A stretch of DNA of 64,000 bases, from assembly GCF_000315625.1 (NCBI RefSeq), contig NW_005434631.1, forward strand, positions 1 through 64,000, in the 5' to 3' direction. Below, one piece after another: positions 1 to 64,000 of the stretch. Both the position numbers and the translations under genes were made by a program. The stretch is from Guillardia theta CCMP2712 (lineage: Eukaryota; Protista; Cryptophyta). The notes below the pieces were generated by a model. It saw only the letters and a list, made by a program, of their open reading frames with translations, searched no databases and was not told the origin of the DNA. The first letter of the stretch is position 1. Every line of letters starts with the position of its first letter.

Positions 1-120
1 GCCAGAGTCCGCAATATGGGTGAATGTGGACTTGGCGCGGAAGAACAAGGGCAAGTGAGGGAGGGGGCCGATAGTAGGAATTGGGCAGGGCAGGGCCGAG
101 AGGGGAGGGGAGACTGACTC

Positions 121-3100
121 TTGCTTGGGCTGGCAGGGACGTGCCGGGGATGTCGGGAGTGCGGGGAGGGCGAGTACAAGGCCGGAGGCTGCAACGGGAC
201 GTCAGACACGACATGTCGCAACTGCAGTCATGTTGTTTGTGGGGCTGGACGTTATCTACAATCCTGTGGCTTCGGGCTGACTGGCAGCTGTGAGGATTGT
301 GGCATCTGTTCGCCAAGTCAGTATCAGCTTTCTCCGTGCAGCTCATTATCAAATCGAGTTTGTTTGAACTGCTCGTCATTGCGTTGTTCAGATGCTTTCT
401 ATCGAAGTGGGTGTGGGAACGGTTCCATGGGAGAGTGTTTAGGCTGCAAGGTTTGTTCCTCCTTTCAGTACGAGGTGTCATCGTGCAGTCAAAGTGCAGA
501 TCGTGTGTGCTCAGATTGCAACCTGAGGCCATGCAATGTTGGTGAGTACCTTCAAGGTTGTGGCAATGGAAGTGCAGGAACTTGTACGCAGTGTCATCGC
601 TGTTTGTCGAATCAATTCGTGACGTCAAATTGCACCAAGTTCCAGAACACAAACTGTTCAGACTGCCGTGCTTGTTCAGGCACGCAGTACGAGTACTCTG
701 CATGTTCGCTATATTCGAATCGAGTATGTCACGAATGCTCGGAGATCCAGTGTCCTCCGGGCACTTACTTGGCTGGATGCGGAAATGGAAGCAAAGGCAC
801 TTGCTGGGAGTTCCCGTCTGTTGTGAGTGTGACGCCATCTTCAGGATGCAGTGGACGAAGTTTTGTGGCTCGAATAGTAATCCGCTCCCCTCAGATTGAG
901 GACCTTCCTATCACTAGAGTCTCTTCGCCTTCCATGAATACTACGGCTCTTTCTCCGCAGTACGATACCAGCAAGCAGATCATCTCATTGGATGTGGTGA
1001 TAGAATCTGGTCCAAGCTTGATGGGTGTATACGGTATCGACGTCATGCTTTGCCAGCATTCGCCTTGTGTTCGCAACACAAGCTTCCTGGTAGAATTGAT
1101 CAGCCAGACAGCAGTGACATTGATTGATTCCTTTCCTTCGTCGGGGTATCGGTTCTCCTACACTCCATACATTGTACGACTATCAAATGTACCTGCAGGT
1201 CTCACAGCCACTGCTGTGCGAATAGTCATAAGTCCAACCAACGAATCTATAGATGCATCAAGCGTGACATACGAGGCTTCGCCGTTCTGTTCGAACTTGG
1301 CGACCATCCAGTTTCTCCTGCCCCCGATGTCTGCCAGTGCTGCTGTGAGGCCAACAATCATTGGGAGCTTGAGTCGGAGATCGTCGACTTTCCGGTTGGA
1401 GTTACAGGAGTTTCAGTACATTGCAGCTCCGAGCGTTGAAGTGGCTTCAATGTTCCCCACCACAGGGGGAGTGTCGCAGCCAGTGCGGATACAAATCTCG
1501 ATACAAAACTTTCCCGAGACCGACGCGGCAGGCAATGGCTGCACGGACGTGGGAGTCTTGTTTGTCAGCGCATCTCTGACCAATGCGACTTCTTTGTCAG
1601 GACGGCTGGAGAGTTGTCAGAGACAGAAGGCGTCTTACATGCTCGGTCCCATGACCGTCGATGTGTCATCCCCAAGCGGTGATTCCGTGTCCCCTGGATA
1701 CGCGAATGTCATTGTGTATCATAAGAGATACTCTACAAGCATGGTGAACGTGAAGAACACTGATGCAAAAGCTACTTTCGACTCATTTCTATTCTTCAAT
1801 GATAGAAAAGCGAGGATCTACTTGATCCTGAACGAGTATGGCGATACTGGTGTGAATACGATCAGGGCCAAGGGAAGCACCACTACCAGGGTGTCTCTTT
1901 TCATAGAGAATATCGATTCATCGGTCATGCCTTCTGAATACACAATCATGGTGGGCAAATATCGGTATCGCAACAACTGCACTAGCTATTCGGACTGCTT
2001 CCCTGTTCTGTTGGTATCCTTGAACGCCGAAACTCGTACAGGATCATCAAATTTGAGGTGCAAGCTAATATGATCGAAGGGGTTGTTTCAGCAGGGACAG
2101 TAGGAGGGATCTTGGTGTATGGGGTTGTAGATTGTCCTACTTCGTGTTGTCAGCAGATGTCATGCGATACCGCGTGTAGGCCGTATGTGAGCAACTGCTT
2201 CACAGTGAGTTATTATGACGACAGGGAGCCCTACGTGCAATATGTCTCAAGCTCGCAGGGGCCGGATACCGGAGGAAACTCGATCGACATTGGCATTGCA
2301 AACTTTCCCTTGGTGACCACGAAGAATCTGATAATACAGATCGCAGGAAAGAACCAGTCGACGAGCAACTGGCTTTTGCTGAGGTCTGTGATTGAAGTGA
2401 CGGAAGTGAGAGTGTTTCCTTCGCCGTTTGATCTAGGATCGAATGCGCAGCAGATAGTGGAAGTTCGCATTCTACCGACAAGCAACCTTCTCAAAGCTGT
2501 GCGTTTCAACTACACGTACATTGCTTCACCACAACAGCTCAACTCAGTTTCTGCAACGTCTGGCCCGAGCACTGGATGTCAAGCCATCAAGGTGGAGATT
2601 GGATATTTCCGGTATCCTACGGCCATCGAGAGCTGCATTGATGTGCCGTCACAATGCCTCACAGTGCAATTCGGGTCGACCATCCTGACTGATGCCCCAG
2701 CAGCAACAACGTGTGACAGACTTGCAGGAACCGTCTCAATATCAAAACTGTCATCGCGACTCTCGTGCGTTCTCAACATCATCACGCCTGCGACTGCACC
2801 GGGGGAGGTTGCGGTTGTCATGAAAGCGACCGGATGTGGAGCAAGCTGCCAGCAAAGTCGCTTCAGCTTTTTCCAGCAGGATATGAGTGTACTTGGAATC
2901 GTGAATCCAATACCCACTCAGGGAAGTGCTCAAAGCGCATCCTTGTATGAAGACATATACCTTGTGAACTTCCCTTGGGAGACCTACTCTGCCTTGACTG
3001 CTGGGGTCAAAGGAAGTGTGACCATGGCAGCGAGTATAGACTCTCCTCCAAGCAGGGTTGACGATAAAGTGACAAGGATACGTGTCAAGTTGCCAGCGTA

Positions 3101-6100
3101 TCCAGCTTTAGAGCACGTGCTTGTGTCCATCAACGTCACATCAGGAAGCCTCGTGAAATCTGTCAACTTTGACTATACCTTCTTCGACGGCTTTGCCTTG
3201 AGAATCCTGAGCATGAATCCCGATGGAGTGCCAGTGTCGACTTCAGTATTTGGACGAACCCTTGCTTACAGGACGGAGGTCACGTTGCTTCTTGCCAACT
3301 GTCCGCAAGACTTGAAAGCTGGTCAGCTCAATGTCACAGTGAATGGATACACATCACAGGTGGTCTCGCTTTCCAATGAAGCCACGTGCCAGCCCGGGGT
3401 CCCAGACTGCAATCGGACACGGCTGAAGGTGCTGCTGACGCCTCTGAGCTCACTGGGCAATGCGACGGTGAAGCTGATGGTGTGGAATGGCTCAGGGGTA
3501 AGCAGCTACCTTCGCTCAGTAGCAACGTACCTGCCGTGCAACTATGAGACATTTTGTAGTCTGCAGGAGGTTCCAGATGTGTTGCTGCTGCAAGGCGTGT
3601 CTGCTGCACAATGCAACGCACAATTCTGCGTGAAACAAGTATTGGTTCCAGACGCGTCGATTCTATCTGTGAATCAAACTGTTGGTGTGGCCACTGGAGG
3701 GAACAAGGTGCTGGTTGAGTTTAGTAACTTCCCATCACTTCAACCTGCAGACATCGAGATCATGTTGAGGATTCCTGGCATCCAGCTGATTGTTGCTACG
3801 GAGAGTTTGAGCCTAGCAAGAGGATCTAGCCTGCAAGGCTCCACGGGCTCGCTAGTGATGACGATTCCTTCCGTGAGAATCGATGAGGATCAGCTTGCAA
3901 CAGTCACCCTCACGTTGACCTTGGGTTCTGCAATCAGAACGGCATCGTTCCAGTATCAATATCTTCGCTTGCTGAGTGGGAACGCAACTGTACGATCATT
4001 CTCTCCGATGTCCATCATGCGAACAGATGATCTCACTCTACAAGCTGAGCTTGTGAACGTACCTCAGCTCAAGGTCCCTTACAATGCTTCGTCAATCCTA
4101 TATAGCTTAGCATCTTCCTCGCTAAGTCAACAGTCCATGCCAACCAGCACCATCTTCGCGTCAAACTCCAAGAGCACGAACCTGCTGATACGTGTAGCGG
4201 CCCCCAAGTCGGGTTGGTCCGTGGGGTTGATATCGATTTCAGTTTGCTATCGGGCATCGCTCGAAGTCTGTGCCTTGTACGGACTTGGTGCTAAGGACTG
4301 TACTGGAGAAGTGTTATGCGCTCGAGGAGCGAAGATGCAAATCACTGTGCAAGACACTCCTCCTCCGAGACTGATGCGCTTCTATCCAACATCAGGGCCG
4401 ACGGACGTGAATACCGCAGTTCAGTTCACGGTTGCTTACCTGAGACCAGGTACTTCGGTGACAGAGCTGAATGTCAGCCTGCACACCACACAGAACGAAG
4501 TCAAGATGGTCAGTGTAGTGAGCATCAGTCTGAAGAACCCAAGCTGCTTGTATCCGGAGTGTGCAGTGCATGACGTAGATATCCTGATGCCAGCATTACA
4601 GGGATACGTAGGGATAGCGCAGGTCACTGTCACGTATCAGTACAAGACGGTTTCCTTTGACTTTCAGTACGTTGCGAGCAATGCTCCCAAGATTAGGCTC
4701 TTCCAACCTTCTTCGCAGTACATCTGCAAGCAGCCAAGCAGTGTCAGCTGCCAAGCTCAATCTTCCAGGGCCAGCATCTTGGTTGAGAACTTTATGCCTC
4801 CATGTGCCTCTTCGCAATGCACGGCTGAGCAAGCAGGGATCACTATCACCTTCACCGTGAGATCGGTTTCTTCGAGTCCTGCTAGCGTAGTGCTCGGTGT
4901 TGTCAACGGACTGCTTCAGCTCAGCTTTGTTGTCCCTCCCTCGTTTCTACCAGGTGCTTGCAGCGTTGAGATCGCTAACGGCACCAAGAAGGTGCAATAT
5001 AATGACTTCGCGTATCTGATTCCGCAAGCTCAAGTGGATCCAGTCGATTGTCCGGTAGACGGAGGCATCCAGATGAACGTGTCAGCCTGGGGGCTGCTGC
5101 CCTCACCTGGCAACTTGAGTGTTTCCGTGCAGAGCACGCAGATAGTAGGATGGACTCTACGTCAGTACTCCTCGCCCTGGAACTATGTTTACTTGTCGTA
5201 TGTTGCACCGGCAGCTCAAAGCATTGGAAGTGCGATAGGGGTAGTAGGGAATGGTTATGACCTCTCATCGGCAAAGTTCTACTTCGACTACGTGAACAGA
5301 CCTGCGATCTCAAGCCTTGTACCCAACGTGGCGACGTCACAGGGTAGGACGTACCCGAGCCTAGTGGGAGACCAAGCATACATGACAACCCTTACCATCG
5401 TCAACTTCCCCATCGTAAAGTCTCCGGCAGAGGTGTCGTTGAAGTTCGGGAGCGTCGAATGCCAGTGTGTGCTGCCGTCCTGCAGCTTGTACTGTGGGAT
5501 CGTGCGGCTGACAAGTACAAGTGCCTACACAGAGATGCAGATCGTCGTACCTCCGGCATCTGCTGTGCTGGGAGGCATGAACTCGGGCCAAACAAGTGTC
5601 AGTGTACGGCAGGTGAACACAGGAGCGCTGAGAGGCTTCATCAGAGAAGCCTCGACGTCTTTCACGTATTACAAGCCAACTCCAGCCGTGAAGCTCGTGC
5701 GCTTCTGTAGGACGTGCAATCCCGGGAGCATGTGTATCGTGAATGGCGTGTGCGGGAACGGCAAGTCTCCGCAGACAGGGTACGTGACTTGGTCAGACCT
5801 CCAGCAGTCGAACGGCAACATCGTTGAAGTGGCTGTAGAAAACATCGAAGACTGGATAGCGGTCAGCATCGCCAAGGATGGAACATTTGTAGGGTCAGCT
5901 GGGTTTGTTGTGACCTTCGGAAGCGATGAAGGCGTGGTGGACGCGAGCAGCGGACTTCGCTCGGTGACGGTGGTTGACGCTCACAGCGCGATATTCCAAA
6001 CGAAGATCCCGGCGATTCAAGGGATCGGCAGCATTGCCTGTACTGTGTCTCTTCGAACGAGTGAAAGCTCGATGTTGAGCTGGACGGTGGCCTTCCAGAT

Positions 6101-9100
6101 GCAGGTGGTCGATGACAGGAGGGAGCTCAAGTGCGTGTCCAGGTCATGCGTAGCGTCTGTGACGAACCCGTCGCCGCTGATAGCGTCTATCAAGAACATT
6201 CCTCTCACCACCAGGAGCGCGGCTCAAGACCAGCTCGTCATCATGATAGGCTCACTGCGTGCAGACTTTACAGTTGTCTCATGCAACACTACAATGATCA
6301 TCATCTCTGTCAACCCCCCCGAGTACACATGCTCAGCTTGCACAGTATCGGCTGGGTCGTCGACGGTGACATTTCAAGCGACCATGAGGTCTGACCCATC
6401 GATCGTTGCTCGCACAGATTTTGTGTATTGGGCCAGCCCGAAGGTGACGCGAGCAAGCTTCGACTCAACCGCAGCCTTCATCACCGTGACTCTGGATCAA
6501 GCAACCGACGGGCGGTCCCTTGTGCAGGCGTCGGGCTCCTCATGCGATGGCTTCGTGGGAAGCGAGGCGGGTCTGCTCGGCCAGACGGCACCAAGATGCG
6601 TGTGGACCACAGATCAAGCTTTCAACATCTTCCTCTCCCCCGGCGCCACCGTCTTGCCAAGCTCGCTCATCACCGTCAGAGGCATCCGGTCTGTAAATCA
6701 AGTCTCGATGCCCATGCTTGCTGCTGTCAGGGTCGAGAAACCTCTTTCTCCTCTGTACCCCTCGGTGCAGATCAGCGCCCCACAAGAGGTGGACCCTTGC
6801 TCGCCTCTCACAGTGCGAGCCCTTGCTAAGAGCGCTCGACAGCTGAGCTACACGTGGCGGTGTCTCAACGACGATGGGCTGAACACATTCCTTGCAAGCT
6901 TGCTGCCAAGCACGAGCATCATACAATTTGAAGCTGGAGTGGCTGAGATGGCTTCGACGGGGAAGACATACACGATCGGAGTGACAGTGAAGGACTTCTT
7001 GGGTTTCTCAAGCAAGGAGGCGGTGACGTCGATAACCAAGAAAGCCTTCCCTTCCCCTACTGTTGTCTTCACGCCTCAGTCACCCTTATCAACGTTTGTA
7101 GATCAGGATGTCACTATCACTGCAACCGCTGTGTTCTCGTCATGCCCAGTAGCAAAGAACGACATGATCTTTCAGTGGTCGCAATCTTCCGGCGTTGCCG
7201 TGTCTACGAGCTACGTCCCAAGCAGCATGTCGCAGCTCTGGATACCCAAGTATGAGCTACAAGCTGGGAACACGTACACGTTTGACGTCAGCGTGAGCCT
7301 GCAGGGAGACAGCTCGGTTTCTACGACGGCGAGCTTCACTCTTACAATAGGGAACCTGCCGCTGATGGGTGCAATAGCTGGCGGCGATCTGATCCAGATG
7401 TCGGAGGTTTCGGAGCTCCGGTTGGATGCAAGCAGCTCAAGAGACTTTGACGTGAAGAAAGGCGTTGACCAGGGGCTGACCTACGACTGGAGTTGCTATT
7501 TCTCGGATGGAACCTTCTCAATGCCGTGCTTGAACAAGAATCAGCAACTGCTTGAGCTTCCCAGTGGGGCCCAGCTGGTCGTCCCGGGAGGGTCGCTGAC
7601 GGACACCGGAGAGCTCTTCTACACGTTCTCGCTGGTAGTCTCCAAGGGAGACAAGACTCCTTCAACGGCCTCGAAGCGCGTGCAAGTCACGAAAGCTTTC
7701 GTGCCGGCGGTGATGCTGACGTCAAACGTACAGACGTACGATGGTGCCATGGGCATCGTCAACCAGGGAGACAAACTCGTGTACGAGGCTTCTTGTCCTT
7801 ATCCTTCAGCTCTGTATGTCTGGACCATCGCACCCGCCCCCAACGTGGGTTACGACGTAGGGTCGGTGTTCCCCTTCGGACGCAACGGGGCGATCTTCTT
7901 GATGGAGAGCGGGTCTTCTGCCTTGAGTCAGGGGCTGACGTACAGCATAGCGGTTGAGTGCTCGGTGAACGGCAGCGTGGGGACATCGTCGTCGAGCTTC
8001 TTGGTCAACACTCCTCCTCAGGGAGGGACATGCTATGCCTGCCTGGTGTCAGACTCTGGGAGCTGCACGAAGCAAGGTAGGCCGCTGCTGGACGAGTTCG
8101 TCGTTACTTGCGCGAACTGGATAGACCCAGACACGCCTCTGACGTACGAGTTCGGGTTCTCCTACGTGCAGGACGGGGAGACAATCACCAAGTGGTTTCA
8201 GCCCACGACGCTGCCCTACCTGATCATGCGGCTTCCGTCAAGCAGTGCCATCCAGATGAACGCGATTGTGTCGGACGGCAGAGGCGCCTCCACGTCCGTC
8301 ATGCAGGATACCGTCAAGACCGTGACGACGGGGAGAAGGCTGTTACAAGCAGCGAGTGACTGGTCCAGCGTGACGCAGGACATGAGCGAGAAGGCGCAGA
8401 CGCAGAACGTAGCAGGACTCAACCAGCTTATCACTTCGGTATCACTGGAGCTTGTGGCTCAACTGAATGCAAATGTGACGGACTTGTCTCATTCTCGTAC
8501 GCTGATTATGTACATGCTGTCGCTGCTGAAGCCCACGTACGGATCGTATCCGGCCACTACGGACTTCATGTCCGATGCGCTGAGCACTCTTGAGAGCGTA
8601 GGGAGCGAGCTGGGCTTGCAGAGCAACACATCGGTTTCGCAGATCGTCGAGCAGGTGGATGGTCTGCTGCAGCGCTATGCCGGGGAGACAGTGGAAGGGA
8701 TCATGCTGCATGTGTTGAAAATCTTCGGTGTCGCCATGAAATGGATGGAGACCGGGTCATATACGGACGGTCCCATCCTAGACCGGGTGACGTCAAACAC
8801 GGCTGCGGTGACGGAGGGTTTCTCAGTCAGCCTTGCAACAGGTCAAAGCGTGCAGTACGTACAGCAGTACTCGTCACATCGATTGGTTGCCGACAACGTG
8901 GAGGGGGTTGTGGGAGGCAAGAGCGTATTGGATGTGCCTCCAGGGTTGATGGGCATGTTTCAGGCGAAGAACGCCTCGTTTCGATACTCGTCTGGTCAGA
9001 CGGGAGTGACGGGGCGAGTAACAGTAGGAGCTCACATGTACGGAGCTGTGAGCGGTCCAGTGAACGGATCCACTCCACTCACACCGCTGATAGGAGTTTC

Positions 9101-10024
9101 CATGTCAGTGAGCAACCCGATATCTCAAGTCTCGATCGTGATGCCGGTGAGCCGGACGGCCGTCGTGACTGCGTCACAGTCTGTGCTGGTGGCGAGATGT
9201 GTGCGGTGGAGCAACGGAGGGTTTGAAGACAGCGGGTGCAGTGTAGAAGGGGTGGATCTGACGGCTGGAACGGTGACTTGTCGATGCTCGGTCGGAGTAC
9301 CAGGGGCTCGAAGGAGGCTAGCCCAGCAGCCAGCCACGTTCCAAGGTGTAACAGTGATAGCGGTCGGCGAGTTTCAGACGTACGACTGTGAGTTGATGAG
9401 CAAGAACTGCACTGGAGGACAGTACTTGTCTGGCTGCGGCAACGGGTCCCGGGGAGAGTGCCTGACGTGTTCCACGTGCACGCAGAGCGAGTACATGCTG
9501 ACGGACTGCTCGCCCTCCGCGAACCGACGATGCGCCGCCTGCTCTCAGCTGTACTGCAACCAAGACTACCGCAGATCAGCGTGCGGCGGGGGAGGCAGAG
9601 GTAGCTGTGTCGCATGCACGAGGTGTGGAGCAAACCAGCGCCAGCTCGTGAGCTGTGGGGAGAACTCGGCGTCGCAAGACGCTGTGTGCATCGACACGGC
9701 TGACGGGACAGCGACTGGGACGAAGTTGCTCGTGCTGACAGGAGCAGTGCGGGTGGGGAGCAGCCTGAATGAGAATATGAGAGCAAAGTTCATATTGGGG
9801 TTGGCGGCAGCAGCAGGGGTTGACAGCAGTAGCGTGAACATCACGTACATACGGGAGGTGCATGGAGCTCGTCGGGCACTGGCTGTAGAGTACGATGTGG
9901 GCTATCAAGTCTTCCTTGAGCTGAACGCGGAATGGAAGAGCGTGCAATCTAACCTGGGGTCAGAGAAGCTTCTAGAGGCTCTGAGAGGACAAGGGCTTCA
10001 GAATGTGCAGATCTTGGAATATCC
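121..10024 (+). repeat. Left arm of ~9.9 kb near-identical inverted duplication (partner 21819-31722)
   Basis: Mirror ORFs keep a constant coordinate sum of 31843/31844 (9850+21993; 1079+30765). Identity stops after cttggaatatcc (10024/21819). Confidence 0.97.
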
Positions 10025-10532
10025 GACTCTTTCTGTTATCACACTCGGCCCTTCAAGTTCCCCCACTATCATTGTTGCTGTTCCCACCAGTACCGTCGAG
10101 CCAACTTCCAAGTTCAACTTTGTTACATCTGCAGGATTTGCAGTTGTTGTCTCGATTGGCGGTTTTGTCATGTTGGTTGCAATCTTCGTGTTCAGGAGGT
10201 TCAGATCTTCCAGGAAGAAACTCCAAGTCGCTTCGTTCGTTTTCGAACCACGTCAGGTCGATGCTGACGAGAGGCCGCCAGCGATCGAGGGGGAGCGGGC
10301 CGTCGTCGAGGATCAGGTGCTTACGAGCGGGGATGAGTCGTCAGTGTCGGAGCAGGAAGAAAGTCAGTCGGAGAGCCACAGTCAGGAGGCAGAAATGAGA
10401 GACATCCTCTGCTATGCTGACATCAGTCACTTCAACGAGGGCTCCTCAAACGAGTCTGCCAACTCTGAGTTTGTGCACGCCAGACAAGTCCAGGATGAGA
10501 GCATACATGAAGGGACACCTTACCTCACTTGA
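137..10532 (+). CDS. Giant single-pass receptor, copy A (Cys-rich repeats, IPT/TIG-like region, REJ, degenerate GPS, TM). Terminal ~10.4 kb exon; 5' exons lie upstream of the window; 1-bp frameshift at ~2043
   Basis: ORFs 121..2073 and 2058..10532 join if one A is restored at 2043 (ggatc vs ggaatc in copy B). Splice acceptor ctggcag ends at 136. REJ-like motifs LRLDASSSRDFD and VNTPPQGGTC...FVVTCANWIDPDTPLTYEF; GPS-like CVRW...SGC...TCRC; TM FAVVVSIGGFVMLVAIFVF followed by RRFRSSRKK. Confidence 0.85.
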
Positions 10533-11980
10533 AACTGTGAGGAAGCATGGAGGATTTTTGCAAGGACTGCAAATACGTCTGGACATGGGAGCCTGTGATG
10601 TTGTAGACATCTTCTCTGACAAATTAGTTGCGATTCCTAAAGTAAAGATGCCTTTGAAATCCTTTCTTGCTATCACCATTAGCTTCGAACTTGTTCGTTA
10701 TCCTTCATTCCTATGATTCTCTGACGCAATCCGGTGGGACGGACTGAACCGTGCCACTTCTTGAGTATGGAACCAATTGAGTGCACATTCGTGAGGCTCT
10801 TTGCGTTATCATCGCGTCCTCGGCCTCCGGTTTCCGTCCTTGCCGTGCCGCCATGAAGACGTTACTTGCGCTGAGATTCATCATTCTCAATTCAATTAGC
10901 TAGCTACTTTTTGTGCTTCAAACTACTACTGTCACGGCAGGTGGAACCACCACCGGTCCTGATGCCTCTTTTAGACCCCTACACCCCATCAGTTTTAGGT
11001 TTCACAATTGACCCCTCCTCTCATCTGGATCTGGTATGGTAGGGGTAGCGGAAATCATGTCCAGAGCCACCCTACCCGTCTCGTGAATTTATGGGAGGGT
11101 AAGGGAGGGGTACTTTGCTTGCCATAGTACAGCAAACCGCAACGGATGGTGTCAGCTCCGGCCTCTTCTAGCACCCTACCCCCTAATTAAAAACTGTTTC
11201 GGATGTTCATGAGGGGGTACCGTGCCGTACCCACCCCACTTTCTAATTAACAGCGAATTTATCTCGTGATATGGGGTCATCACCCGCAGGAAACCCTAGC
11301 AGTACCCACCCGGTCACCCCTTTGACAGGTACTGAGAGCGGACCCCACCATATGCTCCTCAAGGACCCCCACCCCCCCTTCAAAATGTCGGATTGAAAAG
11401 AATCGATTTTGCACTGGAGGAAATCGACAGTGAGGAAGCACAGGAAGCAGGGCAGGGAGCAGCGGAGGAGGCAGGATAGCAGAACGAGCGCTGGCGATGG
11501 GCAAAAGAAGAGGAGAAGAGCAGTGGAGGAAGAGGACTGGGAAGGACTGCAGCAGAGATCTTGAGACAGGGACAGGAGAGACGAGCACGAACTCGGACTG
11601 AAATCTATGCAAGTTTGGGAACACATGCTGTGGGACAAATGAAGTAGCAAAGATCAATAGACCTGTGAAGTGAGAACATCAAGCAAGCATACCATCTTTC
11701 ATCAGACGTCAAATCATATACACGAGAAGGTGCATAGGGACTCTGTCAGAGTATACACGTGAGGAACAAATTCAAGAAAAGAAAAAGGGTGTTTGTGTGA
11801 GGCCAGGCTGGGAATGCAGTGTAAGTGTTGAGAAGCATCAGCAAGAATGTACGGTTGACTGATCGGAACCATGGACATGACATTGAATAGGGGGATATGA
11901 TAAGGGGTAACCCTGCTCATTTGAATTCTAGCTGACTTATATTTGTTTGTCAGGGTAATGTTTGTCTAAGCCAGGGTGCC

Positions 11981-14900
11981 ATGGCCTTTCATCAGAATGG
12001 TGGGACGGAACGTTTAAGTCCTGCTCGTCAGATAAGATCTGAATCTGGATCGGTTCTGGTTCAAGAAGAAGAGCACGAGATCAGGTTCAGAAGGTTTTCG
12101 TTCGACGAGCACAAGTCAACCTTCGGTCAGCTGTTGATCATCCTCGGCATTTACTCTCTCTTCCTCGGAGTTCGTCCCTGGATTCTGCAATCTCCCGCGG
12201 CACATGAGAACCTTGACTTCTACCATGCATTCTGCAGACTTTCTGCGGCGTCTACGTGCTTTATTTTGAAATTCATGTACAGAATTCCATCGTTTCAGAA
12301 CTTCCTGGGAACCCATCGAAACAAGGACAACCTTCTGACATTTTGGATCATCCTACTGATGCAGTTGGAGTTGGCTCAGCGAGCGATTGGTGACTTGAAG
12401 CGCTCTAGGGGCTCGCTGCCTGTCTCGCCGCATGTGAAGCTCGAGGTAAATCACCGGCAGGGCCTCCCGTGGAAATGGTCATGCAGTGACAGCGACCCGA
12501 TATCATCCATCTGGAAACACCACACCGAACTGTCGCACGAAGATGCAGGCTGCGTCTCTCGCATGGTCTCTCCTGATGCACTTGGGATCTACACTGTCAT
12601 GGGGACTCTGCTCTCGATAGCTGCGAATGTCGATGGACGTGCTGCTGTTTTGATCAGTCTGGGTCAAGCATTCAGTATGCTTGTTGCCTTTCTGATGGCC
12701 GGGATCAACTACCATTCGATGGTTGCTGCTGTCGTTCTGCATCTTGTCACTTCGCTGTGCAGCGCATACTTGCGAAACGAGCGCTTCGAAGCCTCTCGCA
12801 GCTGCTTCCTCCGCGATTTCGCGCTCAAGGCTTCGCGTGAAAAGGCGCATCAGTTGATGAGCTCGATCATCCCCAAGAACCTGCACGCCCGTATGAAACA
12901 ATCAGATCCTCTCGCGCTGGTCGGAAATAAGATGGAGCAATGCACGATCATGTTCTTGAGCCTAGCTCCCGAAGTCCTCAAAGACAAGAAGCAGCTGGCC
13001 ATGGAGGACTTCGATCTCATCGATGAGATCTTCAGTGACTTCGATGCCATCGTTGAGTTCTACGGCATGTTCAAGTATCATCACATCCAGGACTCGTATG
13101 TAATTGCTTGCCCGAGGTCCGCGTGTCCGTTCCGCGATCCCTCCCACGCCAAGTCGTACCAGGAGCTGTCAGTGATCCGCATGATCCAGCTCGCGCACTC
13201 CTTGCTGGAGAGGGCAAGGATGCACCGATCAACAAGTGGGAAGCAGCTGTGGGCCAAGATCGGGCTGAGCATCGGACCTGCGACCGGGGCAGTGATCTCC
13301 TGCCACCGGAGGTTCTATTGTTTGTTCGGAGACGTGGTGAACACGAGCGCTAGGATGTGCGCTTACTCGGAGCCCGGAAGGATTCATTGCACCGCCCAGG
13401 TTGCGAACATCCTGAGGGGCACAAGCCATGGGACGATCAAGGTCGAGTCACGAGGAGAGATGGCGATCAAGGGGAAGGGGGTGATGGAGACGTTCTTCCT
13501 CCAGGTGGACGAGGAGCCCTACTTCGAGCCGGAGATGATCACCATGTGCTCGTCGAGGAGAATGTCGAGGCGGGGGGATGAGATCGACTCGGAGATCCGA
13601 ACCTTGTCGGTGTCTTCCTCCTGCTCTACGTCGATCGCGTCCCTCAGGTCTTCCAACTCCGGGCAGAAGGGTGAGGAAGCTACGAAAGTTTTGAACGTGT
13701 GGAGGGAGTTTCTGGATGAAGATGACTGTGAGGGGATTTTTTGTGCTGGATATGAAGTCAGTCAGAAGTGGAGCAGCTTCTTGGATCGCAAGGTGGAGGA
13801 CGCTTTCATCGAGAGCAACTGCTTGATCAGCTTCAGATGCCTGGTCATGGGGCAGATGTGCAATGCCGTAGTCTCGGTCATCACTGCACACTCGCTGCTG
13901 CAGCTGGACGTCTTGAGAGATGAAAGATCGGACTCCCAGAGAAAGACGGTGATAATGTTGTGTTCTTTTCACACCCTCCTGCAACTTCACTACCTTGGCA
14001 ACTGCTTGACGGCATACTGGAACAACGTTGCCAATCAGTTCAGATGTTGCCCATTCGTTGCTTCAGACTCCTGCAGCATATCGAGCATAATCTGCTACTG
14101 GTACAAGACCATCCTTTTCTGTCAATGGAATTTCTGGATCTTCACTCTCCTGTCTTCCTTGCTGTGCAATGCCACCGGTCAGGCCCTCATCTTCAACTCG
14201 ATATTCTCATACTGCAACCTGCTCCTCATCTCAGCCAACGTCAAGGATTTTGCTCTCTTTGCCGCTTGCAGCCTCTCCTGCTCTGCCCTTCACATCCTCT
14301 TCTTCTGGCAGCGGTTCGCCTGCCTCACCCTCCTCATCGTACTCGTCATGGCCTGCTTGTGCGGACTCTTCCTCAAGCTCGAGGGCGCGCAGGAGCGACT
14401 GAACTGGATGACCGCACAGGCAGCGAAGGAGCAGTACAAGTTCATCCTCAAGACTCTAAACGACCTTTTCCCGGAGGACATCGCCAAGGAAATCCTCTAC
14501 ACGGGGAGTATCTCCTCCAAGCACAGGCGAGCCGTCGTGCTGCACCTGGACCTCTGCAACTACACCGAGCTGGTTGCCAGCATGGACTCTGACGAGGTGG
14601 CGAAGCTGATCCACTCGCTCTTCTCCGCCTTCGACAGCCTCGTCACAGAGGAGGAAGGAGTCTTCAAGATGGATACCATCGGGGACGCCTACGTGTGTGC
14701 CGGGTGGGTCGGGAAGAGCGAGAGGATGGCGTGCGAGAGGATGCTACATCTTGCTTGCCAGATCCTCAAGTGCGTCTCCTCCTCCGACTTCAAGACCAGC
14801 AGCGGGAGCCTCCAGTGCCGCATCGGTCTCGCCATGGGCGACTGCGTCGCTGGGGTCATGGGCAGGCTGCAGCCCAGGTACCACGTGATGGGGGAGGCGA

Positions 14901-15037
14901 TGGTGAGAGCCCAGCTTGCCGAGGGCTCGGCTGTCCACCAGAGCATCCACCTCTCCCGCAAAGTCTGCGAGGCGCTAGGGAGGGAGAATGACACGGTGCT
15001 GCCCGGAGAGATGGAGGATGAAGAAGAACAAGGCTAG
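11981..15037 (+). CDS. Membrane class III nucleotide cyclase with two catalytic domains (guanylyl-cyclase-like), intronless
   Basis: 1018 aa ORF with two hydrophobic multi-TM blocks. Domain 1: KIGLSIGPATGAVI..RFYCLFGDVVNTSARM..GEMAIKGKGVMETF. Domain 2: VVLHLDLCNYT..FKMDTIGDAY..RIGLAMGDCVAGVMG. Confidence 0.92.
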   Translation: MAFHQNGGTERLSPARQIRSESGSVLVQEEEHEIRFRRFSFDEHKSTFGQLLIILGIYSLFLGVRPWILQSPAAHENLDFYHAFCRLSAASTCFILKFMYRIPSFQNFLGTHRNKDNLLTFWIILLMQLELAQRAIGDLKRSRGSLPVSPHVKLEVNHRQGLPWKWSCSDSDPISSIWKHHTELSHEDAGCVSRMVSPDALGIYTVMGTLLSIAANVDGRAAVLISLGQAFSMLVAFLMAGINYHSMVAAVVLHLVTSLCSAYLRNERFEASRSCFLRDFALKASREKAHQLMSSIIPKNLHARMKQSDPLALVGNKMEQCTIMFLSLAPEVLKDKKQLAMEDFDLIDEIFSDFDAIVEFYGMFKYHHIQDSYVIACPRSACPFRDPSHAKSYQELSVIRMIQLAHSLLERARMHRSTSGKQLWAKIGLSIGPATGAVISCHRRFYCLFGDVVNTSARMCAYSEPGRIHCTAQVANILRGTSHGTIKVESRGEMAIKGKGVMETFFLQVDEEPYFEPEMITMCSSRRMSRRGDEIDSEIRTLSVSSSCSTSIASLRSSNSGQKGEEATKVLNVWREFLDEDDCEGIFCAGYEVSQKWSSFLDRKVEDAFIESNCLISFRCLVMGQMCNAVVSVITAHSLLQLDVLRDERSDSQRKTVIMLCSFHTLLQLHYLGNCLTAYWNNVANQFRCCPFVASDSCSISSIICYWYKTILFCQWNFWIFTLLSSLLCNATGQALIFNSIFSYCNLLLISANVKDFALFAACSLSCSALHILFFWQRFACLTLLIVLVMACLCGLFLKLEGAQERLNWMTAQAAKEQYKFILKTLNDLFPEDIAKEILYTGSISSKHRRAVVLHLDLCNYTELVASMDSDEVAKLIHSLFSAFDSLVTEEEGVFKMDTIGDAYVCAGWVGKSERMACERMLHLACQILKCVSSSDFKTSSGSLQCRIGLAMGDCVAGVMGRLQPRYHVMGEAMVRAQLAEGSAVHQSIHLSRKVCEALGRENDTVLPGEMEDEEEQG

Positions 15038-15083
15038 CGAGGGGAAGGGGGAGCAAGGGGATTGTGTTTGATAGATAAACTAG

Positions 15084-18000
15084 TCAATCCGGCAGATAGG
15101 AGAACTCGATCGCCTCCAAGCTGCTGTTGAGCTGCTGCTGAAGTGAGCTCCAGGCTCTCCTTACCACCTCCCTCTCCCTCTCTTCTTCTTCTCCCCGTTC
15201 CTCTCGCCCCCCATCACAGCCCCCTCCTCTCTTCTCGCTGCTTCCCTGCTCTCACACCTTTGCCTTGTCGCGCTCGAGATCTCCCACAAGGATCTTGAGA
15301 TTGAGATTCTCCCTTCTCAGCTCCTCCATCTCAACCTCTAGCTCCTTCATGGAGCGAGCATTCCCCACCTGCCTGCCTATCAGAGGTGCAGCTCGATGCG
15401 GTGCAGAACAGCTGGGAGAGGAGGGTATATCAAACCTGGAACAGAAGCTCTCCCCGTCCAACTGCCGTCATCCGCTCCCTCATCAGCTCTAGCTCCCTCT
15501 CCAGCTTGCTGACTGCCTGGGCCTCGTGAGCCTTCGCCCCCTCCAGCTCAGCTTCAGCTGCTTGCAGCCTCTGCTTCAGAGCCGCTATGGCCTTGTCCCG
15601 CGCCTCGACGTCCGCGCGGAGGTCGCGCTCCTGCCTCCTCTGGAGCTGCAGGAAAAGCCATTGAGGAGAAGCGATGAGGTGGGTGGAGGCAAGAGAGGAA
15701 AGGCGGGGGGGGGGCGGGGGGGGGGGGGTAACCTTGTCGATCTCCTCTAGGAGAGAGAAGCGTTCACGCGAGGCCTCGTTGAGAGCTTGATCCCTCTTGG
15801 CTTTCTCTGCCAGCAACTTAGTCAACTCGCTCCTCATCACCGACAGACTCCAGCAGGGGCCCCAGCAGACCTGACAGCAGCTCTGATCGGAGCTGAAGAA
15901 TCTTGACAAGTGTCAACCAACTTCAAGTCTTCCCAGCTCGACTGCCTCACCTCTGATCTTAACTTCTCCAGCTCCTCACTCTGCTGGTTGATTTGACTTC
16001 GCGCCTGCTTCACACTCACCTAGGGACCGAGAGACGCAACTTATCGCACTCGCTGCATGGAGTCGCGATGCTGCGCAAAGGCTTGACTCTCGTTCGCCTC
16101 CCGCGCCTGACTCGTTGTCATGCTTCCACAGACTCCTCCCCTCCTCTCCCCTCCTCTCTACTTCTCGTCTCTTTCCTCCCCTCCCCTCCCNNNNNNNNNN
16201 NNNNNNNNNNNNNNNNNNNNNNNNNNNNNNNNNNNNNNNNNNNNNNNNNNNNNNNNNNNNNNNNNNNNNNNNNNNNNNNNNNNNNNNNNNTCCCTCCCCT
16301 CCCCTCCCCCTCCCCTCCCCCTCCCCCTTCTCGTCTCCTTCCTCCCCTCCCCTCTCGTCTCCTCCCCTCGCACCTTTGCCAGCTCATCCTGCAAGTCTCT
16401 CTGCACATTCTCCGCCTGCTGGAGAAGCCGCTGATGCCTGCAGCACTGAAAGTCAAGCGCGGACAGGAGCGAAGGAGAAGCCAACTTTGACACTTCAGCC
16501 TTGAGCGACGAGATCGTCTGCAGTGCAAGAGCTCAGCTACTCACAGCTCCTGCCTCTCCTCTCCTCTCCTCTCCTCTCCTCTCCTCTCCTCTCCTCTCCT
16601 CTCCTCTCCTCTCCCCCTACCGAGTTGAATTGTGCGTTGCGAGAGCAGGAAGTCTTGCTGATTCTGTCGTTCTCTTGCTGCGAGAGCGGTGGTCAGCTCC
16701 GACTTCGATGCCGAGATCCTCCACCTCCAGTTCCTTCACGGCCGCTGTCAAGCTCTCCACCTGCTCTTCCAGCTCTTTGACGCGATCCTACTAGGAGTCA
16801 GAGCGGCTCGACGGCTTTTCAGCTTTGCCTTCATGTGATCCTCCTTCTTTGCCCAACTCGCCCGGGATGCAGAGAGCTCCTGGTCCTGCTTCTTCATCAG
16901 AGCTGTGAGCTCCTTTTCATGCGCAGCCTCCATCTGCATCAACGGTTGACAGATGTCGTCACGCCTCATCCCTTGACCTCGGCCTTGTTGTCTGCTGCTT
17001 CTTTCCTGATATGCCGCAACTTCTCTTCCACTGTGGAGCAGGAGCGTGAGAGACATCGAGGGACAGGAGACTGTCACATGTCAGAAGCTGATCTCTCATA
17101 TTCTCGCATTCTATCTCCGTCGAGGCATAATGTTCCTTCAGGCTCGAGATCTCAACGATGCCGTCACGTCTCAGTCTTGCATGCAAGATTCACCTGTGTG
17201 CTCAGCGTTGCAACTTTCCTTTTCTCGATGGCGAATGCCTCCTGATAGAGCAGTTCAGTCCCATCCACGTACTCAGGGTACCACGATACCTCAGCGCGCA
17301 TGGCGCGGAGCTTCTCCTTGTCAATCGACTTCTCCAGCAGTTGTTTCTGTGCCAAGATCACAGAGGTTCGCATGCCTCATCAAGACTCTCTCTCCATTCC
17401 TATCGCCGCACCTGAATCTTCATCTTGCTGGTTTGACATCGGAGATCCTGGAATCAAAGATCAAGTTTGGCCTCTAGCGTTTACAGCACTTCACCTCCAT
17501 CTCGCTCAGAAGGTTCTTCTTCTCGTACTGTATCATCGTCAGCTCCATGCTCGCCTTCTCGTCTGCAACAAGGTTCGCTAGCGTTCACAATGAATTGCAG
17601 CGGATCGACCTTGTTTGCTCTTGGACTGGCTCTTGTGCATGCTCTCTGCCACGTCCAGGAGCTTCGACGCCGACAACGCCATTTCATCATATTCGCTCAG
17701 GATGTCGCTCGTTACGTCTGCCACTTGCTGCTCCATCTCATCGATAATCGACAGGTTATGACCCGAGGAGCTTGCTTCCCGTTCGCTCGAGCTGTCGTTT
17801 GCTCCCGTCGCGTTCAAGCATCGGCATACTGAAACTCTGGAGAGGATCGTCTGGAGACAGAACTCTAGCTCGGTCACCTTGCCGTCTAGAACGTAGGTCA
17901 AGTGCGCGAACCAGGCTAACGCTGAGTCAGGAGTCCCATTGCCGACTGACTCCGTCTGGTCCGAGGAAACCTCCCAGATCTCCGACAAAGAATCCCAGCT

Positions 18001-18138
18001 TTCCTGCGGGTGAGCAAGCCTGGCCTTGCCATTGTCGTGATGCTCCTTTCTGGTTTTCTCTTCTGTCCGCCTCCTCCCGGAGGCACTCAGAGCCCTGGTT
18101 CTTCTGCCAACCATCATCGTGGCCTCTCAACATAGCCA
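15084..18138 (-). CDS. Multi-exon coiled-coil protein of unknown function (boundaries approximate)
   Basis: Chain of minus-strand E/K/L/Q-rich heptad ORF fragments (e.g. ELEVEMEELRRENLNLKILVGDLERDK) separated by short GT-AG introns; likely stop after LEAIEFSYLPD. Confidence 0.6.
16553..16612. repeat. (CTCCT)n pentanucleotide microsatellite, intronic
   Basis: Direct tandem ctcct run. Confidence 0.9.
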
Positions 18139-18438
18139 TGCGGTGGATTTCATTGTGCTTCTATTGCTGTTGTAGAGGGTTTTCATTCCATCCTTGACGT
18201 GGTTCCTTGCGCTGCTCCTCCTTCCCTCGCTCCTTGCTTGTTCTCCCTTCCCACCCTTCGCTATTCTGCCACTAGCGAGCGTCACCCAAAGCAAGCCCTA
18301 AAAAAAAGTCAAGACTTGAGACTCTCCGTCGGCCGCCGGGCCGGGCGGGCCCCGGTCACCGAGTCATGCGCCGCGGCCTGCGGGGAGTAAGTGACGGTAT
18401 CAGTTAAGTTTGGGGGACAGCAGTTGGCAGGATGAGGG

Positions 18439-18540
18439 TTCTCGCCGTTTGGCCTGCGGGACAGTTGTCAGGGTCAAGCCTTTTCGTCCGAGTCTCCTGA
18501 TTGTCCTCGTACTGATTTTTAACTTAACTTTGAGTTAAAA
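18439..18540 (+). repeat. Dispersed short intergenic repeat, copy 1
   Basis: ttctcgccgtttggcctg..cagggtcaagcc..attgtcctcgtactgatttttaacttaactttgagt; related copies at 37.8 kb and 53.7-54.7 kb. Confidence 0.85.
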
Positions 18541-19246
18541 AGGCGACCCCCCCGCGCCCGTACTGATCTTTGACTGGGCAACTTGCCATGTCCTGACGGT
18601 GAGGAGTCCGTGCCAACGGGGGCTTCGGCAACTTCGCGGCCGGCCCCGGCGGAACGCCCGGGCCGGGCCCCGGGTCACTGAAAGGCAGAAAGAGTTTGGT
18701 TATGAGCTGTTGGGTTAGAGTGTTCGTCAAGGGGGAGGTGGGGGTGTGAGTTGTGGGGAAATGATGGGGTAGTTTTAGGGCAAAGGGTGGGGTGAAGGGA
18801 AGGTGGGGTGGGGGTAATCGAGATTGGCTCATACAGAAATGGAGGAGCCGCTGCTCGGTAAGCGAAGCGGATACGATGGGAACGGGATGCGAGATCGAGG
18901 AGAGGGAAGAGGAGGAGAGGAGGAGGAGAGGAGAACAAGTAAGACAAGGAGGAAAAGTGCAGAGATAAGGGCAAGGAGCAAGGCAAGGAACATGAAGGAT
19001 ACGAAGAGTGTCGGTGGAAAGAAGTGACGATCTGGTGTGTTGCTGTTTCTGGTGCTGATGAGCATAAAGAAGAAACATGACCATGTGGAGGAGGAAAATG
19101 AAAGAAAAACTATGATCGCGAAGTGATATATTCTGCGTTAATGCAACAAGCGGCAGTGGAAAGAGTAGGGATGATGGTGGTCCGACAAGGGGATTGATCC
19201 TGGCGTTCTTGACAATATGAACAGGAAAGAGCAATGGACCTGACAG

Positions 19247-21264
19247 GAATGCTATGCTGAAGCTCCCTTGCAAGGTTGGTTCGGACTGCGCTGAGATTTC
19301 GATACTGCTTCCTTGTTGATTCGCATGATATTCCGTCACTCACTACCCGTTGAATCAAACAGGTCACGGGGATCACCGTGTCGGGGGTTCGCTTCACCAG
19401 CAAGGAGTTCATTCAACGGCTGCTGCAGAGAGCGCAGGAGAAGACGACCCATGGGGTGATGGCACTGCATGCTGACCCCTCCCTGACGCCTCCGCAGGAA
19501 CTGGCAGAAGAACTCAGTCGAGCTTCAGGTCGCCTCGAGCAGATTGGAATCTTCCGTGCTGTGCGGTGTGAAGTAGACGCGGGTCAGAAGGATGACGATG
19601 TTGTCATCCTGGTCGATGTCGAGGAGAAAGGGAGACACACCGTCAGCACTGGGACCTTCGTCAACGAGGGAGAAGGCAACTTGGAAGTTTCTTGGACTCT
19701 GCGAAACTTTGGCATCAGTGCGGAGCAGGTAGTGTGATAGGTCTCGATGTAAAACTCACTCTTTCGGACCTTGTCGTTCAGGTGCAGAGCAGCGTCGCTT
19801 GTGGAAGCAGTGGGTCCAACGGTTTCCGTGTTGAGTTCGTCAAGCCTTACATCACGGACAACCTCTCCTTTCAAGCCAGCGCCTTCGAGGTGTGAGGGGT
19901 TAAAGGTTGGCGTGTGGCGAAGTGATCACTCTCTTGCTCCTACCTCCAGAATTTGAAACGCATCGCGACTCCCAGAAGTGTCGGAGAGAAGAAGACAGGG
20001 TTTGCAATGACTCTTGGTCAGGTGAATGAGAAACAGAGGACCTGACCTGTCGTTAAGTTCGACTTCCAGGTTGAAGGCTCCAGCTCTTTCACCTATGAGA
20101 TCAGCAGGTGTGATGCTCTGCACAGCCTCTCGCTTCAAGTCTCACCAAGATGCGCCTCCAGGCGAAGTCTTGCCGGTGCGAGCCAAGACGATGGCTGGGA
20201 AAGCAAGGATATGACCAGCCTGAAATCTTCCATCATGCACACCTTTTTGCGTGACACGCAAGACAACAAGGAGTCGCCTACAAGGTAAGAGTTGCTGCAC
20301 GAGGACCAGGCGTCACAGACTCTATTCGCAGAGGATGGCTCATCAAGAACGTCCTTGAGGTCGCGGGCATCGGAGGTCTGGGGTGCAAGTTCTGGAAGAA
20401 TGAGGTTTATGCACAGGTGACGAGGCGGGAGGAGCGTCTTGCAGAGGGAGTGACGATCATCACTGCAGGTCCATCACAGCCCGTGGCGAGAGAAAAGCTT
20501 CCTCAATTCCATCACTCTGTCCTTGACTGGTCGGTTTGGAGTCTTGCAAACTCTCGGGGGCGACACTAGCAGGTGAGTCGCTGCGCAGGTAGGGGATAGA
20601 AGTGACTGGATGCTCTGAAAGATACTTCGATCGGTTTCATATGGGGGGAGCCTGGAGCCTGCGGGGGTTCAAGCCGAGGGTGACTTGCTTCCTTGCCGTC
20701 ATGCCCTCTTGACTGCAGCTGGCAGAGTGTTGGGCCTTCGTTCGGGCATGGCTATGCTGGGACCGTGTCAGTGGGAGGAGAAGGTTGGGGAGCCGCATGT
20801 GACGTCATTCGAGTAACGGAACGACAGCGATGGCTATGGTGGACGCATCTCTTTCCGGGGATCTTCCTCTTCCTGCTAGCCTGTCAAGATTCACTAAAGC
20901 ACGGTACAACGTGACGGCCACTTGGGAGACTTCTCAACGTCTGCAGGTTTCATGTCTTCGGCAACGTCGGCAACAACGTGGCTGTTCCTAGTGGCCCTCC
21001 TGTGCTCACCAAGTGCTCTCAAGTCTTCCGCGACGTCAGGTTCAGCTCGACCGGCTGCTGCTAGGGTTTCACGGGCCTTGCTCAGGTCTGCCGTGGGAGT
21101 GGGACTCTTAATCCCTACTCCACTCGGGCGACTGGAGATCAACCTATGTCTGCCCTTGCGGGGTTCTCAGGTGAAAACTCAGCTGGAAGGGAGTTGGATT
21201 GATTGTGACGCAGGCTGACATGGACAGAGCCTCTTTCGTACAGATTGGGCTTGTGCCGGTCTGA
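19247..21264 (+). CDS. SAM50: Mitochondrial outer-membrane beta-barrel assembly protein Sam50/Tob55 (Omp85 family), multi-exon; start approximate
   Basis: POTRA-like segment (VTGITVSGVRFT..RLEQIGIFRAV..VDVEEK), GTFVNEGEGNLEVSWTLRNF, LKSSIMHTFLRDTQDN, DRFHMGGAWSLRGF, LRSAVGVGLLIPTPLGRLEINLCLPL, ending FVQIGLVPV*. Confidence 0.88.
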
Positions 21265-21358
21265 CATACAAGGACGAATGGGAACTGCACAACGAGCAAC
21301 GAAGAACCTCACAAACTCTAGACATTCATTACATTGCCTTATAAGCGTGATTACCTTA

Positions 21359-24300
21359 CTACGAGATATGACGAGCTGAGAAAGGATGCATTTCATCATC
21401 CGAATCTGTATGGCCCTCTGCCGTCGCTCTTCCCGCTCGGTTCTCACTCGTCAAAGCTCCAACAGTCTGAGCGTCTGCCGTGCCCTCGATGGTCTCAGCT
21501 GCGCTCTGTCCTACCTGCTGCGACTCTTCGCTCTTGCACGTCCAGCAGCGAGCTTTCGGTCCTCGCCTGCAGTATGTACAAGCAAAGCACATGCACATCG
21601 TTCCCGCTATGCAAGGAAGGACACAGATCAAGACCACATTGATAGACGAACTGATCTTTCCTTCTGCTGTTGGTGGAAGGGGCGTGGTGGACAGCGGCAA
21701 GGTGGTCTCCTGTGGCGCGTAGGATAGCTTGGTTGTAGCTGCTTCAGTTGTCCCATCGACATACGGGCCAGACGTCGAAGCAGTTTGAGAACCTCCAACA
21801 AGGTACACGGACACTGAAGGATATTCCAAGATCTGCACATTCTGAAGCCCTTGTCCTCTCAGAGCCTCTAGAAGCTTCTCTGACCCCAGGTTAGATTGCA
21901 CGCTCTTCCATTCCGCGTTCAGCTCAAGGAAGACTTGATAGCCCACATCGTACTCTACAGCCAGTGCCCGACGAGCTCCATGCACCTCCCGTATGTACGT
22001 GATGTTCACGCTACTGCTGTTAACCCCTGCTGCTGTCGCCAACCCCAATATGAACTTTCCTCTCATAGTCTCATTCAGGCTGCTCCCCACCCGCACTGCT
22101 CCTGTCAGCACGAGCAACTTCGTCCCAGTCGCTGTCCCGTCAGCCGTGTCGATGCACACAGCGTCTTGCGACGCCGAGTTCTCCCCACAGCTCACGAGCT
22201 GGCGCTGGTTTGCTCCACACCTCGTGCATGCGACACAGCTACCTCTGCCTCCCCCGCCGCACGCTGATCTGCGGTAGTCTTGGTTGCAGTACAGCTGAGA
22301 GCAGGCGGCGCATCGTCGGTTCGCGGAGGGCGAGCAGTCCGTCAGCATGTACTCGCTCTGCGTGCACGTGGAACACGTCAGGCACTCTCCCCGGGACCCG
22401 TTGCCGCAGCCAGACAAGTACTGTCCTCCAGTGCAGTTCTTGCTCATCAACTCACAGTCGTACGTCTGAAACTCGCCGACCGCTATCACTGTTACACCTT
22501 GGAACGTGGCCGGCTGCTGGGCTAGCCTCCTTCGAGCCCCTGGTACTCCGACCGAGCATCGACAAGTCACCGTTCCAGCCGTCAGGTCCACCCCTTCTAC
22601 ACTGCACCCGCTGTCTTCAAACCCTCCGTTGCTCCACCGCACACATCTCGCCACCAGCACAGACTGTGACGCAGTCACGACGGCCGTCCGGCTCACCGGC
22701 ATCACGATCGAGACTTGAGATATCGGGTTGCTCACTGACATGGAAACTCCTACCAGCGGTGTGAGTGGAGTGGATCCGTTCACTGGACCGCTCACAGCTC
22801 CGTACATGTGAGCTCCTACTGTTACTCGCCCCGTCACTCCCGTCTGACCAGACGAGTATCGAAACGAGGCGTTCTTCGCCTCAAACATGCCCATCAACCC
22901 TGGAGGCACATCCAATACGCTCTTGCCTCCCACAACCCCCTCCACGTTGTCGGCAACCAATCGATGTGACGAGTACTGCTGTACGTACTGCACGCTTTGA
23001 CCTGTTGCAAGGCTGACTGAGAAACCCTCCGTCACCGCAGCCGTGTTTGACGTCACCCGGTCTAGGATGGGACCGTCCGTATATGACCCGGTCTCCATCC
23101 ATTTCATGGCGACACCGAAGATTTTCAACACATGCAGCATGATCCCTTCCACTGTCTCCCCGGCATAGCGCTGCAGCAGACCATCCACCTGCTCGACGAT
23201 CTGCGAAACCGATGTGTTGCTCTGCAAGCCCAGCTCGCTCCCTACGCTCTCAAGAGTGCTCAGCGCATCGGACATGAAGTCCGTAGTGGCCGGATACGAT
23301 CCGTACGTGGGCTTCAGCAGCGACAGCATGTACATAATCAGCGTACGAGAATGAGACAAGTCCGTCACATTTGCATTCAGTTGAGCCACAAGCTCCAGTG
23401 ATACCGAAGTGATAAGCTGGTTGAGTCCTGCTACGTTCTGCGTCTGCGCCTTCTCGCTCATGTCCTGCGTCACGCTGGACCAGTCACTCGCTGCTTGTAA
23501 CAGCCTTCTCCCCGTCGTCACAGTCTTGACGGTATCCTGCATGACGGACGTGAAGGCGCCTCTGCCGTCCGACACAATCGCGTTCATCTGGATGGCACTG
23601 CTTGACGGAAGCCGCATGATCAGGTAGGGCAGCGTCGTGGGCTGAAACCACTTGGTGATTGTCTCCCCGTCCTGCACGTAGGAGAACCCGAACTCGTACG
23701 TCAGAGGCGTGTCTGGGTCTATCCAGTTCGCGCAAGTAACGACGAACTCGTCCAACAGCGGCCTACCTTGCTTCGTGCAGCTCCCAGAGTCTGACACCAG
23801 GCAGGCATAGCATGTCCCTCCCTGAGGAGGAGTGTTGACCAGGAAGCTCGACGACGATGTCCCCACGCTGCCGTTCACCGAGCACTCGACCGCTATGCTG
23901 TACGTCAGCCCCTGACTCAAGGCAGAAGACCCGCTCTCCATCAAGAAAATCGCCCCGTTGCGTCCGAAGGGGAACACCGACGCTACGTCGTAACCCACGT
24001 TGGGGGCGGGTGCGATGGTCCAGACATACAGAGCTGAAGGATAAGGACAAGAAGCCTCGTACACGAGTTTGTCTCCCTGGTTGACGATGCCCATGGCACC
24101 ATCGTACGTCTGTACGTTTGACGTCAGCATCACCGCCGGCACGAAAGCTTTCGTGACTTGCACGCGCTTCGAGGCCGTTGAAGGAGTCTTGTCTCCCTTG
24201 GACACTACCAGCGAGAACGTGTAGAAGAGCTCTCCGGTGTCCGTCAGCGACCCTCCCGGGACGACGAGCTGGGCCCCACTGGGAAGCTCAAGCAGTTGCT

Positions 24301-27300
24301 GATTCTTGTTCAAGCACGGCATTGAGAAGGTTCCATCCGAGAAATAGCAACTCCAGTCGTAGGTCAGCCCCTGGTCAACGCCTTTCTTCACGTCAAAGTC
24401 TCTTGAGCTGCTTGCATCCAACCGGAGCTCCGAAACCTCCGACATCTGGATCAGATCGCCGCCAGCTATCGCACCCATCAGCGGCAGGTTCCCTATTGTA
24501 AGAGTGAAGCTCGCCGTCGTAGAAACCGAGCTGTCTCCCTGCAGGCTCACGCTGACGTCAAACGTGTACGTGTTCCCAGCTTGTAGCTCATACTTGGGTA
24601 TCCAGAGCTGCGACGTGCTGCTCGGGACGTAGCTCGTAGACACGGCAACGCCGGAAGATTGCGACCACTGAAAGATCATGTCGTTCTTTGCTACTGGGCA
24701 TGATGAGAACACAGCGGTTGCAGTGATAGTGACATCCTGATCTACAAACGTTGATAAGGGTGACTGAGGCGTGAAGACAACAGTAGGGGAAGGGAAGGCT
24801 TTCTTGGTTATCGACGTCACCGCCTCCTTGCTTGAGAAACCCAAGAAGTCCTTCACTGTCACTCCGATCGTGTATGTCTTCCCCGTCGAAGCCATCTCAG
24901 CCACTCCAGCTTCAAATTGTATGATGCTCGTGCTTGGCAGCAAGCTTGCAAGGAATGTGTTCAGCCCATCGTCGTTGAGACACCGCCACGTGTAGCTCAG
25001 CTGTCGAGCGCTCTTAGCAAGGGCTCGCACTGTGAGAGGCGAGCAAGGGTCCACCTCTTGTGGGGCGCTGATCTGCACCGAGGGGTACAGAGGAGAAAGA
25101 GGTTTCTCGACCCTGACAGCAGCAAGCATGGGCATCGAGACTTGATTTACAGACCGGATGCCTCTGACGGTGATGAGCGAGCTTGGCAAGACGGTGGCGC
25201 CGGGAGAGAGGAAGATGTTGAAAGCTTGATCTGTGGTCCACACGCATCTCGGTGCCGTCTGGCCGAGCAGACCCGCCTCGCTCCCCACGAAGCCATCGCA
25301 CGAGGAGCCCGACGCCTGCATAAGGGACCGCCCGTCGGTTGCTTGATCCAGAGTCACGGTGATGAAGGCTGCGGTTGAGTCGAAGCTTGCTCGCGTCACC
25401 TTCGGGCTGGCCCAATACACAAAATCTGTGCGAGCAACGATCGATGGGTCAGACCTCATGGTCGCTTGAAATGTCACCGTCGACGACCCAGCCGATACTG
25501 TGCAAGCTGAGCATGTGTACTCGGGGGGATTAACAGAGATGATGACCATTGTAGTGTTGCATGAGACAACTGTAAAGTCTGCACGCAGTGAGCCTATCAT
25601 GATGACGAGCTGGTCTTGAGCCGCGCTCCTGGTGGTGAGAGGAATGTTCTTGATAGACGCTATCAGCGGCGACGGGTTCGTCACAGACGCTACGCATGAC
25701 CTGGACACGCACTTGAGCTCCCTCCTGTCATCGACCACCTGCATCTGGAAGGCCACCGTCCAGCTCAACATCGAGCTTTCACTCGTTCGAAGAGACACAG
25801 TACAGGCAATGCTGCCGATCCCTTGAATCGCCGGGATCTTCGTTTGGAATATCGCGCTGTGAGCGTCAACCACCGTCACCGAACGAAGTCCGCTGCTCGC
25901 GTCCACCACGCCTTCATCGCTTCCGAAGGTCACAACAAACCCAGCTGACCCTACAAATGTTCCATCCTTGGCGATGCTGACCGCTATCCAGTCTTCGATG
26001 TTTTCTACAGCCACTTCAACGATGTTGCCGTTCGACTGCTGGAGGTCTGACCAAGTCACGTACCCTGTCTGCGGAGACTTGCCGTTCCCGCACACGCCAT
26101 TCACGATACACATGCTCCCGGGATTGCACGTCCTACAGAAGCGCACGAGCTTCACGGCTGGAGTTGGCTTGTAATACGTGAAAGACGTCGAGGCTTCTCT
26201 GATGAAGCCTCTCAGCGCTCCTGTGTTCACCTGCCGTACACTGACGCTTGTTTGGCCCGAGTTCATGCCTCCCAGCACAGCAGATGCCGGAGGTACGACG
26301 ATCTGCATCTCTGTGTAGGCACTTGTACTTGTCAGCCGCACAATCCCACAGTACAAGCTGCAGGACGGCAGCACACACTGGCATTCGACGCTCCCGAACT
26401 TCAACGACACCTCTGCTGGAGACTTTACGATGGGGAAGTTGACGATGGTAAGGGTTGTCATGTATGCTTGGTCTCCCACTAGGCTCGGGTACGTCCTACC
26501 CTGTGACGTCGCCACGTTGGGTACAAGGCTTGAGATCGCAGGTCTGTTCACGTAGTCGAAGTAGAACTTTGCCGATGAGAGGTCATAACCATTCCCTACT
26601 ACCCCTATCGCACTTCCAATGCTTTGAGCTGCCGGTGCAACATACGACAAGTAAACATAGTTCCAGGGCGAGGAGTACTGACGTAGAGTCCATCCTACTA
26701 TCTGCGTGCTCTGCACGGAAACACTCAAGTTGCCAGGTGAGGGCAGCAGCCCCCAGGCTGACACGTTCATCTGGATGCCTCCGTCTACCGGACAATCGAC
26801 TGGATCCACTTGAGCTTGCGGAATCAGATACGCGAAGTCATTATATTGCACCTTCTTGGTGCCGTTAGCGATCTCAACGCTGCAAGCACCTGGTAGAAAC
26901 GAGGGAGGGACAACAAAGCTGAGCTGAAGCAGTCCGTTGACAACACCGAGCACTACGCTAGCAGTACTCGAAGAAACCGATCTCACGGTGAAGGTGATAT
27001 TGATCCCTGCTTGCTCAGCCGTGCATTGCGAAGAGGCACATGGAGGCATAAAGTTCTCAACCAAGATGCTGGCCCTGGAAGATTGAGCTTGGCAGCTGAC
27101 ACTGCTTGGCTGCTTGCAGATGTACTGCGAAGAAGGTTGGAAGAGCCTAATCTTGGGAGCATTGCTCGCAACGTACTGAAAGTCAAAGGAAACCGTCTTG
27201 TACTGATACGTGACAGTGACCTGCGCTATCCCTACGTATCCCTGTAATGCTGGCATCAGGATATCTACGTCATGCACTGCACACTCCGGATACAAGCAGC

Positions 27301-30300
27301 TTGGGTTCTTTAGACTGATGCTCACTACACTGACCATCTTGACTTCATTCTGTGTGGTGTGCAGGCTGACATTCAGCTCTGTCACCGAAGTACCTGGTCT
27401 CAGGTAAGCAACCGTGAACTGAACTGCGGTATTCACGTCCGTCGGCCCTGATGTTGGATAGAAACGCATCAGTCTCGGAGGAGGAGTGTCTTGCACAGTG
27501 ATTTGCATCTTCGCTCCTCGAGCGCATAACACTTCTCCAGTACAGTCCTTAGCACCAAGTCCGTACAAGGCACAGACTTCGAGCGATGCCCGATAGCAAA
27601 CTGAAATCGATATCAACCCCACGGACCAACCCGACTTGGGGGCCGCTACACGTATCAGCAGGTTCGTGCTCTTGGAGTTTGACGCGAAGATGGTGCTGGT
27701 TGGCATGGACTGTTGACTTAGCGAGGAAGATGCTAAGCTATATAGGATTGACGAAGCATTGTAAGGGACCTTGAGCTGAGGTACGTTCACAAGCTCAGCT
27801 TGTAGAGTGAGATCATCTGTTCGCATGATGGTTGTCGGAGAGAATGATCGTACAGTTGCGTTCCCACTCAGCAAGCGAAGATATTGATACTGGAACGATG
27901 CCGTTCTGATTGCAGAACCCAAGGTCAACGTGAGGGTGACTGTTGCAAGCTGATCCTCATCGATTCTCACGGAAGGAATCGTCATCACTAGCGAGCCCGT
28001 GGAGCCTTGCAGGCTAGATCCTCTTGCTAGGCTCAAACTCTCCGTCGCAACAATCAGCTGGATGTCAGGAATCCTCAACATGATCTCGATGTCTGCAGGT
28101 TGAAGTGATGGGAAGTTACTAAACTCAACCAGCACCTTGTTCCCTCCAGTGGCCACACCAACAGTTTGATTCACAGATAGAATCGACGCGTCTGGAACCA
28201 ATACTTGCTTCACGCAGAATTGTGCGTCGCATTGTGCAGCAGACACGCCTTGCAGCAGCAACACATCTGGAACCTCCTGCAGACTACAAAATGTCTCATA
28301 GTTGCACGGCAGGTACGTTGCTACTGAGCGAAGGTAGCTGCTTACCCCTGAGCCATTCCACACCATCAGCTTCACCGTCGCATTGCCCAGTGAGCTCAGA
28401 GGCGCCAGCAGCACCTTCAGCCGTGTCCGATTGCAGTCTGGGACCCCGGGCTGGCACGTGGCTTCATTGGAAAGCGACACCACCTGTGATGTGTATCCAT
28501 TCACTGTGACATTGAGCTGACCAGCTTTCAAGTCTTGCGGACAGTTGGCAAGAAGCAACGTGACCTCCGTCCTGTAAGCAAGGGTTCGTCCAAATACTGA
28601 AGTCGACACTGGCACTCCATCGGGATTCATGCTGAGGATTCTCAAGGCAAAGCCGTCGAAGAAGGTATAGTCAAAGTTGACAGATTTTACGAGGCTTCCT
28701 GATGTGACGTTGATGGACACAAGCACGTGCTCTAAAGCTGGATACGCGGGCAACTTGACACGTATCCTTGTCACTTTATCGTCAACCCTGCTTGGAGGAG
28801 AGTCTATACTCGCTGCCATGGTCACACTTCCTTTGACCCCAGCAGTCAAGGCAGAGTAGGTCTCCCAAGGGAAGTTCACAAGGTATATGTCTTCATACAA
28901 GGATGCGCTTTGAGCACTTCCCTGAGTGGGTATTGGATTCACGATTCCAAGTACACTCATATCCTGCTGGAAAAAGCTGAAGCGACTTTGCTGGCAGCTT
29001 GCTCCACATCCGGTCGCTTTCATGACAACTGCAACCTCCCCCGGTGCAGTCGCAGGCGTGATGATGTTGAGAACGCACGAGAGTCGCGATGACAGTTTTG
29101 ATATTGAGACGGTTCCTGCAAGTCTGTCACACGTTGTTGCTGCTGGGGCATCAGCCAGGATGGTCGACCCGAATTGCACTGTGAGGCATTGTGACGGCAC
29201 ATCAATGCAGCTCTCGATGGCCGTGGGATACCGGAAGTATCCAATCTCCACCTTGATGGCTTGACATCCAGTGCTCGGGCCAGATGTTGCAGAAACTGAG
29301 TTGAGCTGTTGTGGTGAAGCAATGTACGTGTAGTTGAAACGCACAGCTTTGAGAAGGTTGCTTGTCGGTAGAATGCGAACTTCCACTGTCTGCTGCGCAT
29401 TCGATCCTACATCGAACGGCGAAGGAAACACTCTCACTTCCGTCACTTCAATCACAGACCTCAGCAAAAGCCAGTTGCTCGTCGACTGGTTCTTTCCTGC
29501 GATCTGTATTATCAGATTCTTCGTGGTCACCAAGGGAAAGTTTGCAATGCCAATGTCGATCGAGTTTCCTCCGGTATCCGGCCCCTGCGAGCTTGAGACA
29601 TATTGCACGTAGGGCTCCCTGTCGTCATAATAACTCACTGTGAAGCAGTTGCTCACATACGGCCTACACGCGGTATCGCATGACATCTGCTGACAACACG
29701 AAGTAGGACAATCTACAACCCCATACACCAAGATCCCTCCTACTGTCCCTGCTGAAACAACCCCTTCGATCATATTAGCTTGCACCTCAAATTTGATGAT
29801 TCCTGTACGAGTTTCGGCGTTCAAGGATACCAACAGAACAGGGAAGCAGTCCGAATAGCTAGTGCAGTTGTTGCGATACCGATATTTGCCCACCATGATT
29901 GTGTATTCAGAAGGCATGACCGATGAATCGATATTCTCTATGAAAAGAGACACCCTGGTAGTGGTGCTTCCCTTGGCCCTGATCGTATTCACACCAGTAT
30001 CGCCATACTCGTTCAGGATCAAGTAGATCCTCGCTTTTCTATCATTGAAGAATAGAAATGAGTCGAAAGTAGCTTTTGCATCAGTGTTCTTCACGTTCAC
30101 CATGCTTGTAGAGTATCTCTTATGATACACAATGACATTCGCGTAGCCAGGGGACACGGAATCACCGCTTGGGGATGACACATCGACGGTCATGGGACCG
30201 AGCATGTAAGACGCCTTCTGTCTCTGACAACTCTCCAGCCGTCCTGACAAAGAAGTCGCATTGGTCAGAGATGCGCTGACAAACAAGACTCCCACGTCCG

Positions 30301-33300
30301 TGCAGCCATTGCCTGCCGCGTCGGTCTCGGGAAAGTTTTGTATCGAGATTTGTATCCGCACTGGCTGCGACACTCCCCCTGTGGTGGGGAACATTGAAGC
30401 CACTTCAACGCTCGGAGCTGCAATGTACTGAAACTCCTGTAACTCCAACCGGAAAGTCGACGATCTCCGACTCAAGCTCCCAATGATTGTTGGCCTCACA
30501 GCAGCACTGGCAGACATCGGGGGCAGGAGAAACTGGATGGTCGCCAAGTTCGAACAGAACGGCGAAGCCTCGTATGTCACGCTTGACGCATCTATAGATT
30601 CGTTGGTTGGACTTATGACTATTCGCACAGCAGTGGCTGTGAGACCTGCAGGTACATTTGATAGTCGCACAATGTATGGAGTGTAGGAGAACCGATACCC
30701 CGACGAAGGAAAGGAATCAATCAATGTCACTGCTGTCTGGCTGATCAATTCTACCAGGAAGCTTGTGTTGCGAACACAAGGCGAATGCTGGCAAAGCATG
30801 ACGTCGATGCCGTATACACCCATCAAGCTTGGACCAGATTCTATCACCACATCCAATGAGATGATCTGCTTGCTGGTATCGTACTGCGGAGAAAGAGCCG
30901 TAGTATTCATGGAAGGCGAAGAGACTCTAGTGATAGGAAGGTCCTCAATCTGAGGGGAGCGGATTACTATTCGAGCCACAAAACTTCGTCCACTGCATCC
31001 TGAAGATGGCGTCACACTCACAACAGACGGGAACTCCCAGCAAGTGCCTTTGCTTCCATTTCCGCATCCAGCCAAGTAAGTGCCCGGAGGACACTGGATC
31101 TCCGAGCATTCGTGACATACTCGATTCGAATATTGCGAACATGCAGAGTACTCGTACTGCGTGCCTGAACAAGCACGGCAGTCTGAACAGTTTGTGTTCT
31201 GGAACTTGGTGCAATTTGACGTCACGAATTGATTCGACAAACAGCGATGACACTGCGTACAAGTTCCTGCACTTCCATTGCCACAACCTTGAAGGTACTC
31301 ACCAACATTGCATGGCCTCAGGTTGCAATCTGAGCACACACGATCTGCACTTTGACTGCACGATGACACCTCGTACTGGAAGGAGGAACAAACCTTGCAG
31401 CCTAAACACTCTCCCATGGAACCGTTCCCACACCCACTTCGATAGAAAGCATCTGAACAACGCAATGACGAGCAGTTCAAACAAACTCGATTTGACAATG
31501 AGCTGCCCGCAGAAAGCTGATACTGACTTGGCGAACAGATGCGACAATCCTCACAGCTACCTATAAGCCCGAAGCCACAAGTTTGCAGGTAACGTCCAGC
31601 CCCACAAACAACATGACTACAGTTGCGACATGTCGTGTCTGACGTCCCGTTGCAGCCTCCGGCATGTACTCGCCCTCCCTGCACTCCCGACATCCCCGGC
31701 ACGTCCCTGCCAGCCCAAGCAAGAGTCAGTCTCCCCTCTCGGCCCTGCCCTGCCCTACTCCCTCTGACCCCTTGTCGACCTCGGTCCCCTGCGCCCAGCC
31801 CCTCCCCATCATCGTCCNNNNNNNNNNNNNNNNNNNNNNNNNNNNNNNNNNNNNNNNNNNNNNNNNNNNNNNNNNNNNNNNNNNNNNNNNNNNNNNNNNN
31901 NNNNNNNNNNNNNNNNNNNNNNNNNNNNNNNNNNNNNNNNNNNNNNNNNNNNNNNNNNNNNNNNNNNNNNNNNNNNNNNNGCACGCCTCTGCCGGGCACG
32001 CCCTGCACTCGCCCTCGCTGCCTCTCCCGCACCCGGCCAGGTACTTGCCGTCCTCGCAAGCGATCGCACTGCAGTTGCGACATGTCGTGTCTGACGTCCC
32101 GTTGCAGCCTCCGGCCTTGTACTCGCCCTCCCCGCACTTCCGACATCCCCGGCACGTCCCTGCCAGCCCAAGCAAGAGTCAGTCTCCCCTCCCCTCTCGG
32201 CCCTGCCCTGCCCTATTCCCTCTATCAGCCCCCTTCCTCGCTTGCCCTTGTTCTTCCGCTCCAAGCCTTTGCCCTCCCCGTCCCCTACTCTGGCCCTCCT
32301 CGTCTCTACCCTGCAGCTCCCACTGCTTGCTTACCGTTGCTCCGCCCTCCGCAGCCTGTCAAGTACTCCCCGGCCCTGCAGCTCCCGCACCCTGTGCACG
32401 TCCCGTTCGAATGACCCCCGCACCCGGTCAAGTACTCCCCGGCCATGCACGCCTCTGCCGGGCACGCCCTGCACTCGCCCTCGCTGCCTCTCCCGCACCC
32501 GGCCAGGTACTTGCCGTCCTCGCAAGCGATCGCACTGCAGTTGCGACATGTCGTGTCTGACGTCCCGTTGCAGCCTCCGGCCTTGTACTCGCCCTCCCCG
32601 CACTCCCGACATCCCCGGCACGTCCCTGCCACCCCAAGCAAGAGTCAGTCTCCCCTTTCCGCCCTGCCCGGCCCTACTCCCTCCGACCCCTTCTCGACCT
32701 CGGTCCCGTGCGCCCAGCCCCTCCCCATCACCGTCCCGTAATCTGGCCCTCCTCGTCTCTACCCTGCAGCTCCCACTGCTTGCTTACCGTTGCTCATGCC
32801 CTCCGCAGCCTGTCAAGTACTCCCCGGCCTTGCAGCTCCCGCACCCTGTGCACGTCCCGTTCGACTGACCTCCGCACCCGGTCAGGTACTCCCCGGCCAT
32901 GCACGCCTCTGCCGGGCACGCCCTGCACTCGCCCTCGCTGCCTCTCCCGCACCCGGCCAGGTACTTGCCGTCCTCGCAAGCGATCGCACTGCAGTTGCGA
33001 CATGTCGTGTCTGACGTCCCGTTACACGAAATGCTTTCAAATTGATTATCTGAACAACTTGAGCAAGACGTACATCGACCTGCAGCAAGACTAAACACGA
33101 CTCCCCTCCCCTCTCGGCCCNNNNNNNNNNNNNNNNNNNNNNNNNNNNNNNNNNNNNNNNNNNNNNNNNNNNNNNNNNNNNNNNNNNNNNNNNNNNNNNN
33201 NNNNNNNNNNNNNNNNNNNNNNNNNNNNNNNNNNNNNNNNNNNNNNNNNNNNNNNNNNNNNNNNNNNNNNNNNNNNNNNNNNNNNNNNNNNNNNNNNNNN

Positions 33301-36300
33301 NNNNNNNNNNNNNNNNNNNNNNNNNNNNNNNNNNNNNNNNNNNNNNNNNNNNNNNNNNNNNNNNNNNNNNNNNNNNNNNCCCGTTCGACTGACCCCCGCA
33401 TCCGGTCAGGTACTCCCCGGCCTTGCACGCCTCTGCCGGGCACGCCCTGCACTCGCCCTCGCTGCCTCTCCCGCACCCGGCCAGGTACTTGCCGTCCTCG
33501 CACGCGATCGCACTGCAGTTGCNNNNNNNNNNNNNNNNNNNNNNNNNNNNNNNNNNNNNNNNNNNNNNNNNNNNNNNNNNNNNNNNNNNNNNNNNNNNNN
33601 NNNNNNNNNNNNNNNNNNNNNNNNNNNNNNNNNNNNNNNNNNNNNNNNNNNNNNNNNNNNNNNNNNNNNNNNNNNCCTTCCTCGCTTGCCCCATCACCGT
33701 CCCCTACTCTGGCCCTCCTCGTCTCTACCCTGCAGCTCCCACTGCTTGCTTACCGTTGCTCTGCCCTCCGCAGCNNNNNNNNNNNNNNNNNNNNNNNNNN
33801 NNNNNNNNNNNNNNNNNNNNNNNNNNNNNNNNNNNNNNNNNNNNNNNNNNNNNNNNNNNNNNNNNNNNNNNNNNNNNNNNNNNNNNNNNNNNNNNNNNNN
33901 NNNNNNNNNNNNNNNNNNNNNNNNNNNNNNNNNNNNNNNNNNNNNNNNNNNNNNNNNNNNNNNNNNNNNNNNNNNNNNNNNNNNNNNNNNNNNNNNNNNN
34001 NNNNNNNNNNNNNNNNNNNNNNNNNNNNNNNNNNNNNNNNNNNNNNNNNNNNNNNNNNNNNNNNNNNNNNNNNNNNNNNNNNNNNNNNNNNNNNNNNNNN
34101 NNNNNNNNNNNNNNNNNNNNNNNNNNNNNNNNNNNNNNNNNNNNNNNNNNNNNNNNNNNNNNNNNNNNNNNNNNNNNNNNNNNNNNNNNNNNNNNNNNNN
34201 NNNNNNNNNNNNNNNNNNNNNNNNNNNNNNNNNNNNNNNNNNNNNNNNNNNNNNNNNNNNNNNNNNNNNNNNNNNNNNNNNNNNNNNNNNNNNNNNNNNN
34301 NNNNNNNNNNNNNNNNNNNNNNNNNNNNNNNNNNNNNNNNNNNNNNNNNNNNNNNNNNNNNNNNNNNNNNNNNNNNNNNNNNNNNNNNNNNNNNNNNNNN
34401 NNNNNNNNNNNNNNNNNNNNNNNNNNNNNNNNNNNNNNNNNNNNNNNNNNNNNNNNNNNNNNNNNNNNNNNNNNNNNNNNNNNNNNNNNNNNNNNNNNNN
34501 NNNNNNNNNNNNNNNNNNNNNNNNNNNNNNNNNNNNNNNNNNNNNNNNNNNNNNNNNNNNNNNNNNNNNNNNNNNNNNNNNNNNNNNNNNNNNNNNNNNN
34601 NNNNNNNNNNNNNNNNNNNNNNNNNNNNNNNNNNNNNNNNNNNNNNNNNNNNNNNNNNNNNNNNNNNNNNNNNNNNNNNNNNNNNNNNNNNNNNNNNNNN
34701 NNNNNNNNNNNNNNNNNNNNNNNNNNNNNNNNNNNNNNNNNNNNNNNNNNNNNNNNNNNNNNNNNNNNNNNTCCGGCCCTGCAGCTCCCACATTCTTTGC
34801 AAGTCCCACTGCTCTTCCCTCCGCAGCCTGTCAAGTACTCCCCGGCCCTGCAGCTCCCGCACCCTGTGCACGTCCCGTTCGACTGACCCCCGCATCCGGT
34901 CAGGTACTCCCCGGCCTTGCACGCCTCTGCCGGGCACGCCCTGCACTCGCCCTCGCTGCCTCTCCCGCACCCGGCCAGGTACTTGCCGTCCTCGCACGCG
35001 ATCNNNNNNNNNNNNNNNNNNNNNNNNNNNNNNNNNNNNNNNNNNNNNNNNNNNNNNNNNNNNNNNNNNNNNNNNNNNNNNNNNNNNNNNNNNNNNNNNN
35101 NNNCGCACTCCCGACATCCCCGGCACGTCCCTGCCAGCCCAAGCAAGAGTCAGTCTCCCCTCCCCTCTCGGCCCTGCCCTGCCCTATTCCCTCTGACCCC
35201 TTGTCGACCTCGGTCCCCTGCGCCCAGCCCCTCCCCATCACCGCCCCCTACCCTGGCCCTCCTCGTCTCTACCCAGCCCTCCCACAGCTTGCTTACCGTT
35301 GCTCCGCCCTCCGCAGCCTGTCAAGTACTCCCCGGCCCTGCAGCTCCCGCACCCTGTGCANNNNNNNNNNNNNNNNNNNNNNNNNNNNNNNNNNNNNNNN
35401 NNNNNNNNNNNNNNNNNNNNNNNNNNNNNNNNNNNNNNNNNNNNNNNNNNNNNNNNNNNNNNNNNNNNNNNNNNNNNNNNNNNNNNNNNNNNNNNNNNNN
35501 NNNNNNNNNNNNNNNNATTACTGGATCCATTGCATGGCTCAACAATAAACTCAGATTTAGAACACTCTAAACAAGATAAGCATTTCCCTGTGAGGAGATG
35601 TTAAAATCGTCAAGTTTTTGAAGCAAAGAAAACAAGACATACCATCTAATACGAATCCATTTGGGCATGACAACAAAAATTGACAGCGTAATCCCGTGTA
35701 CCCCTGGTAGCAGTCGCACCCGCCCGTCTGCCCGTTGCACCGGCCGTTCCCGCTGCAGTTCTTGAGCAAGTCGCACTCCTCCGTGCAGCTCGGCCCGTAG
35801 AGGTTCTTCCCGCATATGCCCGACCCGCCGCCGCCCGTCTCCTCTGAGCAGTCTGCTCCCGTGTACCCCTGGTAGCAGTCGCACCCGCCCGTCTGCCCGT
35901 TGCACCGGCCGTTCCCGCTGCAGTTCTTGAGCAAGTCGCACTCCTCCGTGCAGCTCGGCCCGTAGAGGTTCTTCCCGCATATGCCCGACCCGCCGCCGCC
36001 CGTCTCCTCTGAGCAGTCTGCTCCCGTGTACCCCTGGTAGCAGTCGCACCCGCCCGTCTGCCCGTTGCACCGGCCGTTCCCGCTGCAGTTCTTGAGCAAG
36101 TCGCACGCCTCCGTGCAGCTCGGCCCGTAGAGGTTCTTCCCGCATATGCCCGACCCGCCGCCGCCCGTCTCCTCTGAGCAGTCTGCTCCCGTGTACCCCT
36201 GGTAGCAGTCGCACCCGCCCGTCTGCCCGTTGCACCGGCCGTTCCCGCTGCAGTTCTTGAGCAAGTCGCACTCCTCCGTGCAGCTCGGCCCGTAGAGGTT

Positions 36301-37072
36301 CTTCCCGCATATGCCCGACCCGCCGCCGCCCGTCTCCTCTGAGCAGTCTGCTCCCGTGTACCCCTGGTAGCAGTCGCACCCGCCCGTCTGCCCGTTGCAC
36401 CGGCCGTTCCCGCTGCAGTTCTTGAGCAAGTCGCACTCCTCCGTGCAGCTCGGCCCGTAGAGGTTCTTCCCGCATATGCCCGACCCGCCGCCGCCCGTCT
36501 CCTCTGAGCAGTCTGCTCCCGTGTACCCCTGGTAGCAGTCGCACCCGCCCGTCTGCCCGTTGCACCGGCCGTTCCCGCTGCAGTTCTTGAGCAAGTCGCA
36601 CGCCTCCGTGCAGCTCGGCCCGTAGATATTTTTTTGGTCAAATTTCGTTTGTTTTCCCGTACAGGTTTTCTCTCTCCGGTGCTTGTGAGATTGATTGAGC
36701 AATCGGATCCTGTCCATCCTGGAAAGCAGTCACACGATCCCTGTGTACCGGTGCACCGGCCGTTCCCGCTGCAGTTCTTCATCATGTCGCAAGTTGCATT
36801 ACAACTTGTCATGTATGCATTCTTTCGGCAGACTTCGGTTGAATTTATGCCTTTGTTCTGCAATTGGATAGCAAGAATCTTCCTGGATCTTGGCATTTCC
36901 AATTTGAACGTATATCCCTTGAATGTTTCATGTATGGGAGATACACTGGTTGCTTTCCCCTGCCACAATAATGCATGTCATTTCCCTGTGCTCTTCACTT
37001 TCCTTATATTCTTACCTGTATATTCAGAGAAGTGATGATGATCACGAACAGGAACAGTGAGTTGACTTCCAT
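21359..37072 (-). CDS. Giant single-pass receptor, copy B, full gene model: signal peptide, EGF array, Cys-rich exon cassettes, IPT/TIG-like, REJ, GPS-like, TM. Apparent frame breaks at ~36630-36670 and 31664
   Basis: Exon 1 (37072-37016) encodes MEVNSLFLFVIIITSLNIQ. Introns at 37015-36960 and 35642-35588 (the latter joins the EGF array to GKCLSCLECSKSEFIVEPCNGS). Repeated exons span 31.7-35.4 kb across gaps. Long terminal exon ends at 21359 with TM INVVLICVLPCIAGTMCMCFACTYC. Confidence 0.8.
21819..31722 (-). repeat. Right arm of ~9.9 kb inverted duplication
   Basis: Reverse complement of 121-10024 with scattered substitutions and two 1-bp indels. Confidence 0.97.
31620..35360 (-). repeat. 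Tandem array of exon+intron cassettes encoding Cys-rich (TNFR/furin-like) repeats
   Basis: Repeated exon GTCRGCRECGEGEYKAGGCNGTSDTTCRNCSAIACEDGKYLAGCG... with repeated phase-1 intron gtaagcaagcagt...gactgactcttgcttgggctggcag (e.g. 32334-32160); partly lost in N gaps. Confidence 0.88.
35695..36625 (-). repeat. Coding tandem repeat, 165 bp unit (~5.6 copies), 8-Cys EGF-like module plus Gly linker
   Basis: 55-aa unit ICGKNLYGPSCTEECDLLKNCSGNGRCNGQTGGCDCYQGYTGADCSEETGGGGSG; period 165 (35701 vs 35866). Confidence 0.95.
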
Positions 37073-37444
37073 GTTTTTCCATGTGCACATCATCTGAAAG
37101 GTCAAAGGCTGCCTCTACTTTCTAATCAGGTCAAAACTAGCCGCGCACTACACACTCAATCCAAAGATGCGAGCTTGCGAATGCCACCTCACAAGGGGAG
37201 AGAGGTCACCTCAACAAGCTGTTGTTCCTGTTGTCCCATCATCAGCGTGTTGACATGCTTCTAAGCTTCTTTTCCACGTCGTTTCTCCTCCTGCTGCTCT
37301 GTCCCCTGCATTGACTGTTCTGCACGACTACCCCGTCCCGCCTTTCGCCTCCTACCCACCACCCACATTGCCCTCACCACCCACACTGCCTTGACTACCC
37401 CTACTACCCCCTCTCTACAGCCTGTCAACCCCCTCTAGCCCCTC

Positions 37445-37507
37445 TCTACCCACACTACCCAAACCACCTACACTACCCACACTACCCACACTACCCACAC
37501 TACCCCT
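37445..37507. repeat. Imperfect (CACACTACC)n minisatellite in C-rich spacer
   Basis: actacccacactacccacactacccacactaccc. Confidence 0.7.
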
Positions 37508-37800
37508 ATCCAACTCATACCCTACCACAGTGTCAGTTTGACTGGATAAAGTACCTACCCCCACCCCTATATTCCCATGTCACCACCCCGCACTTCTCAC
37601 ACATCGCTCCGTACATTTTGGGGTTGACGTCGCCATATATTAATTATAGAATGTAAACTAATTGTACCAGAATATATACTTGAGTTTGTACCTGAGTCAC
37701 CCTTAATAAGACTTCTAGTACCAGATTGAATACATATATGGTACCGAATCCACTGAGTCTTGAGAGGACCGAGTTTGACTTTTTTACTAGAACTGTTCTT

Positions 37801-37863
37801 TATTTGCAGTCCGTTTACTCAAAGTTAAGTTAAAAATCAGTACGAGGACAATGAGGAGAGTCG
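37801..37863 (-). repeat. Dispersed short intergenic repeat, inverted copy
   Basis: 37817-37852 is the exact reverse complement (36/36) of 18500-18535. Confidence 0.9.
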
Positions 37864-40001
37864 AGGAGCCTCGGCGAACAAGGAAACGGCAGCGCTGGGC
37901 CCGGGCCCTCAGCGCCAAGGGGGGGCATCCAGCCGGGGGGTCAGCGGGGCTAGCCAACAGTGCTACGATCGGACTCCAGTTGATCCGACCAACGGGAATC
38001 CGAGCGGCTGAAGGTCTCAGTTTACCGTGACTCTCACACTGCCGTAAACCCGCGCGATAAGTTCATCAGATCACATTATCGGCTATATATTCCCGGCGGA
38101 CAGCTTGTCGGTCATCATGGCCCGTGACGTCTAAGAAAGAGTGCTGCATCAGCGAACTTTGAAATTTCACTGTCAATCAACTATTTTCATGTTTCGAATC
38201 TGTGAAAGAGGTTTCATTACTCCTCAGGCTCCCCTGAGTCCTCGGCTCTGAGGTAACCTGCAGCTCTTCTTAGCATGCATCCTAATTTCCACGAAAAGTC
38301 TTCACGACCTGTCTGCTCGTCGAACCGTTCTCTGTAGCAGTCGTCGTGGTCTTCGTCGTAGCAGTCTTGCGCCTGACAGCAGGACGAAAGTTCAGTTGAG
38401 AAAGGAAGGATGCAATGCAGGGCAACCGGTCGCATGTTCACGTCGTAAGCTCTGTCGCCGAACTAGCGTATTGGATCACTACTTACCAAATACGTCTCAT
38501 CGTTCAAACCTCATCGTACTGAGTCCTCACATAGCCGGAATACCATTGTGGTTCGCCATTCCAGGCGTCTGAGGGTTCGTACCCCAGAGGCCTCACCCGA
38601 TCACTGAACTTCTTGTCCTTCAACCAGGGCCTGTTCATGATGTCATTCACTCCTCCACATCAAGACCTTGGCACCATTCGTAAGGTCGGTGGGGTGGTTC
38701 AATAGCTGAGAAGTAATCCTCCCCTACGAGAAGAACTGAGACACCAGGGGCTTCCGACTTCAATGCCTCACCTGTATCAGGAATGCGCTCTACCAGTGCT
38801 GAACTGCTATGGTGCTCGATGACAAGAACTGCGAGGATGTGAGCAAATTGAGCAGCGTGTCCAAAAAAGTTCGGAACCGGCGAAGAGGGACAAAGATGCT
38901 AATGCAAGGACACCAGCTCCTCTGTACATTTCACCTCTGCTGATAGTTTCAAAAACGAGAGTCAGCCATGTGGTTACTTTGCAGTATAAAATTCGGGTAA
39001 AGATCCTCCGGCTAACATAACGTCCGACTGATACAATCAGTGCAATATTGCCAGCACGTAGATTCACAGACAACGATGGTCGACATAGACAAACTATGTG
39101 GTAGGAAACAATCCAGGGTTCAACGTCTTGGTGCAGACAGGCGATGGAGCAAGGGAAGGAGAAGGCAGTCTTCCCTTCAACGTCGATCCAATCAAAACCA
39201 ACCCCTTTTCAACATCCTAATCTTAATCCTCCTCGTTGTCCTCCTGTTTATATTCCTCCACCCTCCTGCTCCTCCTGCTCCTCCTGCTCCTCCTGCTCCT
39301 GCTCCTCCTCCTCCACTGCCACCGCCGCTGTCACACATCCTTTTGCATCACTGACCTCATTGCGCCGCAGCCATGCCAAGAGCCAGGGCCGTTACATTTC
39401 CCTCCATCTGTAACTGTTTGTTTTTTCCTTTACGACACAGTCCACCTCAGCCACATACCCACTTGATCACCAGTACCCCCTTCGTATTGGGATATGGGAC
39501 GGGTATCGAAATGTATGTGTTTCCTTGTCCCTTCTCCCTCCCCATTCCTACTCCCTCCCTCCCTCCCTAACTCAGTCACTCCCTCCTTAACTCATCAGTC
39601 TCTCACTCGCTCACTCGCTCACTCTATCCCTTTCTTCCTCCATCTCTCCATGCCTTGCTTCGTCCCTCGCTTGCTCCTTCGATTTTCTTTCATCAGGCTA
39701 CTTCAACACGAATAAGCTAAAATTCCATTACTGAAGGTTTCACCTGCCACTTTCCAGCGCATCACCAGTAGCAAAACAAAATTATGTCCATCATTGTATG
39801 AATGTTGGTTTACCTGATTCTGATAGTTTCCCCTACCTTCTCTCCACCTCATTGAGGGTTCGACTCTAGTTTGATGTTGTTTTGCAGGTCACCCTGAAAC
39901 CTCGTCCGATTCTTGCTTCCCTTTCCCCTCGATCCTCCCTCTCTCCTTCCTTCTTGTGAAAAGAAGCCTGAACTCAACTCTCCCTGAGCCGCAGCTGCGC
40001 C

Positions 40002-42664
40002 ATGGTTGCTCTTCGATTCCGCCATGCCGGAGAACTCATGGAGGTGGAGGTGGATTTGAACGACGGACCAATAGTTCTTCGTGCTCAAGCCTCTTCCATC
40101 ACTGACGTCCCCATGGACTCCACCCGCCTGCTCCTCGTCCGCCCAGGACAAGCTCCTCTCGCCATCTTGGACACTCACGATCTCTCAAAGCTGGGGATCA
40201 AGGCGGGCGATGAGATCCGAATCGAAGAAGGGGACACCGCAGCAGTGGGAGTGAGGGAGGAGGTTCAGTCTACACCCTCAGCATCGGCCAGGCCTCGGCA
40301 GTCTGTCTGGGCGTCCGGCCTGTTCGAAGGCAGCATGTTGGTGAGATCTGATGGATCGACGACCCAGCCTGAGGCTCTAGAAGATTCTATGGTGGTTGGC
40401 ATCTACTTTTCTGCCCATTGGTGCCCCCCCTGCAGGATGTTTACACCCGCTCTTGCTGAGGCTTACAGGAGCATCAGGTCTGCTAACAAGAAGTTCGAGA
40501 TTGTCTTCGTCTCGTCGGACCACAACGAAGCAGGTTTCGATGAGTACCTCCGCTCGATGCCTTGGCTGGCGCTGCCGTTTGCAGAGAGATCGATCAAGAA
40601 CAAGCTGAGCGGCATGTTCGGAGTGTCAGGGATCCCTTGCCTCGTGCTGCTTGACGGGGCTCGTGGGAGTTTGATCACGAGAGATGGCCGTCAGGTCATC
40701 ATGCAGGATAGATTCGGCACGAACTTCCCGTGGAGCACAGGAGGGCATTCCAGCTCGCAACCGCCACCGCAGCCGCAGGGTGCCGGAGCTGCGCAGAAGA
40801 TCACTGTCACGGACTTGTCCAAGATTCTTCAGAATGTCACGACCAAGGGAAGCAAGTCGAGTGCTGAGATCGAGAGGGAGAAGGGGATGCAGGAGATGGA
40901 AGCAAGGATCGCGAGTGGCTCTCGGCACGTGCTGATCTACGAGGACAAGGCCATCCAGGCGCAGGCCCTCAAGGAGATCCCAGTGGACGAGATCCGTCGG
41001 CTGGCCGTTGAGGAGCCGATGAACCTTGGCCCTAACGACTCTGTGGTGAGGCACCTGCTGCGGTGGTTCAAACATCGATGCTTCAAGTGGGTCAACAACG
41101 CTCCCTGTGATCACTGTGGCTCCTCCAGTACCAAGAACGCTGGCGCCGATCGGCCCAACGTGTCAGAGCAGGCCCATGGCGCTGGGGTCGTCGAGCTGTA
41201 CCACTGCAACGACTGCAACAAGACCACTCGCTTCCCGCGCTACAACCATCCTGGCAAGCTGATGGAAACCAAGAGAGGAAGATGTGGAGAGTGGGCCAAC
41301 GCCTTCACCCTGTGCTGCATCGCCATGGGGTTTGAGGCCAGGCACGTGGTGGACTGGACGGATCATGTCTGGACGGAAGTCTTCTCTGAGGATCAGCAGC
41401 GATGGATCCACTGTGATCCCTGCGAGGACAGCTGGGACAGCCCGCTGCTCTACTCCGAGGGCTGGGGGAAGAAGCTGTCGTACGTGATAGCGTTCTCCAA
41501 GGACGAGGTGGTGGATGTGACGTGCAGGTACACGAGGCAGTGGGATGAGTGCAGGACGAGGCGGAGCAAGTGTCCTGAGTTGTGGTTGGCCGAGTACATC
41601 CAGACGATCAAGCTGTCGAAGCTGTCTCAGATGCCTCCCCAGCGGCAGAACGTCCTTCGTCAGCGATGGGAAAAGGAGGTGAAGGAGCTGGAGCCTAGAA
41701 ACTACGTGAAACCATCGGAACCAACTGAGCCAGCGCTGCCAGGGAGGACGACGGGAAGCTTGGAATGGCGAGCAGCTCGTGGAGAGCTGGGGAACGGAGA
41801 GCCAGTCAGTGACGTGGCTCATGCTGCAGGAGAGGAGGTGGGAGGAGTCAGGAGGAGTGAGACGCACGGTGGACAGCACGCGGACTCGAAGCCCTTTGAT
41901 GACTCCTCCTTCTTGGGAGCGAAGATTAACGAGGTCAAACTGCGCGGCATCTCAGTGAAAGCCGAGCAGGGCCCCACGGGAGTCGTGTGCGGCATCCGAG
42001 CCCACTACCTGCACTGCAAGGACGACACCTGCTCCCTCCTGGACGCGCCCGAGCACTTCGGGTCTTCAGGCTCGTCCCAGGCGGAGGTGAAGCGGATCAG
42101 TCTCGATGAAGACGAGTACATCTCAGAGGTGAAGGGCCGAGCTGGTGCCCTGCTGGATGCCATCGAGTTCAGCATTTCGAAAAGAGGGACCAAGAGTGTT
42201 CGGGTTGAGCGATTCGGGGGAGGAGGAGGGAGCGAGTTCAGGATGGAAGCGCCGGAGAGCCACGAGATCATTGGGTTCCATGGCGCTGTCAATGGGCATC
42301 TGCACAGCATCGGAGTGATCTTCCGCCGGTCTCACGCTAAGGAGGAGAAGAGAGAGGAGGGGAAGAGAGAGGAGGTGAGTTGGAGCTTGAGGCGCTTGGT
42401 TAATACCCTGACTTTTTGGTGCCACAGCAGGGCTCAGGAGCCAAGGGAGGAGCCATGAGCGAGGAGGAGGAGGCGAAGTTGAGACTGCAGCAGCTGATCC
42501 GCGAGAATTTCTTCGCCATCCAACAGGAGGTAACGAGAGAGAGGGAGGAGGTCGAAGAGCTCATGGGGTAACAGGGAAAGATCACGAACCCCAACGAGAT
42601 CGCGGCGATCGCAATAGAGAGGGCGAGGAAGAAGCTGAGTGAGATGAAGACATCGCAAGCATGA
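40002..42664 (+). CDS. PNG1: Peptide:N-glycanase (PNGase/NGLY1) with N-terminal ubiquitin-like and nucleoredoxin-type thioredoxin domains and a C-terminal jacalin-like lectin
   Basis: YFSAHWCPPCRMFTP; LLRWFKHRCFKWVN, Zn-binding CDHC/CNDC, RFPRYN, RGRCGEWANAFT, DWTDHVWTEV, HCDPCE; jacalin-like DEYISEVKGRAGALLDAIEF..FGGGGG..IIGFHG..LHSIGV. Two short 3' introns inferred. Confidence 0.93.
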
Positions 42665-43198
42665 CGTGGCGGAGCAGCGCAGTAGAAGGGAGGCAACAGT
42701 CAGTGTTGTCATGAACAAGGTGGTTGAGAGACGAGCGATCATAGATAAACTTGACCTTTTCGAAGTAAAACTCGTCCTACCTTGCCAGCGCAGCCTATCC
42801 CTCAGATGGACGAGGATGAGGAGAAGAGGAAGGTGCTGTAGGAACAAGTCAAAGTGTCAAGGACGAGCGGAAGGTGTTCATCAGATGTTCGTTTACAGTG
42901 TCGAACGTGCTTGTGTAACAGTGTTTCAAGATGCCGGTTGAACTGTGAAAATATTTGTTCCAGTGTAAAGGAGGACAAAGGAGGACTGATCGTTTTGGTC
43001 AGTTGTCACTCCTGGAAATGTACATCATGGTGACAGTGTTTCAAACATTGGTTAGAGTGTGGAAACGTTTGCAGTGCAGAAAAGACTGAAAGATTAACAT
43101 GCATTGACACCATCAGTTCCAAGACAGCAGAATCGCAAGAATCTCGTTCTTTATTTCCAACTGAAAACATTTACCCTATACTTTACAAGATAAATAAC

Positions 43199-44638
43199 TT
43201 AATAGCGGTACTGCTCAGGCTTGTAAGGGCCGCCAACAGGAACCCCAATATAGTCAGCCTGCTCCTTGGAGAGGGTGGTAAGCTTGGCTCCGCAGTGTCC
43301 CAAGTGAAGGCGGGCGACCTTCTCGTCGAGAACCTTAGGGAGGATGTACACCTTCTTCTCAAACTTGCCGGTCTTCTGGGCTCCGCAGTTAGCCCAGATT
43401 TCGAGCTGAGCCATGGCCTGGTTGGTGAAGGAGCAGGACATCACGAACGAGGGATGGCCAGTGGCGCATCCAAGGTTGCAGAGACGACCCTCAGCAAGAA
43501 GGATGACACCCTTGCCATCGCTCTTGACGAAGCGGTCGACCTGGGGCTTGATGTTCTGGCGGGTGACGCCGGCGCCCTTGAGGAGGCCAGCCATGTCGAT
43601 CTCGTTGTCAAAGTGACCAATGTTGCCGACGATGGCGTTGTTCTTCATGCGCTGCATGTGCTCGAACATGATGATGCCCTTGTTGCCGGTGGTGGTGATG
43701 AAGATGTCGGCGTACTCAACGACGTTGTCGAGGGTGTTGACCTCGTATCCCTCCATGCAGGCCTGGAGAGCGCAGATCGGGTCGATCTCGGTCACGATGG
43801 TGCGGGCACCGGCAGCCTTCATGGCCATGGCGCATCCCTTGCCAACGTCTCCGAAGCCGCAGATGACAGCAACCTTGCCGGCGATCATGACATCGGTAGC
43901 GCGCATGATACTGTCGGGGAGGGAGTGCCTGCATCCGTACAAGTTGTCGAACTTGGACTTGGTGCAAGAGTCGTTGACGTTGATGGCGGGGAAGAGGAGG
44001 GTTCCGGACTTCTCCATCTCGTAGAGGCGGTGAACACCGGTGGTGGTCTCCTCGGAGACTCCGACGCACTGCTCAGCGACCTTGTGCCACTTCTTGGGGT
44101 CTTGCTTGATGGTGTCACGGATGATAGAGAGAACGCACTTGAACTCCTCGTTGTCGGTGGAGGCAGGGTCGGGGATGGCACCGGTGGCGGCGAACTCCTT
44201 CTCCCTCTTGACACCCTCGTGGATGAGGAGGGTAGCATCTCCTCCGTCATCGACGATCATCTGGGGACCAGAGCCATCGGGCCAGGTGAGGGCCTGGAGG
44301 GTGCACCACCAGTACTCCTCGAGGGTCTCTCCCTTCCAGGCGAACACCTTGGAGGTCTTCTTGGCGACGACGGCGGCAGCAGCGTGATCCTGGGTGGAGA
44401 AGATGTTGCAAGAGCACCACCTGATGTCGGCTCCGAGCTCATACAGAGTCTCGATTAGGACAGCGGTCTGAATGGTCATGTGGAGGGACCCCATGATGCG
44501 AACGCCCTTGAGAGGCTTCTTCGGTCCGAACTCCTCGCGGGTGTTCATCAGACCAGGCATCTCGACCTCGGCGATGTCGAGCTCCTTGCGGCCAAACTCC
44601 GCAAGGGACATGTCCTTAACCTTGGAATCCTCTGCCAT
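43199..44638 (-). CDS. SAHH: S-adenosyl-L-homocysteine hydrolase
   Basis: [85 protein letters not shown]; strong C/G-ending codon bias. Confidence 0.99.
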
Positions 44639-45934
44639 CTGTGGGAAACTGTCAGCGCAAGCTCAGGGTAATGCAGGGTCGGATCGTGAGCAGGGAACTC
44701 CACCATAGATCAAGAGGAAGGCAACAACAGAAGAGCCATTGCGAGGAGGAGGAGGAGGAGGGACATCGAAGCAGGGGAGAGGGAGTGCATAGCAGGTTGT
44801 GCTCTGTGTGGGCCGCATGGCGTCACCTTGTTGTTTTGTCTCACGTCATGTCGGGCATCCACTATATAGTCCCACCCCTACATTCAGGGGTGGGTTCAAA
44901 TCAATTTTCCACATATTACCAAAGTTTACAAATATTGATGATAAAAGCGAATATAATTTATCTGTATTTGAAATTATAGAATTAAAGTTTTCAAATTTGT
45001 TCAACTGATACATGAAAAGGAATCTACAGGAAAGTTTTCTAATTGAAAAGAGAGGGGTAAGGGTCCTCACTCCACGTGCCTCTCTCATATTTTTGGACGC
45101 TACTCGGTGTAAACCCCAAAAAAAACAGACCACCCTCGATCTTGTCCACCCCCCTTTTCCCCAACACGGACCCCTGACATTTTTAGTGACCCCCACAAAA
45201 ATACACCCTACCCTCAAGAACATACGCCTCTACCTGAACACCCGTACTTTTACCATCAAATACCCCATCTTTTATATGGGTAGAAAGTCATCCACTAACG
45301 AGTGCACCCCCATATTCACCTACCCTTTACCCCACAATACTCTCAAATGTCCCCAAACCCTCCTGCTTCAGAACTACCACTTCTACCCCTCACTTTCCCC
45401 TAAATATACCCACCCTTTCTATGGAATCCATAGAGGACTACCCTACCATCCATATTACTGCCCAGTACCCCTGGTATCGTATGGCTTGCCAGCAGCCTCT
45501 ACACCGCTTGCAAATGGATCAGACCTACCACCACCCCCTTAATGACTGTGTAAAATAGGGGTACTTGCAGATGAACGCAGGGTCATCTGTACGGTACCTT
45601 TGAAGTAGGAATCCTTCGTTTATCAAGCTGACAGGGGGGTGGGGTACAGAAGTGAAGGGATTACTATAGGGTAGGGTAGGGAGGACTTACAAGACGAGGG
45701 TGATTTGTGGGTTCAAGTAGGGGTAATGCTGAAGATTGCTGACCATCGATGGAGAGGGTGGGGTTGGTCTAAGGGGCAAGTGGTCATAAAGGAATCTCCG
45801 TTACACATACGGATGAAACGGTCAATGTTGTCAGTGACTTCCGGGTGTGCGGCCCGGCCGGCTCTGGGACTCCGAGAAGACCCTTCAGCCGGCGGCCGGC
45901 CCAGCGGCCAGTCGGCCGGCCCGGTGACGTGGGG

Positions 45935-46036
45935 ATGAGGGTGCGCTTTGGATCTGAGGTGATGCAGGTTGTCAGGCAGCTGCAGCGCGCGATGGTGGTG
46001 AGGCAGCAGCGAGTTATGCTGCCATCGCGCACTTTG

Positions 46037-46068
<32 letters not shown>

Positions 46069-47011
46069 GTCATCGTTGTCATCGTTGTCATCGTTGTCAT
46101 CGTCATCGTCATCAACGTCATCATCACTACAGTCCTCGCTCTCTCATTCACTTTCTTCCCGTTTCACCCAACGTTGGAGGAATGGGCCCTCTGCAAACGT
46201 CCTCCAACTCAGCGCTTCTTCCTTTGATGCGAGGATAGCCACGAGGTGCTTCTCCACCACCCCTGCGAAGATGGCAGAGGGGGACAAGAAGGGGTTCTTT
46301 CAAAGAGCATTGGATGAGATGAAACAGGAGACTGACAGAAGTCTGGGAAAGTTATCTAGAAACATGAATCAGTCTTTCTTGTTCTCAGACACAGGCATGC
46401 CCCCTGAGCTCCCGTGGATAGACTGCAGTGATGAGAAGTTGCTGGACAAATTCTGGTCAGTCAGCGATGGTGACCTTGGAGGTAGCTCGACATGCACGCT
46501 CGAGAGATCAGAAGAAGGACACATACGATTCTATGGAAATACGCAGCTCACGATAATCCATCGAGAGGAAGAGCGCAAGCCAGGCTTCTGGACCAGCTTC
46601 GTCAAACCTCCGGGCCCGAAACTTTCCAAGTCGGGGTTTGCGGGGTTTTCAAGCAAGCCGTTCGAGCTTGTAGATGACATCGACAACTATAACGTGATCC
46701 TTCTCAGGCTAAAGGCAGACGGGCGGATGTATTACTTCAACATCCAGACTGAGTCCCTTCCCGGCGACTCAGTGTTCCGAGCCGAAATTCAGACGAAGCC
46801 GGGAGTATGGCAGACAGTCCGACTGCTCCCTCGACACTTCCGGCTCGTGTCTCACGGCGTCCCCTGCTTGTCGACACCGAGGATGAACTGGCGCTGTGTG
46901 AGGACAGTCGGCATGGCGATCAATGACGGGAAGGAAGGGCCATTTGACCTGACGTTGGAGAGCTGCAAGCTCAACTTTGACGAACGTGTGGAGCTGGTTG
47001 ACGATACATGA
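45935..47011 (+). CDS. NDUFAF1: Complex I assembly factor CIA30/NDUFAF1-like with mitochondrial transit peptide
   Basis: WSVSDGDLGGSS, SGFAGFSS, LRLKADGRMYYFNIQT, WQTVRL..HF, VGMAINDGKEGPFDLTL; R/S-rich N-terminus. Confidence 0.85.
46036..46126 (+). repeat. (TCA/TCG)n coding repeat giving poly-Ser in the transit peptide
   Basis: tcatcatcatca.. in frame. Confidence 0.9.
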
Positions 47012-47361
47012 GCTCTTTGCAGTTACTTCGCTGCCCTGCTCTTAGGCAGAGATGGAAGAATCTCATGCACAAATTTATAAATCTTGTTGCATCCTCTTCG
47101 TCTGAGAGCACTTCCTTGAATCGCCCCGATCGAGTCAAGGACTGCAAGAGTATACCTCTCCTCCATGGCCTCGTGAGTTTGGCGTCGCTTGCAGCAGACG
47201 TACAGAACTCAGTGGACGTTGCGCGCGATAAATGCTCCGACGGTTGCGCGCGTGGTGTCCTCAGACCTGCCAGGAGGTCAACGAGCTATCAGCGACAGGG
47301 AGTAGAGCAACGTCGTCGTGCTGGCGGCCTGACGGGGAGTTGTGCCCTCCTGCTGAGCTTG

Positions 47362-48438
47362 TCACTCAACACACAAGCATGCAACAGGACTCGCCGTCAT
47401 CTCGTCCCTCTCATCGTCCCGCCTCCTTAAGTTGTACCGGAACAGCACCATGTCGAGCTGGTCCAGGAGCACCTGCGCTGAGCGTGAGGAAAGCAAGGAG
47501 GAGTTGACGGGTGTCCGAGCTACTTGAATGCGGTCAGGATGAGGGATTGGTTGATGCTCCTCTCCTGGCTGCTCCGAGGTGGTGCTCCCAGCGTGATACT
47601 GATGGAGATTGGCTTCCAGGAACGAGGCAGAATCTGTAGGTCGCAGCAAGCTTTCGTCGTATTCCCGCAGCTGACCTCTCTTGTTCTCCCTCACTTGGGC
47701 TGAATGAGCATGGCGCACGAGAATGAAGATGGTCGCAAAAATGGTTATGAACGCAATGAAGATGTAAACCGGTAACACATTCGAGTTCGCGAGGTCCCCG
47801 ACTTCAGCGCGGCAGATCGGAGGTCTCATGTTGACTTCCACTCTCATGCTGCAAGTGAAACCCCACGGACACTTCGCTGCAACCTCACCCGAACATGCAG
47901 TTGCGTTGCCATTTGAGGGAGAAATCTCTACCAGCTCAATGCTGGCAGCGTGAACCTGGACCGGTCGCTCCACCACCCAAGAACAGAACTTGGTGTAGAC
48001 GCTTTCAGGCAGAGTGAAGGTTACCCACATGGTGAGAGGATCCCAGTTCCCATCCTCAGAGATGACCTTCCCAACTTCCGAGGCGACGGGCAGGTAGCTC
48101 GAGTTCTCCCCGCACCGTGCTTGCTCGCTCAAGCAGAAGCTGGCATCGTCATTGCAGATCTTGTCAACTGACACCCTGGAGGCATTGACGGAGAGATATC
48201 GGCCAAGAGTTTCTCTGAAAGTGTCATACGGGATCGTCCTCCCATGGCGGATGCACCAACTCGAGAATGGCCTACGTAGAAGAGCGACGATGGTAGGAGA
48301 CCTTCCTGTTGTCGATCCCTCCGAAGATCCGCCTCTGCGATAAGACAGGAGCAGAGTGTTTGCAGCATTGCGCTCCACCAACATCGCAATCAGGGCAAGA
48401 ATGTACCAGATCTGGATTCTCCAGGAGAATCGCATCAT
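47362..48438 (-). CDS. Hypothetical type I membrane protein (ends approximate)
   Basis: Signal-like IWYILALIAMLVERNAA, Cys-containing ectodomain, TM VLPVYIFIAFITIFATIFILV. Confidence 0.6.
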   Translation of the reverse strand: MMRFSWRIQIWYILALIAMLVERNAANTLLLSYRRGGSSEGSTTGRSPTIVALLRRPFSSWCIRHGRTIPYDTFRETLGRYLSVNASRVSVDKICNDDASFCLSEQARCGENSSYLPVASEVGKVISEDGNWDPLTMWVTFTLPESVYTKFCSWVVERPVQVHAASIELVEISPSNGNATACSGEVAAKCPWGFTCSMRVEVNMRPPICRAEVGDLANSNVLPVYIFIAFITIFATIFILVRHAHSAQVRENKRGQLREYDESLLRPTDSASFLEANLHQYHAGSTTSEQPGEEHQPIPHPDRIQVARTPVNSSLLSSRSAQVLLDQLDMVLFRYNLRRRDDERDEMTASPVACLCVE

Positions 48439-49085
48439 CCGCGCCAGCTCGTGCCAATGGCGAGGGCCTGAACCTGAGGGAAGTTTGCGGAACAAACTTC
48501 AGCCTCTTGGTCTGGAATATCACAAGGGATACCCAAGGGCGTCTTGTCGTCTTCAGGAGAACAAGCTCTTGTGCAAGATCCGCTCCGTCGCCATCCTCCT
48601 TCTCCCCCCCCTCCTCAGCCCGTCAACGTGGCTTTTGCGTTCCCTTGTCCAGCCATGTCGGCGCAAGGTTTTAGTCAAACTTGACTAAACCCTTTCACTC
48701 AATTGGCATTGAGTACCCCCACCCACCCAAATAACCAACTTCAAGTATCCACCCCACCACATTTACCCCTCACCCACTACCCCTTGGCCCTACTGCCTCC
48801 ACCCCCCACCAAAATCTCTTTCCCCTCCACCATGACATGGCGAAAATGGCGGCCGGAGGAGTAGCGCCCTTGACAAACACTTGCGAGTCTTCATCCTCCT
48901 CGTCCTCATCAGCATCCTCGTTCCTCTCAGTCTCTCTCCCCCCTTGCGGCTGCACTTGACCAGAAGACTGCTGACACGGTTTCTGGGGTTCGACTAGTGC
49001 CTGGCTTGCACTGCCCAGCTCGTTGCTCTCCTTGCCACTTTTCAACCAACATTGAAGCCCTGCTGTCGAACAAACTCTTCCAACC

Positions 49086-51136
49086 ATGAGGAAGATTCAG
49101 TTTCTCCATCTCATGCTCTTCCTGCTCTTGTTAGCATCTGTGTCAGTTCTATGGTAAATTTGCCAAGATCTGCAAGGTTTGAATCGGAACGACTGATTTT
49201 TTGCGATTTGAAAGTAAAACCGAAGCGGGAAAGGAGGAGAAGAAGAAATCGGAAGAAGCCTCGAAGAAAAAGGAAGAGACGGCCAACACCAAGGTGACAA
49301 ACTCTTCTCTCAATACCAAACGAGCTTTATGCTCCACCTCTCGTTTCTCCCTGTTCTCTTATTGCCCCTCAGATCGAGTGCGACTTCGTGGAGAAGTTGG
49401 ATCACTACGAAAGGCTGGGTGTGTCAAGGGATGCAAACGATAAGGAGATCAAGGTAGAAGCAAGTTACAAGGAGCTCTGATGACGAGCTTGTTCACCAGC
49501 GAGCGTACAGAAAGCTCAGCTTGAAGTACCACCCCGACAAGAACACCGGACCGAACAAGGATTGCGCACAAAAGCACTTCATCGCAACAGCCAAGGTACT
49601 CCCATTCCTCTGTCTTTCCCTTCCGTCCCCTCCCCGTCCTCTCCCCCGTTCTCATTTACGCTTGCCTTTCCTGCATCGCGCAGGCTACTTACTTTTCTTC
49701 ATTCCGGATTCCCTTCCCGTCCCTCCCTTCCTCCCACCCTCTGATCCTTCTCCTCTACTTCTGACGTATCGACAGGCCTACGAGATTCTCAGCGATGAGC
49801 AGAAGAGGAAGCAGTATGATACCTTCGGCGACATGGAAAACATGGAGGTCAATATACCAGCCGTCCTCTGCATCCCCGCTCTGACATCGTTGACGCTGCA
49901 GAGCGGTCAGGCAGGCTTCGAGGGCTTTGAGGGCTTTGACCCCTTCAACGTCTTCCAGCAGTTCTTCAACAGGCAGGCGTCGGGCACGAGAGGAGGCAGG
50001 GCAGCTGTTTGAGAAGCAGCGAGACGGGCTGAGAGGGTGTTGGCAGGGTCCTTTCATGCAAGCTCCGGCCCTCAACACCAGCAGTTCTTCTTCTTCGACG
50101 AGGGTCCCAACGACTTTGACATGGCCGACTGCATCAACTACTGCATCCTGCAGTACCGTCAGGTCCTGTCGGCCAGCCCATGGCTGCTTGTGGTGACGCC
50201 AGACCGGCAGGCTGGGTATGTCGGCGACCTGGAGGCTCAATGTCAGCATGAGTGCATGGATCAGATGAACCAGGTGCGGGATGAGCGGCTTTGTCCTCCG
50301 TCTATCTCGTCCCTTGAGAGCTGAGGAGTTGCATCTCCCTTGATCGTTTCTGTCCTCCTTGTGCTCTTTCCTCTCTCCCTTTCCTCCTTCCCTCTCCCTT
50401 CCCTCTCTCCTTCTCCCTCCCCCCTCGATGGATGGTTTTACCTTTTCCCTTGCAGGGACAGGGCCCGGTCTTCGACGGTTTCCAGCAAATGTTCCAAGAA
50501 GATCCATTCCAGAACGCTTATGGGCAGCAATATCACTACATCAATGAGCAACCTGTACTGTATTGCTGTGCTGTCCTCCTTCTCATCACCTTGATTGCTC
50601 TCAGTACTACATGGAGCAGACTTTCGATCCCTTCGACTTTGTGCAGGATGACGGCGGAGGGTTCCAGGCAAGTGGACGAGACGAGGGTCTTGGCTCTTCT
50701 CACTCCAAACGTTTGACCCTCCAGGGGCAGAGGGCCAACACAAGGGCCAACATCCTCGAGCACATGATGCGAGGAGGAAGTACTACGGGCCCACAGGTGC
50801 CTCCGTCTCACCCTCCTCCTCCGACGTAGCTGAACGCCTTTCGCTCACAGAGGGGGAGAGGACCGCAGGTGATGTACGAGGATCCATACGGCAACCATAT
50901 GTGGCAGGTTCGACCCTGCTGTCCTATTTGAACTGTGGACTGACGCGAGGGCTAGGACACTTTCTATGACGAACATCCTGGCTTCGAGTATGCTCAGGTG
51001 GACAGAAGAGACCGAGAAGCTCTTCTTGGTTGTGCTCACGCTGGGCATGCAGGAATTTCCGGGGCCGGGTGGCCGGGGGTCAGCTTCGTCGGGCAAGCGG
51101 AATCGAAGGAACAGGGACATGTATGATGAGTTCTAG
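49086..51136 (+). CDS. Secretory-pathway DnaJ/Hsp40 protein, multi-exon
   Basis: Signal peptide MRKIQFLHLMLFLLLLASVSVL; J domain LGVSRDANDKEIK..AYRKLSLKYHPDKN..AYEILSDEQKRKQYD; G/F-rich FDPFNVFQQFF; putative C-terminus DMYDEF*. Confidence 0.85.
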
Positions 51137-51390
51137 GAGGAGAGATGACGCGAGTAGATGGCATGGGAAGTAACCGTTGCAGTGACGGGAGGATTGAGTA
51201 GTTTTTACATTAGTCTACTAATGAAACAGCTAGTTGATACGTGCTGGACCAATCTTGATTCACTGAGGTTGAAACTGGTCAAGGGTGTCCAGACGAGTGC
51301 TGAAAGTAATCTTGCGAACAGATCTTGTGAACGGAAGTTGTCTGTAACAACCTCACATACTTCTGCCATCCCAGTTGTCCTCTAGACTTC

Positions 51391-51984
51391 TTATATCTCA
51401 TCGCTCATCATGTCGCATCGCAGGTACCACTTCAACCAAGAGATGTCTTCGCGCCTCAAACTCTCGTTTCCTGCACCTTCATTCTTCCCTGGGGCCTGAT
51501 GTTCAGAAGACATCGTCTCTAAGTGCTGGCTCAGAAATTCAGAGCTCGAGAAGCTCCATGAAGTACTAATTTCCGTTGCATCCGACATGTTCATATCCTC
51601 GCCCCAGAGCAAATCCCCTGCACGAACGTTCCTCTCTGTTGTACCCCCGTCACTCTCGCTGGACGCTCCCTCATTTCTAGATTCATTCTCAGCAGCAACC
51701 TCACTACTCCATCGGCTGAATGGCCATCGGCTGATGCCTAACTTGCGGCAGGCGTGCTTCAAACTTGTGAGCGATATCCCCTGTAAAGCGACAAGCAGTC
51801 AAATCCAAGTTTCTTTCATTCATGCTCAAATGCTTTGAGCGCTCACCAGGTTTGCTGCAGCTTCCTCTTGCTTCAGGTGAAACATTCCTTCCAGCGTTGC
51901 TCGATCCAGGTTGACGTGTTGTCTAGCCTGGATGCTGCAATGGTTGCCTCGTGGTCGTGGAGCGATGCGAATCGAATCCTCCAT
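51391..51984 (-). CDS. RWP-RK domain transcription factor, 2 coding exons
   Basis: LDRATLEGMFHLKQEEAAANL | GISLTSLKHACRKLGISRWPFSR across a GT-AG intron (~51846-51781). Confidence 0.9.
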
Positions 51985-52170
51985 CCTGCCTGCAAGACAA
52001 AGGAGGGTGGGATAGTAGGATTTCTCTTCAAGGTGATGAGGTTACACGAAGTTCGAATCCCGTGTCGACGAAGACGATGCGTCGAAAAGGTTAAAATAAG
52101 GGAGCAAGGATGCCGGGACACTGGAGTTGCCGATTAGGGTGAGGGTTGACAATAGCGTTCTAGAGAAGGC

Positions 52171-52231
52171 GAGAGGAGAGAGGAGACAGGAGAGAGGAGA
52201 GAGGAGAGGAAGGAGACAGGAGAGAGGAGAG

Positions 52232-52314
<83 letters not shown>

Positions 52315-52345
52315 GAGAGGAGAGAGGAGAGAGGAGAGAGGAGAG
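52171..52345. repeat. (GGAGACA)n/(GAGAG)n purine microsatellite upstream of RWP-RK
   Basis: Direct tandem ggagaca repeats. Confidence 0.9.
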
Positions 52346-53671
52346 TGCGCGCTGGGGAGGAGGGGGTGAGATACGAAGAGCAGGATAGAGCTCCTGGAGG
52401 AAGAAGAAGGTGCAGATGGGGCCAAGAGTGGCTCGAGGGAACGAGTGCGCAGGGGAAAAAGGTGTGCTTTGACGAATTGGTTACACCCTATCACCCCCTT
52501 TTCAACATTCAGATTGGAGGGTGGGGTACACATTAATTTAGTAAAGAGGGGGTGGAAGGGGTGGTCAGGCACAACAGGGTGAGTTGGGGTGGGGTGGTTC
52601 AACCATGGGCGGTGGAAAAAGGGGCATAAGTGAGAATTCCAACGAGAGGGTAGGAGCTTCATCTTCTGAACTTAAGGACTGACTTATACTTTCATGGACC
52701 TTTGGGAGGGATAATCGGCCGGGTCATCCCTTCAAACAAGGATCCTCAGCCCCCCTCCTCACACGACCCCAACTTTACTTAAGGTAGGACCCCTGCAGCT
52801 AAATACAGAGGTGTGTAATAGGCAACCCCTCCATTTTACCAAAAACTACCCTACCACCCATCAGGCCCTGTCCTCTTAAAAACCACCCACCCCAAGAACA
52901 AGGCTCTTCATCTCTCTGGTATCTCTGGACCACAAAAATTAAATAATCCTGCCTAAAAATATTTTTTGCCATTTGCAACCCTCCGGTCAGCCACCCACCC
53001 TACTTCAGCACCTTTATCTTATGCCTCCCTCACTCCCTGGACTCCGCGAGCCTCACAGAGTCAGCCGCCCTTTTAGCCTTCTGACACTCGAGTAAAAGGC
53101 CCTTACATCCTACCTTACTGCAGACTGCTGCACCGACACATGCAAAGCAAGTACCCCTACCCACCTTGTTGGCTATCACACGAAGTTGCGTCTAGGAGAG
53201 GGCGAGGCCGACGAGGCCGCAGTGTTGCCTCGCCGGGCGGCTTCGACCCCGGGCCCTTGCTGCTCCGAGCCTATGACCCGTATCGATCTATCGTCGAGGT
53301 ATGCCCACCAAGATTCGGCCCTGGCAACTCAGGCCGTGCCGTGTGACGAGTGGCGGTCTTTTCTAGACTTTTTACTCGGATGATGACCGGGAACTTTCGT
53401 GGGAGGGGGGGGATCTCGGGCTGTAGGGGCAACCGTCAGTGTAACAGAGCAGGTCGGCCTCTGAAGTTAGCCGGACGAGGCCTTGAAACATCTCGATCTC
53501 AAGGTTGTCAGACGGCTGCCACGTGAGGATGGCCCCGGGCCGCGGCGTGACACTCAGGCGTGACTGCTCTCGTTCCAATCAGCGGCGCCGGGGGCCGGCG
53601 GGGGGCCGGGCCCGGCCGCCGCCGCCGGGCCGCGGGCAACCGTCAGCCTCCGATCCGTCAACAGCCTGCTA

Positions 53672-54714
53672 CGGTACTGATTTTTCACCGTTAACTTTGA
53701 GTAAAAGCCTGTCCTCGACTCAGTGACTCTGCCCCACAGAGTCTCCTGATTGTCCTCGTATCGGATTTTTAATTTAACTTTGAGTAAAAGTGCCAGTCTC
53801 GCCCCAGCTGAGCGGCCCGGCGGCCCGGCCGGGCGGGCGGCCGCCTCCGACTCGCCGGGTCGGAGCGTACGGTCGCCCGCCGGCTGAAGGCTCGGACTCA
53901 GAGTACACGCCGGGCGGTCCGATCAGCGTGACCGACCGGCGCCGGCGCCGGCGGGCCGGGTGCCGCATTGCCACCCGCCAAAGGCCTTTCTTCCCATCAT
54001 CGCCAGCACTGATGGCCTCTTGCAGGACGATGCGTTGCGCTTTCTGTGGTGGCTGGCGGATCGCTCGGCGAACAAGGAAACGCCTCGCAAGACGTCTCAA
54101 ACGGTGATCCGACTTGCAAACGCATCCGATCACCAGGAGCGGCGTCTCATTCCAGTTCGGCGGCGGCCACCGCGACCGACATCGCTGGCATGGCCGCGCG
54201 GGCGGGAACTTGTCCTGCGCGCCGTTATTCTCTTCTCGCCGTTTGGCCTGTGCGACAGTGTCAGGGTCAAGCCGCGCCCTCCTTGACTCTCAGGGGCCTT
54301 ATTGTCCTCGTACTATCACTTATTTTTAACTTAACTTTGAGTAAAGACAGTCAGACAGTTACACTTGGCAGTACCGTACTGTAGTCAGGAGGCTGTACTA
54401 TGCTGAGAGCCCGGGTCAGGGTCGGCGTCCGAGAAAGTCGGGGCCCCGGCGGGCAGGCGGCAGGGCAGGCGGCTCACAGCGGCCGCCGCCCGCCGGGCCC
54501 GGCCCGCCGCTGTCGCCCTGAAGCTTCAAGTTCTCTTCTCGCCGTATGGCCTGTGCGACAGCGTCCAATCAGGTCAAGCCTCCTCTCAGTCTACTCTCGG
54601 AGGGCCCCCTGAGGCTGCTCCGAGCGGCTCTGAGGGCCCGGCCTGCGATGATTGTACGGTCCGACGAGGCTCGTACCGTAGTACCGTGATTTTTAACTTA
54701 ACCGTTTGAGTAAA
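53672..54714 (+). repeat. Cluster of four degenerate copies of the dispersed intergenic repeat in GC-rich spacer
   Basis: Core ..gtac..tttt..taactttgagtaaa at ~53672-53706, 53738-53790, 54233-54345 and 54533-54714. Confidence 0.8.
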
Positions 54715-54735
54715 CGTCAGTGTGGGGATGAGGGT

Positions 54736-56198
54736 ATGGGGGAGAAGGGGCGGCCGCTATCAGGCGGGTTGAGTGAAATGGGCGATGAGGAGATGGCGGA
54801 GGGAGGGAGCGGAGGGGAGGAAGAGAGGCGAGAGGGAGGGGGGAAGGAAGCAAGGGATGAAGAATGCATGAGGAGAACAACGTCAAGAGCGGACAAGAGG
54901 AGTAGGAGAAGACGGGGATGGGAAAGAGGCGGTGTGAGGTCCAGCTCAGCTCCTTGTCCCCTTATATGTCTCGGTGGTTGGGTGATGCTACTTGCCTTGG
55001 CGACTGGACTTCAGGTGGGGGAGGGAGGAGGAGGAATCGACGCGAGATACCAGGGAGTAAGAGCGCAGAGTCATACTGCCAGCCCATTTCTTGCCAAGGT
55101 CGTTCCAGAAAGATCCCGATGGGCTTGGGGGGCAGAACCTCCAGGATCATTGCATGAGGGCATCCTGATGGGGCACACGAGCATGAGACTCGGGAGAGGA
55201 TCGCAGCAAAGAGGCTGCACGGATGATACGTGCTTGGATCTGAGTCAACCAGAGCCATCTGTGCTGAGAAATCGCTGTCAAGGGGAGCGCAAAGAACTGG
55301 CATGGTTGCCGGGCATGGCGCCGAGCAGCCTCACGAACAAGTTTGTGAAGCGTCACCATGGGGGGAGGGTGTGTAAGATGAGGAAGCGAGAACCTGTGCT
55401 GCAGAACAGAAGAGGAGCGGCGTGTCTTGGCATGCAGGAGGATGCAGACAACGAGCGGAGGCCCGAGTCCATGTACGTGCAGCTACTGCAGAGAGTCTAC
55501 CGGGCGAACTTTGGCATCGACATCAAGGATGAGGCACAGCTCTTTGACGAGCTCGAGGAGGAGGGGAGAGGCTCTGGTGGCGTCGAGGAGCAGCAGAGCT
55601 CTTCGAGGAGGAGGCTCCTGTCCACTGTCGCCTCGATCCTGATTGCTGCCTGGACTCTAACGCTACTGCCATCCCCTAGGGTGCTGGCGGGAGACTTCGA
55701 TGCTGGAGACTTCCAGAAGGGAGAGACGGTCTTGTTGGACGTGAAGAAAGCAAGAGAGTCGTGCAGCGACGGGTGGGCGATGAACTGGAGGACGACGGGG
55801 AAGGCGAGCGTGTGTCTGGAGGCGGACGGCTGTCTCTGGAGGAAGGTGGAGTTCGGGAGGGGGTCGAACTTCTACGAGCAGAGCTTCCGCAAGGCAGAGG
55901 AGACTTACTCTGTCTCCTTCATCAACTACCTCGCCAGGTTCGTCCTCAACTACGACAGCAGGTGGCAGGAGTGGTGGAGCATCCGGCAGCGGGCCCTACG
56001 CCCAGACTTCAACGAGCAGCAGGTGGCAGAGCAGCTGGGCAAGGAGCTGAGGAGGTTCTCGGGGAGCGTCGAGTACGGGCTGGGAAGATACTCGGGGGAG
56101 GAGGGGGTGAAGAGACTGTTTGCAGAGCTCCAGCTGCACTACGGGGACATGGGGTATGAGGTGAACCGTCAGCTGGTGTCAGCGTTCGCGCTGCTCGA
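54736..56198 (+). CDS. Hypothetical, probably plastid-targeted protein; 3' part lost in gap
   Basis: Long ORF with signal-like WVMLLALATGL, a twin-Arg-like segment SRRRLLSTVASILIAAWTLTLLPSPRVLA and a globular block YLARFVLNYDSRWQEWW; donor gag|gtgagg before the N gap. Confidence 0.55.
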
Positions 56199-56337
56199 GG
56201 TGAGGAAGGAAAGGAGGAGGGAGGAGGGGGGGGGGGANNNNNNNNNNNNNNNNNNNNNNNNNNNNNNNNNNNNNNNNNNNNNNNNNNNNNNNNNNNNNNN
56301 NNNNNNNNNNNNNNNNNNNNNNNNNNNNNNNNNNNNN

Positions 56338-57873
56338 GTTGCACCGCCCGTTCCCGCTGCAGTTCTTGAGCATGTCGCACTCCTCCGTGCAGCTCGCTCC
56401 GTACGAGTTCCTCCCGCACACTCCTCCTCCTCCGCCGCCCCCGCCCGTCCCCTCTGAGCAGCTCGTCCCGCTATACCCCTCGTAGCAGTCGCACTCCCCC
56501 GTCAGCCCGTTGCACCGCCCGTTCCCGCTGCAGTTCTTGAGCATGTCGCACTCCTCCGTGCAGCTCGCTCCGTACGAGTTCCTCCCGCACACTCCTCCTC
56601 CTCCGCCGCCCCCGCCCGTCCCCTCTGAGCAGCTCGTCCCGCTATACCCCTCGTAGCAGTCGCACTCCCCCGTCAGCCCGTTGCACCGCCCGTTCCCGCT
56701 GCAGTTCTTGAGCATGTCGCACTCCTCCGTGCAGCTCGCTCCGTACGAGTTCCTCCCGCACACTCCTCCTCCTCCTCCGCCGCCCCCGCCCGTCCCCTCT
56801 GAGCAGCTCGTCCCGCTATACCCCTCGTAGCAGTCGCACTCCCCCGTCTGCCCGTTGCACCGCCCGTTCCCGCTGCAGTTCTTGAGCATGTCGCACTCCT
56901 CCGTGCAGCTCGCTCCGTACGAGTTCCTCCCGCACACTCCTCCTCCTCCTCCTCCTCCTCCGCCCCCGCCCGTCCTCTCTGAGCAGCTCGTCCCGCTATA
57001 CCCCTCGTAGCAGTCGCACTCCCCCGTCAGCCCGTTGCACCGCCCGTTCCCGCTGCAGTTCTTGAGCATGTCGCACTCCTCCGTGCAGCTCGCTCCGTAC
57101 GAGTTCCTCCCGCACACTCCTCCTCCTCCGCCTCCCCCGCCCCGCCCGTCCCCTCTGAGCAGCTCGTCCCGCTATACCCCTCGTAGCAGTCGCACTCCCC
57201 CGTCTGCCCGTTGCACCGCCCGTTCCCGCTGCAGTTCTTGAGCATGTCGCACTCCTCCGTGCAGCTCGCTCCGTACGAGTTCCTCCCGCACACTCCTCCT
57301 CCTCCTCCTCCTCCTCCGCCGCCCCCGCCCGTCCCCTCTGAGCAGCTCGTCCCGCTATACCCCTCGTAGCAGTCGCACTCCCCCGTCAGCCCGTTGCACC
57401 GCCCGTTCCCGCTGCAGTTCTTGAGCATGTCGCACTCCTCCGTGCAGCTCGCTCCGTACGAGTTCCTCCCGCACACTCCTCCTCCTCCGCCGCCCCCGCC
57501 CGTCCCCTCTGAGCAGCTCGTCCCGCTATACCCCTCGTAGCAGTCGCACTCCCCCGTCAGCCCGTTGCACCGCCCGTTCCCGCTGCAGTTCTTGAGCATG
57601 TCGCAGATCAAATCACAGCCAGTTGCATATTGATTTCTTGCGCAGATGGACTGTTGGATGGCGTTGGATGTGTTGAATGTAATGTTGAATTGAATGGTAA
57701 TGGTTGTGTTAGTTGTTGGATACCATTTGTCTTCTGTCACATTGCTGGCCTAAGAAAGAGTATTTTCAAAAATCAAAGTTGTTGTGAAAGGATTGGAAAG
57801 ATTTTACCTGGTTGAGGTTGAAGATTCCGAGAAGCAGCAAGATGGCGAAGGAGATTCTCAGTCTGAGAGGATT
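56338..57873 (-). CDS. 5' part of a third EGF-array surface protein (receptor family paralog), truncated by gap
   Basis: Signal-like exon NPLRLRISFAILLLLGIFNLNQ, intron, then ASNVTEDKW..CARNQYATGC and ~8 units CGRNSYGASCTEECDMLKNCSGNGRCNG[LQ]TGECDCYEGYSGTSCSE plus poly-Gly; frame break near 57130-57145. Confidence 0.75.
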
Positions 57874-59453
57874 CCTGCGTTGGATGGGATTAGTACGTTT
57901 GTATCTCAGCAGCTGTGAGAAACAGAGTGTTCAACCACACTGAGGAAACTGATTTTTCGGTTCCGAACCTTACTAGCACCGGGACAGCACAGAACAAAAC
58001 CGCAAGGATAGAGCAAGCAGCATGTTCGCTCACCATATAATCCTTCGATGTTCGTTGATTCCTCGCCCCCGCCCTCTCTGCCGCTGGTCCCGCCCAATAT
58101 CTCGCATACCCCCTTGCATTGCGCGCCCACTTATCTATCAACTTCCAAGGAAGTTAAAAAGTTTAAGTTAATAAACGGACTAGTACTGCAAAATGTACTT
58201 AAAATTAACTAAACTGTCTTGCGCCTGCCCCTATCTTCCGTTGTCATCATCCCTCATGCCGCCGGGCCGACCCGGCAGCGGGCGGGCCTACTCACGGCCA
58301 GGTGCAAGCGATAGGGCCGCCCCGCTGGCTTTTCCCGGGGCTTGACTCCCGGCCCCACCGTGTCCGACTGTCTGACTCAGCATCATGGCATGATCTCCGC
58401 GGCCGGATCAGTGGTTGGGTGCGGTGTGACTAGCGTACTGAGTAGGCGTCGGGCAAAGTTGGCTAGCCCGGGCCGGGCTTGCCGGGCGGACCAAGTAAGT
58501 GGCCGGGCAACTTGACCGTACCTTGAGAGTACCGTCGGTCAGGGCCTGGTCACCGGGTGGTCAAACGTGGCCAGAGTTCAAGTTCGGATAAGGCAATCAA
58601 ACAAACTGAAAACTACAACAAAAAAAGCAACATGGTACAACTCTTAATTGTAGTCACTACTCGAACTTTTAGTTGATTCCAGTTGACCAATAGCATTCCG
58701 AGTTCCCGGTACTCAATCATTTTATGAAGTTGCATTTTTAATATTACCTATTGTACGAAGATATTATATCTGTACTACGCCTTTTCAATGTTTTAAAGTT
58801 TTAAGTGACTAATATTGGTAATAGTATTGCTTCATGTTAGTTTTCAACACCGTCAGTGCGGACGGTAAACTTAAGTAATGATTTGCGGTACTTTGAAATG
58901 GGGTTTCAACGAAACTGAAGAAGTTGAGAGGCAACGGCCATTATGCGGAACATGGGAGGGAAGGGAGGGAAATGGCTGAACGAGCGAGGGTGCAGCGAAG
59001 GGATGCGAGGTTGAGAATTTACATAAGTTGGTAGGAAGGAGAAACCGCCATCGAAGCATTTCGATTGATTTCATGCGAGTGAGGACTGCTGTCGGGAGGT
59101 TGACAACGCACTAAACGAGAGCGATAAAACGGTAGCAACGCAGAAAATCCATGCAGGATGTCGAATTTTCAAGAGGTCACTTAGCGGCAAGTGATGAGGA
59201 GTTTGATGATGCATCACGGATGAAAGATACAGAAACTATCTACTCTTGAGCAACATGTGATGAAACTAGTGGCATAGCCGAATTAAAGCCTAGCCGTGGC
59301 ATTTATTCTGCTGGGTATTTAGGTCTTGGAGGTAGGAGGCAGAGCGGGTTTGGATAACGAGGAAATGGATGACAGGATTTTTTCATGTACTGACGATGAG
59401 AAGTATTAGAATGTTCAAACTAGATGAATATAGGCTGCCTTGCGAATACCAAA

Positions 59454-60225
59454 ATGAGAATGTTGGTAAGACAGGCTTTGCAGTCTAGGTGTTTCAAAAC
59501 GGGGTACGGGTGTGGAGCATGTTGACGCAGGAGGAGATCGATAAGGTATAACTTGAACTCTTCGACTCTTTTCTGAACAACAAACAGTGCAGGGAGGCGT
59601 TTGAGCGTTTTGACAAGGACGGAAGGTGGGAGGCTTGCCTTGTCCTTGGTGCGATGTTTGCAGCGAAAGTGACACGTGGGAATCAGTGGTACCATTGATG
59701 CCTGGGAATTGAAAGAAACGCTTAAAGCCATGGGTCAAAACCCCACGGACGAGGAAGTCTTTCAGATGCTCAGCCAAGTAGATGATGATGGCAGTGGTGA
59801 GCGGGACGAACAGCTTCCGGATGGAAAACCTCTCTGATATTGGTTGTTCGCAGGAAGCATTGAATTCCCTGAATTCCTGAAAGTCATCGAAGCACAAAAA
59901 GAGGCTGCAACTGCTCAGAATGATGAAAGTGATTTGATAGATGCCTTTGTAGCCATGGGTGGGAATGCTGATAAAACAGGTGACAGGAAGTTTTGCAGTT
60001 TTCAATTCGACTGATGTATTCTTCTAAAGGGCATGTTGAAGCTGAAAAGCTGAGGCGGACCATTAAAGCTTTTGAGCTGACAGTCGACATAGATAGGCTC
60101 ATTGACGAAACAGATGCAGATGGATCTGGAGAGATTGACTACGAAGAGTTCAAAGGTAGTTGTTTTCTACCCTATGAATGCAAATTGGTCAATGACGGGT
60201 GTTGTTTGCAGCCATGTTCAACTGA
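59454..60225 (+). CDS. Calmodulin-like EF-hand protein, outer-arm dynein light chain LC4-like; multi-exon, start approximate
   Basis: Spliced FERFDKDGSGTIDAWELKETLKAMGQNPTDEEVFQMLSQVDDDGSGSIEFPEF..DAFVAMGGNADKTG..FELTVDIDRLIDETDADGSGEIDYEEF; the DAFVAxGGN and FELT motifs resemble Chlamydomonas LC4. Confidence 0.8.
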
Positions 60226-60317
60226 AAATTAGCATACTTTCAAGCCACTCACACGTTCTGAATTTTCAAATGTGATTTGTTTTATTATAAGATAAGATGA
60301 AGCAGCGACATGCTATA

Positions 60318-63064
60318 CTACAAAGCAGCGAATGTGCAAGACCCCCTGGCTAGCTTTGGACCCTCCTTGAGTTCCGACCAGCTATTCTTCACTGCAGTAT
60401 GTGTCAATGCTGGACAAATAGGTTGAGCGACGCATCCACCTGGATCGTACACTTCCACAGTCGGTAGCAAGCCTCTCTCGGCACCGTTCATGCCACCCAA
60501 AACGTAGAGTTTCTTGTCCATCACGGCGACACCCGCTCCCCATCTCTTCGTTCCCATATTTGCCACTGGGGTCCAGCTATTGGTGCTGCATGCATGCATC
60601 AGAAGTGCGCTATCGAGTGCGGAAGATTCACGTTGGATCATAGCGTTCGACGCTTCGAAGCTTGTTCCCAAAGTCATCCTTTCCCCCGATGGCATACAAA
60701 TATCCTTCCAAGACTTCGACGGCTTGTGCGAACGTGAGGACACGAAGTGATTCAACCGATCACAAACCTGCTCCAACTCGACATGTTCTCATCGGGGCGA
60801 CGTTGCACCCTTGCGGCAACAAAGTGCTGACGTCAGCACGAAACATACCCACAAGTTCGTAGACTCACAGGTGTCTGTGACTGGATCGTATGCTTCAACG
60901 CTCGCCATTGCGGCATCTTTCTCCGACCTTCCTCCAACCTTTCTTCACGTGAGAAACGCAATGCGGACACACAGCAAGACACACTGCATAGAGAATGTTG
61001 TTCAAGGCACCGAGCCGCACGGCTCCTCTCGCCTCGCGCATGGAAGCGCATACAGACCAATTGTCTGTTTGAACATTGTAGCATTCCACACTGTTGAGTC
61101 TGCATCCATTGTTTTCAGACATGCTGCTCAAAAAGAATCAGCCAGATTAAATACCTGTAGCCCGAATCGTTTCGCCCACCAACGGCATAAATGACTCCAG
61201 CGACAGCAGCAACACCCAGGCCAGTCCTTGCAGTTTTCATGGGTGAGAGCAACTTCCAAGAGTTCTGCATCAAGCAGCTGTTGTAAGAGAATCAATAACT
61301 TCGTAAGATTTCGACCTGATAAGCGTTGTATCGCTCGATGCTAGCCAGCGCTCTGCCTGTCTCATCCTTTCCTCCGACAACGTACACCATTCCCTTGACG
61401 CTTGAAGAACCATGCCGCATCCTCTTTTGTATCATAGGAGCAATCTAGTGTGAATCAGCAATTAAGTTTGTCGACACTGGAGTGAGGAAACACAGAGATC
61501 GGGAAATTATTCACCTCATCCCATGAACTAGTCTTGGAGTCGAGCCTTTCTACTTTAGTCCACGCCGGCCGACCACCCAAAGCAAGTAAACATTTGGTGA
61601 TTCGTTGTTTACGATTCTTGCACTGTTTTGTGTCCAGTTTCTGTTAGACAAGGTCAGACAACTTTTAAGTTCCAAATACACTTTGAAACTACAGAGTCTT
61701 GTTGAATTTGATCTTTTGGATTCTTGAGGCGAGCCAGCAATTTCTGATTGTCAGGATCCAATTTCATTCTCTTCGCTTTAGGGACCGAAGAGAAAAGATG
61801 TTGAATTTCAGGGCTGATCATTCGATATGTCAGTCGTGCCGTCATTTCACTGAGGTCATTCACCAAGCTGAAGTTCCACTGATTCGTTTTTTGACCATCG
61901 GCTCTTCCAAGATGCTGTTGATGTTTTCCTGAACGAATGAATTCATCACACGAAACACCTCCTGTCGAACTTACCTCACTCAGCAGACCGATCCGCAGGT
62001 TGCAGAGCAATTGACCAAGCAATGGCTCGCGTTCTTCAGCATAATATCCAACCCATCGTAGTATTGACTAAATAACATCCTCACTGTAGATAAGAAAGGA
62101 ATTTGCCTTTACCTCAAAGACATCATATTCTGAATCCACCGCAAGGCTGCCAGAAACGTCATTAAGAAAAACAAAAAAGAAAATCTTGTATCCTCACTTA
62201 TCACTCGCCAGAATATCACAGAGTTGACTGAGGGTGAATCTATCAGATACCAGGTCGGGTTGGAGAATACTTTGATACCTTAGATCAAGCTGTAGAAAGT
62301 CTTCACTTTCTGATGCAATTTGAGTGAATTGATTGAATACAACCTGCCAACCAACATCCTCAGTCCCTGGCGAGAGCCGAAGAACGACACAGAACCTCTG
62401 AAGCTGCTTCAATGAGTTCCTGACAGCCAACTTCTTGTCCAAATAAGCGCAATTTGAGAGCATTGGGAAGATCGAGACGCTGCTGCAGCCGCTGCACACA
62501 GATACTTCTGACTGAGCTGAACCCGAGGTGTTCACTGGCTACTAACAAATTTACAAGTTCTTCCGTTCCATGAAGAACCAGCTGCCCGTTATAAATGAAG
62601 TCGAGGATCCACTTGAAGGATCGTTTATCCACCCCCTCAAGCTTGATCACCTCTTCCTTACTCTCTCTGAATCCTCCAACTAAGAGTATCTTGAAAAAGT
62701 CGCTCGAGGATGCTAGGATAACTCTATGCGCCCGGAAATCCTCGTCCTCTACTCGAATCGTGACGTCACAGAGTGATTCATCTTGAAACAATTGACTCAA
62801 GCCTTGCAGCAATTCAGCTGCATGCTCCTGATGTTTCACCAGTATTGGCACTTTGCAGTCGTCTGCGTCTGTGGATCTCTTGCGCTTCTGTCCGACTTGA
62901 GATTCCAAGGAACTTCTCCGAGCGGGAGAGTCAACGGTGAGGTCATCATCTCGATGTTCAGATGCGTACATCTGTAACTGCTGCGAGGTGCACGACTCAA
63001 ATGACGCGTTCGCATCGAATGACGCGTCCAGGTGGTTGCTGTCTTCTGGCCTGTCTGAGCTCAT
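60318..63064 (-). CDS. BTB-BACK-Kelch protein (KLHL-like Cullin-3 adaptor), multi-exon
   Basis: LCDVTIRVEDEDFRAHRVILASSSDFF..ILDFIYNG; BACK exons; Kelch repeats (KRWGAGVAVMDKKLYVLGG..VEVYDP, SVECYN..NW..ASMREAR). Confidence 0.92.
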
Positions 63065-63511
63065 TTCCTGTAAATACAGTCAAACGTTGAAGAACAACAA
63101 GCTATCACAGACACAAAGCAACTCTGGTTTCATCTGCAGACCTATGTTCCTTCCTTCGTCATACACTTTATGATTTGATCTACCACTCTATTGCCTTCCT
63201 TCTATCGATATTTTCTTTAGCGGTAATGCACAGCTCTCTTGCATTCCAAGACAATCAGATACCGTCTCTCATGTGTCAAGTGTCTCCCACTTCAATCTGC
63301 AAACAATGACAGTCGTCCATACATGTCCACCTTCTTGTTTCCTACCTGATTTTCCTTCTATCTCACGTTTCCTGAATACTCCTCTGGGCTCGTTTGCCTT
63401 CTTTTACCTATTTTCTAAAACTTCCTAAAACTTGTCCCAACTTTTCCTTCTTCTCTTGTCATACAGATTTTCCCGTCTAATCTGATGTGATTTATTCGAT
63501 ATGTGTGCCTT

Positions 63512-63560
63512 TCCGTCCGTCCGTCCGTCCGTCCGTCCGTCCGTCCGTCCGTCCGTCCGT
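63512..63560. repeat. (TCCG)n tetranucleotide microsatellite
   Basis: Direct tandem tccg run. Confidence 0.9.
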
Positions 63561-64000
63561 CTTTCTCTCACTCACCCTCATTCTCACTCTCTCATTCTCT
63601 GATGCACTTCTTTCTTCTCTGCTTGCCCTCTCTTTTCGTTTTCGTCTCTTTCTCTGCATCTCCTTCCTGCCTCCTCCTCGTCTCCCATTGTAGCCGACAG
63701 CATTCTGTATGAAAACGTAAAGGTGTGGAAAAGGGGGGTGGGGTCATCATAGAGGGGGTAGAGAGTCAAAATTCTTCAAAATTGAAAAATATTTCGAAAC
63801 ATTATTAGGAAAATTGAAAGATAATTGATATAGACCCCCATCTTTTACAACCAAAAATGGGGTGACAAAACAAATTCAGAGCTAGGTGTCAACATCCACT
63901 TTCGTATTGCAAAACTGGGGTCATGCATTAAAGTGGTGGGAAGCTTGGGGGTGGGGGAACTGAATCTGTACAGGATGGAAGCGAAAGGGGAATATTGCTC

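What the first reader, a model, noticed from the sequence alone, without database searches (positions are those of the whole stretch)
121..31722. Candidate invertible receptor locus: shared ectodomain in 9.9 kb inverted arms, two alternative TM/cytoplasmic tails inside
Seen: two convergent giant receptor genes are near-identical over ~9.9 kb (about two dozen amino-acid differences, two 1-bp indels). Identity ends abruptly at 10024/21819, right after ...QILEYP. Beyond it, A has a short stalk, TM and an acidic tail; B has a Thr/Pro stalk, a Cys-rich TM and an unrelated tail. Inference: a crossover anywhere in the arms would invert the inner 11.8 kb and exchange the tails between two different promoters/N-terminal arrays without breaking a gene. 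This would be a flip-flop way to recouple extracellular recognition to different signalling outputs. The faint residual similarity past the boundary (EYPTLSV vs EYPSVSV) suggests old paralogs homogenised by conversion up to that point.
Basis: partly seen in the sequence, partly recalled or inferred. Interest (0 to 1): 0.85.

Follow-up and report, generated by a model that had tools for sequence, protein, structure and literature searches.

The report
Inverted duplicate receptor genes, different tails
Two giant surface-receptor genes of the alga Guillardia theta face each other as a real 10-kb inverted duplication that gives one outer domain two unrelated membrane tails, but nothing shows that the segment between them flips, so it is best read as an ordinary recent gene duplication.

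Summary
Arms A 77-10024 (+) and B 31761-21819 (-) are 99.1% identical. Identity stops at one base, after QILEYP, and the stalk/TM/cytoplasmic tails are unrelated.

The gap at 16191-16290 lies in an intron of a coiled-coil gene. A Hanusia phi transcript protein runs colinearly through the exons on both sides, so the join and the inverted orientation are very probably right. No read or contig bridges the gap.

New facts:
- The window starts at base 1 of G. theta scaffold JH993007.1, so A's promoter and N-terminal array are not assembled.
- The nuclear genome is haploid, so the arms are paralogs, not alleles.
- The core arms differ by 0.66%, evenly spread, with pS 0.021 and pN/pS 0.17. That fits one past copying event followed by constrained divergence, not ongoing homogenisation.
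- B's tail is transcribed and polyadenylated near 21309.
- Each copy carries one frameshift as assembled, and the reference has a proven local error in B's tail.
- Contig depth hints at a third, B-type partial copy.

Passive inversion between the arms is possible but untested. The spacer encodes no recombinase. A flip would only swap the upstream parts. Interest is modest. First readers noted other near-identical inverted repeats (a palindrome and an inverted channel-gene pair) elsewhere in this genome.

The parts
77..10024 (+). Arm A: ectodomain-coding part of gene A (GUITHDRAFT_110005). The core 350-10024 is 99.34% identical to B. The outer 77-349 is about 94% identical and lies in the Cys-rich exon/intron array. 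As assembled the ORF is split at 2042/2043 by one missing base.
21819..31761 (-). Arm B: ectodomain-coding part of gene B (GUITHDRAFT_110009). It holds TNFR-Cys repeats, a long beta-rich region, a REJ domain (Pfam E 6e-42), a GPS-like Cys motif and a second TNFR-Cys block. As assembled, one base is missing at about 31666, which puts the first arm exon out of frame.
10025..10532 (+). Tail A: short stalk, TM helix (AGFAVVVSIGGFVMLVAIFVF, then RRFRSSRKK), acidic/Ser-rich cytoplasmic tail, stop at 10530-10532.
   Evidence: no read test of this junction
21309..21818 (-). Tail B: Thr/Pro stalk, Cys-rich TM, unrelated cytoplasmic tail, stop at 21359-21361, 3' UTR to the poly(A) site at about 21309. 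It is transcribed.
   Evidence: RNA depth 56, T15 loose end at 21309, contigs crossing 21819; MMETSP transcript protein P0003
21536..21547 (.). Patch where the reference disagrees with the independent data. X2 shows a net +3 nt. Contigs of X1 and X7 break here and RNA reads hang loose. The transcript protein reads ARVNPDVK, not ARCWTCK.
11981..15037 (+). Spacer gene 1: uninterrupted 1018-aa ORF with two class III cyclase catalytic domains.
15252..18114 (-). Spacer gene 2: coiled-coil gene GUITHDRAFT_110007 (570 aa). The assembly gap lies in its intron between about 16113 and 16379.
16191..16290 (.). Assembly gap (100 N) flanked by CT-rich simple repeats. It is not bridged by any read or contig. 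Continuity is inferred from the gene that spans it.
18839..21535 (+). Spacer gene 3: Omp85/Sam50-like gene, spliced with introns of 42-88 nt plus one of 367 nt. The RNA contig that carries it runs on to 21535, over gene B's 3' end (convergent). The public gene call starts at 18839 and its end was not seen.
31762..37072 (-). Upstream part of gene B: tandem Cys-rich units of about 454 bp (exon + intron) and 165-bp repeats, broken by six assembly gaps. The matching part of gene A lies beyond the scaffold end.

Best explanation
This is a real inverted segmental duplication in the haploid nuclear genome of Guillardia theta. Two convergent paralogous genes encode giant single-pass surface proteins: TNFR-type Cys-rich repeats, a long beta-rich region, REJ, a GPS-like motif and one TM helix.

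One past non-reciprocal copying event placed about 9.7-9.95 kb of one gene's ectodomain-coding sequence in front of the other gene's own stalk/TM/cytoplasmic tail. The event could have been a duplication with fusion, or one very long conversion that started in the shared Cys-rich array. Its inner end lies exactly after QILEYP.

Since then the two copies have drifted apart evenly under purifying selection, so both were working genes for most of that time. The cell thus makes the same outer domain with two different membrane and cytoplasmic outputs, from two genes.

The arms are a good passive substrate for homologous recombination, so inversion of the 11.8-kb spacer may occur now and then. It is not a dedicated switch, and it would only exchange the upstream parts.

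Shown: the arms, the boundary, the tails, the orientation, the constraint and B's expression. Inferred: the single-event origin, A's function, and any inversion.
For: - Arms and sharp boundary.
- Paralogs, not alleles: the nuclear genome is haploid (PMC4007541). DNA run X1 shows only fixed differences in the spacer.
- Real divergence, not sequencing noise: 50 synonymous and 27 non-synonymous differences, pS 0.021, pN 0.0036, ratio 0.17, binomial p 6e-14, ts/tv 55/22.
- One event, no later patches: the 64 core differences fit a uniform spread (KS p 0.28). The longest identical run is 731 nt against about 709 expected.
- Orientation: Hanusia phi protein P0007 aligns colinearly with P0005 residues 369-569, across the exons on both sides of the gap.
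- B is expressed: RNA depth, poly(A) end at about 21309, and transcript protein P0003 that is B-phase at every A/B difference it covers.
- The assembly graphs of DNA run X1 and RNA run X7 both branch at exactly 21819. Another sequence therefore shares the arm up to that base.
- Tails unrelated; spacer halves unrelated.
- No recombinase domain in the spacer ORFs scanned; the Omp85-like gene was judged from its precomputed Pfam call.
- No other close paralog in 5.8 billion proteins.
Against: - The A junction at 10024 and A's expression were not tested with reads. The only hints are the graph branch at 21819 and a UniRef100 entry with two members.
- Each copy carries one frameshift as assembled (A at 2042, B at about 31666), and these could not be re-read.
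- A's 5' end is missing from the assembly, so the true outer end of the arms is unknown.
- Contig depth in X1 is about 70 in the spacer, 143-166 in B's tail and 202 in the arm. All three contig-kept runs (X1, X2, X7) end a contig at 24863. This points to a third B-type copy that the model does not place.
- No direct sequence crosses the gap.
Confidence: 0.7

Rival explanations
1. The two genes are old paralogs, and recurrent arm-to-arm gene conversion (concerted evolution, as in sex-chromosome palindromes) keeps their ectodomains alike up to QILEYP.
For: The outer end of the arms grades into a zone of about 94% identity (77-349) instead of stopping dead. Both tails look like proper stalk + TM + basic stop-transfer anchors. 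First readers noted other palindromes in this genome (unchecked).
Against: The differences are evenly spread, with no identical tracts longer than chance gives. pS is 0.021, far above arms kept alike by frequent conversion. The tails and the spacer flanks keep no detectable homology. Ectodomains as old as that would be too diverged to start a 9.7-kb conversion. The 94% zone may simply compare non-equivalent units of a tandem array whose units are 95-99% alike anyway.
Confidence: 0.15
2. The locus is a working flip-flop. Recombination in the arms inverts the spacer often enough, within a culture or population, to re-pair promoters and N-terminal arrays with the two tails. If the two frameshifts are real, it could also change which copy is readable.
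For: Arms of 9.9 kb at 99.1-99.3% identity with an 11.8-kb spacer are the kind of inverted repeats that give recurrent inversions in humans, including one that exchanges the ends of a paralogous gene pair, AQP12A/B (PMC3961182). The orientation is confirmed. The two frameshifts lie at different places in the two copies.
Against: No data on orientation exist here. The spacer encodes no recombinase. The one transcript available is B-phase throughout, with no mosaic. The products of both orientations are nearly the same two proteins. A's upstream part is unknown. The frameshifts may be consensus errors, since the reference is demonstrably wrong at 21536-21547.
Confidence: 0.05
3. The structure is an assembly artefact. 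The arms are one locus or mis-joined contigs, and the inverted arrangement does not exist.
For: This is a draft Sanger-era scaffold with eight gaps in the window. Copy A sits at the scaffold end. A gap lies near the middle of the palindrome and no read bridges it. The reference has local errors.
Against: The A/B differences show a strong selection signature, which errors would not. The genome is haploid. Independent runs branch at exactly 21819, and arm depth exceeds tail and spacer depth. One orthologous transcript joins the exons on both sides of the gap in the same order and strand.
Confidence: 0.07

Closest known systems
Inverted-repeat-mediated polymorphic inversions in humans (e.g. HsInv0241 at AQP12A/AQP12B; PMC3961182)
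   Same: Both have long, highly identical inverted segmental duplications flanking a short unique spacer. The breakpoints can lie inside a paralogous gene pair, so an inversion exchanges gene ends without breaking either gene. The mechanism is passive non-allelic homologous recombination.
   Different: In this locus no inversion has been observed. The arms are almost the whole coding region of two convergent genes, and the parts that differ are the 3' tails inside the spacer plus unknown 5' parts outside it.
Large palindromes with arm-to-arm gene conversion (human Y and X chromosome palindromes; my own knowledge, not checked here)
   Same: Both have gene-bearing inverted arms of several kb to Mb with a unique spacer and very high arm identity.
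   Different: Those arms are about 99.9% or more identical through ongoing conversion. These arms differ by 0.66%, evenly spread (pS 0.021), with no sign of later conversion.
Site-specific invertible segments that swap protein C-termini (phage Mu G segment with Gin, plasmid R64 shufflon with Rci; my own knowledge)
   Different: Those systems use short recombination sites, a dedicated recombinase gene next to the segment, and a single constant part outside it. This locus has 10-kb arms, no recombinase, and two complete genes in either orientation.
Polycystin-1 / sea-urchin REJ family of surface proteins
   Same: Both are very large ectodomains with a REJ domain (Pfam PF02010, E 6e-42) followed by a GPS-like Cys motif.
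   Different: These genes have a single TM helix and no PLAT or 11-TM/channel part. The GPS-like motif lies about 300 residues from the membrane, lacks the HL-T cleavage triplet, and does not reach the Pfam GPS threshold.

Membership tests
Inverted-repeat (NAHR) invertible segment / palindrome | Two long inverted arms of high identity on one molecule | tested here: met
   99.1% over 9.95 kb. The join across the gap is supported by an orthologous transcript.
Inverted-repeat (NAHR) invertible segment / palindrome | Both orientations of the spacer found in cells, strains or populations | not testable with these tools
   Only short reads and contigs were on hand, and the arms are longer than the 6-kb limit of read laying.
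Inverted-repeat (NAHR) invertible segment / palindrome | Traces of exchange between the arms (identical tracts, mosaics) | tested here: not met
   The differences fit a uniform spread, and the longest identical run is as expected by chance. Transcript P0003 is B-phase throughout.
Programmed site-specific DNA inversion switch | Recombinase gene in or beside the invertible segment | tested here: not met
   The spacer genes are a cyclase, a coiled-coil gene and an Omp85-like gene. Other spacer ORFs scanned have no Pfam hit.
Programmed site-specific DNA inversion switch | Short defined recombination sites at the segment ends | tested here: not met
   The repeats are 10-kb coding arms. No other inverted repeat of 200 nt or more was found.
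Polycystin-1 / REJ family | REJ domain | tested here: met
   PF02010, E 6e-42 (B) and 2e-41 (A), nearly full profile length.
Polycystin-1 / REJ family | GPS/GAIN autoproteolysis motif next to the first TM helix | tested here: inconclusive
   The motif CVRWSNGGFEDSGC...TCRCS is seen by eye. There is no Pfam GPS hit at E up to 1 on P0003 and no HL-T triplet. It lies about 300 residues before the TM. No fold test was run.
Polycystin-1 / REJ family | PLAT domain and 11-TM / channel-like C-terminal part | tested here: not met
   Each tail has one hydrophobic helix and ends 120 residues or fewer later. No PLAT or PKD_channel hit.

The most novel reading that the evidence does not exclude
The palindrome flips by homologous recombination within cultures or populations of a eukaryotic alga, re-pairing promoter and N-terminal array with either tail. 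If the two differently placed frameshifts are real, it would also change which copy can be read through. That would be a stochastic, phase-variation-like switch of a giant surface receptor.
Probability: 0.05. Interest if true: 0.75.

Novelty: new member of a known kind. Interest (0 to 1): 0.3.

Why it matters
The locus is a clean natural case of module exchange in a giant receptor gene: the same ectodomain of more than 3,200 residues is joined to two unrelated membrane and cytoplasmic tails, with the junction defined to one base. That helps in studying how protist surface-receptor families diversify their outputs. It also flags a locus where the public G. theta assembly and annotation need repair: the scaffold end, two frameshifts, a wrong patch, a fragmented cyclase model, and possibly a missing third copy. 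If inversion were shown, it would be a rare eukaryotic example of receptor re-coupling by DNA inversion, but nothing here supports that yet.

Tried and rejected
- Reads across the gap: the CT-rich flanks were skipped and the coiled-coil gene is almost silent in the RNA runs, so no bridging read, contig or splice joint was seen. The gap was tested through an orthologous transcript instead.
- Copy number from reads: the DNA runs are kept only as contigs, so depth is a rough k-mer mean. I used it only as a hint for a third copy.
- Search for Hanusia phi or other relatives of the arm end plus tail with P0003: nothing in the allowed length range. Which tail is ancestral therefore stays open.
- Whole-protein search: only the A/B cluster came back, so there is no outgroup paralog for dating.
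- Tail-versus-tail and spacer-half comparisons: no residual homology.
- Allele/haplotig reading: rejected, because the genome is haploid and one gene spans the gap.
- A repeat inside the window as the cause of the common contig end at 24863: rejected, because every 31-mer sampled there occurs only at its arm partner.
- Rfam on the spacer and Pfam on leftover spacer ORFs: nothing.
- Literature search on G. theta duplications: nothing specific.
Full report
**What the sequence shows.** The window holds two inverted arms. The repeat finder reports 2043-10024 / 21819-29800 and 181-2043 / 29801-31663, both 99% complementary. BLAST joins them into A 77-10024 = B 31761-21819, 99.115% identical over 9949 columns, with 81 mismatches and 3 gap openings. 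A base-by-base alignment places the indels at three sites. One is a 5-nt indel at A 100-104, in an intron. One base is missing in B at A178. One base is missing in A at 2042/2043, where A reads acaggatcatc and B reads acaggaatcatc. Identity ends at exactly 10024/21819, after the codons for QILEYP, and beyond that the DNA is unrelated. BLASTP finds nothing between them beyond the shared arm residues and a few positions after them.

**Refinement of the arms.** The outer 77-349 differs at 6.2% of positions. The core 350-10024 differs at 0.66%, which is 64 mismatches. The outer zone lies in a tandem array of Cys-rich exon-plus-intron units. These units are 95-99% alike among themselves: A 31-228 matches B 32265-32068 at 96%, and A 77-163 matches 35190-35104 at 98.9%. 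The outer end of the duplication is therefore blurred by the array.

**Organism and place.** The arm protein's only relatives among 5.8 billion proteins are GUITHDRAFT_110005 (copy A, P0001) and GUITHDRAFT_110009 (copy B, P0002) of Guillardia theta CCMP2712. The locus look-up shows that window base 1 is base 1 of scaffold JH993007.1, which is 577,038 bp long. Copy A therefore sits at the very end of the scaffold. Only 76 nt lie upstream of its arm, so its promoter, signal peptide and N-terminal array are not assembled. B's upstream array (31.8-37 kb) is riddled with six gaps, which suggests why the assembly stopped at A.

**The gap, tested first.** The gap at 16191-16290 is flanked by CT-rich simple repeats. 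No read or contig of four runs bridges it. The public model GUITHDRAFT_110007 (P0005, 570 aa, minus strand, 15252-18114) has exons on both sides. An independent test came from a sister genus. The transcript-derived Hanusia phi protein P0007 aligns colinearly with P0005 residues 369-569. It runs from RHQRLLQQAENVQRDLQDELAK, which lies right of the gap, straight into AREANESQAFAQHRDSMQR and the following exons, which lie left of the gap. Both sides therefore belong to one gene, in the same order and strand. The gap lies in an intron, its length remains unknown, and the arms are very probably inverted as drawn.

**Paralogs, not alleles or errors.** The nuclear genome of G. theta is haploid by qPCR and DNA content (PMC4007541). 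DNA run X1 shows only fixed differences in the spacer. In the coding part of the arms there are 50 synonymous and 27 non-synonymous differences, giving pS 0.021, pN 0.0036 and a ratio of 0.17, with 55 transitions and 22 transversions. The shortage of non-synonymous changes has binomial p 6e-14. Sequencing noise would not respect codon positions, so these are two real copies, and both were under constraint for most of the time since they were last identical. The core differences fit a uniform spread (KS p 0.28), and the longest identical run of 731 nt is what chance gives, about 709 nt. This fits one copying event followed by independent drift. It does not fit ongoing arm-to-arm homogenisation.

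**What the genes are.** Pfam finds TNFR-type Cys-rich repeats and a nearly full-length REJ domain (E 6e-42). A GPS-like Cys motif is visible by eye but gives no Pfam hit. A second TNFR-Cys block follows, then the stalk and one TM helix. There is no PLAT or channel part. The proteins work like polycystin-1/REJ-type adhesion or sensing ectodomains, but they are not full members of that family. First readers noted several such giant single-pass REJ proteins elsewhere in this genome, and the architecture of this very gene is the subject of another note.

**The spacer (10025-21818).** It holds three genes besides the two tails:
- An uninterrupted 1018-aa ORF with two cyclase domains at 11981-15037. 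The public annotation calls only two fragments of it.
- The coiled-coil gene that spans the gap.
- An Omp85/Sam50-like gene, shown spliced in RNA run X7. The same RNA contig runs on over B's 3' end.

Pfam finds no recombinase or transposase domain in the spacer ORFs scanned, and the Omp85-like gene's own Pfam call is Omp85 only. The two halves of the spacer share no DNA similarity.

**Reads (stretch 15960-21959).** B's tail is transcribed. RNA run X21 gives depth 56 at 21360-21559, and reads with a T15 loose end mark a poly(A) site at about 21309. Contigs of X1, X2 and X7 cross 21819 from tail B into the arm. In X1 (DNA) and X7 (RNA) the arm contig starts at exactly 21819, so the assembly graph branches there. 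That is what a second junction (arm to tail A) would cause, and in X7 it hints that tail A is also transcribed. The MMETSP transcript protein P0003 (639 aa) covers the last 1.5 kb of arm B plus tail B. It carries B's residue at every A/B difference, so it shows no mosaic. It also reads ARVNPDVK where the window gives ARCWTCK. X2 shows a net +3 nt there, and X1, X7 and X21 all break or hang loose at 21536-21547. The reference is therefore wrong or polymorphic at that patch. This makes it plausible, though unproven, that the two single-base frameshifts are consensus errors as well. In A the ORF is split at 2042. In B the first arm exon is out of frame at about 31666, and the public model hides this by reading 14 residues in the wrong frame.

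**An unexplained extra.** Contig k-mer depth in X1 is 68-74 in the spacer, 143-166 over tail B (21389-21848) and 202 for the 3045-nt arm contig. Two variants of about equal depth (72 and 82) occur at 21335-21388, and the same variant letters appear in 5-10% of the X21 RNA reads. In X1, X2 and X7 the arm contig ends at the same place, 24863. No repeat inside the window explains that end. Together these suggest a third copy with a B-type tail, covering at least about 21305-24863, that is not in this window and has no annotated protein. The tool itself warns that such depths are not copy numbers, so I treat this as a lead only.

**How it most likely works.** One gene's ectodomain-coding sequence was copied, in inverted orientation, onto or in front of a neighbouring gene's own stalk/TM/tail. 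One end of the event lies in the shared Cys-rich array and the other lies exactly after QILEYP. The result is two genes that present the same outer domain with different membrane and cytoplasmic parts. Gene conversion between truly old paralogs is less likely. The tails and flanks keep no homology, and ectodomains that old would be too diverged to start a 9.7-kb conversion.

The arms (9.9 kb, 99.1-99.3% identical, 11.8-kb spacer) are the kind of inverted repeats that cause recurrent passive inversions in humans. [quoted passage not shown] Occasional inversion here is therefore plausible. It would yield nearly the same two proteins and only re-pair the upstream parts with the tails. It has no dedicated machinery in the spacer, and it could not be tested with the data on hand.

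**Verdict.** The locus is a new member of a known kind, a gene-bearing inverted segmental duplication, with modest interest.

Noticed in passing
window 18433-18535: A short element with a small hairpin (TTTTTAACTTAACTTTGAGTTAAAAA) has summed contig depth of about 1e5 in DNA run X1, against about 70 for single-copy DNA. It has many different flanks, and RNA reads end at 18565. It is probably a very high-copy dispersed repeat (MITE-like). No Rfam family matches it.
   Followed up: partly
window 11981-15037 (+): This is one uninterrupted 1018-aa ORF with two class III cyclase catalytic domains and hydrophobic blocks. The public annotation calls only two fragments, of 167 and 139 aa. It lies 1.45 kb downstream of tail A on the same strand.
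   Followed up: partly
window 21536-21547: The reference letters disagree with three runs and with an MMETSP transcript (net +3 nt; ARVNPDVK instead of ARCWTCK). This is a local consensus error or a strain difference inside gene B's cytoplasmic tail.
   Followed up: yes
window 21305-24863 (not in the window as a separate copy): Depth steps of about 1x / 2x / 3x, paired variants at 21335-21388, and a common contig end at 24863 in three runs suggest a third, B-type partial copy somewhere else in the genome. It has no annotated protein.
   Followed up: partly
window 31818-35516 and 35692-36651: Gene B's upstream region is a tandem array (units of about 454 bp, then five 165-bp copies that are 94-100% identical) broken by six gaps. 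The unit number and the true N-terminus of B are therefore uncertain.
   Followed up: no
window 18856-21535 (+): An RNA contig that carries the Omp85/Sam50-like gene's spliced exons (introns of 42-88 nt plus one of 367 nt) runs on to 21535, past gene B's poly(A) site (about 21309) and stop codon. The two convergent transcripts therefore seem to overlap at their 3' ends.
   Followed up: no
window 16691, 17063, 17084, 21246: DNA run X1 (2021) differs from the reference at these spacer positions, while run X2 (2011) agrees with the reference. At 17139 both runs differ from the reference. X1 seems to be a slightly different line or strain, and the 17139 letter may be a reference error.
   Followed up: no
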